Virus record (IMG/VR): IMGVR_UViG_3300042289_001232
DNA from: an uncultured virus (IMG/VR IMGVR_UViG_3300042289_001232)
Taxonomy: Duplodnaviria > Heunggongvirae > Uroviricota > Caudoviricetes
DNA length: 64,000 nucleotides
Strand: one strand, 5' to 3'
The position numbers and the translations under genes were made by a program. The notes below the pieces were generated by a model that was given only the letters and a program-made list of their open reading frames with translations, ran no database searches and was not told where the DNA came from. Positions 1-64,000 of the stretch are shown here, piece after piece (position 1 is the first letter of the stretch; every line of letters starts with the position of its first letter).

Positions 1-94
1 GATTCCATGGGGGGCAGTGGGTGGGTTCCCGCAGACGGCCTGTAGGAGAGGCGGCTAGACCGCCTTTACGATTCAAAAATATTCACTGTAGGGC

Positions 95-123
95 TTGACA
101 AAAGGATTTATACTCGTTATAAT
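95..123 (+). promoter_or_regulatory. Sigma70-type (early) promoter TTGACA-N17-TATAAT
   Basis: Perfect TTGACA at 95-100 and TATAAT at 118-123 with a 17-nt spacer. The GTG start of the next ORF is at 130. Confidence 0.85.
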
Positions 124-129
124 TGAATC

Positions 130-375
130 GTGAACGGAACTTCCCCTAATCCTCGTTTGACCCCGCAAGACTCAGGACTCGTTTCCCCTGACGGTAAGAA
201 GCGAATTCGTGTTTCTGCGTCTGATGAAAACAATGAATTGGTTTCCGTCTTCGTTTGGCGTGGGAATAAGTCCAGTGGCGTTTGGAACTACTACGCCACA
301 ATGTCCAAGACCTATGCCCGAATGATGTGGAAAGAACTCGTCCGTCAGGGATACGCTACCCTCAAGTTCAATTAA
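130..375 (+). CDS. Hypothetical protein (81 aa), probably early and leaderless
   Basis: ORF directly downstream of a consensus promoter. No family recognised. Confidence 0.6.
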   Translation: MNGTSPNPRLTPQDSGLVSPDGKKRIRVSASDENNELVSVFVWRGNKSSGVWNYYATMSKTYARMMWKELVRQGYATLKFN

Positions 376-457
376 ACTTGTCAAGTTAAAGGAGACACTA
401 TGCCACAATATGGTGGTTTAGTAGTCTCCATTTCATTCACAATTCATTGAATGCAAT

Positions 458-494
458 AAAACAGAAAGGGGGAGTTTCCTCCCCCATTTGTTTT
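458..494. terminator. Bidirectional intrinsic terminator
   Basis: GGGGGAG-TTTC-CTCCCCC hairpin (468-485) with an A-rich left flank and T-rich right flank, between convergent transcription units. Confidence 0.85.
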
Positions 495-511
495 GTATTT
501 TAAATGTGAAA

Positions 512-2377
512 TTAAGTGATACCAACTTGAGTTGTGTTGATCTTGACATCCGTTCCCCTCGCAAAGTTCACCCTCACATCAAATGAGTCAACTCTGATTC
601 CATCAGATGCGTTTCCGCTTGCATCTGCACTCATACCAATTTGGAATCCTTGATATGTATCATCAAAGTGATATATGGTTGATAGCCAGGCATCATTCTT
701 CAAATATCCATCACTAATACGGATGACCGAAGACTCATCCGATTCAAAAGAAGGAAGAATAGTTCCCTTATTTGCATCAAGTTTGGCTATGTCACATTGA
801 TTTAATTTCAAGATAACATTTGAGTTACGACCTGGACCAGTTGAACCTTGTACTTGAAGAGATGTTTTTTCCTGACTTCCAATACCAGGATAAGACACAT
901 CATCTATTCTTATTTGCCCATAAGAAGAAGTAATTCCGTCTTTTGATCCAAGTTCAATATTAACTCCATTACTTACTTTATTTCCTAGAATATCTAAACC
1001 ATCTACCAATGAGGGAATCACTAGCCCACTACCGGTTAGCGAAGATTCTTCTTTTCTAGTCAAATAGTATTTTGATCCAACCACAAGAATACTCGGTGAA
1101 GATGCCTCAATTCTATAAACAGTTTCATCATCGTCGTAATTATCAATAGAACTCAGATCATCTCTTGTTCGAATAATTCCCGGTCTTAGGCTTACACCAT
1201 CAGTTATTTTTACAGATCTTCCTATTTTAAATCCTGGACTACCACCAGTGATACCTGCCTTACTCTGATATGTAAAATCGCCCCACGGGCTAGTGCTATT
1301 TACATATAGAGTTTTTAATGCCGCTGGAATAACAGGTCCAACAGAGGGAATAAATTCATCGATATTGAACTTCAAACCGGTGTGATTAAGCAAGGTTACA
1401 TTGCCTGCGGTGGTTCCTAATAAATGTAACTCTCCTATGTTTGAGTATTTTGTATTGGCAAAGTGCTTATTTGCTGTATTTACTGGGTATGTAGATTCTA
1501 TTAGATTAATCATACTCCCACCAGTAGCAGAAATATTTCTAAAAATATATTTCCCTATAATTGTACTATTCAAGTAAAGATTTTGTACATTAGTCACTAA
1601 TGGAATACGCCTTAAAGAATCAGAGGTAAATCCAGTAGGTATACTTGTGTTCTCGATTTCATATGGACTATCACCAACATCAAAACCAATTTGATTTATT
1701 CTGAACATACCTCGTTCATTCTTAATGTACATTCCATATCCTGCTGGTCCCGATGTATACCCAACATCCGACAATCCAGAAGAATAACCTGTCGCTCCAC
1801 CGATTAGTACACTATCAAGAATTCCTTGAGAAGCCGTTAAACCAAGTTGCTCTCTACCATAAAGACCAATATTTACAAAGTTGTCGGTGGAAAATGCTCC
1901 AATAACACCGGTGATTCCTGCTCCAGTTCCTCCCAACCATCTATTATTCTGTGGATTCAAAGCACCAAACAAACATGCAGTTCCCCTACTATTTCCTCTT
2001 CTGTCGTATATTTGCGTCGGTAGATAATTGTTTGGGTTTGTATAACCATCCGATTTGAATGGAACACCAAAATATACAAGGTCGCTTGAACCATATGAGG
2101 TTCGATTACCCTGTGGAAGCCATCCAGTAATTCCTGGCTGACCTGGGAAACTCACACTTCCACTTTGACCTCCAGTCAGTGCGGGATAAAGAAAATTATT
2201 TGGACCCCCAACTCTCCAATTCTGCCAGAATCCCCAATAATAAGGACCAAATGCATAGTCGCCTTTTTCGGATGTCATACCGTTAATGACACTAGTCCAA
2301 ATTCCACTTCCTGATGAATACCCTGAATTAAATCCAGTATTCCCCGTCCATCCACCTACCCAATAAAAATGTGGCAT
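512..2377 (-). CDS. Paralog-cassette protein 4 (621 aa), putative virion surface/beta-helical adhesin-like protein
   Basis: Shares the N-terminal YWVGGWTGNTGxNSG...GDYAFGPYYWGFxQNWR with three neighbours. G/S/T-rich. GGAG SD upstream. Confidence 0.6.
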   Translation of the reverse strand: MPHFYWVGGWTGNTGFNSGYSSGSGIWTSVINGMTSEKGDYAFGPYYWGFWQNWRVGGPNNFLYPALTGGQSGSVSFPGQPGITGWLPQGNRTSYGSSDLVYFGVPFKSDGYTNPNNYLPTQIYDRRGNSRGTACLFGALNPQNNRWLGGTGAGITGVIGAFSTDNFVNIGLYGREQLGLTASQGILDSVLIGGATGYSSGLSDVGYTSGPAGYGMYIKNERGMFRINQIGFDVGDSPYEIENTSIPTGFTSDSLRRIPLVTNVQNLYLNSTIIGKYIFRNISATGGSMINLIESTYPVNTANKHFANTKYSNIGELHLLGTTAGNVTLLNHTGLKFNIDEFIPSVGPVIPAALKTLYVNSTSPWGDFTYQSKAGITGGSPGFKIGRSVKITDGVSLRPGIIRTRDDLSSIDNYDDDETVYRIEASSPSILVVGSKYYLTRKEESSLTGSGLVIPSLVDGLDILGNKVSNGVNIELGSKDGITSSYGQIRIDDVSYPGIGSQEKTSLQVQGSTGPGRNSNVILKLNQCDIAKLDANKGTILPSFESDESSVIRISDGYLKNDAWLSTIYHFDDTYQGFQIGMSADASGNASDGIRVDSFDVRVNFARGTDVKINTTQVGIT

Positions 2378-2405
2378 ATTTTTTTTCTCCGTTTTCTTTC
2401 TAAGT

Positions 2406-5138
2406 TTAAGTTAATCCGGGATTGAACACACCTGGAGATGTTCTAATATTCATACCAGGTGAGAACAAAATACTGTAATCATCAGTTTCACCTAATCTTG
2501 AATTTGAACCTTGAATCTGTATTCCAGTATCACCAGGTGAGTATCCGATCAAAGTATTATTCCAAGATGGATTATTTGGTGAATTGGTCAAAATTTTACC
2601 ATTACGGATGACACCATTTCTGAAAATGGGATAGATTCCAATCGGAAGTGATGAATTTGATGGTCTTACTGTGCCTGATCTAATGTTTATACTCTCAATT
2701 GTCGCACCATCAACTTCAAGATCCACAGTTCCTGTATCCGCTCCAGTTCCCCCTAGATCAACAATTACATATGGATAAGTTCTCTGTGCTATTCCAAGAG
2801 AACTTCCAATTGAAATTGATGGATTATCAGATTGTGGGTTAACAATACCGGCAGCGGTAGGATCATAAGGATCTTGTCTCATAATCTCGACTGTACCCTG
2901 AACAGCACAAGGTATTTTTATCACTTTCAATTGTTTTGGTGTAAACCGAATGGAAACATTACCAGGAATTCCACTTTCGTTCTCGTTTGTATTTTCGTTT
3001 AATATAAGACCATTAAAATAGTTACTAGTAATAATTGATCCTGCGTCCACAAACTTTGTTTCGGTATTTTCATGTGAAAGTGCTTCGAACATTCCTCCAC
3101 CGACATAAAGATGCGAAATATAGCCTGCATATTTCGTTGTTCCAATATCCACACCTGTTAGACCGGAGTATCCAGAGTATCGATTTGTACCTACGTTGGT
3201 TCCAGTTGTTAGACCCACATTTCTGAAAGCAACTTTTGCAACATGAGCACACTTCACATCGATATATCCACCATTTCCCATAATGTCAATTGGATCAAGT
3301 CCAGTATCCACATTAGCGGAAAGACCACCACCACTTCCGGTTACTGCTATTGGAATAATAGGGGCATTTCTTGTTATCATAAACAATGCTTTTTGAACTG
3401 GTAAACTAGATGAAGCGCATCCCGTAGGTGCAAAAGTTAATCCAGTTGGGAATTTCAAAACTTTACTTGTATCAGATTCATTTATGAACAATGACAGAGC
3501 GGCTGAACCATACCAATTTGAGGAAACAGAAGTTTTAGCATTGAATGAGGTCAAGCCAGCAGTTATATCATCAAGTTTTGCTTGTCTATGCGAGATAGAA
3601 TTACCGTAAATATTATCTGTTGGTTGTGTATAAGAGGCGATGCATGCTTCCCAAGGAGCAAGAACAAAAGAATTAGAGAGTGATGCTAGAGGAACTGCTG
3701 CGACATTCCAATTATCAGGTAAAAGTAACCCCATACCAACTTTACCGCCGTTGCATCCACCTCCTGAAACTATAACTTTTAAATCATCACTGTTCGCAGT
3801 TAATCCACCAATAGAGTTCAAAGGCAAATTTACAACTGCTTTTCTAATGCTAGTAAAACTTCCACTGTTAATCTGTGGCTCTACAGTCAGAGTACCAGTA
3901 GGACCATTAAAACCAACGAACAGACCACCGGCGGGATCTTCAGAACAAACTACACCAATCAGTGTATTATTTGCTATGTTCGAAACTGCTGCGGCTGTAG
4001 CATTTGTCGGAGCAATATTCGAATATAACGGAGATGGATCAAAGTTAAATGTTTTGTTGATTCCACAACCGCCATTACCATGAGTCTGATGACAAATCGA
4101 ATTCATAAGTGCTAATGGAATTGTGCAATATGAATTAGAAGTAATTCCGATATGAGTTTGAATTCCCTCAAGTGCTCCTTGCATCACTTGTTTGGTAGAT
4201 AAACTACCTTGCCCTTGCCCAAAAACATAAAATGGACCGTTTTCACTATTGTCAAATCCAACTGATCCGACATGGAGGGATGCTCTATATCTTCTAGGAA
4301 CACCAAACTCTTCATCATTAGTTGAATTAGAGGTTGCGGTTAAAGATCCATCGTTTCCGGTTCCTGATGCTAATATATGCATTAAAGCAGGATCCCAATA
4401 AACTCCTGCCCCAATTCTTGGTGCTCTATCTCTTCCCGCAATGTAATATGAATTACTGTTGCCTGTCACACCAACAATTTGTATAGGAGTACTTGATCTA
4501 AAGTATTCCAAAGCCGCTTGATATGTTGGTTCACTGAGGTCCACTGGGACATAAGGATTTTCAATGTAACAATATGCAGCATTTAGTGCCACCGTTGGCA
4601 TTGTGTTAGGTTGACCAGTAACTGAAATTTGTGTAACATTGAAGTTTTGATTTGTAACTGGAAGCGCAGGGGGGAAAGGAATTTGATATCTAAATGCAGG
4701 AACTTTACCAAATTTGGGTTGAAAACTAATGTTGATTGCATTGTTTCTAAACGATGCTGTTGTTCCAGCAGTTGAACCCAACCAACCATTATCATTAGTC
4801 AAACCACCGAACAGTAAAGATACAGGAATTTTGTGTGTGTGTCCTGGACCAGTGACTGATCCTTCAGCAGGGCCAATGAATATCGTGTCTCCTCCTCTTG
4901 GAAGGCGTGTAGCAAATTGGACGTTTGCTACACCAGCGGAGTTGGTTACTTCTCTCCAGTTCTGTACGAATCCCCAATAATAAGGACTAAATGCATAGTC
5001 CCCCTTATCGGTAGCATAACCAGTATAAACACTAGTCCAAAGACTTTGTGCTGATGCTCCAATCAGACCGTTGGTTGAAAATCCCGAGTTAAATCCTGTA
5101 TTTCCGGTCCAACCGCCGTACCAGTGAAATGTTGCCAT
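2406..5138 (-). CDS. Paralog-cassette protein 3 (910 aa), putative virion surface/adhesin-like protein
   Basis: Same N-terminal motif plus LPRGGD and LFGGL. C-terminal PIGIYPIFR...WNNTLxGxSPxDxG shared with 6897..8375. AGGAG SD. Confidence 0.6.
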   Translation of the reverse strand: MATFHWYGGWTGNTGFNSGFSTNGLIGASAQSLWTSVYTGYATDKGDYAFSPYYWGFVQNWREVTNSAGVANVQFATRLPRGGDTIFIGPAEGSVTGPGHTHKIPVSLLFGGLTNDNGWLGSTAGTTASFRNNAINISFQPKFGKVPAFRYQIPFPPALPVTNQNFNVTQISVTGQPNTMPTVALNAAYCYIENPYVPVDLSEPTYQAALEYFRSSTPIQIVGVTGNSNSYYIAGRDRAPRIGAGVYWDPALMHILASGTGNDGSLTATSNSTNDEEFGVPRRYRASLHVGSVGFDNSENGPFYVFGQGQGSLSTKQVMQGALEGIQTHIGITSNSYCTIPLALMNSICHQTHGNGGCGINKTFNFDPSPLYSNIAPTNATAAAVSNIANNTLIGVVCSEDPAGGLFVGFNGPTGTLTVEPQINSGSFTSIRKAVVNLPLNSIGGLTANSDDLKVIVSGGGCNGGKVGMGLLLPDNWNVAAVPLASLSNSFVLAPWEACIASYTQPTDNIYGNSISHRQAKLDDITAGLTSFNAKTSVSSNWYGSAALSLFINESDTSKVLKFPTGLTFAPTGCASSSLPVQKALFMITRNAPIIPIAVTGSGGGLSANVDTGLDPIDIMGNGGYIDVKCAHVAKVAFRNVGLTTGTNVGTNRYSGYSGLTGVDIGTTKYAGYISHLYVGGGMFEALSHENTETKFVDAGSIITSNYFNGLILNENTNENESGIPGNVSIRFTPKQLKVIKIPCAVQGTVEIMRQDPYDPTAAGIVNPQSDNPSISIGSSLGIAQRTYPYVIVDLGGTGADTGTVDLEVDGATIESINIRSGTVRPSNSSLPIGIYPIFRNGVIRNGKILTNSPNNPSWNNTLIGYSPGDTGIQIQGSNSRLGETDDYSILFSPGMNIRTSPGVFNPGLT

Positions 5139-5188
5139 TTTTCTCTCCTGTGATTATAGGTATGTATGTTTTCACATTATTCATCATT

Positions 5189-6874
5189 TTAAGTTATTCC
5201 GGGTGTAGTAGTCACTACACGGAAATTCTTATATTTTGGAAAATATACGTTTACATTTTTAGAATCAACTCTCAAGCCATCATCATTTGTAGATGGTCCA
5301 ATTTCAAAGTTTTGCCATCCTGTATTATTTGGATTTCTCATTTCAAGAATTGAATAGTCTTTTAAGTACCCATCGTGAATTATAATGGACGAATCAAATT
5401 CTATTTCAGGACTTGGGGCAATACATCCACCTTCTTGTCTGTGATTCTCAATATCGACGTTGTGGCACATCAAATTAAATTTGAGTCCACTATTTATAGA
5501 ATTTATGGGAATCATTTTTAACAAAGAAATTTTCTGCGTATCGAAAGGACCGTTTCGATTTCCAATTTCATAGTTAGATGTCAGTCCATATTGTGCTATC
5601 AATCCCCCTGTAAGGGTAATTGGAACAGAAGCCCCATTCAAATTATAGTAATCTGATCCAGTGACTGCTGCTGAGTAGAAAGTCACATCAGTCAATGGTG
5701 CACCACTAAATCCTTTACTACAAATAATCACTTTATTTTTAATCGTATATGGATTAATATTAACTATTCCTCTGATGGTAGATGTCTCATCAAACTCAAT
5801 TTCACCAACTGACTGATAACATGCTTGAGTTGTTTTTGAAATTAGTGAACCAATTGATGTGACATTTCCGGCTATTGAAAGTGACTTTAAACTTTCTCCT
5901 GCTGGAAAGAATACAGTTCCGAAAGTTCCACCTATAGCAAATTTGTTATTTCTTACAGTACTTGGATCAAGATCAAATCCAACTCCGAATCTAGTTGCAC
6001 TTGATGCATCTGTATTAACATTTATCGTTGGAGCCGTAGTTATATCTCCCGATGTTGCATTTAGTATGATTACTTTTACGAAATCGGAATTACACACAAA
6101 AGATGAGATAGATCCAGTAGAGCCGTATGGGTTTGCGCCTAATATCAAACTAAGAGGGCATCTTCCCCGATTATCTGATGTAAATCCAATCGGAAGATTA
6201 ATTTGTGCAGAAATTCCTTCACCAGAATCAAATCCTATTTGGTTTCTTCTGAAAGGATGACCAATTTCGGATTCTGTATTGGAAGGATAGAAATATAATC
6301 CCGTGGTATAAATTCCAAATCCTGCCGGTCCATCACGATAAGATCCTGTCACATTCGCCCAAGGCAATCCATATGATGGAAATACGTTAAACACAGTCAG
6401 ACTCTTTGCTCCTGATGCTCCCGTAACAGCATTTCCTAAACCAGACAACCAAACATTTCCAATAGGTCCAACTGCGCTCGTACTTCCAGTTAACGCACCA
6501 AATAAACAAGCAACACCTGTTCGCTTCATCGCAATATCGTATGGATATGCTGCCATTGGAGGTATTTGTGCGAATCTAACCTCATCTCCACCCCTAGGAC
6601 ATTGAATTGGGTCAAATTCCTGACCGCCCATCGGACCACCAGTCAAAGATACAACATAGCCTCTAAAAACTCCTTGACTGACCGCCACTCTCCAGTTTTG
6701 TGGAAATCCCCAATAATAAGGACCAAACGCATAGTCGCCCGACAATGATGTTTGACCATTGATTACACTAGTCCATATTGGATTAAGTCCACTAGTGCCA
6801 CCTCCAGTAGGGGAGTATCCGGAATTGAATCCTGTATTTCCTGTCCAACCACCAACCCAATAATAGATTGCCAT
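5189..6874 (-). CDS. Paralog-cassette protein 2 (561 aa), putative virion surface/adhesin-like protein
   Basis: Same N-terminal motif. CLFGAL, GPAGxG, NQIGFD, GFTSD and C-terminal DGYLK...DGxRVDS shared with 512..2377. Confidence 0.6.
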   Translation of the reverse strand: MAIYYWVGGWTGNTGFNSGYSPTGGGTSGLNPIWTSVINGQTSLSGDYAFGPYYWGFPQNWRVAVSQGVFRGYVVSLTGGPMGGQEFDPIQCPRGGDEVRFAQIPPMAAYPYDIAMKRTGVACLFGALTGSTSAVGPIGNVWLSGLGNAVTGASGAKSLTVFNVFPSYGLPWANVTGSYRDGPAGFGIYTTGLYFYPSNTESEIGHPFRRNQIGFDSGEGISAQINLPIGFTSDNRGRCPLSLILGANPYGSTGSISSFVCNSDFVKVIILNATSGDITTAPTINVNTDASSATRFGVGFDLDPSTVRNNKFAIGGTFGTVFFPAGESLKSLSIAGNVTSIGSLISKTTQACYQSVGEIEFDETSTIRGIVNINPYTIKNKVIICSKGFSGAPLTDVTFYSAAVTGSDYYNLNGASVPITLTGGLIAQYGLTSNYEIGNRNGPFDTQKISLLKMIPINSINSGLKFNLMCHNVDIENHRQEGGCIAPSPEIEFDSSIIIHDGYLKDYSILEMRNPNNTGWQNFEIGPSTNDDGLRVDSKNVNVYFPKYKNFRVVTTTPGIT

Positions 6875-6896
6875 ACATTTCTCCGTGTCTTGTTTT

Positions 6897-8375
6897 TTAA
6901 GTCTGCGTTAATCCGTCTGTAGTCTTGAAGTTTGTTCCTGGAGAAAATATGACTTTTCTTCCACCTTCAACAATAGTAAGACCTTTATCTGATGGTGAAA
7001 ATCCGACTAATGTGTTGTTCCAATCAGAACTATCCAAAGTAGGGTGGTTAAAATCAAGTATCGCAGAACGAGATATATTTCCCTCCCTGAATATTGGATA
7101 AATTCCAATTGGTTGAACTAACTCCGAAGGTTTGAATATTCCCGACTGAAGATTTGCGTTGGAAGCGATGAATGAGAACTCATTAACTACAATATCGCCT
7201 AATGTTCCTGCCGAAACACCTTCGTCATATGTATTCAAGTTCTCAATAGTAACACCACCATACCCATGTTTACTCCCTAGTTCGACATTCATCGTTCCTA
7301 TAGTTGGCCTATACAATGATAATTGTCCAGGAACACCTGCGTATATGCCAATAACACCATTAACCTTATATGGAATAATTGTCACATTTCCTGGTGAAGA
7401 CATTGTGGAAATTCCAAAATAATCCTCATTCAATAACACATTACCAATCGCACCACCATGCGAACCAACCGATAAACTATTACAATTAAAGTTAAATCCA
7501 GCATGATCGTATGATGAGAAATTTCCTCCGTTTATTACAACACCTCCAAAAAATCCAGATAGTTTTGTTGATACAGGAGGTGCGGCATCAGGAAATTGTG
7601 GTCTGTTAGATTCAAACCCAGTATTGAATGCATCATCACTCGGTCCCGTAAACATAATAGGAGTTTGACTAAAGGATGCAGGATTGCCCTTTAAACTTAA
7701 AATTCCAATTTTTGCATAAGGCGAGAAAACCTGAAAATTTCCTAAAAGCACTTTCAGTAATTCTATCCCATTTGTGTCAGCAGATAATCCAAGAACATTT
7801 CCCGCAAATACTGCTGTCCCACCCTCACCACAGTCAAATCCAATTTGATTTACACGGAATTTTCCTTTATATTCACCAAATCCAGCAGGTCCATTTGTTA
7901 CTTGTAAAGAATTATCTGTTGATGGATGACCCCATAAATGACTAACACTAAAACTAATCAATCCCTGTGCAAGAGAGGTAGTAAGTCCAGTTGACCCCAA
8001 CCAAGAAGTTCCTCCACTTAAACCACCAAACAACATTGCAGTTTCAGTTAAATCCGATGAAGTAATTTCTCTAGAGCCAAACAAAACAGTATCTCCACCT
8101 CTTGGGAGATTTGATGCGGGTGTTAATTTATACTGATTTGAATTTGGAATATTTGATCTCAGTCTCCAGTTCTGAATAAATCCCCAATAATAAGGACCAA
8201 ATGCGAAATCACCACCTGTTGCTTGTGCGCCGTTGAATGGACTCGTCCATAATGGCCCGTATGTGTACAAATCTCCAGTTGGTCCTGCGACCACAGAGAC
8301 ACTTCCGGTTGCGGCAAATCCAGAGTTAATTCCTGTATTTCCCGTCCAACCACCCACCCAATAATAGACTGCCAT
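6897..8375 (-). CDS. Paralog-cassette protein 1 (492 aa), putative virion surface/adhesin-like protein
   Basis: Same N-terminal motif. First gene after the late promoter motif at 8412-8418. AGGAG SD. Confidence 0.6.
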   Translation of the reverse strand: MAVYYWVGGWTGNTGINSGFAATGSVSVVAGPTGDLYTYGPLWTSPFNGAQATGGDFAFGPYYWGFIQNWRLRSNIPNSNQYKLTPASNLPRGGDTVLFGSREITSSDLTETAMLFGGLSGGTSWLGSTGLTTSLAQGLISFSVSHLWGHPSTDNSLQVTNGPAGFGEYKGKFRVNQIGFDCGEGGTAVFAGNVLGLSADTNGIELLKVLLGNFQVFSPYAKIGILSLKGNPASFSQTPIMFTGPSDDAFNTGFESNRPQFPDAAPPVSTKLSGFFGGVVINGGNFSSYDHAGFNFNCNSLSVGSHGGAIGNVLLNEDYFGISTMSSPGNVTIIPYKVNGVIGIYAGVPGQLSLYRPTIGTMNVELGSKHGYGGVTIENLNTYDEGVSAGTLGDIVVNEFSFIASNANLQSGIFKPSELVQPIGIYPIFREGNISRSAILDFNHPTLDSSDWNNTLVGFSPSDKGLTIVEGGRKVIFSPGTNFKTTDGLTQT

Positions 8376-8411
8376 ACATTTCTCCTACTGTGAGATTTGA
8401 TGATGTACTCA

Positions 8412-8418
8412 TATTTAG
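8412..8418 (-). promoter_or_regulatory. T4-type late promoter motif (CTAAATA) for the four-paralog cassette
   Basis: TATTTAG on + strand in an intergenic region. The same motif precedes many structural genes in this window. Confidence 0.7.
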
Positions 8419-8484
8419 GATTAAGAAAGACTGAGAAACAATATCTTTCCTAAGAGGAGATTGCAAATATCAATACGAAACTGC

Positions 8485-8853
8485 TTATAGAGGGGGTTTA
8501 TTGCTAATTGATGTTTCAGTTTCAGTTTTGGCTATAGATTTCTTATCTTCTTCATTTGCAAGACGCTCTGCCTTTTTAGCAGCAGCAACTATTTTATTCT
8601 TTTCAAATTCACATGTCTCACACACGAAAGGCTTCTTAATAAGTTCTCTCCACACCCAAGCACCCACAATAATTAATACAGGTAGATACCAAGCGATCCA
8701 ACCCCAACCAGTTTCTATTTTGTTATTTCTTGCAATCTGTTCTTTGAGACTCAACATGATAACTGAATCTTTCGTTGTATCGGGTACGATTTCAGGTGTA
8801 GTGCAACACGCACCAAGAAAAAGTGCAGTAAGTAGTAATAGTTTAATATTCAT
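8485..8853 (-). CDS. Lipoprotein with internal transmembrane helix (possible spanin-like lysis protein)
   Basis: Likely start ATG 8853 behind AAGGAG. MNIKLLLLTALFLGAC is a signal peptide plus lipobox, followed later by TM WGWIAWYLPVLIIVGAWVW. Confidence 0.55.
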   Translation of the reverse strand: MNIKLLLLTALFLGACCTTPEIVPDTTKDSVIMLSLKEQIARNNKIETGWGWIAWYLPVLIIVGAWVWRELIKKPFVCETCEFEKNKIVAAAKKAERLANEEDKKSIAKTETETSISNKPPL

Positions 8854-8863
8854 GTGGTTCTCC

Positions 8864-9301
8864 TTAATTTCTGTTGGTTGCTGCTGCGGTTCCGAAATAG
8901 AAACCGACAATGCTTACAAGAATCTGTCGTGTTTCGGACGCATAAACGAATCCGTTAACTTCAACGAAGTACTTTTTTGCTGTAGTAGGTATCAAACCGA
9001 ACAAACCCTCTGATGTATTTGTGTCCACTTCAACAAATGTTGGTACACCAAAAAATGGGAGAATAAACGGAGCGAGAAGAGTTCCAAATAAGACAGAAAG
9101 CACGATAAGTTGACGAACTCCCTTGCCTACATCAATAGGCACTCTATACGCTGCTTTGTCTTGATTTTCAGTTGTTCTCTTGTTTGCCTCTATAAGGCGA
9201 TTAAACATCTCTTTTTGGTCTTGTGCTTTTTGCGCCATGAACTTGAATAAAAATCCAACAGCGGATCCAGCGATTAATGATATGAGTTCGGGTGCGAACA
9301 T
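8864..9301 (-). CDS. Membrane protein, putative holin (3TM-holin-like)
   Basis: Three hydrophobic segments and a C-terminal ILVSIVGFYFG motif reminiscent of 3TM holins. Late motif ATAAATA at 9338-9344 upstream. Confidence 0.5.
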   Translation of the reverse strand: MFAPELISLIAGSAVGFLFKFMAQKAQDQKEMFNRLIEANKRTTENQDKAAYRVPIDVGKGVRQLIVLSVLFGTLLAPFILPFFGVPTFVEVDTNTSEGLFGLIPTTAKKYFVEVNGFVYASETRQILVSIVGFYFGTAAATNRN

Positions 9302-9337
9302 ATTAAATCTTTCTTTGAAGTTCCAATAGTATCTGAT

Positions 9338-9344
9338 TATTTAT
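9338..9344 (-). promoter_or_regulatory. Late promoter motif (ATAAATA)
   Basis: TATTTAT on + strand upstream of the putative holin. Confidence 0.55.
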
Positions 9345-9395
9345 GGATTCAAAACTCTCAAAGCAACAAAAGAATGTGTTCAATTTTTAAAGTAA

Positions 9396-9638
9396 ATGTG
9401 GACATCTCATAGTATAAACACTATCATGTCTAAATCCACCCCTCCCAATAGACAAGTCATCCGAAAAGCAACATACAAACTCAACGATGAGTTTATGCCT
9501 GAAGTGCTTTGCAGAATATGCAAGATCGAAGTAGATCTAGCAAAATCCCAAGGATGGGACCATGTACTAGTAAGTATGGAGTATATGAACCAAATTTTAA
9601 CTCTTAATCTTAGTGGAGTGAGAAAGAATGAAAAATAA
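9396..9638 (+). CDS. Hypothetical protein (true start possibly ATG 9426)
   Basis: ORF whose end overlaps the start of the next ORF. TATAAACA lies at 9413-9420, just before ATG 9426. Confidence 0.5.
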   Translation: MWTSHSINTIMSKSTPPNRQVIRKATYKLNDEFMPEVLCRICKIEVDLAKSQGWDHVLVSMEYMNQILTLNLSGVRKNEK

Positions 9639-9873
9639 TTCTGAACTGATTCATTGGTTTTTGTCTTTACCTAAAAACGAAAGATCGGAAAAAATGAAAT
9701 CTATGAAAGAGTTCTTTCAAAAAAACAATAAAAATATACTGGATTTGATTCAAAAATTTGAATCTTTCGAGGAAAAACCGAGCAAAATCATTGAAGAATC
9801 TGAGAAAATTCTTCAGAATAACATTATCTTAATTGAAAAAATTGACTCCATGGAAAGAGACATAAATGCCTAG
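9628..9873 (+). CDS. Hypothetical protein (81 aa, K/E-rich, helical)
   Basis: GGAG upstream. Overlaps both neighbours, suggesting translational coupling. Confidence 0.55.
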   Translation: MKNNSELIHWFLSLPKNERSEKMKSMKEFFQKNNKNILDLIQKFESFEEKPSKIIEESEKILQNNIILIEKIDSMERDINA

Positions 9874-9976
9874 AAAACAAAGTGTGATTAAACCAAAAAG
9901 ACCGATTAAATCTGCAAAAGCAAGCGATGGAAGAACTAGAGGATCTCCAAAGAAACCGAAAAAACCTAGCCCTTAA
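9866..9976 (+). CDS. Small basic protein (36 aa; MPRKQSVIKPKRPIKSAKASDGRTRGSPKKPKKPSP), not in the ORF track
   Basis: ATG overlaps the end of the upstream ORF. It fills the gap exactly to the stop of the convergent gp3 gene. 13 K/R residues against 1 acidic. Confidence 0.5.
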   Translation: MPRKQSVIKPKRPIKSAKASDGRTRGSPKKPKKPSP

Positions 9977-10518
9977 AGATTAATCATAGTCGATGTATCG
10001 TATACAAAAGAAACTGTTGCTGTGAGAACCGCTGGCTCTGCCTCTGAATTACTCAAAGTGAATCCTGATAAATTAGTTGGCACTAAGTTTCTATAATTGA
10101 TCATGTAGATTGGGTTTTTCTTATTATTCAGTAGTAATAACTGAGCATCTGATGGTTCAGCCAATTTGTCTGGAAGTTTTTCTCTGAAGTCTCTGTATGG
10201 CACACCTGATCTAAACCACCTAACCATCTCAATGTAGTTTTTAAAGTTTTCATCTATTATGAATCTTATGGACACATCTGTGCTGACTTTGCCGCCGGGT
10301 ATTTTCAGTGGTGTTGCAGTTATGTAGTCTAATACCAATGGATTAGAATTAGATGCCGGTGTCGTTACGGATGTACAGAAGTAAGTGACTCCAGGAATTT
10401 TATGAAGAATAAACCTGAAATTTGTGTTTAAAGCAGGATTAGTATTTACATCCTCCGATTCAATTTTACTGAATCCCTCATACGATGGAATGAAATTTTC
10501 AGAATTTGGTGATGTCAT
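9973..10518 (-). CDS. gp3: Tail completion/sheath stabiliser gp3-like, copy 2
   Basis: NFRFILHKIPGVTYFCTSVTTP...FIIDENFKNY...NKKNP...ATVSFVY pattern. Lies downstream of gp23, as in T4-like cyanophage-type genomes. Confidence 0.75.
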   Translation of the reverse strand: MTSPNSENFIPSYEGFSKIESEDVNTNPALNTNFRFILHKIPGVTYFCTSVTTPASNSNPLVLDYITATPLKIPGGKVSTDVSIRFIIDENFKNYIEMVRWFRSGVPYRDFREKLPDKLAEPSDAQLLLLNNKKNPIYMINYRNLVPTNLSGFTLSNSEAEPAVLTATVSFVYDTSTMINL

Positions 10519-11075
10519 CAGATATCATCCAAATCATAACTGCTGAATTGAAATGTTGCAGTTGCAGTTGCAATGCTTGCATCTGTAAGTGCACTATTAT
10601 AGTCAATACTTGTTAAATTAGTTATAAACATACCGTTAAACCTAAATCTTGCAACTGGATTTTTTTTATTCGATAATATTAAAAGATGGCCGATATTTGT
10701 CATAGCAGAAAACCCCAAATCAGTTCCCGTTTTGAAGAAATCTTCATATACGAGTGTGTTTTTAAACCAGTCATTCATTTGATTGTAATTCGAATAGTCC
10801 TCATTTATTATGAATTTTACAGTCAAGTCTCCATGAGTTACTTTATCACCAAAAAACTTTAATGATGGTGCAAATGGAACTTGAAGTCGAACTGGCTCAC
10901 ATGTCATTTCAGGAAACCCCACCTCTGTGCAAAAGTATGTTCCTAGTCTAATTTTCGGTATAGAGAGATGAAAATTTGATGCGAATGCGTAATTCGTATT
11001 AGAAGGCTGTCTGTTTAATATTCCAGACTCTCGATCTGTAGGAACTGTGTTCTTGGGATTTATCGTAGACATCAT
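10518..11075 (-). CDS. gp3: Tail completion/sheath stabiliser gp3-like, copy 1
   Basis: NFHLSIPKIRLGTYFCTEVGFP...GDLTVKFIINEDYSNY...ATATFQFSSY. Confidence 0.8.
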   Translation of the reverse strand: MMSTINPKNTVPTDRESGILNRQPSNTNYAFASNFHLSIPKIRLGTYFCTEVGFPEMTCEPVRLQVPFAPSLKFFGDKVTHGDLTVKFIINEDYSNYNQMNDWFKNTLVYEDFFKTGTDLGFSAMTNIGHLLILSNKKNPVARFRFNGMFITNLTSIDYNSALTDASIATATATFQFSSYDLDDI

Positions 11076-11078
11076 TCT

Positions 11079-11085
11079 TATTTAG
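11079..11085 (-). promoter_or_regulatory. Late promoter motif (CTAAATA) for the gp3 pair
   Basis: TATTTAG on + strand, 3 and 6 nt from the tandem ATGs at 11075 and 11072. Confidence 0.7.
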
Positions 11086-11094
11086 AATCAAATG

Positions 11095-11126
11095 AAAAGG
11101 GCTGTGAAGATTTCTCCTCACAGCCC
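11095..11126 (-). terminator. Intrinsic terminator after the major capsid gene
   Basis: Minus strand reads GGGCTGTGAGGA-GAAA-TCTTCACAGCCC-TTTT. A second small hairpin (CCCTGT-GAA-ACAGGG) lies at about 11138-11152. Confidence 0.85.
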
Positions 11127-11165
11127 CTAGCGAAATTCCCTGTGAAACAGGGTGACCTTTACCGA

Positions 11166-12533
11166 TCAGAACAGGTTCGTGACCTTCACGATACGGTAGT
11201 AGCAGTTAGCCCTCTTTGCTCCTGCGGCAGTCGGATCCGTAACCGATACTCCACCCGCAATCGTGGCGAACGGGTTGTTCACCAGACCGTAACGGGTCTT
11301 GAAGCCGATCTTCGGTTGGAATGACTGCTCACCAACAGCACGGACCATTTGCAGAGGAACATATGGGCAGTAGAACATTCCTGCGTCATATGCCGACGAT
11401 CCCTTATAACCAACCATGAAGAAGTCATGGGCAGTTGTCATCGATGCATAGGGATCGATGTACACACGGAGGCGACCGTTCAGCACACCAGCGAAGGTGT
11501 TGCCCGTGTCATCCACATTCAGGTTCGTTGAGAGGGCCGGTGCATAGTCGAGGATGCCTGCCATGCTGAGTGCCGAGGCAACATCTGCCGAGCAAAGGAC
11601 GAAGTTGCCCTTGCCACGACGAGTTTCCTTAGCAATCATGTTGCATTCACGCTCAATCTGATACAGCAGACCCTTGAACTTTTCAACGCTCCAACGACCG
11701 TTTGAGTCAACATTCAGGTCAAACACACCAGCAGTTTGAGTGGTTCCCGAACGGGCACCCAACTTAGCGGTTTGATACAGAGTGCGAACAACTTCACGGT
11801 TGATTTCAGCGAGGATTTCGCTCGACAGAATGTTGGCAAGTTCGGTTTCAGCGTCGAGACCGTGGATTGCCTTCAAGTCTTGTGCGAGTTCCATCGTGTA
11901 CTCAGCCTTCAGAGCACGGGTCTTTGCTTCGACCGTGGTCTTTTCGATGCTGAATGCCATCTGCGGGAATGGATTACCCGCAGCATCACCAAGGGCTTCA
12001 CCCTGAAGCGTAGTTCTACCTGTTCCGCTCGATGTGCTTGGCTTCGTAGGACCGTTTGCAGTTTCGAACGGATCAACACCCGTCGCCGCATTGAAAGTCG
12101 AAGTGTCATTGACACCATCGGCAGTCAGACCCGTTGAGCCTGAGCCACCAAAGGCAGTATCGGCTTCCTGATACAGAGCCTCAGCACCAACCTGATTGAT
12201 GTAACGGCTACGCATGGCGAAGATAAGGCCAGTCGGTCCACTCATCGGCTGAACGCCACAGATATCATAGGCGATCAGGTTCGGCATTGCACGACGAACG
12301 AGCGAGATAAGAATCGGATCCCAACGAGCAACATTTCCACCGGCTTCAGTTCCTGATCCTGCAAGGCTATTGCTGAAGTTGGTTGGTGCTGCTTCTCTGA
12401 GATATTGCTCCTGATTTTCCAGCAGCATTGTTGTAACGGCCTTCTTGTATGCGTCCTTAATTTCTGGAAGGTCCGCATGCTCAAGAATTGGCTTCCACTT
12501 CTTTTGAAGTGCTTCTGAAATGGTTAGATCCAT
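11166..12533 (-). CDS. gp23: Major capsid protein
   Basis: DPILISLVRRAMPNLIAYDICGVQPMSGPTGLIFAMRSRY, KTRALKAEYTMELAQDLKAIHGLDAETEL, YCPYVPL, FQPKIGFKTRYG. Confidence 0.99.
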   Translation of the reverse strand: MDLTISEALQKKWKPILEHADLPEIKDAYKKAVTTMLLENQEQYLREAAPTNFSNSLAGSGTEAGGNVARWDPILISLVRRAMPNLIAYDICGVQPMSGPTGLIFAMRSRYINQVGAEALYQEADTAFGGSGSTGLTADGVNDTSTFNAATGVDPFETANGPTKPSTSSGTGRTTLQGEALGDAAGNPFPQMAFSIEKTTVEAKTRALKAEYTMELAQDLKAIHGLDAETELANILSSEILAEINREVVRTLYQTAKLGARSGTTQTAGVFDLNVDSNGRWSVEKFKGLLYQIERECNMIAKETRRGKGNFVLCSADVASALSMAGILDYAPALSTNLNVDDTGNTFAGVLNGRLRVYIDPYASMTTAHDFFMVGYKGSSAYDAGMFYCPYVPLQMVRAVGEQSFQPKIGFKTRYGLVNNPFATIAGGVSVTDPTAAGAKRANCYYRIVKVTNLF

Positions 12534-12575
12534 TTGTAATTTCTCCTTAATTGAGTACTATTTCAGTACGGTTTT

Positions 12576-12582
12576 TATTTAT
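12576..12582 (-). promoter_or_regulatory. Late promoter motif (ATAAATA) for gp23
   Basis: TATTTAT on + strand in the gp22-gp23 intergenic region, followed by AAGGAG SD. Confidence 0.7.
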
Positions 12583-12599
12583 CGAATCTATCTTTTTGG

Positions 12600-13700
12600 T
12601 CAACGACGGTTAAGTCGTGACAATGTCTGTGCATAACTAGCCATTGACTCTGATAGCGTGTCCGTCGCCGGAGTTGCAACTTCATCAATGCTTCCTTCAT
12701 CTGAGGTTGCAATTGCTTCCTCACGGAGTATGGGCTTCTTGTAATTGAAGTATGACTCCTTGATTATCTGTGCTTTCTTACGGAGATCATCTTCTGTTTC
12801 GAAAGTGATTCCTTCAGCAAGAACAGCAAATCTTTCTTTTTGTGTATCAGCAAGATCAGCAGAAGCCTCATCAAGGATCTGTGAACGACGATACTTTGCA
12901 ATTTCCGACTTGAGTTCGATGTTTTTATTCATCTCTTCATCAAGTTGACTCTTAATATTTTCAACAGTTTCGGCAAGTTGATCTGTAAGATCAATCTTGT
13001 TTTCAGGAACTGAAATATCATGCTCAAGGAAAAGATTACGGAGACCTTGCATAAACTCCTCCGCAATCTCAGTACGAATTCCCTTCTCAACGACAAGACG
13101 GTTCTCTTCCATCCATTCCTCGACAACATAAGAAAGGTACGAATCAAGTTGTTCGGTGAGTCCCTTCTTCATATCATCAACTTCATCAACAAGGCGACTC
13201 TGATACTCTTCTTGGAGTTCTCTTTGAATGGTATCAACACGCTCCTGAAGAGCGGCCTCAAAAATCGTTGCTGCCTTCGTTTTGAAGTCCTCGGTGAGAT
13301 CTTCACCATCAAACATTGCATCCATGTGAGTTTCAATGTCTTCACGCATCGACTTTTTTGCATTTACATTGGCATTCAACTTACTAGATGAGTCTGATGT
13401 GTCGGTGGCTACAGGGTCGGGAATTTCTGCTCCCTTACCGGTGCCATCTCTGTAAAGACCAACATACTTACCTTTACCAGAACCTTTCTTCGAAGCGTTG
13501 GTAGCGGTTTGTTCGTGTGTTAGTTCTTCTTCCTCTTCCTCCTCAGCCATTTCTTTCTTGGTGGGTGGGACAGGCTTCTTTCCAACTTTTGCTAAATTTG
13601 CCTTTTGAGTGGCCTTCGATTCTTCTTCTATATTGATATCATCTGAATCTTCAAGCAACTCATCAATGATTTGTTCAATTTCTTCGTTAGCGTCAGACAT
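12600..13700 (-). CDS. gp22: Prohead core scaffolding protein
   Basis: Acidic coiled coil with GEDLTEDFKTKAATIFEAA and YLSYVVEEWMEEN...GIRTEIAEEFMQGL. Lies between gp21 and gp23. Confidence 0.95.
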   Translation of the reverse strand: MSDANEEIEQIIDELLEDSDDINIEEESKATQKANLAKVGKKPVPPTKKEMAEEEEEEELTHEQTATNASKKGSGKGKYVGLYRDGTGKGAEIPDPVATDTSDSSSKLNANVNAKKSMREDIETHMDAMFDGEDLTEDFKTKAATIFEAALQERVDTIQRELQEEYQSRLVDEVDDMKKGLTEQLDSYLSYVVEEWMEENRLVVEKGIRTEIAEEFMQGLRNLFLEHDISVPENKIDLTDQLAETVENIKSQLDEEMNKNIELKSEIAKYRRSQILDEASADLADTQKERFAVLAEGITFETEDDLRKKAQIIKESYFNYKKPILREEAIATSDEGSIDEVATPATDTLSESMASYAQTLSRLNRR

Positions 13701-13721
13701 GGATGTCTCCTTCGTAATAGT

Positions 13722-13728
13722 TATTTAG
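13722..13728 (-). promoter_or_regulatory. Late promoter motif (CTAAATA) for gp22
   Basis: TATTTAG on + strand in an intergenic region. Confidence 0.7.
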
Positions 13729-13734
13729 TATGGG

Positions 13735-14382
13735 TTAAAGTTTCGTTATAAATTTCTTAAATGCTTGCACACATGCTTCCTCTAATTTTCTTGAAGATGC
13801 TTTGCTGATCTCACGGCGAATCTGATCAATTTCTCTTTCTTTTAGTATCCCATTCTCGTAAATCCACTCTTTACCTTCCATAACTCCACGAACAAATGCT
13901 TCGGGAGCAGAAGGATCTGCAACAATGTCGGCTGCTGTTGAAAGACGGAAATCATCTTTGACCACATTTATTCCATTCTTTTCTTCAATTGAACCAACGC
14001 CACGGCTTGAAACGCCGAGTTTGGCCCCCTCATCGATTAGATTTTTTACAATCTTTCCATAAGGGGTGTCCATAATCTTGGCTTTACCGTAAAAGTTTTT
14101 ACCGTCAGCGTGAAGTTCGGTTATCATATGGGAAACTCGCTCAAGATTAATGGTCGGACCCTCTGGGTGACCAAGTTCACCGAACGCTCTTTTTTGATTA
14201 ACGAACTCTTTGATGTAGTCATTCACCTTAGACTTTAACATCTCAAAGGGATACTTCCTCTTATTTCGATTAGTGATATCTCCCTGAAGGAAAGTTCCCT
14301 CAATCGTGTACTTTTTGTCTCCATTTGCGGATGCTTCGCAAATGATCTCAATGCCTTCGTTTACTTCTGTGATTAGTTTCAT
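13735..14382 (-). CDS. gp21: Prohead maturation protease
   Basis: MKLITE, GELGHPEGPTINLERVSH, GVSSRGVGS, DIVADPSAPEAFV. Confidence 0.98.
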   Translation of the reverse strand: MKLITEVNEGIEIICEASANGDKKYTIEGTFLQGDITNRNKRKYPFEMLKSKVNDYIKEFVNQKRAFGELGHPEGPTINLERVSHMITELHADGKNFYGKAKIMDTPYGKIVKNLIDEGAKLGVSSRGVGSIEEKNGINVVKDDFRLSTAADIVADPSAPEAFVRGVMEGKEWIYENGILKEREIDQIRREISKASSRKLEEACVQAFKKFITKL

Positions 14383-14391
14383 GTGATTTCC

Positions 14392-14829
14392 TTATAATCC
14401 GAGGTAGCCAGGAGGTGTTACTGATCCTGATGCATGAACAAATTCCAGTAAAACAGTTCCACTTAATGTGCCTGTTGGAGTTATATTCAAAATTCCTGTC
14501 GGTGCAGTTGCGTTATTCTTTAAAGTGGTTCTCTCTAGATTCATTTCACCGTTTGTTCCATATAGTCTCATGGCAGTAGCACCGGGCGCACCAGCCCATG
14601 TGAGATTCAATCCGCCTGTACTTCCGCCTGTACTTAGTGTCCATGTGATTCTTGACAACGCTGCGGTATTGTTTGTAATTCCTGCAACAAATCTTTCGCC
14701 GGTAATACCCCCAATACCATCAAAAGCCGAACCCGTAACACCAAGTTCGTACATAGCAGATTCTGATGAGAAATCTACTTTGGTCACATACCTCTTTTGC
14801 GTCTTGACTAAATCTTGTTTAATTGCCAT
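14392..14829 (-). CDS. Hypothetical head-region protein (G/T-rich, beta-rich; possible capsid accessory)
   Basis: ORF between the prohead core genes and gp21. Several GxT motifs. Confidence 0.6.
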   Translation of the reverse strand: MAIKQDLVKTQKRYVTKVDFSSESAMYELGVTGSAFDGIGGITGERFVAGITNNTAALSRITWTLSTGGSTGGLNLTWAGAPGATAMRLYGTNGEMNLERTTLKNNATAPTGILNITPTGTLSGTVLLEFVHASGSVTPPGYLGL

Positions 14830-14832
14830 TGG

Positions 14833-15264
14833 TTATTCCTGTTCTTTGAGAACAAATTGCATGGTCCTATTGAATGAATCTTGACTTTCCAATGCAAGAC
14901 TAATAAGAATGTTTCCCGCATCTCCGTCAACGATTCCGTCATGAAAAGAGATGAATTTCTCTGCACAAATTGGATTCACTGAAACAATAGATTTATCTAA
15001 TAGAACTAGATCCACATTGTTTTTAGTCTCGACAGACTCTACTATTGCATTTACGAATTTTTTCATAGCAGATTCCATCTTTACATCTGCTTTCAAATCT
15101 AAGACCATTTGTTTTACGAAATCGTGTGCCTTCTTATCTTTGGTAGTGATAGTTGCAGAAGATCCATCGATTTTTATCGATGCGTCTAAACCAACAATAC
15201 CAAAGTTCTTTTGGAATTCTTTGGCTGATTTTGGACCTTTAAATTTTACCTTAAGAGTAGGCAT
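14833..15264 (-). CDS. Prohead core-associated protein (gp68 position)
   Basis: Likely start ATG 15264 in a TAATG overlap with the upstream stop. Lies between portal and protease. Confidence 0.5.
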   Translation of the reverse strand: MPTLKVKFKGPKSAKEFQKNFGIVGLDASIKIDGSSATITTKDKKAHDFVKQMVLDLKADVKMESAMKKFVNAIVESVETKNNVDLVLLDKSIVSVNPICAEKFISFHDGIVDGDAGNILISLALESQDSFNRTMQFVLKEQE

Positions 15265-15734
15265 TATCCCTTCCAATTCAATTTCACATAGTTGAAGAAC
15301 TTCTTCTTCTCACCATCATCCATATCAGCAGGAGACTTTTTACCAAACTTCTTAAGTGCTTTCTCAAAGAAAGCACGATATGCTTTCTGCTTGGATGAGA
15401 GTTCTTCTTCATTAACTTCAAACTTACCGTTATTATTCATTCCAATTGCATCCACCATCTGTCCTCTGGTCAACTTCTTATCGTCTTCGATTGGTTCAGA
15501 TTGAACAGACTCCTTCTTTGCCCCCATGATGGTTTTCTTCTTCTCTTCACGCAACTTTCGATACATCTCAACCATCTTCATTGCGTTTGCAACTATGTTC
15601 TCATTTTTCGTAGTCATGGATCTTTTGCGCTCCTCACGCAGTCTTCTATTGTGTTCAAGACGAGAGACAGTATCTCTATACATTTTTGTTCTGCCGTCAA
15701 TTTTCTCTTGATTGATGTTTTTTTCGTCATTCAT
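15264..15734 (-). CDS. Highly charged prohead core/internal protein-like
   Basis: K/E-rich with C-terminal EELSSKQKAYRAFFEKALKKFGKKSPADM...KKKFFNYV. Located in the head module. Confidence 0.55.
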   Translation of the reverse strand: MNDEKNINQEKIDGRTKMYRDTVSRLEHNRRLREERKRSMTTKNENIVANAMKMVEMYRKLREEKKKTIMGAKKESVQSEPIEDDKKLTRGQMVDAIGMNNNGKFEVNEEELSSKQKAYRAFFEKALKKFGKKSPADMDDGEKKKFFNYVKLNWKG

Positions 15735-15745
15735 GGGTAATTCTC

Positions 15746-16447
15746 TTATTTCTTTGATTTTTTAGATTTTGGTAGATCACCATCAATGGTTTTAGAAGAT
15801 GTGCTCGATTTGCTAACTGAAGTTTGGACTTCTGGAGGAGGTTCTGCAAATCCTGCCCTCTTATCTGCTTCAACTTTCTTTGTCATGTTTATCGCAAGAA
15901 CATCATCATTCTTCGCATCTTTCATCAACTGATCGATGTATTCTTTAGTTGCCTTCGTAGCACTTTTAGGACCAGGAAAAAACTCCCATCTTCTATCGTT
16001 AATATAAATGCGAACAGGTTTACCGAATCCCGTCCCGACTTGTTTGATAATAACTCTCTGTCCCCTGTAAGTATATGAACTTAGATAGAACTCTTTTTCA
16101 AAGTTTGGATCTAATGTTACATCGTCTTTGTTTTGTCCTGCCGTAGTTGGAATCAACTTGATTTTTTTAGGCGGGATGGGTTTGGTTGGCTTCGGTGAAC
16201 CTGTGCCCATTGTGTCCATATCATTTGTGGGTGTTGTTGCTACAGGTGCAGACGGCGACATCGGAACTTCACTCACGGTACTCGGTTGATCTGCGATATT
16301 TGAGGACAAAAACTTCTTTAGTTCCTCAATTTTGAAGTAAACCTTAGATTCCAACTCTTTCTGAATTATGTTGCGGAATTTCTCCGCCTCTTTTTTCATA
16401 AGAGTTTCGATTACCGAATTGAGAATGTCTTCTGTCTGTTCGTCCAT
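15746..16447 (-). CDS. Prohead core protein, gp67-like N-terminus with extension
   Basis: Immediately after the portal gene. N-terminal helical segment resembles gp67, followed by a P/T-rich linker and an extra domain. Confidence 0.5.
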   Translation of the reverse strand: MDEQTEDILNSVIETLMKKEAEKFRNIIQKELESKVYFKIEELKKFLSSNIADQPSTVSEVPMSPSAPVATTPTNDMDTMGTGSPKPTKPIPPKKIKLIPTTAGQNKDDVTLDPNFEKEFYLSSYTYRGQRVIIKQVGTGFGKPVRIYINDRRWEFFPGPKSATKATKEYIDQLMKDAKNDDVLAINMTKKVEADKRAGFAEPPPEVQTSVSKSSTSSKTIDGDLPKSKKSKK

Positions 16448-16456
16448 GTTTTCCCT

Positions 16457-17962
16457 TTACGCAAGACCGAACTGTGATGTATCGGGTTCGATCTTGCCTG
16501 CATTGCGTTCCTTTTCGATTTGTCGATCCATATCCCGAATATCTGCTTCCGATTGCCCCAGAACATTTCTCCGCACCCATTCATGAGAATAGTACTTACC
16601 TATGTATGGTTTAATATTTCCTAATTCATCTATTTGATTCTTGCGGACTTCACTATTCTTTAATTCAGTAAATAGATTATCTTTAATGAAGTCAAAAGAT
16701 ATCGATTCCCTCAGGTCTGGCCAATCATCTTGTGTGATAATTTTCTTAAGAACTAGTTGTTTCTTGAGCAAATCAAAAAACAATTCGCTGAATCTAGTTC
16801 GAAGTCTGTGAATAAACTTGGTAAATCGAACCTCATCACGGGTGATTTCTGTAGATCTACCAAGTATAAATTGCTTATCTTGTTCAAGCCGACTAACAGG
16901 AACCGACAAAGCACGATAGAGTTTCTTTTGGAAATAAACCACATCAGTTAATTCACCTAAATTTGCTCCACCCTGTAAAGTGGTTATTTCCGTCCCTTTA
17001 CTACCTTCACGACGAGGTAACCAATAGTCTTCAAGCATACTCATGAATTTACGGTCATCACGAATATCACCGGTGTTTGCATCATAAACTAAACGATTTC
17101 GATACTGATTCATCAGTCCTTTTACATATGCTTCGGCTTTAGTTTTTGGGAGGTTACCGACATCAATATAGAAGATTCTTCTTTCGGGTGCACGACTAAT
17201 TCGATAAATTACAACAGCATCTTCAAGCATTCTTAGTTGATTGAGTGGCTTGATTGCTTTATGAAGAAATCCGACTATTCTTTTGTAGCGGGAATCCATC
17301 AGCCCCGATGCACAAAATGCGATAGCATCGTCGCTAATCCTAGTTCCACTAACATTTCCGCCTTGACGGGGATTATCTTTGCTATAAATGTAAAAGTCAT
17401 GATAACCTGCGATGACTTTTGTGCCGTCCTTGAGAGTTTCTTTCTTAAATTCACGAATTTTTGTGATATTCATCGGATCAATATATCGGCATTCAAGAAT
17501 TCCCTTTTGTGGATTCTCTTCATCAATTATGATATGGAAATAAATTCGACTATCTATATACCATCTTCGAAAAATATCTGCACCTTTTGTTTCAAATTGC
17601 AAAACTCTAAGAATATTACGAAACTCATCGTGAATTTTTTCTTTGATACTGTCTGGTTGCTTTAATCGATCTAGAATGACCTTTACAGGAGATTTCTTCT
17701 CGCCAAGAACTATCGCCTCATTGACAATGTCATCAACTGCAACCTCTGTAATTGGATCCATAGCCATTTCACGGTACTTCATAACTAATTCAAAGTCATT
17801 ACGAACCGTACCATCGAGGTCAACATACTGACCATAAAATCCACCGGCTTCTACTGGAATAGCACCATCGTCCGAGGTCGGAACCACGAACGATTTAAGT
17901 GCTTTAACATTTTCTCTTTGCTTCTTGGACCGCTCTAGTTTAAAGCCGAATATTTCTGCCAT
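16457..17962 (-). CDS. gp20: Portal vertex protein
   Basis: LHKAIKPLNQLRMLEDAVVIYRISRAPERRIFYIDVGNLPK, MLEDYWLPRREG, YFQKKLYRALSVP. Confidence 0.99.
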   Translation of the reverse strand: MAEIFGFKLERSKKQRENVKALKSFVVPTSDDGAIPVEAGGFYGQYVDLDGTVRNDFELVMKYREMAMDPITEVAVDDIVNEAIVLGEKKSPVKVILDRLKQPDSIKEKIHDEFRNILRVLQFETKGADIFRRWYIDSRIYFHIIIDEENPQKGILECRYIDPMNITKIREFKKETLKDGTKVIAGYHDFYIYSKDNPRQGGNVSGTRISDDAIAFCASGLMDSRYKRIVGFLHKAIKPLNQLRMLEDAVVIYRISRAPERRIFYIDVGNLPKTKAEAYVKGLMNQYRNRLVYDANTGDIRDDRKFMSMLEDYWLPRREGSKGTEITTLQGGANLGELTDVVYFQKKLYRALSVPVSRLEQDKQFILGRSTEITRDEVRFTKFIHRLRTRFSELFFDLLKKQLVLKKIITQDDWPDLRESISFDFIKDNLFTELKNSEVRKNQIDELGNIKPYIGKYYSHEWVRRNVLGQSEADIRDMDRQIEKERNAGKIEPDTSQFGLA

Positions 17963-18013
17963 AATGATTATTTCTCCTTTAGAACCTGGGGCGGTGTCCG
18001 AGAAGAAAATCTA

Positions 18014-18640
18014 TCAGGTAGTTAGATTCTCAATCTCATAGTACTGATAAGTCATTGTAACTTGGAAATTTGATGGTTCGCTAGCCTGGGCCATATCCAA
18101 AGCAATTTCGCCTAATGTTGAAGGCCAGCAACCGACAAACTTGTAAGTTGTAATTATGTTACCTTCACGGGTAAGTGGAGACACATACCAGTCAGTCATG
18201 AATGTATTCATGGAGTTTGGACCAACATTTGTCTTATTTGTGTTGATACTATTCTGCCACGATTCAAATGCCTTTCTTAGTGTATATGCGCCATCATTAT
18301 AAACTGTAATAGACCAGTCATTAAAAGTTCTATCAGCAGGATATTTGAATTGGCGACCCATATAGTTTGCTGTTCCAATGTTCAGCACACTATTTGGAAT
18401 AGAAGCCGCTTTACACAAGAAAGAAACCTGATTGTTAGGGCTTCCTGCACCAATCGCTGCCGCAACATTATTAATTGCTCCGGCGACTGCTTGTCCGAAA
18501 AAGGCACCTGCTGCTCCCGCTGCGAAATTAACTGCACCAAGTCCAGAATTTGGAAAATTACCCTGAACTAGGAATAGGTTGTTACGGGCAACACCATTTA
18601 TTAAATTTGCTCTGAATGCGTCGATACTAAACTGTGACAT
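18014..18640 (-). CDS. gp19: Tail tube protein
   Basis: ARNNLF, FLCKAASIP, GRQFKYPADRTFNDWSITVYND, WPSTLGEIAL, FQVTMTYQY. Confidence 0.95.
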   Translation of the reverse strand: MSQFSIDAFRANLINGVARNNLFLVQGNFPNSGLGAVNFAAGAAGAFFGQAVAGAINNVAAAIGAGSPNNQVSFLCKAASIPNSVLNIGTANYMGRQFKYPADRTFNDWSITVYNDGAYTLRKAFESWQNSINTNKTNVGPNSMNTFMTDWYVSPLTREGNIITTYKFVGCWPSTLGEIALDMAQASEPSNFQVTMTYQYYEIENLTT

Positions 18641-18655
18641 TTTTACTCTCCTTGT

Positions 18656-18662
18656 TATTTAG
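18656..18662 (-). promoter_or_regulatory. Late promoter motif (CTAAATA) for gp19
   Basis: TATTTAG on + strand, followed on the minus strand by AAGGAG SD. Confidence 0.7.
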
Positions 18663-18669
18663 AGGTAGA

Positions 18670-20430
18670 TTAAGCCCCAACTTCGCTGAACGACACACCG
18701 GTTCTTGTAGCAACAAAATTCAACTGAATGAAATTGATACTACGAGCGGGTTTGATATAAATGTCTGCAACGAAACGATTTCCATCGATGACCTCTGCTG
18801 TATTGTTTTTCTCATCACAAACAACTTTGTAGTCTACAATTCCACGACGGGACTGAACATCCCGCAAGAAAGGCTCAACTAGAGAACGGAATTGTGCTCT
18901 CGTGAAGGAATCGTTGAACTCAAACAGGCTATACTTGGCGGCGGTAGCAATTGCCTTCTCAAGTACAATAAACAGACGGCGCACATTAATACGGTCAAAT
19001 GCAGAGGGCTTGACTTGTGCAGTCTTGTCGCCATAAAGAACAGTTCCTTCACCAGGAAATGTAACAACTGGATTGATTCCATTTTTGTAGAGTTCATCAC
19101 GGAATGTTTGACTTGGGTTGAAAGTCAACTTAACAACATTTTTAATGTTTCCACGATTAAATCCTGCGGGACTAAACCAAGGATCCGTACTTGCATCACT
19201 ACGGGCGCAAAGTCCTGCAATGTCTCCATTCAACGGAACATAACGGTACTTATCGTTGTAGATGTCATACATGTACTTGTAACCGCTATCAATAAACATG
19301 TAAGAAGAAGATCCTATCGTATTCCGATAATTTTTAGCAATAGTTAATTTATCAGTTTCGGAAGTTGTTGGATCCTTAATCGGACACGACACAAAACCAA
19401 TACAGTCCTTTCTCGATTCGACAATATCCCTAATTGCCTTTCCTACACCATCAGTAACCGAAGTGCCGCTGCCCATGTACTCCGGACCACCAATTATGAG
19501 ATTCACATCTTGTGTCTCTGAGTCTGTGAAAGCAGTAAGTCCTGTAGCAACAATACCTATCAAATCTGACGCACTAGCATATCGTGCCTCGTCAACACCC
19601 CCTGACAGGCTATAGGTAGCAATTTTAAAGGACACATTTGCTCCTGTTGTGTCAGAAATGTAGTTAAAGCCAGTGAGAGGACCACCCAATATCCCACTTC
19701 CGAAACTTGCAGCACTTCCAGTTAAATTTGAAGCAGCAATAATATACTTTGAAGTATTGTTAATTTTGTCTCTGAAGTAAATTGAATTTCCTTGTCCGTC
19801 TTTTGCATTGTTCGACAGAGAAACATTGGAAAATCTTTCAAGAACTGTGCCAGTTACACCCGACCAAAGACCATTTTCATCATACACAACAAGGTGAAAC
19901 TCATCGGCAGTACCACCTAAATTCTGTACATATAAACTAGTTCCTGGACGGCCATCGAACTCATTTTTAAATTCCCATCCATCAAAATCGATTGGTCCAG
20001 TACCCGCACTACTTCCACACGCAGAAATGGCGAGTGAATTTCCAATCGATCCTGCGTAACGAGCAATAAATGCTCCGTGAGTCGCTGATTGAACAAGACC
20101 AAAATTATCCTCATTTCTAATGAGTTCAGCAGTTTTTGAAGTAGGGACCGCATTTTTTGCACTTGATGAACTTTTAACTGAACGAACAACTCTAAGATTG
20201 TTTCCGTACTTCAAAAAGTTTGCTGCGGAGAACCAAGAATCATAATTCGTATCATCTGGAAGACCAAAATTAGATACTAAAGCATTTTCGCTGTCGATTA
20301 CGACAACCTTGTTAATTGGTCCCCACGCAAATGGTCCCGAAAAAGCAGCATTAGTGGTTGCAACTGCCGGAACAATTGTGGTCAAGTCTTTTTCTGTAAC
20401 ATTCACGCCTGGAGAAAGTTGGAATGCCAT
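18670..20430 (-). CDS. gp18: Contractile tail sheath protein
   Basis: MAFQLSPGVNVTEKDLT, PWFSPAGFNRG, SAFDRINVRRLF, IYIKPARSINFIQLNFVATRTG. Confidence 0.99.
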   Translation of the reverse strand: MAFQLSPGVNVTEKDLTTIVPAVATTNAAFSGPFAWGPINKVVVIDSENALVSNFGLPDDTNYDSWFSAANFLKYGNNLRVVRSVKSSSSAKNAVPTSKTAELIRNEDNFGLVQSATHGAFIARYAGSIGNSLAISACGSSAGTGPIDFDGWEFKNEFDGRPGTSLYVQNLGGTADEFHLVVYDENGLWSGVTGTVLERFSNVSLSNNAKDGQGNSIYFRDKINNTSKYIIAASNLTGSAASFGSGILGGPLTGFNYISDTTGANVSFKIATYSLSGGVDEARYASASDLIGIVATGLTAFTDSETQDVNLIIGGPEYMGSGTSVTDGVGKAIRDIVESRKDCIGFVSCPIKDPTTSETDKLTIAKNYRNTIGSSSYMFIDSGYKYMYDIYNDKYRYVPLNGDIAGLCARSDASTDPWFSPAGFNRGNIKNVVKLTFNPSQTFRDELYKNGINPVVTFPGEGTVLYGDKTAQVKPSAFDRINVRRLFIVLEKAIATAAKYSLFEFNDSFTRAQFRSLVEPFLRDVQSRRGIVDYKVVCDEKNNTAEVIDGNRFVADIYIKPARSINFIQLNFVATRTGVSFSEVGA

Positions 20431-20470
20431 TTGAGTAATCTCCTATTTGATAACTTTAAGTAGTCGAGTG

Positions 20471-20477
20471 TATTTAG
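20471..20477 (-). promoter_or_regulatory. Late promoter motif (CTAAATA) for gp18
   Basis: TATTTAG on + strand between gp17 and gp18. Confidence 0.7.
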
Positions 20478-20481
20478 TGTT

Positions 20482-22161
20482 TCAAAAAATCTCGTCTTTG
20501 TCTGTTGCCCAATTACTAGATTTTGCCTCATTATCTGAACTAATCGATGTCTCTCTTCCTAGTTCGGAAGATGACTTTTCATAATCATCTTGAAGACCAG
20601 ACTCTATGAACCCAAAGGGTATTAGTTCTTCTTCAAGTTTTTTAATCTTTTCCTCGTAAATTTTCTTTCTGACATCTAAATTGCTAATATCTTGAAAATA
20701 TGGCTGCGTTGTCATCCAACCGAACATTACAAGACAGGATACCAAATCGTCGTGATATCCCGAACTCGCCTCAAACGATTGGCCTTTAGCAATAAATGTA
20801 CTCAGTTCTGATATTATATCAAAATCGTTTAGTATTAACTTATCGCCTTCTATCAACTCTTTTAAAGCATTACATCCCAATTTTTTTGTCTGTGTACTTG
20901 TTCTTAATCCGGGATAAGCCTTCATTCCACCGTAAGCAGTTGCAAGTCTTTGTGATTTTTTATTTTGAATGACCACTTCAAGAAGGTTGTCATATTCCAA
21001 TTCCTCTTTAAGTAGATCAGCAACCCGCTGTCCGATGTCATTAATTTCAACAAGAATCATCGCTTCGTTGTATTTATTTCCTACAGATAGGATAACATTT
21101 GGGTAGATTTCTGAAGGTATTTGATTGTTTTTATACTTTGCAACCACTTTATATGGAAAATTAGTCACATCAATCACTACAAATGCATTATAATCCTGCC
21201 CTACAGATCTACTTGTGTCCACCGTAATTGAGTAAATGTGGTTTTCTTTAGGAGATTCGTATACGCAAAGGCCATCACTTGAACTGAAAATAGGCTCACA
21301 GAATGTTAACGATGCCAATTTAGATGTTTTGATAAGAGTATTTTGTGAACCGAGGAACTCACATTCATATTCACTTGCCCAATTTCTTTCAGATGTATTT
21401 CTGATTGTCTCTGCTTTAAATTTTTCATCTCGACCAGGAATTTGCCACCAAAACGCCTCTACGGGTTTAAAGTTTGATTTTCCGTCTTTAGCGTTTTGCC
21501 ACAACTTATAAAACATGTTCAATCCATTAGGAGTACTAACTATTACGGTTTTCGTTGTCTGTCCTGCCGTAATAGTCGGATAAACAGATGCAAAGAAATC
21601 CTCTGCTATCTCCTCAGGAACGAATGCAAATTCATCTAAAAGTAAAAAGTTATATGAAGAACCACGAACAGCACTTGATGATGTAGATGAACAGACCACT
21701 TTAGACCCATTTTCAAGTGTAATACTGGTTTTGTTCCACTCAATTACCCCTTGCTGCATCCACTTTGGAAGATTTTCATAAACAAGTTTAACTCTGTCCA
21801 TGATTTCTGTAGCGGTTTTCAATTTGTTTGCAAGTATGGCTACTTTGTATGATGGATTGAACAAAACTTGATGAACAATCTCACCAATTAGACAGGTTGT
21901 TTTACCTGATTGGCGAGGAATCTTGCAAATAGTGAATCTATTGTTGTGAACCGATCTTACTATCTCTTTTTGAAATTCATATAAGGTAATGGTCACTAAA
22001 CCTTGATCCAAGGTAACAATCTTCATGTGATTTTCCATGAAGTAAACAGGATCTTGGGAGCATTTGATATACTCCTCTAGTTGATCTTTGGTAAATTCAA
22101 TCTTGATATTTCCGGCTTTAAGTAACGGATTGCCAAGATATGTTTCATCAGTTTTACGCAT
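20482..22161 (-). CDS. gp17: Terminase large subunit
   Basis: YLGNPLLK, Walker A PRQSGKTT, Walker B LLLDEFAFV, IVSTPNG, nuclease motifs VDTSR and HDDLV. Confidence 0.98.
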   Translation of the reverse strand: MRKTDETYLGNPLLKAGNIKIEFTKDQLEEYIKCSQDPVYFMENHMKIVTLDQGLVTITLYEFQKEIVRSVHNNRFTICKIPRQSGKTTCLIGEIVHQVLFNPSYKVAILANKLKTATEIMDRVKLVYENLPKWMQQGVIEWNKTSITLENGSKVVCSSTSSSAVRGSSYNFLLLDEFAFVPEEIAEDFFASVYPTITAGQTTKTVIVSTPNGLNMFYKLWQNAKDGKSNFKPVEAFWWQIPGRDEKFKAETIRNTSERNWASEYECEFLGSQNTLIKTSKLASLTFCEPIFSSSDGLCVYESPKENHIYSITVDTSRSVGQDYNAFVVIDVTNFPYKVVAKYKNNQIPSEIYPNVILSVGNKYNEAMILVEINDIGQRVADLLKEELEYDNLLEVVIQNKKSQRLATAYGGMKAYPGLRTSTQTKKLGCNALKELIEGDKLILNDFDIISELSTFIAKGQSFEASSGYHDDLVSCLVMFGWMTTQPYFQDISNLDVRKKIYEEKIKKLEEELIPFGFIESGLQDDYEKSSSELGRETSISSDNEAKSSNWATDKDEIF

Positions 22162-22628
22162 TATTTGGATTCTTGAATTGGGGACACATCAATTATCTGT
22201 TTTTGTTGAGCCTTTATCATTTTCTGCAACTCTGCTGTGCTGCCAACAAAAATACTGTTATTAGTCACATTTGTTGCTTTTGATGGACCTTCTTCTTTCT
22301 TTATATCTCTCATGCGACGATGCAAGTCGATGAGTCGTGTATTTGCCTCTAGAGTCTGTCCAATTAATTGTGCAACAACTTCATATGCTCTAGGTTGCTG
22401 ACTATCCTCAGCCAATTCAAGAATCCCCTGTATAGCACTATTGGATTGCTCAATCACAACCTTCAGATTTCTTCTGACTTCATTGTAATCATCATCTGCC
22501 TCAGATGCTTTGTAAGAACCTCCAACACTATGGACAATATCTTTAGTTTCTAAACGCTTTTCTTCTAAATCCGATACATCCATATCAAGAGCCTTTGCTA
22601 TTTTAACATCAGAATTTCCCATGTTCAA
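22161..22628 (-). CDS. gp16: Terminase small subunit
   Basis: DDYNEVRRNL, PRAYEVVAQLI, TNNSIFVGSTAELQKM. Adjacent to gp17. Confidence 0.92.
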   Translation of the reverse strand: MNMGNSDVKIAKALDMDVSDLEEKRLETKDIVHSVGGSYKASEADDDYNEVRRNLKVVIEQSNSAIQGILELAEDSQQPRAYEVVAQLIGQTLEANTRLIDLHRRMRDIKKEEGPSKATNVTNNSIFVGSTAELQKMIKAQQKQIIDVSPIQESK

Positions 22629-23437
22629 AACTCCGTTATTGTTGTTTGTGCACCACTACTCGTATATCCCTGCGACCCATAAGTTAACCCTGCGTTGTAT
22701 CCTCCTGCCGTGACTCCCGGATACGGAACAGTCTGTATATTTGCATATGTACCACCAGTAATTCCATAGAAGTCTGAATCTAGTATTGACATATCGACCT
22801 GTGTAATCACCTTTTGCTTAACAACAGGGCCATATAGGTACATCTTTGCTATGAATTGAATATTTGCTAGTGTCACTTTTCTATTAGCATAGTCGCCGTA
22901 ACTGCCATCGTCACCATCTGATAAGTTGGAAGATGAAAAGACTATTGGAATATCGACATCCATGTCTGTTGGATTGATCGCTTTAATTGTAAATGTATAT
23001 TCAGGACCAAACAACGGGAGAATCTGTTCCATAATCTGTAAAGCATCATCCATAGTCTTTGACATTATGCTCAAAGATATAGTCATATTATAGGGAACTC
23101 TCTCATATCTTCTATACAAAGTGCTATTGTCGTTAGGATTATAAGCAACAGTCTTTTGTATTGTGTTCAACTTTCTTGAAGAATCGTATTGTAAATTTGT
23201 TATCTCAAATGCAAGTCTTGGAAGATAGTTCTCTAACTTGATATTCGATTCAAGATCGGTCCCTACTCTATCTAATCTAGAAAGAAACTTTTGCTTCGGT
23301 CCATAAGCAATTGGAACTTTGAACCTTTCTACTTCATTACCGCTAGAATCTTTGCGAGAAACATAGATGTCATTAAACATCGATGCAAATGCAACAACCA
23401 CTTTGCGTATTGTTCCGTGATAATAATAGTCAAGCAT
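22625..23437 (-). CDS. gp15: Tail sheath stabiliser/terminator
   Basis: YYHGTIRKVVVAFASMFNDI, VPIAYGPKQKFL, LPRLAFEI, DALQIMEQILPLF. Confidence 0.95.
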   Translation of the reverse strand: MLDYYYHGTIRKVVVAFASMFNDIYVSRKDSSGNEVERFKVPIAYGPKQKFLSRLDRVGTDLESNIKLENYLPRLAFEITNLQYDSSRKLNTIQKTVAYNPNDNSTLYRRYERVPYNMTISLSIMSKTMDDALQIMEQILPLFGPEYTFTIKAINPTDMDVDIPIVFSSSNLSDGDDGSYGDYANRKVTLANIQFIAKMYLYGPVVKQKVITQVDMSILDSDFYGITGGTYANIQTVPYPGVTAGGYNAGLTYGSQGYTSSGAQTTITEF

Positions 23438-23440
23438 AAA

Positions 23441-24331
23441 TCATGGATCTCCAAATGGATTATTTTCATCAAAGTTCAGAACTTCATCTGCTTCTGTTTC
23501 GATCACCATATTTTTTGCTTCGTTGAGTATTCCTAATTTATCATCAGATCCAATTACAGTACCATACAACATATTTCCACTTTTAATCACATAGAGGGGG
23601 GACGCAGATGTGCCAGACAACCACTTGCCAGAAACATTGGCAAGAGAAAGTTTTTGCGGAGAGATTCCGCTGTTAATTGATTGAATTTTCGCCCGTGCAG
23701 TTTCTCCCGAAGTTCCTCCCGTAACTTGACCGTTTTGGTATTGATAAACGATGTCGCCCTTTGCGAAAGATCCCGTTCCATAGGTGCCTCCCAGTACAAT
23801 ATCAACTTTGTATCCTGTTTCATCGTTAATTGCATCAATCTCTTCCACGCCTGTATCAAATTCTTCTTCGCTGTATTGAAATAGTTCACAAGTTAATTGA
23901 TAAGAATACAGTTTTCCAAGTTGATAAAATGGGTTCTCATGTTCAACAAACTTAATCTCAAACAACCCTTTATTCAGAGGAAGATAAAGTAAATCTCCTT
24001 CAAGTGGTCTGACTTTAGAAGTTTCTCTAAGAAACCTTTTTTTAGAAACCGTGAATTTCACACTATCACGAATCTCAAATCCAAATTTGGAGAAAGCATC
24101 TCCACCTTCGAATGCTTGTGTTGTATCCATGTACATTTCAATCATCTTAAACTCATTAAATCTTGAGTACTTTGACTCTCCAAAAAAATCATCTCTACTC
24201 ACCAAATCCCTAGGAATGTAGTACATCTCCATACCATGGATCTTGATAGCCTCAATGGTAAGATCCTCAACCAGATTTCTTTCGGGTTGATAGGTAGCGT
24301 TGTTTACACGAATATAAGGATTCAATGCCAT
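23441..24331 (-). CDS. gp14: Neck protein
   Basis: MALNPY, EAIKIHGMEMYYIPR, SKFGFEIRD, PLEGDLLYLPL, FEIKFVEHENPFYQLGK, C-terminal FDENNPFG. Confidence 0.95.
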   Translation of the reverse strand: MALNPYIRVNNATYQPERNLVEDLTIEAIKIHGMEMYYIPRDLVSRDDFFGESKYSRFNEFKMIEMYMDTTQAFEGGDAFSKFGFEIRDSVKFTVSKKRFLRETSKVRPLEGDLLYLPLNKGLFEIKFVEHENPFYQLGKLYSYQLTCELFQYSEEEFDTGVEEIDAINDETGYKVDIVLGGTYGTGSFAKGDIVYQYQNGQVTGGTSGETARAKIQSINSGISPQKLSLANVSGKWLSGTSASPLYVIKSGNMLYGTVIGSDDKLGILNEAKNMVIETEADEVLNFDENNPFGDP

Positions 24332-24335
24332 AAGA

Positions 24336-25172
24336 TTATCCCATCATAAAGTCCGCTGGCAGTTCGTACTTAGATATGATTTCTTTCTCAAGATTGTCTA
24401 TTTCTGTTGTTGCCTCTGAAGCGATATCGACACCTCTCAAGGTGATATCACCAGGAAGTTTGATGCCACTATACTTGGATAAATTAACTCCCCATTGTTT
24501 CTTGAGAAGTGCCGTAGCGTACCTCTTCAATAGTCTGTCTTCGTAGACTTCAGGGTATATTCTTGGATCAAGAATTCTATAACACTCGATAATTAAGTAC
24601 ATTCCAGCAGAAACTTGTTGTGCCCAATTCATGTCAATATAAAGTCGATTCTGAACACGATTGAATCTAACACTTTTATCGGGAGACAAGAATTGACGAA
24701 GTAGGCTTAAATATTGTTGAGTTAAGTCGTACTGAACAAGATCTATGGTTCCAAATGTATAAAGATCATTAAGAGCGTATTGGTATCGAATATCGAACAT
24801 ACCGACACTTTGTTGTGTGAAGGGGAAGATTCTAGTAACACTCGTAATTAAGTTTTCAATCAAAACATCTTCATCAGTTCTACCTTCCTCTGTAGCATCA
24901 AATATGGCATCCGAATTTTCTAGTCCACCACCAACAGCCCTACGGTTGTCGGATTTGAGTTCAATATATCCACGGGTTATATCTACAGGTGTGACCTGAT
25001 ACTTCAGGTAAACCTTCTCTACCCCATCAAAATGGTACTCTGAGAAGAAACGTAAAGCATCGTCTAAACGATCCTCAATTTGCTCATCCGCTAGATTTAT
25101 TTCGACTACTGGTGCGCCGAGTGCCCTTAGGCAGTATTCCTTCAGTTTTTCCCGAGAGTTGATCGCTGACAT
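24336..25172 (-). CDS. gp13: Neck protein
   Basis: LKEYCLRALGAPVVEINLADEQIEDRLDDAL, YHFDG, KKQWGVNLSKY, YELPADFMMG. Confidence 0.95.
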   Translation of the reverse strand: MSAINSREKLKEYCLRALGAPVVEINLADEQIEDRLDDALRFFSEYHFDGVEKVYLKYQVTPVDITRGYIELKSDNRRAVGGGLENSDAIFDATEEGRTDEDVLIENLITSVTRIFPFTQQSVGMFDIRYQYALNDLYTFGTIDLVQYDLTQQYLSLLRQFLSPDKSVRFNRVQNRLYIDMNWAQQVSAGMYLIIECYRILDPRIYPEVYEDRLLKRYATALLKKQWGVNLSKYSGIKLPGDITLRGVDIASEATTEIDNLEKEIISKYELPADFMMG

Positions 25173-25626
25173 TAGGCTTCTCCTTCACAGGGTATTTATC
25201 CTTTACAGCAATCCTCTTCCGTTGAAGTTCATCAATTCCTGACTCTTTTGTAGTTTTCTTCTCAACTACATGTTCCCAAAGAGCAACTACCAATTCATTG
25301 ATTTGGGGATATTCTCTCAGTCTACATCCAATCGGATCACGAAATTTATCGACCTCACGATTTGTATCGTTATTATCTTTTCGAATTGAATCGATTAGTG
25401 AAATGAAGTCTTGTTTTCTTGAAATATAACGGTCACCATCAGCCCAAGATCCAACCTGAGTGTTTGTTTTTCCGTTTGCACGAACAGTCAGCGATATTCC
25501 ATCATAAAACATACTCTCAAGACCTTCGCCCGTCGTGTAATCAGGCTCAAGCATTTTAAAAATGCTAATAGGCACTCTGATTTCATCTATATGAATAGTG
25601 TCAGATATGTGTTTAAAGGTAGGCAT
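25084..25626 (-). CDS. Hypothetical protein, tail-fibre assembly/chaperone-like
   Basis: C-terminal REYPQINELVVALWE...IAVKDKYP pattern, common in small tail-fibre-associated phage proteins. Overlaps the gp13 start by 89 nt. Confidence 0.5.
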   Translation of the reverse strand: MPTFKHISDTIHIDEIRVPISIFKMLEPDYTTGEGLESMFYDGISLTVRANGKTNTQVGSWADGDRYISRKQDFISLIDSIRKDNNDTNREVDKFRDPIGCRLREYPQINELVVALWEHVVEKKTTKESGIDELQRKRIAVKDKYPVKEKPNVSDQLSGKTEGILPKGTRRTSSRNKSSG

Positions 25627-25632
25627 GTCTTA

Positions 25633-26982
25633 TTACCTGTTAATTAGAGAGTTGACTTTCTCTGTTAATAGATTGATTCTATTAGTAAGGTCTACAATGA
25701 CTTTTTCATGTTTTTCTTCGTCAATTACGGTTCTGCCTGTATCATTCCACCTAATAATCCAATTACAAGACACATACGGAGGAACAATACTAAATGGCTT
25801 ATTTTTTCCAGAATCGTCTGTAGTTGCAACATTTTGAAAAGTACTCGATGAATGGACGGGAATTCCTGATGATGGATTTAAATAAATGCTTCCATCAGTC
25901 TCAGTTTGATTATCGCTAACTTTGACATTGTGAGAATGTGATGGAAGTTCGTTCTCAGTAAGAATCTGTGTCTGAGAACCTCCAACATTCCCTAATTGTG
26001 ATGATATCAATCCTGTAGAAAAACCCGATCCAAATATCGTTCTTGATCGAAGGTCCGGCAAGAAGAAGTGTGAACTCAAATTACCATTAATAATCTCAGC
26101 AAACGATTCGACCTTTACCGGACAAATTCCTGCTACTAAAAGCCCACCAAACTTGTCTGATGCGTGATCTATTTTTGAAGATGGGTGATTCGAAAGAAAA
26201 AGAAACCAGACTCTATTAGTATTAGAATCTGTTTTAGTAACAGTTGCGACAACACTATCATTTCCATCATTCCAACTCAATTTGAAATTAGATCCAACTT
26301 CAATTGAGTGGATGCTGTCGGAAAATTTCAAACACAAAGTATCGTTGGTGTTTGATCCCGATGTTACTTCATCCTCTAAACCCATGATCGAATGACTATC
26401 ACCGAGTCTTGAATACAAAAAAGCATACTCATCTTTCGGAAGTGCTTTACCCGAACAGATGAACCAATTTGAAGGAACCGTTTCTTCTCTCCCTGCATAT
26501 GCGACAATAGTACCAACAGGTGACGCTAGTGATGCTGATTCTATTGAAGGAACAGGGAGACTGTTTACTACTAGAGCCTGACAATGAGACATTCCGACCA
26601 TCAAAGGTCTGTATGCATAGTTAGAATGTATTGGTGGTGAAACATCTGATAGACTACCATCTTTCTTTTTACATGATAGATAGTATATCGTGCCATCTTT
26701 TAAACTTACATCACCATTGTCTAAACTGATGGGAGATGTTTTAAAATCTATAATCCCCTGATAAACAATAACGAAGGATTCGGGTGTTACTGATTCTATA
26801 ATACCTAAAGCAGAAGATTCTGCAATTCCATCAACTGTTGCAGGAACATATTCGCATGAAACCGAATCACGCCGTACAGCCATTCCAGGATGAAATGGAT
26901 GACCATATTGCGTGATTCGGTTTCGAATTGATGTTGACTCAGGAACTCCTTGAGGATGAGAATATGCTCTGAATGAACTCAT
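25633..26982 (-). CDS. Tail collar domain fibre protein (short-fibre-like)
   Basis: PVGTIVAYAG...PSNWFICSG, FFLPDLRSR, LTENELPSHSH, PPYVSCNWIIR form the phage tail collar domain signature. Confidence 0.8.
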   Translation of the reverse strand: MSSFRAYSHPQGVPESTSIRNRITQYGHPFHPGMAVRRDSVSCEYVPATVDGIAESSALGIIESVTPESFVIVYQGIIDFKTSPISLDNGDVSLKDGTIYYLSCKKKDGSLSDVSPPIHSNYAYRPLMVGMSHCQALVVNSLPVPSIESASLASPVGTIVAYAGREETVPSNWFICSGKALPKDEYAFLYSRLGDSHSIMGLEDEVTSGSNTNDTLCLKFSDSIHSIEVGSNFKLSWNDGNDSVVATVTKTDSNTNRVWFLFLSNHPSSKIDHASDKFGGLLVAGICPVKVESFAEIINGNLSSHFFLPDLRSRTIFGSGFSTGLISSQLGNVGGSQTQILTENELPSHSHNVKVSDNQTETDGSIYLNPSSGIPVHSSSTFQNVATTDDSGKNKPFSIVPPYVSCNWIIRWNDTGRTVIDEEKHEKVIVDLTNRINLLTEKVNSLINR

Positions 26983-26986
26983 TTAA

Positions 26987-28189
26987 TTAAGAATTGGAGA
27001 GTATTGCTTCAGTTGCAAACTTCAAGTTTGCTTCAATTCTTTCCCTTTGATCGCTAGGGAACTTATTTTCCTGTAAAAGTTGTGTTGCAGCAATTCTAGA
27101 CTCACGGTAATTCTCAGTCCAATAAGAAGAGATAGCAAACTCATCCAGAATAGCCCAATCATAAATTGGTTGACCAACGAAGAGCGCACCCTCAGGATAA
27201 CGGATTTTCAAAGCCTGCTTTGAGAATCGGTATGCTTGGTCCCATCTACAATAAGTTCTACACAGTCTAGCAGCAGCCCAGAGACTTTCTGCTCTCCACG
27301 GAGCGACTTGGTATCCTTGGAAGTAAACACGAATGATTTCATCAAACGGCTTTTGTAGAATTTCCATAATTCTACCCGCCTGATAATATGAATAGAACAC
27401 TTCCTCATTCCATCCGCCAAGTTCTGCTCTTTTCATATAACAATCGAGTGATTTTTCCCATTGCTGCGAGTCACGATATGATTGTGCAAGATAGAAATGA
27501 TATCTGTTTAAGTCTTTTTCTTCTACTTTACCAGATGCGAGTGCCTTTTCAAAGACGATAGCGTCCTTTGCATACTTATCTGCGCTCTTAGAACGATTTC
27601 CATCTTGAATAGGTGTATTGGTAAATCCCCGAGCAAAATCACGGGTTCCAATTTGATCGTGACAATCCACATATTCATGAAGAACTCCACGATAGTAAAA
27701 TCTCTTCTTGTTGCTAGTCAACTGTGGTCTGTGATATCTCGTCTGCCCATAGAAAGCAAACACATTGTACAGATCTGCTGTTAGTTCATCCTTAAACTTA
27801 TTTGGATCAAATCCAGGATCAAAAACTAGAATCTCGTCGGCATCAATCATGAGACTATAGTCATGACCACACTTCTGTGCAAATTCCAGAGCCTCTGATC
27901 TATTCTTTCCGAAATCAACCCACGGACGCTCATGCAATTCACCGGGAATTCCGTTTCTTTCAAAGAAATCCTTGATCTTTTTCTGAGTTCCATCAGTTGA
28001 TCCGGTATCAACGATTACCCAATAATCAATCACGGGAAGAACAGAAGAGAGACATCTCTCAATAACATGTGCCTCGTCCTTCACAATCATGCAAAGGTTT
28101 ACGGTTGGGGTTTTAGTGGTTGAATTATTGAGATCTGCCGTGAGTTCTGATGGTTCAATTACTGCTGCGTCTGTCATTTTATTCTCCAT
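26987..28189 (-). CDS. Glycosyltransferase family 2 with C-terminal TPR-like repeats
   Basis: LCMIVKDE..IERCLSSV...VDTGSTDGT, DFGKNR, DADE (DxD), YRGVLHE, then helical repeats (RYHFYLAQSYRD, EEVFYSYYQAG, PWRAESLW). Confidence 0.9.
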   Translation of the reverse strand: MENKMTDAAVIEPSELTADLNNSTTKTPTVNLCMIVKDEAHVIERCLSSVLPVIDYWVIVDTGSTDGTQKKIKDFFERNGIPGELHERPWVDFGKNRSEALEFAQKCGHDYSLMIDADEILVFDPGFDPNKFKDELTADLYNVFAFYGQTRYHRPQLTSNKKRFYYRGVLHEYVDCHDQIGTRDFARGFTNTPIQDGNRSKSADKYAKDAIVFEKALASGKVEEKDLNRYHFYLAQSYRDSQQWEKSLDCYMKRAELGGWNEEVFYSYYQAGRIMEILQKPFDEIIRVYFQGYQVAPWRAESLWAAARLCRTYCRWDQAYRFSKQALKIRYPEGALFVGQPIYDWAILDEFAISSYWTENYRESRIAATQLLQENKFPSDQRERIEANLKFATEAILSNS

Positions 28190-28210
28190 TATTTAATCAT
28201 AAGGCACATC

Positions 28211-28217
28211 TATTTAG
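28211..28217 (-). promoter_or_regulatory. Late promoter motif (CTAAATA) directly upstream of the glycosyltransferase
   Basis: TATTTAG on + strand in the 28190-28254 intergenic gap. Confidence 0.65.
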
Positions 28218-28254
28218 CATGTATCACAACGAAAGTTCACGAAAGTTCGAATGT

Positions 28255-28596
28255 TCAAGGAATTTTTGTAACTTCAGGATAAACTGTTATCATACCTTGA
28301 ACTATTCTTTGTATGTTCTGGCTGCCGTTTGAGTGAAGTTCGACATCATAAAACCAGACACCAGATTTGATTTTTGCTGTGTTTAGTGGATTCATAGAAA
28401 TGATTATATTTCCTGTTGATCCAGTGATAGATGTGGTTAAATCAAAACCTGTTGTTGATGAATAGAATCTACGCATCTGTGCGTATGCCGAATATCCCTT
28501 AGTTATATCAATAGGCGACCCATCACTTCCCCGAACAATCTGTGAGAAAGAAAAATTCGATCCTTGGTCTAAATCGTGATTGATAGAAATTGCCAT
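28255..28596 (-). CDS. Small virion structural protein (T4-like phage DQG-F family)
   Basis: MAISINHDLDQGSNF...AQMRR...TAKIKSGVWFYDV...RIVQGMITVYPEVT pattern, which I recognise from fibre-region genes of cyanophage-type myoviruses. Confidence 0.65.
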   Translation of the reverse strand: MAISINHDLDQGSNFSFSQIVRGSDGSPIDITKGYSAYAQMRRFYSSTTGFDLTTSITGSTGNIIISMNPLNTAKIKSGVWFYDVELHSNGSQNIQRIVQGMITVYPEVTKIP

Positions 28597-28600
28597 AAAT

Positions 28601-29629
28601 TTAATCTTTTAGGAATGTGTAAGAATCGCCCACGAAAGATATTTTAAAAAATGCAGATGCACTCGGACCACCGGTTCGTGTGGTTGAAAATACTCTAGGA
28701 GCACCAGTCCAATTGACCCATAGTGTAGACCCCACTCCACCATACCAATTAGCACTATCCATAAAAACACAACCAAGGGTTTTTGTTACAGTACCATCTA
28801 AATAGGTCAATGTAGAGTGAGAAGAATCAACCTGAACATTATCACTGCCAGTTACCCAATTTACCACAATTGCCTCCCACGGCTCAACAGTTGTATTTAT
28901 TGTCTGTCCTGTTGAATATCCAATTGGACTAGAAATGGTCCATTTATTTGGCAAAAAAAACCAGTATCCCATGTGACCCCCATTACACCCACCGGTGGAG
29001 TGGAAGGCTTGTGCAACACCTACTAATTCTTTGAGTTTTTTGTTATTACGAGATCTAAACGCTTGCATATATCCATAAGACGGTATTGCTTGAGTTACAG
29101 AACTAGGAACTGCGGCAGGATCACCGTCGCCAAGTAATACAGATGATGCAGATCCAGGTGTATCCCATGAAGCAGTATATGTAATGAGAGTATTTTCCAT
29201 ACAATGTTGTGCGTTTATAATGTATGGGTTCCCTATTATTGCCTGAGCCGGAGTATTAACCATCTGTAAAGTGACATTCATACCACAACCGCCACCAATG
29301 TGACCCCTCATAAACGGATAATTTGTACTCTGACCGAGTGCTTGATAACGGCCACCGATGTGACCATTTGCTGCATAGGAAGATGGATTGTATGGATTAT
29401 TGGGGGCTTTGGATAAGAATGCCTTCATGGAGGCTTCTCTTCCGAGATGTAAACCCTTTCCGGTAAAATCCGAAAATTTCAGTGGTGGAGTATCTGGAAT
29501 TCCTATATCTCTTCCCGTATATCCGTGAAGATTGTTCGCTGTACCCCCCACAACTCTTGGACCAAAAGTATCACGAATATCAGCCAAGAGATCAATACTT
29601 GTTGCAGGAATAGACGCAGTGAATGGCAT
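28601..29629 (-). CDS. Putative tail-fibre tip adhesin/receptor-binding protein
   Basis: Follows the long fibre gene. N-terminal SIDLLADIRDTFG...GIPDTPPLKFSDFTGK resembles fibre-tip attachment domains. Unique Gly/aromatic-rich C-terminus. Confidence 0.5.
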   Translation of the reverse strand: MPFTASIPATSIDLLADIRDTFGPRVVGGTANNLHGYTGRDIGIPDTPPLKFSDFTGKGLHLGREASMKAFLSKAPNNPYNPSSYAANGHIGGRYQALGQSTNYPFMRGHIGGGCGMNVTLQMVNTPAQAIIGNPYIINAQHCMENTLITYTASWDTPGSASSVLLGDGDPAAVPSSVTQAIPSYGYMQAFRSRNNKKLKELVGVAQAFHSTGGCNGGHMGYWFFLPNKWTISSPIGYSTGQTINTTVEPWEAIVVNWVTGSDNVQVDSSHSTLTYLDGTVTKTLGCVFMDSANWYGGVGSTLWVNWTGAPRVFSTTRTGGPSASAFFKISFVGDSYTFLKD

Positions 29630-32600
29630 TACTTATCATCTCCATTGCTTCTGAGTTTATTCAATTCATCTTTCACAGATTTCAATTCTACTGTCAAACT
29701 ATTGACCTTTGTATCGAGTTTCTTGATACCCTCAACGAGTAAACCTACCAAGTTTCCATATGCAAGTGAGTAGTGTGAAGTTTCATCACCATAGACCGCT
29801 TCTGGAAGAACCTTTGCAACATCTTGAGCAATTAGACCCGTTCTTCTCTTACCGTCTTTATCCGTATAAAGAACACCATTAATGGAATTGATTTTCTCGA
29901 TAGAATTCTCTATCGGAGTTATATTGGTCTTCAATCTTGCATCTGATAGAGCAGTCATATCGCCCGAAGAAACAATAGCACCATCAACAGAAAGCCTTTG
30001 GCTTGGTGCAGTTATACCAATACCAATATTTCCATTGTTCTGTTCAATAATGCCATGGAATAATGGAGATTTGGTATATGTATTACCACTAATACCAGTT
30101 GGTTGCGTTGCCTGACTCAAGTACATATCCCATCCTGAGCCGTAATTATTTTGATTACTATATGATGCTATGAGGGTATCGAGATAAACATTTGAGTAGT
30201 GCCATTGTGTTCCAGTAACACCAAGAAGAATTACTGTTCTATCTTCGTTCGGAAGATAGTCAAATCTAACATTTCCATTAAATGGGGATCTTCCACGCAC
30301 CTCAACACTTGGTGATACCCATTGTGCGATTGTTGAAGGAGCACTACCAGTTCTCGCAAATCCATATAAATTACATTCCCACGATTCATTTGCATTCAAA
30401 CCATGGCCTTTAACAGTCAATTGCAGTTGGGTTTGAGACCACCCCTTTGGCGATTTGATCACAAGAGTGCCTGCGGTAAATCCTGCGCCGTACGCTTGAC
30501 CATCATCTGGTTCCCACATACAAACATTTTTATAAACTCTTGTGCCAAGAGGATCACCCGATCCGAGAGCAGCGTTTACTGTGTAATTTACCTTTCGTGG
30601 ATTCATACTAATAGGTCCACTTATTCCAAGACCTATTCCATTGTCAGATGTCGCACCATTAGTATTAACCGATAATTGACCTCTAACTAATCCCGTACCA
30701 TTAACATCAAGTTGAGTATTTGGTGATGTCAGACCAATTCCAAATCGCCCAAAGTTATCAATAACCGCACGTTGTACCATTCCCTGTATGGATGAACTTG
30801 TAGTGAAGAAATGGATCTTGGAACCAAAATTGTTGGACGTAGAAAAGAGCATACCCGCAACAGTGTTGGTGTAGTTCTGCTGATTTGGAAAACGTCCTCT
30901 TGTGGTTATGCCTGTCATAGTATTGTCAATTTGACCTCTATTGAACAGATGAATTCCACCATAAACATTTGAAATGAATCCTGCACCAGGATCTGTAAGA
31001 CCATGGTCCGGAACACCAATGAGGAGTGTTGTTGGTGCATTGTCTAAGGAATCAAGCGTCGCCGCAGGAGGATAAGTCCTTGTATCTGCAAGACCTAATG
31101 CAAAATTGCCTGATATTCCTTCGTTTATGCCACGCCTCAAACAACGACTTGTTTTTGCATTATCGAAAGAATTGAAATTACCACGAATACCACCAGTCCA
31201 TCCAGTAGACCACCCATCCGTAAAGTTGTACGATGTTGTAAACTCAGAAACACGAATTTTTGGATAAGACCATGTGCAATGTGTACCACCTAAAATTAAC
31301 GCCACTTTTTGTTTTGGTCCCCACTCAGATCCCGTAGCGGTAATTGTGGTGAAAACATCATTGAATGGACATCTGCCTTCAGTTGTGACTGTATTTCGAA
31401 TTACAGATATATCGCCTACGCCATCTTTATAAGAATAAAGACTTACATGTGCTGACCATGGACCGATGGGATCAGAAAAATCGAATCCATCAATCCTCAT
31501 TGAACACATAGTTACTTTTTCAGAAGGCCCGAACGGCAAAGCAATAACCATTGAACCGGTTAAACTAATTTGATCATAAGTATACATAAAACAATCTTTG
31601 TACACTTTGGGGTATATAGATTGATTGTTGACAATGTTTGCTGGTGTTACTTTAGTGAAACCATTGATTTCTAATCCATTATTGGTAACACCTTCCGCAT
31701 TAGTATAAGTGGAAGTGCCGATGGTATTTCCAATTGCAAGATGTCTTTGAACAACAGCATTACCAAATGAAGGGTTACCGAAACCATAAATATCTGCTAC
31801 AAGTAATCCGCCCACTTTAATAGGATATGCACCGTTGCCGTCACCATTTAAAAAGTGCAAATACCTTCCATTGTTATTAAATGGAGCAGTTCCGATTCTA
31901 ATACTAGTGGCGGCATCACTAGCCAAATCACCATGCAATCTAAATGAATCGCTTCCACCTACTTCAAGCGCATATTTTTTCGTAGTGAGTTTTTTACCAA
32001 AAGATCCAGTAAAACCAAAAACATCATTGAATTCAGCAGTAGATGAGAAAATTGAAGATCCGGTTAGTGTATTAGTCCTAACATTAGTAAATGATCCATT
32101 GGTTGCAGTCAAACCATGGGTAAGAGACATTGAACTTGCTTGTATCTGACCAGCAGTCAAACCATGAACAAGGAACATCGAAAAACCAGTAATGTGTTTA
32201 TCAAATACTGCAACATCCGTTGATCTAAATGTACCTGTAGTAATACCCTGACTAACAACACTTACTGTTGAAACAGATGCAGAAGTAATTGAAGATCCAG
32301 GTAAACCAAATAATGTATTGAATTTTGTAGTACCAGAAAATGTTCCATTGGTTGCAGTCAAACCATGGGTAAGAGACATTGAACTTGCTTGTATCTGACC
32401 AGCAGTCAAACCATGGACAAGAGACATTGAAAAACCAGTAATGTGTTTATCAAATACTGCAACATCCGTTGATCTAAATGTACCTGTAGTAATACCCTGA
32501 CTAACAACACTTACTGTTGAAACAGATGCAGAAGTAATTGAAGATCCAGGTAAACCAAATAATGTATTGAATTTTGTAGTACCAGAAAATGTTCCATTGG

Positions 32601-35600
32601 TTGCAGTCAGACCATGGGTAAGAGACATTGAACTTGCTTGTATCTGACCAGCAGTCAAACCATGGACAAGAGACATTGAAAAACCAGTAATGTGGTTATC
32701 AAATACTGCAACACCCGTTGATCTAAATGTGCCTGTAGTAATACCCTGACTAACAACAGATGTTGATGTAATACCTCCAATGACAGCATACGGACCTGCC
32801 ATATTATCGAAGAAGAAATTACTCGCTGTCAGAGTTGATACAAATGCTCTACTTGCTGTGATTCCCGCAGTTGATGTAATTGGTCCAAAAATATCTACGG
32901 ATGAACCTGATGCGAATGTGAATTTGGAACTGTTAAATGTGACACCACCGTCAGAACCATCACCAAGTGTTTTTGAATTAGTCCTGAAAAGATTTCTATT
33001 TGTGACTCCAAGACTTTGTGCCATATCATAACGAATATAGCGGTCATCGTGTTGATGTCCAGTCAAAATTCTGGCTCTCATTCCACGCAAACCACGAATG
33101 ATCCAATTTACAGACAAATAATCTGGCATCGAATCAAAGGGCTGTCCTTGTGCCCCAACTGGACCCTCTGCGGTAAATATATTATCTGCACCAGAATCAG
33201 TTTGAGCGTCAGTTAAATATCCCCCTGCTGCGGTAATTCCACCTGTTATCTGAAGAGAACCGATTGGTCCACTAGTTGTTCCTAATCCAGACAATTTTCT
33301 CAACCTATGGGAGTGTGCTGGAATATTATTTTCAATAAGTGTCTTAAGATTCGATCCTCCAAAATCCCCAATCTTTATATTTGGGTATAGAGAATTTAGC
33401 GATGTGGAGGTTAGTCCCCTCGTAGATCCAACAAGAACTCTTCTACGAATATCGGGAAGGAAGAATGTGCTTGTGAAAGTTGCATCTGTTCTTCCGGTGA
33501 CAATAAATCCAGTTGCCCCAGTTCCACCCACAAAGTTCTTGAATGTCACTATATTGTTCTGAACTGCACTGACATAAGTATCAACAGAAGCGTTTGTAAG
33601 ACCGCTAGAAACAGACTGAACCCGAACTGCGTCATTTACAGATAAATTTCTTGTTCCGCCATCCATGCTTACCTGGATATCTCTCAATCCACCAGTAAGT
33701 GCATTTGATGTCACCCCCTGTGCATAAAACTCCTGACCAATGATATTGTACAAATCTGTCCAGTCTGTTACCTTCAATCTATTGCCATCACAAAGTAACC
33801 AACCAGTAGGAATTTGCGCTGTGGGGCCAACAAACGGAGAAATCACACCAACAGGTTGGAAACCATCAATGTCGATCATATCTGTTGGTTCAAACAGAAT
33901 CTCCCCTTGATATGCTCTCACATATCCATTGTCACTACCGAGTGCTTGGAAAATTGGCTTTCTTACCCCGTTGATTGGAATTTGATTTGGTCCTGGACTA
34001 TCAGGATCAAGAACTAATCTACCGGCACTTCCAGTTGCACTTAGATAATAGGTACTTCCGGTGACAAGAGGAAGAAGTGAAGCAATTGATCCCGTAGATC
34101 CTGCAAGCCCGCTGATGAATCCCTCTGTGACTACACAGAAATTATTTGGATCATTTACGACACTAACCATTCCGATTGCTTCTGCATTTGCAGGGGTATC
34201 GGCTTTTGCACCAGTAAATCCAATCGAACCAGAACCAATTGTACGAATTACGTCACCAACTCTAAGTCCGTGGTTGGTTATCGTATAGCACTTAACAATT
34301 GATTGAGTTTCAATCCAATCACTACTGATCTTTCCAGATGCAAGTGCGACTGGAATTTGCCATGGAGTGGACGCTGTAACAGCATGTGCACCATCAACCA
34401 TGTCAACATTCAATCCTTGGGCAAAATTAAAAACCGTGTTATTGGATGATGCCGACCCAGTAACTGAAACTGTAGTGTATGAAGATCCCGACGCAGACGG
34501 CCAAACAATGAATTGTGTTCTTGCCGGACCTGTTCTACCGTGTGGTTTAAATCCAAACTCAAGAGGTTGATATTGACCTGTACCGCCTAGATCCTGTGAG
34601 TTTCTTTTTGTTATGCTCCAATACCCATGCTGTTCATTGAGATTTGTTGAAAATGATGTTTGGCCGAGACCACCAATTCGTATCGTTGCCTCCCCTGTTT
34701 GACCAACAAAATGAAACTTGTTGTTAAATTCATTGACTGTAGAAGAAGAAGGATATCCATACGAAAAGAATTTCGAAGAAACAACACCAGCAGTTGATCC
34801 GCTTACACCAAGGTTTACTGGAAATCCTGAAGGTCCAAGCGATATAAATGCATTATATGCAGAATCCCAAACGAAAAATTTATCACTTTGCGATCCACGA
34901 ATCCGAATACCAGATTGGTCAAGTTGAGTGTCCGGTAGGAATGCTTCTGCAATTGTCGGTTGAGAAACAATACTGAAGTCAAAATTGGTTCCAGTCAGAC
35001 TGATTCTACCGAGAATGTCAATGTCCGATGCTCCACCGAGTGTGAAGTTGTGAAGGTTCAGAGATGATGTAAGTCCTCCATATGTAATAGAACTAATCTT
35101 ACCTCTAGTCGTAAAACCAGCAGTATTCCCTTCACCTGGGTTATAGTAGAAAAAATCTTTTCCTTGGTAAAACGATTCCAATTGACCATAAGTTGTGCCT
35201 GTAACGGAAACACCAACAAGCCTAGCATATGACAATTCAATTAGTCTATCTTCGATTCTCAAGTCATTTGAATCTAGATTTGATGCTGTACCTGCGATAA
35301 TAAAATTACCATTAACTGTGATGTCGCCATTGAAAGAAAATCCATTTGGCAAATAAACCGTGGGTGGTAGAATTCGATCTGCCGAAATTTTCTTTGGGGT
35401 TCCTGCTCCGGTATTGAGTGTTGTATCTGAATTATCACTAACTACAATCCAATCATCGTTTGCCAAAAAGGATGCACTTGGTCTTGATGATACAATAGCA
35501 TTATCATATCCCGACGGATCGACAGTCGGAAGAGAGGACATATCAACTTGAACAGTTCCACGATTATAGTTAATACTCCCAACACCTATACCTGGACCAG

Positions 35601-35793
35601 GAACAACTCTGATATTAAAAATTCCTGATGTGCAACTCGGAGTAAATCCCGTGAGTCCACTTGTGGTTCCAAGGGAAATATCATAAATTTGAACTGGATT
35701 AATAGCACTGATGATTTGATTCGTTCTGTCGTACCAGGTATAAAATGTGTCTGACAGAATAAGTGATTGTATATTAACTAAATTACAGGACAT
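29629..35793 (-). CDS. Long tail fibre protein (2054 aa) with tail collar domain and C-terminal intramolecular chaperone (peptidase S74-like)
   Basis: N-terminal SDTFYTWYDRTNQI, collar PVGVISPFVG...PTGWLLCDG...FFLPDIR, GNIGIG-type repeats, C-terminal SDARLKTNI...GLIAQDV...YGNLVGLLVEGIKKL. Confidence 0.88.
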   Translation of the reverse strand: MSCNLVNIQSLILSDTFYTWYDRTNQIISAINPVQIYDISLGTTSGLTGFTPSCTSGIFNIRVVPGPGIGVGSINYNRGTVQVDMSSLPTVDPSGYDNAIVSSRPSASFLANDDWIVVSDNSDTTLNTGAGTPKKISADRILPPTVYLPNGFSFNGDITVNGNFIIAGTASNLDSNDLRIEDRLIELSYARLVGVSVTGTTYGQLESFYQGKDFFYYNPGEGNTAGFTTRGKISSITYGGLTSSLNLHNFTLGGASDIDILGRISLTGTNFDFSIVSQPTIAEAFLPDTQLDQSGIRIRGSQSDKFFVWDSAYNAFISLGPSGFPVNLGVSGSTAGVVSSKFFSYGYPSSSTVNEFNNKFHFVGQTGEATIRIGGLGQTSFSTNLNEQHGYWSITKRNSQDLGGTGQYQPLEFGFKPHGRTGPARTQFIVWPSASGSSYTTVSVTGSASSNNTVFNFAQGLNVDMVDGAHAVTASTPWQIPVALASGKISSDWIETQSIVKCYTITNHGLRVGDVIRTIGSGSIGFTGAKADTPANAEAIGMVSVVNDPNNFCVVTEGFISGLAGSTGSIASLLPLVTGSTYYLSATGSAGRLVLDPDSPGPNQIPINGVRKPIFQALGSDNGYVRAYQGEILFEPTDMIDIDGFQPVGVISPFVGPTAQIPTGWLLCDGNRLKVTDWTDLYNIIGQEFYAQGVTSNALTGGLRDIQVSMDGGTRNLSVNDAVRVQSVSSGLTNASVDTYVSAVQNNIVTFKNFVGGTGATGFIVTGRTDATFTSTFFLPDIRRRVLVGSTRGLTSTSLNSLYPNIKIGDFGGSNLKTLIENNIPAHSHRLRKLSGLGTTSGPIGSLQITGGITAAGGYLTDAQTDSGADNIFTAEGPVGAQGQPFDSMPDYLSVNWIIRGLRGMRARILTGHQHDDRYIRYDMAQSLGVTNRNLFRTNSKTLGDGSDGGVTFNSSKFTFASGSSVDIFGPITSTAGITASRAFVSTLTASNFFFDNMAGPYAVIGGITSTSVVSQGITTGTFRSTGVAVFDNHITGFSMSLVHGLTAGQIQASSMSLTHGLTATNGTFSGTTKFNTLFGLPGSSITSASVSTVSVVSQGITTGTFRSTDVAVFDKHITGFSMSLVHGLTAGQIQASSMSLTHGLTATNGTFSGTTKFNTLFGLPGSSITSASVSTVSVVSQGITTGTFRSTDVAVFDKHITGFSMFLVHGLTAGQIQASSMSLTHGLTATNGSFTNVRTNTLTGSSIFSSTAEFNDVFGFTGSFGKKLTTKKYALEVGGSDSFRLHGDLASDAATSIRIGTAPFNNNGRYLHFLNGDGNGAYPIKVGGLLVADIYGFGNPSFGNAVVQRHLAIGNTIGTSTYTNAEGVTNNGLEINGFTKVTPANIVNNQSIYPKVYKDCFMYTYDQISLTGSMVIALPFGPSEKVTMCSMRIDGFDFSDPIGPWSAHVSLYSYKDGVGDISVIRNTVTTEGRCPFNDVFTTITATGSEWGPKQKVALILGGTHCTWSYPKIRVSEFTTSYNFTDGWSTGWTGGIRGNFNSFDNAKTSRCLRRGINEGISGNFALGLADTRTYPPAATLDSLDNAPTTLLIGVPDHGLTDPGAGFISNVYGGIHLFNRGQIDNTMTGITTRGRFPNQQNYTNTVAGMLFSTSNNFGSKIHFFTTSSSIQGMVQRAVIDNFGRFGIGLTSPNTQLDVNGTGLVRGQLSVNTNGATSDNGIGLGISGPISMNPRKVNYTVNAALGSGDPLGTRVYKNVCMWEPDDGQAYGAGFTAGTLVIKSPKGWSQTQLQLTVKGHGLNANESWECNLYGFARTGSAPSTIAQWVSPSVEVRGRSPFNGNVRFDYLPNEDRTVILLGVTGTQWHYSNVYLDTLIASYSNQNNYGSGWDMYLSQATQPTGISGNTYTKSPLFHGIIEQNNGNIGIGITAPSQRLSVDGAIVSSGDMTALSDARLKTNITPIENSIEKINSINGVLYTDKDGKRRTGLIAQDVAKVLPEAVYGDETSHYSLAYGNLVGLLVEGIKKLDTKVNSLTVELKSVKDELNKLRSNGDDK
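32095..32758. repeat. 249-bp (83-aa) near-identical tandem repeat, about 2.7 copies, inside the long tail fibre
   Basis: TCCATTGGTTGCAGTC recurs at 32095, 32344 and 32593. AATACCCTGACTAACAAC recurs at 32242, 32491 and 32740. Confidence 0.95.
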
Positions 35794-35990
35794 TATTGTC
35801 TTTTCCTAAGTTCATCGATTACTGATCGGAGTTCAGATACTTCAAGTTCTAGCCTATTTAGTCGGTTTTTTTCTATTTCTTTTCGCCTCTTTTTTTCCTC
35901 ATATTCTTTTATAGCAATTATGTCAGTTGACAATATTGCTCCCGTTTTAGTATCACGAACGAGTTTGCTGTTCTTTACAGGAATTTTCAT
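35793..35990 (-). CDS. Small conserved-type hypothetical protein (65 aa)
   Basis: LVRDTKTGAILSTD plus a coiled-coil tail. Coupled to both neighbours by overlapping start/stop codons. Confidence 0.7.
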   Translation of the reverse strand: MKIPVKNSKLVRDTKTGAILSTDIIAIKEYEEKKRRKEIEKNRLNRLELEVSELRSVIDELRKRQ

Positions 35991-38900
35991 GTGGCAACCA
36001 TTCTGAGGTTCTTGATTCTTGGAAGTACTCTCTGATCATTTGAGTACATAACAATTTTTAATGAGAAGGCTCTGAATTGTGATAATCCAAGACCGACACT
36101 TGTATATGTAACCTCACGGAAATCATTTTCATTCTGTGAATATGCAGAATCTGTAGTTGTAAGTTGAGTATATCCAATATTTCCAAATACGCCCTCACCT
36201 ACAGGTAGAGGCCGGACAAAAACCTGAATTCTAGAGTCATAAGGATTGCAGAGAGAAAGTTGAACATGCAAATTGTTTGCTTCAAATCCACTCTCAAGTA
36301 CTACTTGTTTCGTGATATATCTCGATTCACTTGGAGCAGTCGCACCATAATTTGTTGAAAGCAATTCATTATTCTGTGAGAGTGTGTAGTTGTTGTTTAT
36401 TTTGTTACCAACAATAAGATAGTGTGAAGTTTCAGCGTCAAACAATGGAGACACATAGGCATTTCCTATCATATCAACTTTAATTTCTGAGAATTTTCCC
36501 ACACCTTTAGACCTTGTAGAAATATTTAAAGGTCTATCGATATTCTTGTTTGGCTGTGTGGAGATAAACGAACTACTAAGATCTGATAGCAAACCCTTCT
36601 CACTAAAAGAGATTGATGTGTTTGATGGATTTATGTAATTCATCTGTAGTCGCATCAAATCAAAGTTCGTTGCTGTCCCATAGTTTTCAGTTTTGTTCTG
36701 TAATTTAATATATCCAGAATTAGGAGAGAACTTGCAAAGATAAACAGAGAACTTTATGCAATCTGTATCTTTTTTCGTTATACTTCCTGTATTTTGTGGC
36801 TGAAACAAACTGTTTATTGAAGGTTGCTTGGTTGCCTTTCTAATCGGATCGAATTCCTCAACACGGATAATATCTTCCCCAATTGTAGATCCAAATACAG
36901 CATATTGACTACTATTTGTACTCAAAGAAATTGCATATTCATTTCCTGGTAGCAAGTAAATTGGACTTGAGAAAGAAAACTGCGTTTCATTTGAACCATC
37001 AGAACTAGTTGTTATGTCAGAGGGATACAAAGTTTTCGTCCCAAAGGGGATGACCTTTGAAGGATGGGGGTATCCGTTTTGTGTTGGTTTCAACATTAGA
37101 GTGATCGGAGTGTTGTTATCGTCTGAGTGTTTACTCAAGAAAGAAACACCAATATTTTTTACAAATACTCCATCTGGATACTTAACTGGATCTACGAAGA
37201 ATGTTTGACTTAATGGTTCAGTATAACCAAAGAAATCAGTTGACAATAATTCAGTTAAACTAGATTGTATTTTGTTGGTCTTTACAGATCTTCTACGAAC
37301 TATTGCGGGGCGAGTTGATAGTAAATTATCATCAGATAGTGTATCAATAGTTCCGGATACATTAAAGATTGCATCTGCTCCCATAGTTGCATCTGTTACC
37401 GAGTTCGATTGACTGTCTGTGATTCTAAACAAACGACGGCCTGTAAGGAAATTTTGTCTTGGATCTTGATCCATGATATATCTAAGATTATTCACTTCAC
37501 CATTTGGCGATGTCAATTGTGAATCGCCCGTGCAATATGCAGTAATGTCTATGTCATCCACAAACACATAGAACTTGGTATTTGGTTTGAGACCTTTCGC
37601 ATTAAGACGAATTTCATTATCTCTTGTGTAAGGAACAATATCTTTACGGATCACACGGGTGTTGGTTCTCCTACGAATACCCTCAGGGACACTGGATTTA
37701 AATGTATTTCCAAGATTAAAACCTCTAATACCAGCGACCAATGAATTTTTCGTATCTATTAGATTTTGTTTTGTTGTCACTTCATTTGAAGTTTCACGAC
37801 CATACCAAATAGATTCCCAGAAATTCCATTGACTATTAAATCCTATACCCTCTTGCCAAGAGTCGTTTTCACCACCAACATTAACCTTAACTGATGGGGT
37901 TAGACCTGTACTGAACCAGAAATCATTTGACGGCGAAAGTTCAAGAGTTCCGAGATAGTTGAAAACACTCGATGGATTCACAACGAATGAACGAGTTGCA
38001 AGAGGTTGAACTATCTCAGCCGATGTTGTATAATCAAGTGTAATTATACCGTTTGGTGAAACAACAACTCCAGAAGACTCAATTGGTCCCGTAACACCAA
38101 AAACTCTTGACTCAAATGTTGGTCGCAGTTCGTTATTTTCAAAATCAATCGATGCAGCGTACATGGGATCAACCACATCACTGATGTTATGACCTTTAAA
38201 TTGATCGACCAAAATTCCTTTCTTAGGAATCTCGATATCGTTTTCATCTACAATTGATATCGCCTTTGCTTCTTGCTCAAGAAGTGAGAGTGTAGTATAA
38301 TACTCTACTGCTTCCATTCTCTTCTCAATCTCTCCTATATCTCTCATAGTGTAGCGTTTGTTTTCAATAAAACGAACTGATAAATCCTTATTGTTAATTG
38401 TAAATGGATTGACAGTCACAGAGTAGAGAGTCATAGCATTAGGATTATCTGAAGGATATTGCCCATCGATTGTTGGAGTTCCTTTGATGACTCGGAACTT
38501 TCTATCTCTATCTAATACTATTTTGTCTGTCCTTGAAAGATAGTGCTTATATGTAAACAATTGATCATTTGCTGCTGTATTAACCGGAAACCAAGGAAAA
38601 CCAACAACTCCAGCCGTAACGCCAGTAGTTCCACGATCAGGACGGAAATCAATTGTATCTCGCAAATCGTACAATTCTCCTGTGGTTTTGCTCACATAAC
38701 TTGGTATATCACTATAGTTCAAAGAAGAATATGAATCGACAGTAAATGGTCCTCGATTTGAAGATCTCTCAAATCTCTTAATTGTGGCTGAGTATGGTCC
38801 TGTTATACCTGATACCCCTTTACGAAGAATCATTCTAGACCAATCATAAATATTGTCTCTCTGTCCATCATCGAATGTAAAAAATTGCTTAATTTGTTGA

Positions 38901-40942
38901 TTTGCAGATCCATCTTTGGTTCCGGTTAGAGAAATTACATCAAAAACATCTACTCTACCAGCAAGATAAAGGACGTTATTTCCATAGATGTCACTTGTAA
39001 TTCCCGAATACTGCGTTGTAAAACCTCCAAGAGTCGGTCCAATATTTTCTGTAATAACAGTCTTTGATCTTCGAAGATTAGTTATCTCCTGAATATCAAT
39101 ACTAGTCACAACACTAATTGGCGTTGAAGCAGTTGTTCCAAAAAGAGTTAAGTCTATTTGTGAAGTTCCGATTCTCGCAGCAGTCCCACCTAATGGTCTA
39201 CCATGAATATCAAATGCGGTTATATCATTGTTTGGAAGTGTAATTATTTGTGTTGGGATTGAGAATGCTACATCGGTTGTCGTGGTTGTGTAATCGGATA
39301 CATTTATAGTTCCTCTGGAAGAACCGTTGGCAGTATTCACACTAAAATTTTGTCCAGGTACGGAACTAGGCACTACATTGAAAAATCCAGCAATAGCATA
39401 GTTAGCATCATCAACACTTTTACCTCTAGTGCCTGTTGGGAATTTGTAAAGTAGGTTCCCATCCTTAATATTAATGAGACCATTAGAACCTTCTACGACA
39501 AAAGCAGAAGTTGGACCGGTGGCTGACGCATGTATACGAGTTACCTCTGTAAATGCTGCTGTAGATCCCATCTCAACATTATAAAGATATAGGTTATAAA
39601 CCCCTGAACCTACATCATAAGGCTCTACCCACCGAACCCTTGCTGTACCTACTGCATTTTGCGCTTGTCCGCTCGTCCCCTTCCCCAAATAAACTAAATT
39701 CTGTTGCTTAAAATCAAATATATTTGCAAATCCAGAACCAGTTGCACCAGAGAACTTGACCCTAACATATGGGCCTACTGATCTATTAAAGTACTTATCA
39801 GTAACAGTTCTAACATGATCTGTATCACGGGCTGCATCTATAGGAATCCTCGTTAATCCTTGAGTTTCAAACTCATATCCAAAAATATATGCTTTTCCTG
39901 GCTCAAGATCTGCGAATAGATTTCCTGTTGGTCCGCCGTTTGATATGCCGGGTCCGTCTTGAATACTAAGTTCAAATGGTCTTACTGTGTAGTTACCTGA
40001 CTCATCATATGTACGACGAGCCATATTGTCTTCTAGTGATGCGTAGTCTGGATATTTCTCTATCTTGACAGGAACACCATTCACTATTCTCAAGAACTCT
40101 ATAAAGTCTTTTCTTGAAAAATTGTCCGTGCTACTTGTATCACTTGCAGTAAATCCGTTTTGAGTAATCAACAGATCTATCTTAAATCTGTCTGCACCTG
40201 GAGCATTGTAATTATAAGATCCAAAAGCAGGATCATTTAGAGTTAAATCGTCTTCTGATTGAACAAATGTCTTGTTAACTGAAAAACCTATTCTTGAAGT
40301 GGGATTATCATATATTCTAATTTGATTCCCCGCTGGACCTGATAATGAGTACGCTCCAACCGATTGAAAATCGTTTAAAACAAAGTATCCCTCTGTAAAT
40401 CTGACCCCACGATCAACTGAAACCACTAAAGCATTTCCTGTTGGGGGTATAGTGAATGACGTTCCCGTTACACTTGCAGAAATACGAACTCCACTATTTC
40501 CTGTTCCGGAAAGAAAATCTCCCTTTGCAAAAGAGGTTCCCCCTTCGATATACTCAAAGAATACTACAGGAAATGCATCAACTGATGATCCCGTATATCC
40601 TCCTTCAGCATGAACAATTTTTGCCTTTGCTCTTGGGGTATTTGATGACGATATCGTTGAACCTATGAAGTCTTGTATGTTATTTGTTCCGGATAAGCCA
40701 GATACCCGTGCAAATCTTAGGCTATTGACTGTAATCTTACCATCAAGAACCATACTCCCTTCTTCAAAGACATGACTCCCAAATCTTTCAATTTGATTCT
40801 GTAGTATAGTCTGAATTTGCGTTAGTTCTCTAGCCTGAACTCCAAAACCAGGCCGGAACATGATTCTGAGAAACTTTTTGTCCTCATTAAAGTCATCATA
40901 GTAGGGGTCGTTGTTAAAAAGTTCTGTAGTATATGATGGCAT
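35987..40942 (-). CDS. Large baseplate/tail structural protein, VrlC/DUF4815-like
   Basis: PYYDDFNEDK...FRPGFGVQARELTQIQTILQNQIERFG, ARRTYDESGNYTV, NKRYTMRDIG..EKR...VEYYTTLSLLE, PLSQTFFV, C-terminal PRIKNLRMVAT. Confidence 0.85.
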   Translation of the reverse strand: MPSYTTELFNNDPYYDDFNEDKKFLRIMFRPGFGVQARELTQIQTILQNQIERFGSHVFEEGSMVLDGKITVNSLRFARVSGLSGTNNIQDFIGSTISSSNTPRAKAKIVHAEGGYTGSSVDAFPVVFFEYIEGGTSFAKGDFLSGTGNSGVRISASVTGTSFTIPPTGNALVVSVDRGVRFTEGYFVLNDFQSVGAYSLSGPAGNQIRIYDNPTSRIGFSVNKTFVQSEDDLTLNDPAFGSYNYNAPGADRFKIDLLITQNGFTASDTSSTDNFSRKDFIEFLRIVNGVPVKIEKYPDYASLEDNMARRTYDESGNYTVRPFELSIQDGPGISNGGPTGNLFADLEPGKAYIFGYEFETQGLTRIPIDAARDTDHVRTVTDKYFNRSVGPYVRVKFSGATGSGFANIFDFKQQNLVYLGKGTSGQAQNAVGTARVRWVEPYDVGSGVYNLYLYNVEMGSTAAFTEVTRIHASATGPTSAFVVEGSNGLINIKDGNLLYKFPTGTRGKSVDDANYAIAGFFNVVPSSVPGQNFSVNTANGSSRGTINVSDYTTTTTDVAFSIPTQIITLPNNDITAFDIHGRPLGGTAARIGTSQIDLTLFGTTASTPISVVTSIDIQEITNLRRSKTVITENIGPTLGGFTTQYSGITSDIYGNNVLYLAGRVDVFDVISLTGTKDGSANQQIKQFFTFDDGQRDNIYDWSRMILRKGVSGITGPYSATIKRFERSSNRGPFTVDSYSSLNYSDIPSYVSKTTGELYDLRDTIDFRPDRGTTGVTAGVVGFPWFPVNTAANDQLFTYKHYLSRTDKIVLDRDRKFRVIKGTPTIDGQYPSDNPNAMTLYSVTVNPFTINNKDLSVRFIENKRYTMRDIGEIEKRMEAVEYYTTLSLLEQEAKAISIVDENDIEIPKKGILVDQFKGHNISDVVDPMYAASIDFENNELRPTFESRVFGVTGPIESSGVVVSPNGIITLDYTTSAEIVQPLATRSFVVNPSSVFNYLGTLELSPSNDFWFSTGLTPSVKVNVGGENDSWQEGIGFNSQWNFWESIWYGRETSNEVTTKQNLIDTKNSLVAGIRGFNLGNTFKSSVPEGIRRRTNTRVIRKDIVPYTRDNEIRLNAKGLKPNTKFYVFVDDIDITAYCTGDSQLTSPNGEVNNLRYIMDQDPRQNFLTGRRLFRITDSQSNSVTDATMGADAIFNVSGTIDTLSDDNLLSTRPAIVRRRSVKTNKIQSSLTELLSTDFFGYTEPLSQTFFVDPVKYPDGVFVKNIGVSFLSKHSDDNNTPITLMLKPTQNGYPHPSKVIPFGTKTLYPSDITTSSDGSNETQFSFSSPIYLLPGNEYAISLSTNSSQYAVFGSTIGEDIIRVEEFDPIRKATKQPSINSLFQPQNTGSITKKDTDCIKFSVYLCKFSPNSGYIKLQNKTENYGTATNFDLMRLQMNYINPSNTSISFSEKGLLSDLSSSFISTQPNKNIDRPLNISTRSKGVGKFSEIKVDMIGNAYVSPLFDAETSHYLIVGNKINNNYTLSQNNELLSTNYGATAPSESRYITKQVVLESGFEANNLHVQLSLCNPYDSRIQVFVRPLPVGEGVFGNIGYTQLTTTDSAYSQNENDFREVTYTSVGLGLSQFRAFSLKIVMYSNDQRVLPRIKNLRMVAT

Positions 40943-40954
40943 AGTTTTTTACCT

Positions 40955-43288
40955 TTAAAACTCCACTATGAGTTTCATCTCTTCTCTTTGCTCTAGATTT
41001 CTAGTGATAGGTTTGATATTCTGTATGTATAGAACTTCTCCAGACATGTATCTAAGATCACTTAAGTGATTTACACTATTTACAACTCCATTTACTATCA
41101 CATCGGTTCCGGATGCACCGATTCCTGCATAATCAAATGATTGACCAACCGCAACTTTTCCCTGCACTCCTACTAATTTAAGTTCACCTGTGCTTCCTGT
41201 AACATGAATCCAGTCAACAATATAACCATTTCCAGAAGTGTTTCCGATTGCAAAAGAGATGAATGTGTCTTTATTGAATGTTGTAGTGGTGAAATTTGCT
41301 CCACTTATGGTCAAATTTGTGGTTAAATCGTATGTGGAAGGTACTGATACCAATTCAGTTTCCGAAGAAAATATTTTAGCGGGACCAGTGATCCCATTTG
41401 AACCATCAAATAGCGGTTTTGTTTGTAGAACAATTTCATTGGTATTGAATAAACCACAAGAATTCTCAAGCCTCAATCTTCCAACCAAAAATGTTCCAGG
41501 CAAAATATCCCATCCATATATTTCACCGGTAGATCTCGATTGTGGAATATTTGCCTCCCGATTTCCGACTCCATGGGCATAGTTACCAATTTCATACTCA
41601 CCGCCGAAGAAGGATCCTGTTACTGGAACTAATGTAAAATTAAGTAGATGTCTACCTTCAGTTCCTGCTACAATACGGTTATCAACATTGAATATTGATA
41701 GACCTCCAACATCCATTGTACCACCGGCAGAAAATGTTCCCCCGACAATATTTGTGAGAACCAGTTCATTTGTAGCAGTTTGACCTAACCTGCCATTCCT
41801 CCAAGAAACGACAGTTCCTATAGGTCCATTAATTTGTCCTGCTGTTCCACCAACAATAAATGATCCTGAAGCACCAGCCTGAACAAATTTCAACCTCGCT
41901 TGATTATTTGTCAATATTGGATTTTTTAATATTCCAATTTGTCTAAAATCATTATTGACACTAATCAAACCTCCTTCACTACGATCAAAATCTTTAACTA
42001 TCATGTAGGTGGAAGCACCAAGTTCACGAACAGAGTTGGCACCATGTCCACCTACAGGTGGGATAACAGCATTAATTACATTCTTTAAATTTGAGTACTC
42101 AAGTGGAGTATTTGTTGGGAATAGTGTAGTTAGTCCCTTTGTGATGTTCAGTTCAGCAAATGTATAATTCTGTCCACCATCAACAACCTCAATACTTTGG
42201 ATATATCTTGGTGACAATATGTTACAACTTCCAGTAACATCAGCAGTACCTCCAAAATTAATTCTGAAATCTGCCGTTTTTATCGTTGGATTATTTATAT
42301 TGTTATACGAAGAACCATCACCATTTACAGTTATCTTCGGCTGAATGCTGAATGTGGTCTGTTTTGTTGGATCTGATGATCCAGAAACGCCTATGACTAG
42401 AGGATCTATCGTTATTTTTGCAGTTGATCCGAGCCATTCATATGAATTAATTATTCTCCTTTGACCTTGTCCAGCACCGCTGTCAAAAGAAATTACCATA
42501 TCCGTATAAAATGAAGAATTCGGTGTCAACTCGGGAGATGAAACTATCACGCTAGTTGCACCAGGACCATTACTCGTCAAAATTACATTCGAACTTGATG
42601 GTAATACACATGATGGGGTAGTCACCCAATATGCTCTTGCCGCCTCCTGAATGTAAGCAAATTCCATTTTGCCATTCACAGAAGATTGCTGAACATTCCA
42701 TTGTAAAATTCTGTCATCATTTGGCTTCAAAAACTGAACATATTCAACAGGCATGTAACCTATAGAACCAACACGACTTTTGGTTAAGAACTTCCTCTTG
42801 CTTTCAGGTATATTGTATAAAAATTTCCATCGATATCCATCTGCTAATTTTCGCACGACTGAATCTGTATGGGTTGGTGGTGTAAGCGAAGCAGAACCAA
42901 GATTATTATCAATACAGACATACACTCTTTCCTCATCCACTAATGCATAAAAATTTGCCGGACTAACATCATCAAATAAATCTATAGTGTTTCTGTATGC
43001 GGTGTAAACTTCTCCCACGGTCCAATCTATTCTAGGTACAACTAATGAAACATCATCCCTATTAATTCGTTTTGCAGCAATAAGCCCTCGCCAAAAATCG
43101 ATGTCATTCGTAACTGTATCGAGTGCAGAGACCGGAGTATCTCCAGTTCCTCTAACACCACCCCAAGAGGTTATTTTTCCAATGCATAAGTAGAAATTCT
43201 GGTTAGAGATATCACTGAATTGATCCAGAACAGTATCTGCTATGAATCTTCTATGACTTTGACGAAATGGGTCGCAACTTGATGACAT
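40955..43288 (-). CDS. gp8: Baseplate wedge subunit
   Basis: VVPRIDWTVG, VYVCIDN, DGYRWKFLY, PVGGHG..SVRELG, NDFRQIGILKNP, SGEVLYIQNIKPITR..EQREEMKLIVEF. Confidence 0.9.
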   Translation of the reverse strand: MSSSCDPFRQSHRRFIADTVLDQFSDISNQNFYLCIGKITSWGGVRGTGDTPVSALDTVTNDIDFWRGLIAAKRINRDDVSLVVPRIDWTVGEVYTAYRNTIDLFDDVSPANFYALVDEERVYVCIDNNLGSASLTPPTHTDSVVRKLADGYRWKFLYNIPESKRKFLTKSRVGSIGYMPVEYVQFLKPNDDRILQWNVQQSSVNGKMEFAYIQEAARAYWVTTPSCVLPSSSNVILTSNGPGATSVIVSSPELTPNSSFYTDMVISFDSGAGQGQRRIINSYEWLGSTAKITIDPLVIGVSGSSDPTKQTTFSIQPKITVNGDGSSYNNINNPTIKTADFRINFGGTADVTGSCNILSPRYIQSIEVVDGGQNYTFAELNITKGLTTLFPTNTPLEYSNLKNVINAVIPPVGGHGANSVRELGASTYMIVKDFDRSEGGLISVNNDFRQIGILKNPILTNNQARLKFVQAGASGSFIVGGTAGQINGPIGTVVSWRNGRLGQTATNELVLTNIVGGTFSAGGTMDVGGLSIFNVDNRIVAGTEGRHLLNFTLVPVTGSFFGGEYEIGNYAHGVGNREANIPQSRSTGEIYGWDILPGTFLVGRLRLENSCGLFNTNEIVLQTKPLFDGSNGITGPAKIFSSETELVSVPSTYDLTTNLTISGANFTTTTFNKDTFISFAIGNTSGNGYIVDWIHVTGSTGELKLVGVQGKVAVGQSFDYAGIGASGTDVIVNGVVNSVNHLSDLRYMSGEVLYIQNIKPITRNLEQREEMKLIVEF

Positions 43289-43296
43289 ATCTCTCC

Positions 43297-43303
43297 TATT
43301 TAG
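43297..43303 (-). promoter_or_regulatory. Late promoter motif (CTAAATA) for gp8
   Basis: TATTTAG on + strand, immediately followed on the minus strand by GGAG and ATG 43288. Confidence 0.6.
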
Positions 43304-43320
43304 ACTGGTTTATACTGCTA

Positions 43321-45513
43321 TTAAGATCCGGGTGGGGCTGAGTAAGCACAAACTATACGATCTCCTATGCCCTGAATTACTTTTCCGCTACCATTAACAA
43401 TATCTACACTTATATTAAAATTGCCATTTCCCACATTTGAAAATTGAGTTGTTGTTGAATTTAGGTTGACTAACTGAACAACACCACCATCAGGATTGTT
43501 AGCGGCCAATACACCTGACAATCTAACTCTAATTTTAGACAACCCATCAACACCAAACCTAATAAGGTTTTCATAATTTGCTATCGTCCAGTTAACTGTC
43601 AATTTTTTGCCGCCCGAAATAGTTCCAACGACTGAAGATGAATTTAGAGGAGAAGTTATGTTTATAACTGGCGTAGCGTATGCAGTTGCTGATTCTGTTC
43701 TACAATCGAATTCATCCCCAATTGGAACATTGAAAAAAGATCTCGCTGTTATTTTGAAGAACTGTGTATTTCCTGAATACCTAAGAAATGCAAGTTTAGA
43801 ATCTACTGGATTAGTCTCATCATAAAAATCCGCAGTCCAACCCTGCGGAGGGCTACCTCCAGTTGAGGATATCCATTCATTCCAGTATTGAAATTGAAGC
43901 CAATTTCGATAACCAACAGGTGAACTTATATGTGGAGCACTTACTGTGAGTTGAGACTTTTCTATTCTGGCTAAAACTGCATCCCTTATTCTTCTATTTG
44001 GATGTTCATATATTATCCAAAACGGATCTGCACCAGAAAATCCTGTAAGACCGACCGGAGGATTGGCTTCGGTCGCTGAAACAAATAACTGTGTGTTCGA
44101 TATTGGGTTTCCGGCTGTTGAATATGCTAAATTATAATATATGCTATTTACATCTGTTACATTACTATAATCTAGTGTTGTTCTAATTTTAGCGTCATGT
44201 ATTGATCTTGAATACCCCGCCTTAACATTAGTACCAATTTCATCGCCAGCGGTTCCAGGAACTTGAAACCAATCATACAAATTATCATGTGTATTAAAGG
44301 TGTAAGGTAAGTAGTGTCCGATCAAGGGGACTTCATATCTAATCAAAGTTGTTGCGTTTTTGAGGTCACCACGGGAACATCTTTTAATTAGGACTTGCCC
44401 AAACATTGCGGTTCCTGCCGGATGAATTAAGCGACGAATAGTTTCTTTATATTGATCAAGGACTATTTCTGCTTTAAGAACATACGAGTACTCTTGATAG
44501 TAATGGTTGTCCTGTAGAACCTTATTTGTACTTATTCTACCGTCAAAATTTAGATAATATCCATCCGCACTACACACAGTTGAAATATTTGCTGTCCCCG
44601 AAAATCCTGATCCCCCTAAAGAAAAAACCTTTACCGACGGGGTACTTTCGTAGTTTATTCCAAAGTTATCTATTTTAATTTTACGAATACTGCCTGAACT
44701 TGTAACCGATGAAACTGATCCTTTTGCACCTTGACCGCTATCACCTGGAGCAGATGTAATTAAAACTTCGTCACCAACTGAATAACCTGATCCCCCATTA
44801 TTAACTGTAATCGATCCGAGAACATTGTAGACTTTTTGCTCTCTGTAAATGTTTTCACCCGATCTAAATTCTAGTCCTATAATTCCAGATAGAAATGTTC
44901 CATTCTTACCAGATATCGTTAGTTCTGCAATTTCATACTGTCCCTGTTGATAGACACTCACATCTAAAACCTTGGCCGATGCAATTATTTTTCCATTCGA
45001 ATCTCTCTGATAAACAAGATTTCCAATTGAGTTAAATATATCATTACCGATTGTATTTGATATCAGTAAAGAGGTTTTTTGAAACCATTTACCATCAGAT
45101 GTACGAAGAATGTCCCTTTTAGGATAGTAAAATTCTACTCCGACATCAAATAAAATTCTGAACAAGAACTCGTATGATTTCTCTGTTCCTTTTGCACGAT
45201 AAAAAGACTTAATGTTCTTTATTAATTTTTTAACATCAAGAGGTGTTCCTGTTGATGTTGTAGCCAATTGCTCAGGGAAATCGTGCAAATACTCCTTCTT
45301 AAAATGTGTTATAAAATCGCCAATACTTTGATCAATATCAGTGACATCTTGGAGTACCATTGGGCTGACTATCTGCCCTCCTCTCTCTGTCCTTTGCAAC
45401 CACTCATAGTAAGCAGACAAAAAGGCAACTAATGTCGGATGATCTACCCTAACAAATTCAGGCAATCTACCCGATACTAGACTCGAAAGTTGATTTGGTT
45501 TGCTGTAATCCAT
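43321..45513 (-). CDS. gp7: Baseplate wedge initiator-like protein
   Basis: LPEFVRVDHP..VAFLSAYYEW, IKSFYRAKGTEKSYEFLFRILF, LQDNHYYQEYSYVLK, HPAG..MFG. Lies between gp6 and gp8. Confidence 0.8.
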   Translation of the reverse strand: MDYSKPNQLSSLVSGRLPEFVRVDHPTLVAFLSAYYEWLQRTERGGQIVSPMVLQDVTDIDQSIGDFITHFKKEYLHDFPEQLATTSTGTPLDVKKLIKNIKSFYRAKGTEKSYEFLFRILFDVGVEFYYPKRDILRTSDGKWFQKTSLLISNTIGNDIFNSIGNLVYQRDSNGKIIASAKVLDVSVYQQGQYEIAELTISGKNGTFLSGIIGLEFRSGENIYREQKVYNVLGSITVNNGGSGYSVGDEVLITSAPGDSGQGAKGSVSSVTSSGSIRKIKIDNFGINYESTPSVKVFSLGGSGFSGTANISTVCSADGYYLNFDGRISTNKVLQDNHYYQEYSYVLKAEIVLDQYKETIRRLIHPAGTAMFGQVLIKRCSRGDLKNATTLIRYEVPLIGHYLPYTFNTHDNLYDWFQVPGTAGDEIGTNVKAGYSRSIHDAKIRTTLDYSNVTDVNSIYYNLAYSTAGNPISNTQLFVSATEANPPVGLTGFSGADPFWIIYEHPNRRIRDAVLARIEKSQLTVSAPHISSPVGYRNWLQFQYWNEWISSTGGSPPQGWTADFYDETNPVDSKLAFLRYSGNTQFFKITARSFFNVPIGDEFDCRTESATAYATPVINITSPLNSSSVVGTISGGKKLTVNWTIANYENLIRFGVDGLSKIRVRLSGVLAANNPDGGVVQLVNLNSTTTQFSNVGNGNFNISVDIVNGSGKVIQGIGDRIVCAYSAPPGS

Positions 45514-45522
45514 TTACATTAC

Positions 45523-47436
45523 TTATGAAGTTCTATATGGGAAGTTTGCATCACTTGCATTTTTATCAATTACAGTAGATTCAGGAACAACTGTTATATC
45601 AATTTCATTATCATTGATTAATAGGACTTGATTTCTTCTAACAAATATATCGTTTCTTTCCGGAATCAAAGAAATCTTAATTTCAACATTACCATCCGGT
45701 ATTCCTAAAGGAGCAAAAGATTTCAATTCAACCAGTCCAGTTGAATAATTTATTGTTCCAGCATTTCTCTTTATGTAGATCCTTTCTTGACCCACAAGTT
45801 TATAGATTCTTACATTCCCATACCCATCATCATCGAGATACGCTGCAACAGATCCGTTCGTATCTGTAAAGAAGAATGGTGACGAACTAAGTACAGGAGT
45901 ATAGCCATCAATTGGATGGTTTATAGCGTTGTCAAATTTGATTGTATATGGAAGAGATTTTCCAAATTGTGGCTCTAATCTTTTCTCAATGACAATAGAT
46001 GTTCTATTGCTATTGATAGATGGATCAAGGCCATCTATGTAAGAACTGAACTTCGATTGTCTGAAATTTTTACCAAACTGATCTAGATTCTCGTTGCCGT
46101 ATTGAAGAATCTTATTTCTAATTCCCTGAGATAAAACATCTGGTGATGCAGTTGTTTTTCTTTGGTCATAGTAAACAACTACTTTCGTATTGATATAAGT
46201 TAGATCGGGATCTACGACTTCAGGAGTAACTGTCAACATACTGATGGGGGATAGGATATTTCTTGATATTGACTGTTTTTCTTGTATAGAAAGTTTCGAT
46301 GCATTTTTAGGCTTAACTGAAATAAATACCTTTCCATATTGAGGAGGGTCGTTTTCCTCTCCCCCCCAAACAAGAAATGATTCTGATCTTATGGAATAGT
46401 TTTTTGCCAAAGCAGTTAGATAGTCATTTGCAGTTACCGCTCTATCTTGTGCTTGAAAATTCTTAGGAGCATAATACTTTATAGAATCAATACTTTCAGA
46501 ATCTGACCCACCAAATGAAGATTGAACTACATTATTGATACGATTCACAGATACAATATATGTGGATGTTGATGTGTTTTCGGTGGTAAAAGCGGGAGAC
46601 TGCGGAGTATCTGTACTTCCTATTCCATTACCAGATACACCATTCGTCCTTAAATATACCACACTAATTAGATTACCATTTTCGACTGACTTGCCCAAGA
46701 TGCCATCACCAAAGTAAATCTCCCACTTGTTTCCCTCTGATTCTTGAACAAAAAAAACTGTTGTGTCCCCATTTAAACGATTGGTATCATTAACTCTCGT
46801 CCAAACCTCATCCAAACCCTGTGAATCGGTTACGGACCTTTGCACTCTGACAACCAATGAATCTATATCAATATTTTCATCCTCTATTATAAACTTTTGG
46901 TTTGCGTCTTTTCTATTAACTATGAATGAAGTTGTTTGTAAACTACCTTCATATAAAAAAACATCTGAAACAAAAAACCTGTTGTTGATGACTCTGAATG
47001 TATAATTCTCAAGTGTGACAAAGTTGATAGATCTTCCGTTTGCATCTCGGGCGGTAAATGTCTTACCAATAGGAAGAATTTCTTTGTTTGCTGCCACAGT
47101 TATAACAGCCGGTGCATCTCTTGCGCCTTCAATCGGTATTAATTCAACGGAGACATTTACTCTTGATGCTTTCTTTGATCTTGGTGTATAGTTGAGTTGT
47201 TTTGCAAGCGATACAACAGAGTTTCGTATCAATGCTGAATCTAGAAATGCCTCATTAGCAACCATGTTTGCATAAAAGGCTTGGTAATGTGTATTATATG
47301 CAAGCAGATCGAGAAGGATATTCATAGTCGATCCCTCAAAATCATAGTCTTGAAATTGTTCTTGTCCTCTAAGGTAATCTTTGAGACTGTTTTTGATCTG
47401 ATCAAAATCTAGATCACGAATGGGTGTATCTGCCAT
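45523..47436 (-). CDS. gp6: Baseplate wedge subunit
   Basis: LDFDQIKNSLKDYL, DYDFEGS, LLAYNTHY, NEAFLDSA, QDRAVTANDY, WGGEENDPPQYGKVFIS. Confidence 0.97.
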   Translation of the reverse strand: MADTPIRDLDFDQIKNSLKDYLRGQEQFQDYDFEGSTMNILLDLLAYNTHYQAFYANMVANEAFLDSALIRNSVVSLAKQLNYTPRSKKASRVNVSVELIPIEGARDAPAVITVAANKEILPIGKTFTARDANGRSINFVTLENYTFRVINNRFFVSDVFLYEGSLQTTSFIVNRKDANQKFIIEDENIDIDSLVVRVQRSVTDSQGLDEVWTRVNDTNRLNGDTTVFFVQESEGNKWEIYFGDGILGKSVENGNLISVVYLRTNGVSGNGIGSTDTPQSPAFTTENTSTSTYIVSVNRINNVVQSSFGGSDSESIDSIKYYAPKNFQAQDRAVTANDYLTALAKNYSIRSESFLVWGGEENDPPQYGKVFISVKPKNASKLSIQEKQSISRNILSPISMLTVTPEVVDPDLTYINTKVVVYYDQRKTTASPDVLSQGIRNKILQYGNENLDQFGKNFRQSKFSSYIDGLDPSINSNRTSIVIEKRLEPQFGKSLPYTIKFDNAINHPIDGYTPVLSSSPFFFTDTNGSVAAYLDDDGYGNVRIYKLVGQERIYIKRNAGTINYSTGLVELKSFAPLGIPDGNVEIKISLIPERNDIFVRRNQVLLINDNEIDITVVPESTVIDKNASDANFPYRTS

Positions 47437-47834
47437 TATCTTGTCCTCTGTAGTGTCAATGATGTTGTGAATACTTTACGGACATTCTTTATCGTGTACA
47501 AAACCTTGACATTGACCGTATTTCTATCAATATTGTACTCAAGTTCAACTTTTGTCTGTGCAACTCTAGGCTCATACACCTTGATCACTTTCATAATTCT
47601 TCTCTTGATCTCTTCCATCACAATTGGATTGGCATTTTCAAATAATAAATCAAATATGCCTGTGTTTATTTCTGGATGAAATGGCTTTTCATTTCCCTTA
47701 AGTAAAACTAGACTCTTGATTGCTCTTCGAATAGCATCATCACCAGTTTTGACATTAACATCGTTTGTGAATATGTTTCTCTCAAAATTAATGTCGAGAT
47801 CGGATGAGTTATTTGTTGGTTGGGGAGTTGTCAT
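47436..47834 (-). CDS. gp25: Baseplate wedge subunit
   Basis: SDLDINF, AIRRAIKSLV, EKPFHPEI, LLFE, YEPRV, TLQRTR. Confidence 0.93.
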   Translation of the reverse strand: MTTPQPTNNSSDLDINFERNIFTNDVNVKTGDDAIRRAIKSLVLLKGNEKPFHPEINTGIFDLLFENANPIVMEEIKRRIMKVIKVYEPRVAQTKVELEYNIDRNTVNVKVLYTIKNVRKVFTTSLTLQRTR

Positions 47835-47864
47835 TTTTACTTTAATTCCGAGAGTTGATTGGAA

Positions 47865-48155
47865 TCATCCTCCACAGTAAACATTATTTGATCCTGTTCC
47901 GCAAGCAGATCCACATGCGACGGGATCACCTATTCTTGCCGCTGGCTTGCTATTTACAAATACGCTAGATGATCCGGCGGCTGTTTTTGAGTTCTTATGA
48001 CACGGTTTACCACAACAATGTGTCGCCCATTTATCGGTTTTTCTATGCCACCCACGACTATTTACAACTACATTTGAGGATGCTGATAGATTCTTCCTTG
48101 GAGGGAAGCATGCATGTCCTGTACATATGTCGCCTAATCTCGTTACTGCTGGCAT
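47865..48155 (-). CDS. PAAR spike-tip protein (gp5.4-like)
   Basis: TRLGD.CTGH, GSSSVFVNSKPAARIGDPVACG. Confidence 0.93.
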   Translation of the reverse strand: MPAVTRLGDICTGHACFPPRKNLSASSNVVVNSRGWHRKTDKWATHCCGKPCHKNSKTAAGSSSVFVNSKPAARIGDPVACGSACGTGSNNVYCGG

Positions 48156-48161
48156 TTTTCC

Positions 48162-48830
48162 TCACTCACAACCTGGTCCTGGATAAAATCCTTTATCTTT
48201 CATGCCATTTATGTATTCACGATTCGTAACAGGATATCCATTCAGATAAAACTGATTCTCGATATTTAGGATGAATTTATCCCTCCTAGAACTCCAATTT
48301 GTTTGTACATAAAGTGTGAAATTTTTGTCTGAATATGCGGCTGTATTTCCAGAGTCAAAAGCACGGATTGTATAATAAATTTCCCCGCCAGGTTTTGCTC
48401 CCTGAAGATAGTTTGTCTCGTTGAACTTAAAATCTATTCCACCAAACCTCTCTGGTGCAATATCCATAAGATTATCAACTATGCCACATATATTTCCTGT
48501 GTCTATATTCAAATATAAACTCGGAGGGAACTCACCCGCAACTACTGCATATTTAATTGGTCCAATCGGGTCATAACTACAGAAAAAAGTATCTTGATCT
48601 TGGTCTGGATCTTGGTCTGGTTGATTTGCGGAAGTTCTGACTCTATAGTTCGCACGAACGGCCAAAGATCCACACTCACATAATCTCTGCATTTCATATA
48701 TCTCATTGAATCTATTAATTTCAATATCGTCAGGCATCCAAACAAAAGAACAGGCAGACGCACCCCCAAATAAAATACCAAATCCATTAGGATAATAAGT
48801 TTCTATGGGCAACGATCCCGTCATTGGCAT
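48162..48830 (-). CDS. Hypothetical protein with putative Ig-like domain
   Basis: YAVVAGEFPPSLYLNIDTGNICG...YTIRAFD...KNFTLYV resembles putative Ig (He_PIG-like) repeats. Contains a short QPDQDPDQDQD repeat. Confidence 0.55.
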   Translation of the reverse strand: MPMTGSLPIETYYPNGFGILFGGASACSFVWMPDDIEINRFNEIYEMQRLCECGSLAVRANYRVRTSANQPDQDPDQDQDTFFCSYDPIGPIKYAVVAGEFPPSLYLNIDTGNICGIVDNLMDIAPERFGGIDFKFNETNYLQGAKPGGEIYYTIRAFDSGNTAAYSDKNFTLYVQTNWSSRRDKFILNIENQFYLNGYPVTNREYINGMKDKGFYPGPGCE

Positions 48831-49444
48831 TAAAAATCTCCCCCATCAATCACTATTGGTATTTCAGGTATTTGAAGAACTGGAAGATCATCTACAACCT
48901 GTGTATCTAAATTTTCATCAGGAAACTGCGTCGAAAGGATTTCACTAATCAATTCCTGTTGTTGTGTTTGATATGCAAGTTTAGTACCGAGTTCAAAAGT
49001 TTCACTCGATGTGCCATTAACATCCGTGGCTGAAGAAAATACAGTATTTTGTAATAGAACGGCGGTTTCGTCTTTGTCAAGAGCGGACTCTTGCGCTTTC
49101 TCAATTTCTATTGAACTCATTTGTCCGTAGTTACCACCAAAAGCAAGTTTATCAGTTTCACTTGGTGGCGAAACTCCATAGGATACAAATTCTTTAGATC
49201 CATTAGTAGGAAATACCGACACAGTATTTGCTTCCACCAATTCCGGATTATCCAGAAGTTGGTCGTTTATGATCGCATCATCAAAAGTCGAAGGAACACG
49301 GATATTTGGTGACTCAGCAAGACCTATAAACTCAGGCATCTTCACATTCAATTCAGAAGGAACTTCAACTCCATTCACCTTAAGTTTCGGAGTTTCATCT
49401 TTCGTTTGAGGTTTAGGCTTTTTATATGGGACTGGACCAATCAT
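48830..49444 (-). CDS. Hypothetical acidic protein
   Basis: ORF coupled between gp5 and the next gene. Ends in IDGGDF. Confidence 0.6.
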   Translation of the reverse strand: MIGPVPYKKPKPQTKDETPKLKVNGVEVPSELNVKMPEFIGLAESPNIRVPSTFDDAIINDQLLDNPELVEANTVSVFPTNGSKEFVSYGVSPPSETDKLAFGGNYGQMSSIEIEKAQESALDKDETAVLLQNTVFSSATDVNGTSSETFELGTKLAYQTQQQELISEILSTQFPDENLDTQVVDDLPVLQIPEIPIVIDGGDF

Positions 49445-49446
49445 GT

Positions 49447-50550
49447 TTAATTCCTACTGAATACTTTTTTAACCGTACTTCTTAATTTTGCAAGAAGTGT
49501 CTTGATTCTACCGGCTGATGCGCCTTGCGGATTTAAATCTATTCTTGGTGCAACAAAAAGCATCTTTCCGTCGCTGGCAACTGTGTATTTTCCATTCACC
49601 TTATGAAGAAAGTTACCTTGAGTCTCCATGACCGTATTTCCTTTCACAAGAACACGCATCTCGCCCTCTGTCTCTATCTCTAGATCCTTACCGACACGGA
49701 TCTTGAGTAATTTATCAGAATTTAATGTGGTATTTCCCCGAACAAGAATCAATCTATCATTTAGGGTTATGTTCCACTCATTTCCAACTACCTTATGTAC
49801 CTCACTACCATTAGGATGAACTTCATTGAATGTACCTGACTTATGATAATTATGTATCCGTTCTGCTCCAGGAGTATCGTCTACCTCAAACACATGTCCC
49901 GATTTTGTCTCTGTCACATGGTTATTAGGATAAACTGCGGCATAAGGTGTTATAGGCTCTTGCCAATATCCATATAGCGCAGTATCACACTCAACAACTT
50001 CATCTTTCTTTTTTTTGACAATAGTCCACTCAACATTTTCGTTTCTAACTAATCTGTTCGTGTCTGGTTCATTCATTCTTCCTTCAATAGGATAGAACCC
50101 ATTCGGATCCCTAAATCCAGCAGAATTATTCATAAGACTATTCTTCTTTGGCCCCATACCAAGGTCGTTGTATGGAACATCCGGCAAAGAAGATTGAGAT
50201 TGACTGTTGTTTTTTAATACATCTGGTTTTTGTATTCCCCCATATGAACCTAGAACAAATGGCTGTTGTGCATTTTTTCCGTCTAAGAAGAATCCTATAA
50301 CCCAAGAACCCGGAAGTATTCCGGTTGGTGAAGTTCCTATTCCTGTCATCGCAGCACTTGTAATAGGCTGTAAAACCATTGCCCAAGGAAGATCATTCGT
50401 GGGAATTCCATATTCAGTTTTATTGTCCGTGTGCCATCCAAGCACACGCACACGAACACGACCCATTTTTTGGGGGTCGTTCACATCTTCGATTACACCA
50501 TGCCACCAAACAAACTTATCCAAACCAACATAATCATGTGTATCGCTCAT
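49447..50550 (-). CDS. gp5: Baseplate hub/central spike protein, no lysozyme domain
   Basis: OB-fold WWHGVIEDVNDP..MGRVRVRVLGWH, LPWA, GFFLDG..AQQP; YPNNHV.ETKSGH..EVDDTPGAERI...HKSGT; beta-helix repeats. Confidence 0.92.
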   Translation of the reverse strand: MSDTHDYVGLDKFVWWHGVIEDVNDPQKMGRVRVRVLGWHTDNKTEYGIPTNDLPWAMVLQPITSAAMTGIGTSPTGILPGSWVIGFFLDGKNAQQPFVLGSYGGIQKPDVLKNNSQSQSSLPDVPYNDLGMGPKKNSLMNNSAGFRDPNGFYPIEGRMNEPDTNRLVRNENVEWTIVKKKKDEVVECDTALYGYWQEPITPYAAVYPNNHVTETKSGHVFEVDDTPGAERIHNYHKSGTFNEVHPNGSEVHKVVGNEWNITLNDRLILVRGNTTLNSDKLLKIRVGKDLEIETEGEMRVLVKGNTVMETQGNFLHKVNGKYTVASDGKMLFVAPRIDLNPQGASAGRIKTLLAKLRSTVKKVFSRN

Positions 50551-51881
50551 TTTAAAGTCTTCTCTTTCTTATCTGGTAACTCTTCATTGTAAGTGTCACG
50601 GGCAATAGTTACTCTCATGGTGTGTATTCCATCTGTTACATTGTGCATGATTGCAGTCACCATATACTTACCCGACAAATACCTATCGAGATAATCATCC
50701 TTGTTTTTGCTATATTCCTGTGTAAAGAACTCTAAGTCTACCATCTGACCAACTCTCATAGTTGAGTCTCCGTAGACATCTATCGTCATAGTCATAGAAT
50801 TCATCTGATTTAGTAAAGATTGTCTATACGGTGACTTATCAATAAATGATGAATCGTCTAAATTATCATAAACAAAATAAGACTTATCATAGTACTTAAG
50901 GTAAGAGTTTGGTGTGCTTTGGGTTTTACTATCGTAGGGTATCATTCTCCCTTTATTCATATGAGGTGTATCATTAAATGCATCTCTGTATGAAAAATTG
51001 TTTGAGTAATATGATTTAGTTGTAACTTCATGTACAAGTATATTAGATGAATACACACCAAGTCTACTCTCTCGTATTTTATCTCCCATATCACGAATGC
51101 TGTAAGAACTGATGTTTCTTAGTTCTGATTCTATCATCCGATCTCCACTTTTTGCTCGGAATCCGCTTGGTGCGGATTTATATGTGCAAACTGCTGGTGC
51201 TTGTTTCAAAGCAGAAATAGGTGTAAAGTTGAAACCATCTAGAGTTTCATAAAATAAGTAGTCGCATATCTGTCTATTACTTGGTGATACGGACCTATTT
51301 GCAAACCAATTAATAGCATACAAAGGAGACCAATTGGTCAGCAATACTGTTGTTTTACCATAAGTATCATTTATACTGATTGGTGGTAGAGAGGGATCAA
51401 TTTTTGTCAAATCTCCATGTAGAGTATTCACCATCTCAGAAAATTTCATATTTCTCATAACACGATTGAATTTTAATTGTGACGATAGTTCAGCGATGTG
51501 ACTTATAAATTCTAATCGTATCGCCACAGTTATACTTCCCTCGCCTCGGATGTATGATGATACCTTGTACACTTTAAATCTAACCCTTCTAGGTTTATCA
51601 TCTAATCCAGGAGTATAAAATGTGATATACAAATCTTCTTGACCAATAATTGGAAAATTTTTCACCAGGTTCATTGAATCCGGAAATACCAAAGACCCCG
51701 ATAAACAATTTGAATAAATGTCTTCATATATGGTGAAGTCACCAACTATTTTTCGCAAGTCCAATTCAAATCCCGTATATGATACAAGTTTGATCTCATC
51801 TACAATGACATCTCCTGCATTCATCAATTTATCGGGCGATTTACTTTTACTCACCAAAAACCCTCCGCATATCCTTAACAA
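50547..51881 (-). CDS. Baseplate hub protein (gp27-like tail protein); start may be TTG/GTG near 51854-51857
   Basis: IYEDIYSNCLSG, FPIIGQE, YLFYETLDGFNF, GDSTMRVGQMV, LSGKYMVTAIMH. Lies between gp53 and gp5. Confidence 0.75.
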   Translation of the reverse strand: MLRICGGFLVSKSKSPDKLMNAGDVIVDEIKLVSYTGFELDLRKIVGDFTIYEDIYSNCLSGSLVFPDSMNLVKNFPIIGQEDLYITFYTPGLDDKPRRVRFKVYKVSSYIRGEGSITVAIRLEFISHIAELSSQLKFNRVMRNMKFSEMVNTLHGDLTKIDPSLPPISINDTYGKTTVLLTNWSPLYAINWFANRSVSPSNRQICDYLFYETLDGFNFTPISALKQAPAVCTYKSAPSGFRAKSGDRMIESELRNISSYSIRDMGDKIRESRLGVYSSNILVHEVTTKSYYSNNFSYRDAFNDTPHMNKGRMIPYDSKTQSTPNSYLKYYDKSYFVYDNLDDSSFIDKSPYRQSLLNQMNSMTMTIDVYGDSTMRVGQMVDLEFFTQEYSKNKDDYLDRYLSGKYMVTAIMHNVTDGIHTMRVTIARDTYNEELPDKKEKTLK

Positions 51882-52740
51882 CTATATCCAGCATCTCGGG
51901 CCTTAGCATTTTAATAGTTCTCAGGCTCTCGTTTCTTCTAACCTCATGCTCATAGTTAGTTACTACCCTAATTGTACTCCCTGCAAGAGAGAAAACATCT
52001 ATTCCTTTTGTGGCATATCGATCAAGAATACTAGTTTGAATTAGTTCTCCTGATTCCGAAGATAACAGCGAGTGATGGTCAACCATCATACCATCATCAA
52101 CATTTTCAAAATGATGAACAGCATTCACATTATCGCTAATATATCTGCCTAGTGGAGCATATATGTAAACACCGTCACTTCTTCCGTGTATAAGATCTCT
52201 AGTTTCATTTGTGACGCTATCAACATTTTCTGTTGGTGTGAATGATTCTCCTGTAATATTTTCCTCAATAACAATTTTGTATAAATCAGGATCCCAAGAT
52301 TTAACGATACCGACAACACCATCTTTAACCAATGTTTGTCCCGGTTCGTACCACAATTCTTCGTTGGCTTGTGCTGCTGGTCCAACTGAACTTCCATAAT
52401 AAGTTCTTTTGCTGTCTATAATGAGAGTTCTTCCCTTGTATTTTTCTTGAACAACTCTCTGTAAATCTTGCGATGAGATCGGCCACTCAAATAACGGATT
52501 AATTATCTCATTGAACAAAAGTATTATCCAATGTAAATCAGATCTACCATATACACGATTAGCCAATGTATCTGGTCTCTCCCCATCTCTTATGACATAA
52601 GTCAAATATGAAGACTGTGTGTTTTTTACATATTCAAGAAACTTAGCCCTAACCAATATGTTTTTTGCATTCACAACCTTTGTCTTTCCATTGACCTTTA
52701 TTGGATAATTGATAACTGGCATGTTTGCGAAATAAGACAT
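51847..52740 (-). CDS. gp53: Baseplate wedge protein
   Basis: MSYFANMP.I.Y, YVIRDGERPDTLANRVYG...LHWIILLFN.I.NP..EWP, VTNYEHE...NESLRTIKML. Confidence 0.92.
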   Translation of the reverse strand: MSYFANMPVINYPIKVNGKTKVVNAKNILVRAKFLEYVKNTQSSYLTYVIRDGERPDTLANRVYGRSDLHWIILLFNEIINPLFEWPISSQDLQRVVQEKYKGRTLIIDSKRTYYGSSVGPAAQANEELWYEPGQTLVKDGVVGIVKSWDPDLYKIVIEENITGESFTPTENVDSVTNETRDLIHGRSDGVYIYAPLGRYISDNVNAVHHFENVDDGMMVDHHSLLSSESGELIQTSILDRYATKGIDVFSLAGSTIRVVTNYEHEVRRNESLRTIKMLRPEMLDIVVKDMRRVFGE

Positions 52741-52743
52741 CTA

Positions 52744-53898
52744 TTATGCCCCCTGTTCAGTTATACTTTGCTGAGTCAAAAGTTCAAGTTCGCTAAACTC
52801 AAGATCAAGAATAATTTTTGTCGGTGATATTTTACCCTGTGAATCCTTGATTGTTCCAGTGAAAACACTTTCGCCGTAAGATAAATTGATTGATGTTAAT
52901 GCACACTTTCTTATTTTAGGAATTCTTAGGTTGTCATTGCCGCCATGAAGAAATGCAATGTCGAACTCGGCAGGAAAATCTAAAAATCTCCCACCCTCTG
53001 ATCTTTTTGGGTGACCATACTTTCTAAATGTGGTAACAATATTTTCTATAGTTTGGGCTTCTTTTTCCGACTTTGGAATCATGGTGAATGAGAAACTAAA
53101 TGTTCTTCTTCCAACTCCCTTGAACAAATGAACTACGAATGGATTTGTTACTTGTCTATCCATTGCCTGTTGATTTTTTGTGAATACATCCCTACCACCT
53201 ACTAATTCAAGAACATCTTCACCGACTTTGATTGCGGACATCCCCATTTTTCTGGCAATTTCCGCTTGTGCTACAGAACCTGATCCTGTTTGTGTTTCTG
53301 TTAGGCTTCTCAATCCCCTTAGAATATCAAGTGAAGTAAGATCAGCATCTTCATATTCAAATCTATGCTTAATTGAAATATTTCCTGGCAAATACATGTA
53401 AACGCTAGCCTCATATTCCGTAAGATTTGAAAGTCCTGTGGTTTCCTCCACGAAAGAGTCTCTAGTTCTACCTTGCTGTCCAGTATTCGGTATACCGCTT
53501 CCGTTATACCCACCAAAGGCTGATGTCGCAGTTCCTAATATGGCCTCTCCAGCAGATCCAGCAAGGCTCACGAATTGACCCACACTCAGGCTTCCACCGG
53601 CATCTACGACGCTTTGTTGAACTGCCGAATAGAGAGCGTTTTGTCTACTTCTCTGTTGCGATAAAGTTGCTCCTCCAGTGATATAGATATCAAATCTAAT
53701 CATAAACTGATGTTCTGGATTTTCACCTAGATCGATTGGATAGCACAACAAGGGGGGAGATGTTCTTTCTGTGCTATTCAAAGTTCTTTCGAATACATCT
53801 CTATCCGTAGAGAATGAAAGGTCGCTACTTATGCTGTTGGCATCAAAATTACCAAACGCTTCATTGTAACTTATTGAGGGTGGTTGATAGATAGGCAT
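52744..53898 (-). CDS. gp48: Baseplate tail-tube cap (likely start ATG 53898)
   Basis: YPIDL, YMYLPGNI, NP....LFKGVGRRTFSFSFTMIPKSEKEA, P.EFDI.F, CALTSINLSY, LEFSELELLT. Confidence 0.85.
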   Translation of the reverse strand: MPIYQPPSISYNEAFGNFDANSISSDLSFSTDRDVFERTLNSTERTSPPLLCYPIDLGENPEHQFMIRFDIYITGGATLSQQRSRQNALYSAVQQSVVDAGGSLSVGQFVSLAGSAGEAILGTATSAFGGYNGSGIPNTGQQGRTRDSFVEETTGLSNLTEYEASVYMYLPGNISIKHRFEYEDADLTSLDILRGLRSLTETQTGSGSVAQAEIARKMGMSAIKVGEDVLELVGGRDVFTKNQQAMDRQVTNPFVVHLFKGVGRRTFSFSFTMIPKSEKEAQTIENIVTTFRKYGHPKRSEGGRFLDFPAEFDIAFLHGGNDNLRIPKIRKCALTSINLSYGESVFTGTIKDSQGKISPTKIILDLEFSELELLTQQSITEQGA

Positions 53899-53903
53899 AT
53901 GCT

Positions 53904-53930
53904 TATTTAGTGGGAAAGTAATCATAAATA
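53904..53930. promoter_or_regulatory. Back-to-back divergent late promoter motifs
   Basis: CTAAATA on minus (53910-53904) toward gp48 and ATAAATA on plus (53924-53930) toward gp4. Confidence 0.75.
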
Positions 53931-53937
53931 ACTAATA

Positions 53938-54426
53938 ATGAAGGGGGATAAAATTCGTCGCTCTAACTCAAGTTACAAAGGACTCTATAGGCCAAAAAAT
54001 ACTCACAAATACCGAGGTGATGTAACTGCTTGCTTCTATCGGTCTTTGTGGGAAAGGAGGTTCATGGTTTTTTGCGATGAAAACTCATCTGTGATCGAGT
54101 GGTCTTCAGAGGAAGTGATAGTTCCATACGTTTCTCCAATCGACGGAAAATTCCACAGGTATTTTGTAGATTTTTATGTAAAAGTGAAATCTACAGATGA
54201 AAAGACCAAAGTCTACTTAATAGAAGTTAAACCCAAATCTCAGACTAAACAACCAGAACCCCCAAAAACAAAGAAAACATCTAAATCGAAGATAGCGGAG
54301 ATGCGTAACTGGATTATCAACAACGCTAAATGGTCGGCGGCGAGGTCATTGTGTGAGGATAAGGGGTGGGAATTTAAAATTCTGACAGAAGAAAATCTAT
54401 TTTCGGGTTCAGGAGAAGGATTATGA
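53938..54426 (+). CDS. gp4: Head completion nuclease
   Basis: YKG.YRPKN..KYRGD, YRSLWERRFM.FCD, WSSEE..VPY.SP.DGK.HRYFVDF, IEVKP, N.AKW.AA. Confidence 0.95.
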   Translation: MKGDKIRRSNSSYKGLYRPKNTHKYRGDVTACFYRSLWERRFMVFCDENSSVIEWSSEEVIVPYVSPIDGKFHRYFVDFYVKVKSTDEKTKVYLIEVKPKSQTKQPEPPKTKKTSKSKIAEMRNWIINNAKWSAARSLCEDKGWEFKILTEENLFSGSGEGL

Positions 54427-55025
54427 GTAAAAAAGAAGTCCAAAAGGTACTAAACCAGTTTAGAAAAAGTGGAAAAGACATACAGTCTGACCAAGCAACG
54501 AGGTGGCTAGCGCAAAACCTCGGAAAAATTCAGACTCAAATGAGGTCTGAAAACTTTAATCGTGACAACCCGTCTGTAAAAAAACCCGGAAATATAAAAG
54601 AAGGATCCATGATATTTTTCGGATATGATCCGAAAACAAAAGCAACTCTGCCCTTTTGGGATGCGTTCCCACTTGCAGTTTTAATAGACAAAAGTAAAGA
54701 TAGTTTATTAGGGCTAAACTTGCACTATCTCAGTCCAAATATTAGATGGGTCTTCTTGAATCAACTTCTACGATTCACCAACAATCCAGAATATGCAAAA
54801 ACCCCACCGGCAAATTTTACAATAGACTATCCTCAACTTAAAGCAATAAAGTCCTTTAAACCGTTTAGGGCAGCGATCAAACGATACTACATCAAATCTA
54901 TAATGACAGAGATCAACGTAATTCCATCGAACGAGTGGAAATATACAACATTCATGCCCTTAGATAAATTCAAAGGGGCAAGTAGAGAAGAAGTTTGGAA
55001 ATGGTCGAATAAATACTCTAGTTAA
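54423..55025 (+). CDS. gp2: DNA end protector protein
   Basis: G.MIFFGYDPKTKATLPFWDAFPL, LGLNLHYL, IKRY, EW.....MP...F. Confidence 0.92.
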   Translation: MSKKEVQKVLNQFRKSGKDIQSDQATRWLAQNLGKIQTQMRSENFNRDNPSVKKPGNIKEGSMIFFGYDPKTKATLPFWDAFPLAVLIDKSKDSLLGLNLHYLSPNIRWVFLNQLLRFTNNPEYAKTPPANFTIDYPQLKAIKSFKPFRAAIKRYYIKSIMTEINVIPSNEWKYTTFMPLDKFKGASREEVWKWSNKYSS

Positions 55026-55026
55026 C

Positions 55027-55764
55027 ATGCCTGAAAGAAACTTCATAGACAATCTAATTGGACAAATGCGAGTAAAGGGTTTCGCCAGACCCAACCGCTG
55101 GATTGTTATAATCGATCTTGATGCGAATCTTGCAACAAATCTGGGATTTTCCAAAGCGGCTATAGTTAGGAGACTAGCAACGACTTGCAACTCTGTTTCT
55201 ATTCCCAATAAGTCTTTCTACACACATGAGTTGAATGTATCTTATCCATCTACTCTGATTCCTTACGCAGTATCAACAAATAACCAAAGCGGTGCATCAA
55301 TTGAGTTTAATGTTTTAGCAGATATGTTTGAGAAAGATGTGTTTGAAAATTGGCAAAATCAAATCATAGATCCTATTACCAAACAAGTTAATTTCTACGA
55401 CAAATATGCAAAGAATTCCTCTGTTGTGATAGTTGAGTTACCCAATTCCATCAAGGATCTTGAAGAGGGGATTGGTTATTCATACAACCAAAACGCATCT
55501 GGAATAAGACTCACAGAGATATATCCATACAATCTGAGCGTCAATAATGGAACACAGTCATATGATCAAACAACAGATGCATTAAAGATAAAAGTAGACT
55601 TCATGTATAGAGAAATCACAAAAATATCTCAACCAAGAATCAGCAATATAAACGAAGGTTTATATCTTGTCGATGAAAACGGAAATAACATGGAAATACG
55701 AAGACTATTAACACAAGGATTAACTTTTATATCTCAAGGACAAGGGTTCCTTGGACAACTGTGA
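55027..55764 (+). CDS. gp54: Baseplate tail-tube initiator (gp19-fold)
   Basis: GFARPNRW, CNSVSIP, FENWQNQIIDP, FYDKY, L.EIYP, VDFMYR. Late motif ATAAATA at 55009-55015. Confidence 0.75.
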   Translation: MPERNFIDNLIGQMRVKGFARPNRWIVIIDLDANLATNLGFSKAAIVRRLATTCNSVSIPNKSFYTHELNVSYPSTLIPYAVSTNNQSGASIEFNVLADMFEKDVFENWQNQIIDPITKQVNFYDKYAKNSSVVIVELPNSIKDLEEGIGYSYNQNASGIRLTEIYPYNLSVNNGTQSYDQTTDALKIKVDFMYREITKISQPRISNINEGLYLVDENGNNMEIRRLLTQGLTFISQGQGFLGQL

Positions 55765-55790
55765 AACCGAACTAAGGAGAATGAATTGAC

Positions 55791-56501
55791 ATGGGAAATT
55801 TAACGAATCTAATATCAACCACACCGACATATGAAACTGTTCTTCCGACTAGTAAACAAAGAATTTCATACCGTCCGTTTCTAGTCAAAGAAGAAAAAAT
55901 ACTTCTAATCGCATCAGAATCAAAAAACGAAAAAGAAATATCTAGAGCGATGAATGATGTTGTGAGTGCATGTACCTTCGGAAAGGTTAATATGCAAGAC
56001 TCTTCCATCATTGATATCGAATATCTATTTTTACAGATAAGAAGTAAATCGGTTGGCGAAACCACTAAACCTATGGTCAAGTGTAAAAAGTGCGAGGCAA
56101 CCAACGAAATTCAAATCGACTTGACAAAAATTCATCCCGTTACGAATTCAAATCACAACAGTAAAATTCAATTAACCGATAGTGTTATTGTTGAAATGAG
56201 ATATCCAAAATTTTCCGATATAGAAAAGTTACAAGACGCCAATACCGAGACACAAAAGTTGTTTACATTAATGTCATTATGCATTGATAAAATACACACA
56301 AAAAAGGGCACATTCAATTCAATTGATCTTGAAGAAAGTGAGATTATTGACTTTATAGATAATTTAACGCAAAATCAATTTAGAAAAATGACTGAGTTTT
56401 TTGAAACAATGCCGCAAATGAAATATGATGTGGATTACTCATGTGGTAAATGTGGAAACCGAGAAACCTTAAGTCTAAAAGGTGCCCAAGATTTTTTCTA
56501 A
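55791..56501 (+). CDS. gp26: Baseplate hub assembly protein
   Basis: PTYETVLP, YRPFLVKEEKILLIA, DIEYLFLQIRSKSVGE, CxxC motifs, FFETMP, ends G..DFF. Confidence 0.92.
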   Translation: MGNLTNLISTTPTYETVLPTSKQRISYRPFLVKEEKILLIASESKNEKEISRAMNDVVSACTFGKVNMQDSSIIDIEYLFLQIRSKSVGETTKPMVKCKKCEATNEIQIDLTKIHPVTNSNHNSKIQLTDSVIVEMRYPKFSDIEKLQDANTETQKLFTLMSLCIDKIHTKKGTFNSIDLEESEIIDFIDNLTQNQFRKMTEFFETMPQMKYDVDYSCGKCGNRETLSLKGAQDFF

Positions 56502-56689
56502 TTTCGACCTCCCATGATAGTCTGGTCAACTACTACGAAACTAACTTCGCTATGATTCAACACCACAAGTACTCACTTTCAGAATTAGAATCAATGATGC
56601 CGTGGGAGCGTCGAATTTACATAGAACTTCTAATACAACACCTAAAGGATGAAAAAGAAAGAATGGAAAATGAAAGTCGGAATAGATAA
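56450..56689 (+). CDS. gp51: Baseplate hub assembly catalyst; possibly expressed as a -1 frameshift extension of gp26
   Basis: HDSLVNYYETNFAMIQHHKYSLSELESMMPWERRIYIELL. Lies in the -1 frame relative to gp26. Confidence 0.85.
   Translation: MWKPRNLKSKRCPRFFLISTSHDSLVNYYETNFAMIQHHKYSLSELESMMPWERRIYIELLIQHLKDEKERMENESRNR
56492..56498 (+). other. Candidate -1 ribosomal frameshift slippery heptamer T TTT TTC
   Basis: GAT TTT TTC TAA at the end of gp26 matches X XXY YYZ. The -1 frame reads straight into gp51. Confidence 0.6.
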
Positions 56690-56715
56690 CTTGACAAGTC
56701 AGTAGGAATCCCCAG

Positions 56716-59700
56716 ATGAAAGACCCAAACGAGATCAATCCCAAAAATACATTTGCACCTGAGAGTGACAATATCTCCAATAAACTCAAATCTAATTCTC
56801 TCAGTGATACAGATAAAACTAGTATTGTTAATGATCTCCTTGACAAACTGAGAATTAGAGAAACTAAGTCTAATCTTGGTAATGTAACTGTCACAATAGT
56901 GGATGGATCCAAAAAGCCACGATCTCCATCAGGAATTTTTCCGCCGTCAACATCGGGATCTTCTTTCATATCGACCACAACAAATCTTGTGGTGAACTCC
57001 TCACCAAAAAATCAAACCAATACTAATTCTTCTCTAACTGGAGAAACCGCAAATCAAACCAAAAAAGAAGAGAAAAAAGAACCCGTTATAGAAAATAGTA
57101 TGCGGGTAGGTTTTGAAAAACTTTTAGAGTCTCAAGATAGTTTGTTCAAAAAATTTGAGGTTGCCTCATCAAAAATGGAGCAGAGTTGGAAGGAAATCAG
57201 TAGTCTCAAGGCTGAAATATTTAAGATCGAAGAAACCGGTGAAGGAATAGACCAAATTGAAAAACTTCGCCTTCAACTTGATCGTGCAGTTCTCCTTAAT
57301 AAATTAAGTAGTGACGAAGCCAATGCGATTCAATCCGAAATAAAAGATCGCCAAACAGAAATAGAAACATCCTTAACAACTATATCTGAACAGTCATCTA
57401 TAAATGCTGATGTTGCTCGTAAACTTCTTGGAGTAACAAAAAATGCAAGTGAAGAGTCATTAGAAAAACTTCGGGAAATCGATGATCGTATAAACGACGA
57501 TAACAAAAAGTTCGAATCGTTTATGATGCAGTTCAAATATGAAAATGAACTGACACGAAAGGTCGAAGACGAAATTAACTCTCGTCTAGACAAATCGATA
57601 TCCGATGCCGTGGAAAATTTCCAACTATTTACAAATCAAGATACATTAGTTGAAATATCGAAAAAAACAGGTCTTAATCTTGAAACTTTGGCTCTTATTC
57701 AAGAAGAAATTGCAAACAGTATTAACTCGGCTGGCGATAAAGTAGATCTATCTGATAAAAAAGAAGTAGAGAGATTCAAACAACAAATTATAACCGAAAC
57801 TAAATTCAAAAACGATATTGTAAAGGAACTAATAAAGAGCCGAGAAAAAATTGATACTGAAAGTGTCAAAAAAGAACTAAAATATCAGTATGAAAGATCT
57901 GGTCTACCCGCAGCATTTGCAACAATAAAAGCAAAACAAAATGCAGAGCAAGAAGCGAATTTAAGAAGGAAGGCCATAGATGAGCAAATTCAAATACTGA
58001 AAACTCAAAACGAAACTGAAAAAAAGCAACTAGATCAAAGTTTATTCCAATCATCTCTGATTGAAGAAGACATCAGATATCGTCTTGAGAAAGAAAAAGA
58101 AGATTCCGGACTTCCTAAATGGTATCGTGAACTGAGAGAAAAACTTGAACCAATAAAAACAGTTCTTGATGATATGCTAGAAGCATACAAAAGTCAGGGG
58201 ATATTGACTAAAATTTTGATGGCTCTTGGTCTTGTTGGAGGGATAATTGCAGGAGTAATTTCCGCTGCTATTTCTAAAGTTTTCTCAACACTTGCAGGAG
58301 CATTCGGTGTATTTTCAAGACTGTTCCCTAACATTGCAAAGGGTATAACATCGTTCCTAGAAATATTGTCAAAAAGTGGAACGATTGGGAGTAAAATTAT
58401 AAGTCCAATAATTAAAATGGTCAAACCTGTTATCACGGCTATGAAGTTCGTTATGAATTATCTTGGAATGTTGATAAAACCATTAGGTGCAATTTTCAAC
58501 TCTTTTAAAGTTGGAGTATACCTTGGTAAAGAATTGGCGAAGGGTTTAAAGTATTTTATTGGGATACTAGGCAAACTGGCTTTGCCAATAACAGTCTTAT
58601 TGACAGCAATTGATGCTGTTATAGGAGGGTTTAAAGGATATAGCAAAGAGGGAGTGTCTGGAATAATCAAAGGAGCATTGTCGGGAATTATAAGTGGTCT
58701 AACTTTCGGATTGATAGATTTCGAATCCATATTCAAGTTTTTTGGTGATACAATTCAACCAATATTTGATTCGATCAGCGATGCTGTTGCTCCATTTGCA
58801 GATTGGTTGACATCAACATATCGAATATTCAAAAAGGCTTTTGATGATATATCAGAAACATTTCAAGGTGGTGGGTCTCTAATCTACAAGATATTCAAAT
58901 CTTTTGGTCACTTGGCGGTCCTAGGGCTTGAGTACATTAAAAACAACATAATGTTAATTGTCAAAGGACTGTTTCAACTTGCAGTAGCCTTACCATTCAA
59001 AATTGGTGTGTTTTTAGGTGAAACATTAATTCACATATCAAAAGTGATACGAGATACTATCGATATGGCTATCAATTGGTTTATAAACTGGATAAGTAGC
59101 GGACAATGGCTAGGTGATATGAGGAATTTCGGTAATTGGATATGGAATGAATTAGTTGGTGTATTAGAAGATGCGATTAAAGGTCTTGCGGATGGTCTAG
59201 GTGAACTCCCGATAGTTGGAGAATATATCAAACAGGCTATAGGTGGGGGATCTAAATCTGCTCCCCCGATGACACAAGAAGAAATGCTGTCAGGTGAAGA
59301 AACAGGGATAGAAAGAACTTCAACTGAGATACTAGCAAGTAAAGATGCAGAGGCACAAAGAACTTCAACTGAGATACTAGCAAGTAAAGATGCAGAGGCA
59401 CAAAGAACTTCAACTGAGATACTAGCAAGTAAAGATGCAGAGGCACAAAGAACTTCAACTGAGATAGCCAAAGAGTTTGGTGAAAAATTAAATGAAGATC
59501 AAAAACGCAGAGATACTGCTGCTGTTATCACTTTAAATAAACTAATTGGAAACGCACAATCAAGTGAAGAAACCTTGTCGAAAATTAACAATATTTCATC
59601 TACTACGGAGAGAATGGCGAGTTCATATGCCGCCGAAAATAGAAAAATGATGACGCATGAGGCCATGATTTTTAGATCATTCAATGCAATATCTAATACA

Positions 59701-59955
59701 TCATCTAAAAATAGTTCTGCTATCAGTATTGAAGACTCCACAAAAATCAAAAACATATCAAAAGAATTGGTCCGTGAAGTGAAAACAAGTGAGAATTTTA
59801 ATGCAAGTAAAGGTAATTTGACAAGCGTAAATACGACTATGGTGAATAATAATACTTCTCCAGCACCACAGCCTGCTCTTATAGCACCTCAGCCACCGAG
59901 AAATACTGAGCCGACATATAGAAATATGATGTTTGCAGAAAATCCAGGATTCTGA
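56716..59955 (+). CDS. Tape-measure-like protein (gp29 position)
   Basis: 1079 aa with a long coiled-coil N-half and a G/A/I/F-rich amphipathic central region. Follows gp26/gp51. Confidence 0.7.
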   Translation: MKDPNEINPKNTFAPESDNISNKLKSNSLSDTDKTSIVNDLLDKLRIRETKSNLGNVTVTIVDGSKKPRSPSGIFPPSTSGSSFISTTTNLVVNSSPKNQTNTNSSLTGETANQTKKEEKKEPVIENSMRVGFEKLLESQDSLFKKFEVASSKMEQSWKEISSLKAEIFKIEETGEGIDQIEKLRLQLDRAVLLNKLSSDEANAIQSEIKDRQTEIETSLTTISEQSSINADVARKLLGVTKNASEESLEKLREIDDRINDDNKKFESFMMQFKYENELTRKVEDEINSRLDKSISDAVENFQLFTNQDTLVEISKKTGLNLETLALIQEEIANSINSAGDKVDLSDKKEVERFKQQIITETKFKNDIVKELIKSREKIDTESVKKELKYQYERSGLPAAFATIKAKQNAEQEANLRRKAIDEQIQILKTQNETEKKQLDQSLFQSSLIEEDIRYRLEKEKEDSGLPKWYRELREKLEPIKTVLDDMLEAYKSQGILTKILMALGLVGGIIAGVISAAISKVFSTLAGAFGVFSRLFPNIAKGITSFLEILSKSGTIGSKIISPIIKMVKPVITAMKFVMNYLGMLIKPLGAIFNSFKVGVYLGKELAKGLKYFIGILGKLALPITVLLTAIDAVIGGFKGYSKEGVSGIIKGALSGIISGLTFGLIDFESIFKFFGDTIQPIFDSISDAVAPFADWLTSTYRIFKKAFDDISETFQGGGSLIYKIFKSFGHLAVLGLEYIKNNIMLIVKGLFQLAVALPFKIGVFLGETLIHISKVIRDTIDMAINWFINWISSGQWLGDMRNFGNWIWNELVGVLEDAIKGLADGLGELPIVGEYIKQAIGGGSKSAPPMTQEEMLSGEETGIERTSTEILASKDAEAQRTSTEILASKDAEAQRTSTEILASKDAEAQRTSTEIAKEFGEKLNEDQKRRDTAAVITLNKLIGNAQSSEETLSKINNISSTTERMASSYAAENRKMMTHEAMIFRSFNAISNTSSKNSSAISIEDSTKIKNISKELVREVKTSENFNASKGNLTSVNTTMVNNNTSPAPQPALIAPQPPRNTEPTYRNMMFAENPGF
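59312..59466 (+). repeat. Perfect 45-bp (15-aa, RTSTEILASKDAEAQ) tandem repeat, about 3.4 copies
   Basis: AAAGAACTTCAACTGAGATA recurs at 59312, 59357, 59402 and 59447. Confidence 0.95.
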
Positions 59956-59973
59956 CATCATACATCCTAAAGG

Positions 59974-60002
59974 AAAAGAAACAGCCCCCTTTCGGGGGCT
60001 GT
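59974..60002 (-). terminator. Intrinsic terminator for gp32 (may also stop the convergent tape-measure transcript)
   Basis: Minus strand reads ACAGCCCCC-GAAA-GGGGGCTGT-TTCTTTT. Confidence 0.9.
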
Positions 60003-60043
60003 CGGACCAAAGATGCGATCTTTAGTGGGGTTATGAGTATTTA

Positions 60044-60967
60044 TCACTCATCATCTTCCGCTAACTTACGGAAGTATGAAAGTGCCTCAGATTCATCATC
60101 GTCATCAACAACATTCTTCTTTGCAGTAGTCTTCTTGGAAGACGATTCGGCAATCTGATTAGCCTTTCCCATCTTACTGCGGAAGTCCTCTGGCTCTGAA
60201 TCTTCTGCCTTTACAGATGCAGCAGAAGATGCCTTCGAAACCTGTGTAAATCTTGTCGAAAGTTCTTCATAAGATTTAAACTGATCTTCCGCAACAAATT
60301 CCTTAAGAGCGTATTCCTTCTTCCACAATGCTTCCAACTTAGAATCATCTCCCTCAAAGAGTGGAGCAGGAGCAGAGAAGCCACTCTTTTCGTAGGAAAC
60401 ATACCCTGAATCAATATGTGCCTTCAACTTAAAGTTGGCTCCCTTCCAAAAATCAAAAGGATTAAACTTAGGCTCATCGGGATCAGAGGGATTCATGGCT
60501 TCCTGCAACTTATCGAAGATCTTCTTACCATACTTAAAAAGAAAGACCTTTCCTTCATTGTCACGATTTGCGGGATCCGAAACAACAAGAATGTTGCTGA
60601 TATAAGATAACTTGCGTTTACGATCACGGGCAATCTTCTTGTTGGATTCGATGCCACTATTCCAAAGTTCATTGTTTGCCTCACAAACAGGACATTTGCG
60701 GCCAAGTGTCGTTGGACAATTTTCGATGAACCATCCCCCCTTGCCTTGGAATCCATGACTAAAAACCCGAATCATGGGAATCTCTTCGCCATCGGCTGCC
60801 GGAAGAAAACGAATCACAGCCATACCATTTCCACTCTTGTCTCGCTCAAGCGACCAGAAGCGATCATCCTTTTGGTAACCACCTTCCTTACCGCCCTGCT
60901 TTTCCATTTCCTTCTGTAGTCTATCTAAACCAGTCTGTGCGCTCTTTTTTAGATTTGCAAATGACAT
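60044..60967 (-). CDS. gp32: Single-stranded DNA-binding protein
   Basis: DDRFW, DKSGNG.AVIRFLP, HGFQG.GGWFIENCPTTLG..CPVCE.N, KYGKKIFDK, FDFWKGANFKLK, acidic tail ALSYFRKLAEDDE. Confidence 0.97.
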   Translation of the reverse strand: MSFANLKKSAQTGLDRLQKEMEKQGGKEGGYQKDDRFWSLERDKSGNGMAVIRFLPAADGEEIPMIRVFSHGFQGKGGWFIENCPTTLGRKCPVCEANNELWNSGIESNKKIARDRKRKLSYISNILVVSDPANRDNEGKVFLFKYGKKIFDKLQEAMNPSDPDEPKFNPFDFWKGANFKLKAHIDSGYVSYEKSGFSAPAPLFEGDDSKLEALWKKEYALKEFVAEDQFKSYEELSTRFTQVSKASSAASVKAEDSEPEDFRSKMGKANQIAESSSKKTTAKKNVVDDDDESEALSYFRKLAEDDE

Positions 60968-61025
60968 TGTATCTCCTTGTATTTTAAGTGTAACGATGTG
61001 TTTGAATTGTAACTACGATATCACA

Positions 61026-61265
61026 TTAGTCAAGAGGTAACTTCGTGGTTTTTCTTTTCCCACGAACCATGTTCAATAATTCAAATTCACTTTTAAGTTT
61101 CTCACGAATCGGCTTCGATAACAACTTCGCTGCTGATTCAGGTTCAATACCATACTTCTCACATAAATCGATAATTGATTCCATATACTTTCCACTCATT
61201 CTTGATCGAGTGAGTAACTCCACTTCCTTTGAAAAATCGTGGTCGATGTTCATTATTGATCCCAT
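61026..61265 (-). CDS. gp33: Late transcription co-activator
   Basis: FSKEVE...YMESIIDLCEKYGIEPESAAKLLSKPIREKLK.E...LNM...KLPL. GGAGG SD. Confidence 0.85.
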   Translation of the reverse strand: MGSIMNIDHDFSKEVELLTRSRMSGKYMESIIDLCEKYGIEPESAAKLLSKPIREKLKSEFELLNMVRGKRKTTKLPLD

Positions 61266-61478
61266 TCAGATTCCTCCTTCCTCTTGAATATCTTCCTGTA
61301 TGGGCATAGTTTCGATTTTCTGAACCCACCGAAAAACTCCCTTTTCAAATTCCTCATGTGTCAAAAGAAGACCAAGTTGCTCCCCTTTCTCGGTCATAAA
61401 TCTAACACAATGATACTTTTCCATCTTTGGTGGCGGTGATGGTTCAATTGATTTGAACAGTCGCTTTATGAATTTCAT
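61266..61478 (-). CDS. Hypothetical protein (70 aa)
   Basis: AGGAG SD upstream. Lies in the operon between the exonuclease and gp33. Confidence 0.55.
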   Translation of the reverse strand: MKFIKRLFKSIEPSPPPKMEKYHCVRFMTEKGEQLGLLLTHEEFEKGVFRWVQKIETMPIQEDIQEEGGI

Positions 61479-62124
61479 TTGCTATCTCCTGCACATCTTT
61501 AAATGAGTATTTATCCCAATAAGTCTTGATCACTTCGAACATGGACTTTTTATAGTCCAATGGATCTTCAACAAACTCTTGCAATGTTCCATCGTCAGTA
61601 ACAATCAAAACGACAACCCTCTCAATCAAATCCTCTTTCTCATGAGATTGATTCCACATATATGCATATGCAGTTGTCTGATGAAAATAATTAAGAATCT
61701 GATCTTTAGTCTTGTCTTTGCCTGCTGTTTTAAAATCAACTACAGCCAACTTGCCATCGTATTCTGCAATACAATCTACTCTTCCTGCAAGGAGAATATT
61801 GTCCGACCACATTGGAATTTCGATTGCTCGGATGCTAGTAATTTTATCTAGACAAGGCTTCAGTAAATCAAACTTCATCCTATCAAATGGATCTTTTGGT
61901 ACTATCTTCTCACCAAGATAATCTTCCATCACTTGATGTAGACGATTACCTCTTGCTAATGCTTTTTTTGAAATGGCAAGATTTTGCGGATTTTTCCTCC
62001 ACTCTCGCCAAAAGTCTTCCATTTCATGGTTGACAACTGTGGTAACCGATGGATACCAACGAAGAGTTGTTGGGGATTGATAGTATCTACCTTTACCCTC
62101 TAATTCGACAGATTTCAACTTCAT
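61444..62124 (-). CDS. PD-(D/E)XK exonuclease of T4-like phages
   Basis: RYY..P....YPSVTTV, RGNRLH..MEDYL, AGRVDCIAEYDGKLAVVDFKT, YFHQTTAYA.M. Confidence 0.88.
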   Translation of the reverse strand: MKLKSVELEGKGRYYQSPTTLRWYPSVTTVVNHEMEDFWREWRKNPQNLAISKKALARGNRLHQVMEDYLGEKIVPKDPFDRMKFDLLKPCLDKITSIRAIEIPMWSDNILLAGRVDCIAEYDGKLAVVDFKTAGKDKTKDQILNYFHQTTAYAYMWNQSHEKEDLIERVVVLIVTDDGTLQEFVEDPLDYKKSMFEVIKTYWDKYSFKDVQEIANEIHKATVQIN

Positions 62125-62127
62125 TGC

Positions 62128-62385
62128 TTAATAGTCACGCATTTTATGCCGTGGGTGCGCTTTCTTTATTTTAGATAAAACTTCCTTGAAACCGTTATCC
62201 ACCTTGCCTACGCTACCAACCCGAATAGGGTCGCAAGCAGATGGAGCCTCTTTAATGATCTGTTCTACTTTCTTCTGACCACATTTTTCACAAGGCTTTT
62301 TGGTTGGCTTCTTGCGATCATCAATACGAAGCATCTCTTCGAATTCATGGTTGCAAGCCCTACAGATGTAGTCATAGAATGGCAT
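62128..62385 (-). CDS. FmdB-family zinc-ribbon protein
   Basis: MPFYDYICRACNHEFE...CEKCG, and DNGFKEVLSKIKKAHP. Confidence 0.85.
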   Translation of the reverse strand: MPFYDYICRACNHEFEEMLRIDDRKKPTKKPCEKCGQKKVEQIIKEAPSACDPIRVGSVGKVDNGFKEVLSKIKKAHPRHKMRDY

Positions 62386-62396
62386 AGTACTAGTTG

Positions 62397-62403
62397 TATT
62401 TAG
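62397..62403 (-). promoter_or_regulatory. Late promoter motif (CTAAATA) upstream of the FmdB-exonuclease-gp33-gp32 genes
   Basis: TATTTAG on + strand, overlapping the stop of the upstream ORF. Confidence 0.5.
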
Positions 62404-62630
62404 TCAACATCTGAATCGGAATTTGATGGACTTCCCTTAGCCGTCGTAATCGGTTGAACATCACTACTCTTAACCCAAAAGAATTCCGGCCCCCACTCTC
62501 GGGAATAAGTGCTAACGAAATACTGCGTCCCCCAAACGGGGTCTTCTTCGACCTTGCGAACGGTCGCAACCTTATCCAGCGAGTTAACATAAACCTTCTG
62601 AGGAACAACGCCCTGATGATTCTTAGACAT
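62400..62630 (-). CDS. Hypothetical protein (76 aa)
   Basis: AGGA upstream. First gene after the minus-strand sigma70-like promoter. Confidence 0.55.
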   Translation of the reverse strand: MSKNHQGVVPQKVYVNSLDKVATVRKVEEDPVWGTQYFVSTYSREWGPEFFWVKSSDVQPITTAKGSPSNSDSDVD

Positions 62631-62694
62631 TTTCTATCCTATTTTCTATCTTGAAACTTTACGACATCCCAACATCCAAATTGGGATTTCATGT

Positions 62695-62754
62695 AATATA
62701 CACCCATATTTAATCCTTGTCAAGTCTTGACAACTTAAGTTTTGTCTGTATACT
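62695..62754. promoter_or_regulatory. Divergent sigma70-like promoter pair with adjacent -35 boxes
   Basis: Minus: TTGACA (62723-62718)-N17-TATATT (62700-62695). Plus: TTGACA (62727-62732)-N16-TATACT (62749-62754). Confidence 0.7.
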
Positions 62755-62761
62755 ATTCAGT

Positions 62762-63601
62762 ATGATCCTTTTGGACATGAACCAAATCACTATTGCCAAC
62801 TTGATGGCTGAGTCAAAGGGTAAGCCCAATATGGATATTGGTCTTATTCGTCATATGGTGGTCAATAGTATTAGACTTATCAGACTTAGGTTCTCAAGTG
62901 AATACGGTGAACCTGTTTTGTGTTATGACTCCCGTGTACGGGCGTGGCGCAAGGATATCTTTCCACAATACAAGGCCAATCGAAAAAAGGTTAGGGAAGA
63001 GTCCGATATTAACTGGGATCAGTTATGGGACATTCTGCGTCAGATCAAAAAAGAGTTGAAGGATGTCTTCCCCTATAAACTGATGGAAGTTGATTCGTGT
63101 GAAGGTGATGACATCATTGCAGTCCTTTCAAAGAATCTTGAAGGGAAGCATCTGATTGTATCGTCAGACCATGACTTCTTCCAACTACAGAGCCTGCCGA
63201 ATGTGAAGCAATGGTGTCCTCGGACGAAAGAATTCATCGTCTGCAAAAATCCTAGAGAGGAACTTATACGCCATATCATGAAGGGAGATAGTGGCGATGG
63301 AGTTCCCAATTTCCTATCGGACGATTCTGTTTTTGTCGAAAGTAAACGACAAAAACCTATTTACGAGAAGAAACTTGTCGAATGGATTCAGGTTCCGCTA
63401 AATACATTCTGCACAGATGAAATGCTTCGCAACTACGAACGCAATAAGACGATGATCGATTTTTCACGAATTCCGGATAGAATTGAAACCGCAATTATGC
63501 GTGAATTCGAAGTCCCCTCTGAAGGCAATCGATCAAAGATATTACCATATATGATAGAAAACAATATGCGTTTGCTTATTGAACACTTACAGGAGTTTTA
63601 A
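62762..63601 (+). CDS. rnh: T4-type RNase H / 5'-3' exonuclease (true start ATG 62762)
   Basis: MILLDMNQI, WRKDIFPQYKANRKK, EGDDIIAVL, IVSSDHDFFQLQ, KGDSGDGVPNFLSDD, RNYERNKTMIDF..IP. Confidence 0.93.
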   Translation: MILLDMNQITIANLMAESKGKPNMDIGLIRHMVVNSIRLIRLRFSSEYGEPVLCYDSRVRAWRKDIFPQYKANRKKVREESDINWDQLWDILRQIKKELKDVFPYKLMEVDSCEGDDIIAVLSKNLEGKHLIVSSDHDFFQLQSLPNVKQWCPRTKEFIVCKNPREELIRHIMKGDSGDGVPNFLSDDSVFVESKRQKPIYEKKLVEWIQVPLNTFCTDEMLRNYERNKTMIDFSRIPDRIETAIMREFEVPSEGNRSKILPYMIENNMRLLIEHLQEF

Positions 63602-63603
63602 AC

Positions 63604-64000
63604 ATGTCAGCGAATTTAACTATTGCAGAAATTCTAATTGATATTAAGAACAAGGCCAAAGGACCGCAAGATATTGTTCGTGGTCTTCAAGCAAATAACA
63701 CAATAGCCATGCGAGAACTGTTGAAATATGCATTCGATGGAACTTCTTGGTATAGAAAGACCCTACCGGATTTCACCGAAGACGGCAGTCCTGATGGATT
63801 AGCACCATCTTCGCTTTGGGCTGAAGTTCGAAGACTTTACATTTTCAAAGAAGAATACAACCTTTCCGCTAAACGAAAGGATGAAATCCTGATTCAGATT
63901 CTTGAATCCATTTCCAAAAAGGAAACGGAAATGCTCAAGTCTATGTTTGAGGGATCTTTCAAGTATTCATACGGAATCGATAAAGAAATGGTTGAAAAGG
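63604..64000 (+). CDS. Hypothetical protein, runs off the window end (not in the ORF track)
   Basis: AGGAG SD. MSANLTIAEIL...LLKYAFD...SSLWAEVRRLYIF...RKDEILIQILESI..KE resembles a conserved hypothetical family found after rnh in T4-like phages. Confidence 0.7.
   Translation, partial: MSANLTIAEILIDIKNKAKGPQDIVRGLQANNTIAMRELLKYAFDGTSWYRKTLPDFTEDGSPDGLAPSSLWAEVRRLYIFKEEYNLSAKRKDEILIQILESISKKETEMLKSMFEGSFKYSYGIDKEMVEK

Follow-up and report, generated by a model that had tools for sequence, protein, structure and literature searches.

Proteins encoded by the window, as the whole analysed stretch of 64,000 nucleotides is called here (an uncultured tailed phage, IMG/VR IMGVR_UViG_3300042289_001232), contain the four-residue motif G-x-T-[G/A] far more often than expected, and the excess is located in fibre, baseplate-periphery, sheath, capsid and neck proteins. 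The motif is genuine and operates at the peptide level. From sequence comparison we lean, if only slightly, towards taking it as an O-glycosylation sequon, the acceptor of a glycosyltransferase (GT) encoded by the phage itself (26987-28189). The particle is probably sugar-coated, because an about 4-fold site excess on outward-facing proteins is found together with an encoded GT of the threonine-glycosylating kind.

To our knowledge, bacterial O-glycosylation rarely comes with a readable sequon, and phage particles are usually taken as unglycosylated. A countable short motif, a candidate enzyme and a clear contrast between clades make the sugar-coat reading directly testable. If true, the surface chemistry of abundant environmental T4-like phages would be predictable from sequence, which would matter for how particles adsorb, how stable they are and how hosts, grazers and antibodies recognise them. 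A GT family whose genes neighbour collagen-like genes in many bacteria would also gain a substrate rule.

Abundance of the motif

The motif was scored in 52 ORFs of the window, expected counts being derived from shuffles. It occurs 91 times (O/E 4.3), with 89 sites inside positions 512-45513. Whole-protein shuffles yield 20.9 +/- 4.5 sites (maximum 38), and shuffles within 15-residue blocks 23.4 +/- 4.7 (maximum 42; 2000 shuffles each). The sequence-only reading, on which this analysis followed up, had described the motif as recurring in otherwise unrelated structural proteins: 91 sites against about 21 expected bear this out, and G/T composition fails to account for the frequency. Among all 8000 patterns of the form a.bc, G.TA (40 vs 7.7 expected) and G.TG (51 vs 13.3) rank first and second for over-representation, the next pattern having a z of 5.9.

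The excess is directional: rearranged control motifs score about 1 ([GA]T.G 1.07, T.G[GA] 0.57, GT.[GA] 1.15, G..T[GA] 1.30, G.T[^GA] 1.13). In a position scan, position 3 is specific for threonine (T 3.5–4.3 vs S 1.4–1.9), position 4 accepts G, A or S, and position 1 is G, or S in relatives; phages lacking the GT score 1.0–1.4 at every position scanned. When the motif is counted as a DNA word, only sense-strand codon phase 0 shows an excess (91 vs 20.8); counts in phases 1 and 2 and on the antisense strand agree with those from codon shuffles. Threonine codons at the sites vary, with ACT over-used (47 of 91), so that the earlier statement that no DNA repeat is involved holds. Collagen-like runs, defined as uninterrupted (G-X-Y)n with n >= 5, are absent from the 52 ORFs, and the excess does not come from them; of the 73 distances from one site to the next, 7 equal 3 residues, as in collagen register.

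One might suspect the excess to be artefactual, produced by composition, repeats, paralogy or a word at the DNA level, Gly and Thr being abundant in these proteins and 10 of the 91 sites being copies (paralog N-termini or an 83-aa tandem repeat). Yet 81 independent contexts are left, local and global shuffles never reach half of the observed count, and the permuted motifs, the other codon phases, the antisense strand and the lack of collagen-like runs in the window all speak against it. We regard such an origin as extremely improbable; shuffles, rearranged motifs, codon phase and independent contexts refute it as far as sequence statistics can.

Localization of the sites

A T4-like structural module is present in the window, with gp23, gp20, gp18, gp19, gp17, gp13-15, gp5-8, gp25 and gp27-like genes in T4-like order (PHROG and Pfam). 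The sites are single and dispersed across at least 16 different virion proteins. Features carrying sites are listed below.

512..8375, minus strand: four paralogous large proteins of 621, 910, 561 and 492 aa; 10, 10, 3 and 5 sites
11166..12533, minus strand: major capsid protein, gp23-like (phrog_138); 3 sites
14392..14829, minus strand: 145-aa G/T-rich protein in the head gene block; 4 sites vs 0.73 expected
18670..20430, minus strand: tail sheath, gp18-like (phrog_23); 3 sites
22161..22628, minus strand: small terminase TerS; one conserved GSTA
22625..23437, minus strand: gp15-like tail terminator/sheath stabiliser (Pfam T4-gp15_tss, residues 4-219); 2 sites (5 GxT)
23441..24331, minus strand: gp14-like neck protein (phrog_460); 1 site
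28255..29629, minus strand: 113-aa fibre-assembly-like protein (1 site) and 342-aa protein (2 sites), adjoining the GT (phrog_1084, phrog_3304)
29629..35793, minus strand: long tail fibre, 2054 aa, with Peptidase_S74 chaperone domain and Collar domain; 24 sites vs 4.7 expected
35987..40942, minus strand: VrlC-like / DUF4815 structural protein, 1651 aa (phrog_358, PF16075); 12 sites vs 1.54 expected
40955..45513, minus strand: gp8-like (777 aa, 6 sites) and gp7-like (730 aa, 2 sites) baseplate wedge proteins (phrog_438, phrog_17744)

In the window, fibre and periphery proteins hold 74 sites vs 14.3 expected and shell proteins 9 vs 1.89; enzymes hold 1 vs 0.45. Internal virion proteins have none vs 2.29 expected: they are not enriched, yet the depletion is not significant. 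No G-x-T-[GA] is present in TerL, portal, protease, scaffold, gp32 or the RNase H-like exonuclease, and the recount thus gives the same zero that had been reported for gp17, gp20, gp21, gp22, gp32 and RNase H. The 27 recognised enzymes of the related contig G007 (93% complete) hold 7 sites vs 6.17 expected, and TerL across the clade 7 vs 7.2. The GT itself is not motif-rich (none in the window; 11 vs 9.9 expected in 73 orthologues).

The four paralogs share an N-terminus with GWTGNTG and end in G-[IL]-T; the ends VGIT, PGLT, PGIT and DGLTQT, and the roughly ten motifs counted by hand in the 621-aa member, were found as described (count 10). No Pfam or PHROG family matches them, and only 6 homologues are found among 5.8 billion proteins. 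The 145-aa protein, likewise assigned to no family by Pfam, PHROG or a further family search, does contain the five GxT noted earlier, four of them GxT[GA]; G007 encodes two paralogs, with 2 and 4 sites. Six GLTA sites of the long tail fibre belong to three repeat copies spaced 83 aa.

In the gp23-like protein, GPTG at residues 99-102 is common to three GT-positive and two GT-negative aligned sequences. GSTG and GLTA, noted earlier as GSTGLTA in a variable loop and located at residues 132-138, fall inside a stretch (116-173) unalignable with T4 gp23, and among the sequences aligned are present only in the GT-positive clade. Sheath sites 172 and 191 are inside 99-273, an insertion unalignable with T4-like gp18, while site 297 is in a predicted helix; the closest relative of this sheath is that of Stenotrophomonas phage DLP6 (51%). 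All five GxT of the gp15-like protein are in its last ~47 residues, as claimed, and the two sites, at 225 and 241, are in the C-terminal tail beyond T4-gp15_tss. Its clade orthologues contain 100 sites vs 10.2 expected in 42 sequences, and the gp15 orthologues of T4, DLP6, P-SSM4, phiM12, G002, G003 and G004 contain 0. For the gp14-like neck protein, 70 sites vs 13.6 expected are found in 57 clade orthologues, all 12 motif columns belonging to the half of the alignment with lower conservation; gp8-like and gp7-like proteins have clade O/E of 6.7 and 7.3.

In each family alignment the motif columns fall in the variable half. The claim that only exposed virion proteins carry the motif stands in so far as sheath, capsid and neck sites are in variable outer parts, exposure being judged from homology and sequence variability. 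It does not extend to three cases, which count against an exposed-only pattern: the TerS site, an exception because TerS is not a virion protein, conserved with 34 sites in 37 clade orthologues and 5 in 8 relatives from capsid-gene loci; the 113-aa family, with 78 sites vs 6.4 expected in 31 orthologues and two columns occupied in more than 75% of sequences; and the helical sheath site.

Turnover of the sites between orthologues

Site density is retained between orthologues, although the individual sites turn over. In the sheath, each of 16 clade orthologues has 2–7 sites; together these fall in 29 alignment columns, and no column is filled in more than 75% of sequences; for the VrlC-like protein, 21 clade orthologues have 6–13 sites each over 44 columns, a single one being occupied in more than 75%. 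The convergent gain proposed earlier agrees with this retention of density at different alignment columns. Enrichment and turnover show selection on the peptide, without naming its reader.

Relatives with and without the glycosyltransferase

Comparison was extended to related IMG/VR contigs (G002, G003, G004, G007, G008, G010) and to phages T4, DLP6, P-SSM4 and phiM12, which with G002, G003 and G004 make up seven GT-negative comparators. The near-complete GT-positive relatives G007 and G008 score O/E 2.9 and 2.3, and 80 IMG/VR GT loci score 4.25 (3.47 with collagen-like runs masked); the excess persists in relatives of 39% and 50% GC. GT-negative phages score 1.17 (T4), 1.46 (DLP6; 1.06 masked), 1.32 (P-SSM4) and 1.33 (phiM12). 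G002, G003 and G004 score 1.25, 1.04 and 0.92, GT absence in these three referring to the syntenic region only, because the contigs are 44–77% complete. VrlC-like orthologues from phages without the GT have observed/expected counts of 3/2.0, 4/2.6, 2/1.9, 4/1.9 and 6/2.6. Orthologues from phages and contigs lacking the GT, the comparison suggested by the earlier reading, are thus not enriched. All GT-positive phages examined form a single clade (capsid identity 78–85%, vs 62–64% to GT-negative relatives), and the association of GT and motif therefore amounts in practice to a single evolutionary event.

Whatever is typical of this clade would be found together with the GT in this way, and the motif could be a structural habit of the clade unrelated to the enzyme: a favoured turn or strand-entry element, or a two-triplet collagen-like remnant, kept for folding or stability where exposed loops and fibre modules evolve fast. 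In the sheath, two of three sites are predicted in loops immediately preceding beta strands, the motif is specific for Thr rather than Ser/Thr, some gaps are in collagen register, and Thr is described as the residue most often found at Y in collagen-like proteins of bacteria generally (PMC8968730). Against this, orthologues of the same fold do not conserve the site positions, those of the seven GT-negative comparators have no excess, the predicted contexts of the sheath sites differ (loop, isolated bridge, helix), and T4 fibre proteins are unenriched (O/E 0.73 in the seven long G/T-rich ORFs of T4). We consider this explanation rather unlikely, at about one chance in four.

The candidate modifying enzyme

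26987..28189, minus strand: GT2 (GT-A) + TPR glycosyltransferase, 400 aa, candidate modifying enzyme (Pfam Glycos_transf_2, residues 33-120)

In addition to the GT2 domain, a weak Pfam TPR_12 match is found. Residues D116, D118 and E119, including the D-x-D, are invariant in 44 sequences. The AF2 model (pLDDT 90.9) consists of an alpha/beta domain (30-193) and an all-helical domain (205-399). Its best Foldseek matches are SunS/ThuS structures (7MSN, 7MSK, 7MSP; E 9e-14 to 2e-11 over 293–397 columns), those along the full length having E 9e-14 to 2e-12 over 388–397 columns, TM 0.55–0.60 and identity 13–16%, the next match being at 7e-6; the helical part matches the OGT TPR domain, designed CTPR proteins and the TPR part of GmaR. 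Sequence and profile searches of the PDB return only GmaR, SunS and ThuS, plus one designed TPR protein. SunS and ThuS are GT-A plus helical-repeat glycocin S-/O-glycosyltransferases acting on a ribosomal peptide, GmaR is a flagellin O-GlcNAc transferase, and all three glycosylate proteins or peptides. Among solved structures, GmaR is nearest in sequence to the catalytic domain (E 5.8e-9 with a single sequence, 7.8e-13 with a profile), whereas the C-terminal part matches it solely as TPR (7x9r, E 1.7e-5). Against the curated SunS/ThuS glycocin family TIGR04195 the GT scores 26.1 bits, below the cut-off of 350.

Since enrichment and turnover do not name the reader, the motif may instead be a shared tag, the other option named by the sequence-only reading, recognised by something else: an enzyme of the host or a second one of the phage (sugar transferase, kinase), a chaperone of assembly, or a binding or decorating partner. 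The 113-aa assembly-like protein adjoining the GT is itself motif-rich with conserved sites, and the set of additional sugar genes varies among relatives. G007 encodes a GDP-mannose 4,6-dehydratase along with another three epimerase/dehydratases, and also a DegT aminotransferase that was not found in the five other contigs searched, GT-positive G008 and G010 included. However, apart from the GT no recognised enzyme of the window's structural module is common to the clade and at the same time missing from each of the seven GT-negative comparators. In unrelated bacteria the GT family is associated with G-x-T proteins, and no kinase or second transferase is seen in the window (PHROG and Pfam). 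A different reader is, in our estimate, improbable, though well short of negligible.

Gene neighbourhoods of GT homologues

A collagen-like (G-x-T)n ORF is present in 19 of 47 bacterial loci with a full-length GT homologue (33–49% identity) and in 0 of 33 control loci; these ORFs have Thr at 67% of Y positions and mostly are less than 5 kb from the GT homologue. Among phages, such an ORF is found in 55 of 80 GT loci, vs 1 of 80 capsid-gene loci. In Tunturiibacter phage Tunturi_5, a GT homologue is encoded ~4 kb from a fibre with 66 sites vs 8.7 expected. In the bacteria and in Tunturi_5 the excess is wholly within collagen-like runs, scores falling to 0.96 and 0.84 once these are masked. Runs of this kind (>= 5 triplets) are absent from the window, beside the GT or elsewhere, and to pass from this family link to dispersed single sites is therefore an extrapolation.

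Distant phage homologues of the GT come without the motif, by O/E at eight loci: the score is 1.19 in megaphage LR745206, with no accompanying excess, and seven loci with relatives of the Tunturi_5 enzyme score 0.48, 0.61, 2.77 (4/1.4), 3.30 (6/1.8), 2.89 (9/3.1), 0.85 and 0.

The link between motif and GT is supported by the fold of the enzyme and by the bacterial gene neighbourhoods, and we infer that the GT acts on these sites. As for the modification sequon, or glycan shield, put forward by the sequence-only reading, composition, orthologues and site location do not contradict it and the GT link is added, while the single clade and the motif-free distant homologues weaken it. Inside the infected cell, the GT would place sugar on the Thr hydroxyl of newly made virion proteins; the TPR domain would hold the protein substrate, and small residues at -2 and +1 may give the site access to the active centre. 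Sites ending up outside the assembled particle would be tolerated or favoured, and buried or internal ones not, resulting in a sugar coat whose attachment points drift between lineages at kept density.

Comparison with known systems

The closest parallel described is SgtA of C. difficile, reported as a cytoplasmic 358-aa protein with a GT-A domain and four TPRs, whose gene adjoins bclA3, coding for a collagen-like glycoprotein of the spore surface; according to that account, SgtA adds beta-O-GlcNAc to Thr of peptides from GPT repeats (PMC7157674). The window GT has the same features, an N-terminal GT-A domain with D-x-D followed by TPR/helical repeats, and similar size (400 vs 358 aa), SgtA being compared by description only. 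The neighbourhoods of GT homologues resemble the SgtA-BclA3 pair too, and the G-P-T-G contexts on which SgtA is described to act (PMC7157674) may be set beside G-x-T-[G/A]. Unlike SgtA-BclA3, the phage system would use single sites, dispersed over many virion proteins and turning over between lineages. Ser is only weakly enriched here, though SgtA is reported to have taken Ser peptides in vitro (PMC7157674), an observation counting against a sequon.

A wider proposal, which we rate a little below an even chance, is that a widespread uncultured T4-like clade sugar-coats its particles at a minimal four-residue Thr sequon, a single phage enzyme serving most outward-facing proteins, with gain and loss by lineage at held density, a pattern like that of glycan shields on enveloped animal viruses. 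In that case the GT-A + TPR family, which in many bacterial phyla accompanies (G-x-T)n collagen-like proteins, would represent a Thr-O-glycosylation system of general occurrence, with SgtA-BclA3 as its sole studied case.

Glycocin transferases, described as making O- and/or S-links (PMC12457901), include the best full-length structural match of the window GT. SunS/ThuS, in contrast, modify one or two residues of a small bacteriocin precursor; no such precursor gene is recognised in the window, where the excess is of Thr, not Cys. GmaR of Listeria monocytogenes, a GT + TPR protein, is described as O-glycosylating flagellin, a surface filament, in the cytoplasm (PMC9638930); it has 637 residues, with linker and antirepressor domains missing from the 400-aa phage protein. 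Our literature searches turned up no T4-like myovirus in which a defined site of four residues recurs across many proteins. Glycans placed on virion proteins by phage GTs, as a glycan shield, are reported for mycobacteriophage Che8 and relatives (Freeman et al. 2023, cited in PMC11256854), which differ from the window phage in phage group and host.

Excess of the G-x-T-[GA] motif

The 52 ORFs of the window contain 91 G-x-T-[GA] sites, against 20.9 +/- 4.5 expected from whole-protein shuffles (maximum 38 in 2000): the excess, for which the sequence-only reading had proposed a count against composition-matched shuffles, is not explained by composition, and the single motif details listed in that reading were all found as described. 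When shuffling is confined to blocks of 15 residues, 23.4 +/- 4.7 sites are expected, with a maximum of 42 in 2000; local richness in glycine and threonine is therefore not the cause of the excess. Of all 8000 patterns of the a.bc type, the most enriched is G.TA (40 sites vs 7.7 expected), followed by G.TG (51 vs 13.3); the pattern after these two has a z of 5.9. Rearranged motifs occur at chance, with observed/expected ratios (O/E) of 1.07 for [GA]T.G, 0.57 for T.G[GA], 1.15 for GT.[GA] and 1.30 for G..T[GA]; G.T followed by any residue except G or A gives 1.13. N-x-T sequons are not among the top spaced pairs in the window's proteins.

The codons of the sites are variable, in agreement with the earlier remark that the motif is not a DNA repeat. 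Its DNA image is in excess only in sense-strand codon phase 0 (91 vs 20.8), and the other phases and the antisense strand stay at codon-shuffle level: selection therefore acts at the peptide level. After dropping the copies from the N-terminus of four paralogs and from an 83-residue fibre repeat, 81 independent contexts are left; collagen-like runs, of at least five GXY triplets, are absent from the window. Possible causes of the excess that were tested and ruled out are overall and local composition, paralogy or repeats, collagen-like runs, and a word at the DNA level; an artefact is excluded, as far as statistics reach.

Localization of the sites in the particle

The 64-kb window spans the structural module of a T4-like myovirus that is uncultured, with nearly all genes on the minus strand; among isolates, Stenotrophomonas phage DLP6 has the closest sheath protein (51%). 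A glycosyltransferase (GT) gene has the collar-like gene on one side and the fibre genes on the other.

Genes of the window
Head, tail and packaging: major capsid protein, scaffold, protease, portal, tube, sheath, both terminase subunits, gp13/14/15-like neck proteins
Fibre region: collar/gp10C-like; long fibre, 2054 aa, with S74 chaperone end, 29629-35793 (-); VrlC-like (DUF4815), 1651 aa
Baseplate: gp8-, gp7-, gp6-, gp25-, PAAR- and gp5-like
Far end: gp32 and nucleases
512-8375 (-): four tandem paralogs, 621, 910, 561 and 492 aa
14392-14829 (-): G/T-rich protein, 145 aa, between the portal and protease genes
22161-22628 (-): small terminase
26987-28189 (-): GT, GT-A plus TPR, 400 aa

Motif sites by class of protein (observed; expected)
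Fibre, baseplate-periphery and large unassigned proteins: 74; 14.3
Capsid, sheath and neck shell proteins: 9; 1.89
Tube, portal, scaffold, protease, hub and other internal or buried virion proteins (4865 aa): 0; 2.29
Enzymes and other non-virion proteins: 1; 0.45
Small unassigned proteins: 7; 2.03

The sequence-only reading had placed the motif in exposed virion proteins and not in enzymes or internal proteins. The counts by class bear this out, with two exceptions: conserved sites in a 113-aa assembly-like protein, and a conserved G-S-T-A near the C-terminus of the small terminase (34 sites in 37 clade orthologues, 5 in 8 more distant relatives). The latter, lying in a non-virion protein, inflates pooled motif counts. 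The 145-aa protein, which also carries the N-x-T triplets NNT, NLT, NAT and NIT, would be a further exception if internal; in T4, prohead core proteins are encoded in the interval between portal and protease genes.

Within single proteins, both sites of gp15 lie past the end of the Pfam domain (residue 219), GSTGLTA of the capsid protein falls within residues 116-173, a segment not aligning with T4 gp23, and two of the three sheath sites fall within residues 99-273, a region that has no alignment to T4-like gp18 and corresponds to the outer domains of gp18. In a predicted sheath structure of moderate quality (pLDDT 71), two of the three sites precede a strand, one of them in a loop and the other in an isolated bridge, and the third is in a helix; the modelled sites have no single local structure in common.

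The four paralogs share the N-terminus M-x-x-[FY]-[HY]-W-[VY]-G-G-W-T-G-N-T-G and a C-terminal end G-[IL]-T, and match no Pfam or PHROG family. For the 621-aa one, 6 homologues only were found among 5.8 billion proteins, and an Atlas search gave no related cluster (pLDDT of the Atlas's own model, 0.27). They are possibly extra fibres or receptor-binding proteins. In the long fibre, at residues about 1040-1240, a unit is present in three copies with 83-residue spacing, each including two H-G-L-T-A sites. Three tube-like genes (phrog_45) exist beyond the canonical tube gene (18014-18640), at 9973-11075 (-) and 55027-55764 (+); two of them are in tandem, directly downstream of the capsid gene.

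Comparison with T4-like phages lacking the GT

Genomes were compared by greedy ORF sets of whole genomes; a second count was limited to long G/T-rich ORFs.

Motif sites in the window and in reference genomes (all ORFs, observed/expected and O/E; O/E of long G/T-rich ORFs)
T4: 28/24.0, 1.17; 0.73
DLP6: 53/36.2, 1.46 (1.06 after masking collagen-like runs); 1.93
P-SSM4: 89/67.6, 1.32; 1.34
phiM12: 44/33.1, 1.33; 1.10
Window: 91/21.0, 4.34; 5.17

T4-like phages do not in general show the motif excess. A homologue of the window's GT is lacking in all four reference genomes, and equal enrichment in phages without one, which would have spoken against the sequence-only reading, is not observed (1.17-1.46 vs 4.34). 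Orthologues of gp15 have no site in any of the four; for VrlC-like proteins, not detected in T4, the counts are 3/2.0 in DLP6, 4/2.6 in P-SSM4 and 2/1.9 in phiM12, vs 12/1.5 in the window. The sheath of the cyanophage P-SSM4 (110722-112971) is an outlier, with 5 sites vs 0.93 expected, despite the lack of both a GT homologue and a genome-wide excess.

Turnover of the sites in the GT-positive clade

In 80 IMG/VR loci with a GT 56-100% identical to that of the window, 1878 sites are found vs 442.3 expected (4.25), and 1398 vs 402.4 (3.47) when collagen-like runs are masked. Enrichment (observed/expected) is seen for sheath (77/18.6), gp15 (100/10.2), gp14 (70/13.6), collar-like (723/150), VrlC-like (244/43.2) and gp8-like (58/8.6) proteins, and not for TerL (7/7.2), GT (11/9.9), tube (0/2.0) and portal (0/0.6). 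A set of 80 capsid-gene loci (51-82% identity) has an overall O/E of 1.78, mostly from a conserved GPTG of the capsid protein, with 21/17.8 for the sheath. Collagen-like ORFs are present in 55 of the 80 GT loci vs 1 of the 80 capsid-gene loci.

The near-complete GT-positive contigs G007 and G008, of about 50% GC (39% in the window), contain 195/66.9 (2.92) and 167/72.5 (2.30) sites; in 27 recognised enzymes of G007 there are 7 vs 6.17 expected. Three related contigs without GT match (G002, G003, G004) score 1.25, 1.04 and 0.92, the first two spanning the syntenic gp13-to-VrlC region.

Orthologue alignments show that site density is kept and positions are not. For the sheath, 16 distinct sequences carry 2-7 sites apiece, distributed over 29 columns, of which 15 are singletons and none is occupied in more than 75% of the sequences; for VrlC-like proteins, 21 sequences carry 6-13 sites apiece in 44 columns, and a single column exceeds that level. 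Motif columns fall in the less conserved half of the alignment in 23 of 29 cases for sheath, 17 of 17 for gp15, 12 of 12 for gp14, 33 of 44 for VrlC and 12 of 17 for gp8, the figure for other threonine columns being 55-69%. G-x-S-[GA] is often present at homologous positions in relatives. Scanning the motif over the clade gives, at position 3, 3.5-4.3 for T vs 1.4-1.9 for S; at position 4, 3.5-5.2 for G and A and 1.9-2.4 for S; at position 1, 3.5-4.3 for G and up to 2.4 for S. Pooled GT-negative genomes give 1.0-1.4 at all scanned positions.

Capsid identity to the window is 78-85% for GT-positive phages and 62-64% for GT-negative relatives: the former are one clade, a caveat on the association between GT and motif. 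The motif may accordingly be a structural habit of this clade, a reading to which we give a minor share of the probability; shared descent speaks for it, the shifting positions and the varied local structures of the modelled sheath sites against it.

The enzyme and its relatives

The GT contains a Pfam GT2 domain, with D116, D118 and E119 invariant in 44 sequences. Its model (pLDDT 90.9, pTM 0.84) consists of an alpha/beta domain followed by an all-helical one. SunS and ThuS are the top Foldseek matches, with E of 9e-14 to 2e-12 over almost the whole protein, and the match that follows is weaker by seven orders of magnitude; the score against the curated SunS family is below its cut-off. GmaR (5.8e-9; profile 7.8e-13), SunS, ThuS and one designed TPR protein are the only solved sequence relatives. 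GmaR, SunS and ThuS all glycosylate proteins or peptides, according to PMC9638930, PMC12457901 and PMC8620827. As described in PMC7157674, SgtA of C. difficile has 358 aa, a GT-A domain followed by four TPRs, and a gene adjoining bclA3; it transfers beta-O-GlcNAc from UDP-GlcNAc onto Thr of GPT peptides from the collagen-like region, Ser peptides being accepted too.

The most likely account, which we hold to be somewhat better than an even bet, is that G-x-T-[G/A] is the putative acceptor site of this SgtA-like GT-A plus TPR enzyme, in single copies spread over the outer faces of the particle. The clade would have dispersed there, as single copies, a site found elsewhere in collagen-like arrays, and selection would act on its density, not on its position. 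The literature searched yielded no account of a sequon of this kind on phage particles. Glycosylation of phage virions in itself has been described in mycobacteriophages (as cited in PMC11256854); PMC8402811 deals with host glycans, not phage glycoproteins, and the abstract of PMC13419713 has nothing on glycans.

GT homologues and G-x-T proteins outside the clade

In a scan of genome contigs from bacteria and archaea, 47 loci have a full-length GT homologue (33-49% identity) and 33 match the catalytic domain only. Full-length homologues are common in Methylococcales, and are also found in Alphaproteobacteria, Actinomycetes, Gemmataceae, Parachlamydiaceae and others (loci L296-L342, from genome and MAG contigs). 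A (G-x-T)n collagen-like ORF is present in 19 of the 47 full-length loci and in none of the 33 others; it is mostly less than 5 kb from the GT, and Thr occupies 67% of Y positions. Thr is the commonest Y residue of bacterial collagen-like proteins in general, at 31.6% (PMC8968730). Pooled O/E is 3.85 for the full-length set, falling to 0.96 after masking collagen-like runs, and 0.81 for the partial set.

The unrelated jumbo phage Tunturi_5 has a GT homologue (36-39% identity) and, about 4 kb away, a fibre in which 66 sites are counted vs 8.7 expected, all inside (GPT/GAT)n runs. In this locus (L238; PP885688, 28905-39144) the neighbours of the homologue are a nucleotidyltransferase gene, four paralogs of ~285 aa and the 1469-aa fibre, in which the runs lie between globular modules. 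Megaphage LR745206 has a homologue of ~30% identity and no motif excess (1.19). The Tunturi_5 enzyme has relatives of its own, and seven loci around these have O/E of 0.48, 0.61, 2.77, 3.30, 2.89, 0.85 and 0, the three high values corresponding to 4-9 sites each. A universal link in phages between any GT homologue and the motif is ruled out by LR745206 and by the four of these seven loci without excess.

Outside the clade of the window, the GT family accompanies collagen-like runs and not dispersed single sites, which counts against the acceptor-site reading, as do the values for LR745206 and the seven loci and the general frequency of Thr at Y positions. That the motif has a reader other than this enzyme is improbable in our estimate, and less likely than a structural habit of the clade; the recurrence of G-x-T arrays near full-length homologues speaks against it.

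Sugar genes of the relatives

GT-positive G007 encodes a GDP-mannose 4,6-dehydratase, three more epimerase/dehydratases and a DegT-family aminotransferase (loci L202:2835-4776, L207:15665-19624 and L208:490-1332), which make up a pathway for deoxy/amino sugars. G008, G010 and the 33-kb fragment G001 lack the aminotransferase, as do GT-negative G002 and G003; a sugar-nucleotide pathway as constant partner of the GT is ruled out by the presence of this enzyme in G007 and not in G008, G010 and G001. A cytidylyltransferase-bearing protein is an ATP-grasp fusion, partly present in GT-negative G003 too. Near its sugar genes, at 84-103 kb (L206:4007-19107, L207:951-3386), G007 has a second, very motif-rich cluster of large ORFs that belong to no PHROG family, in which a 950-aa ORF contains 36 motif sites vs 4.5 expected and a 1491-aa ORF 27 vs 8.2.
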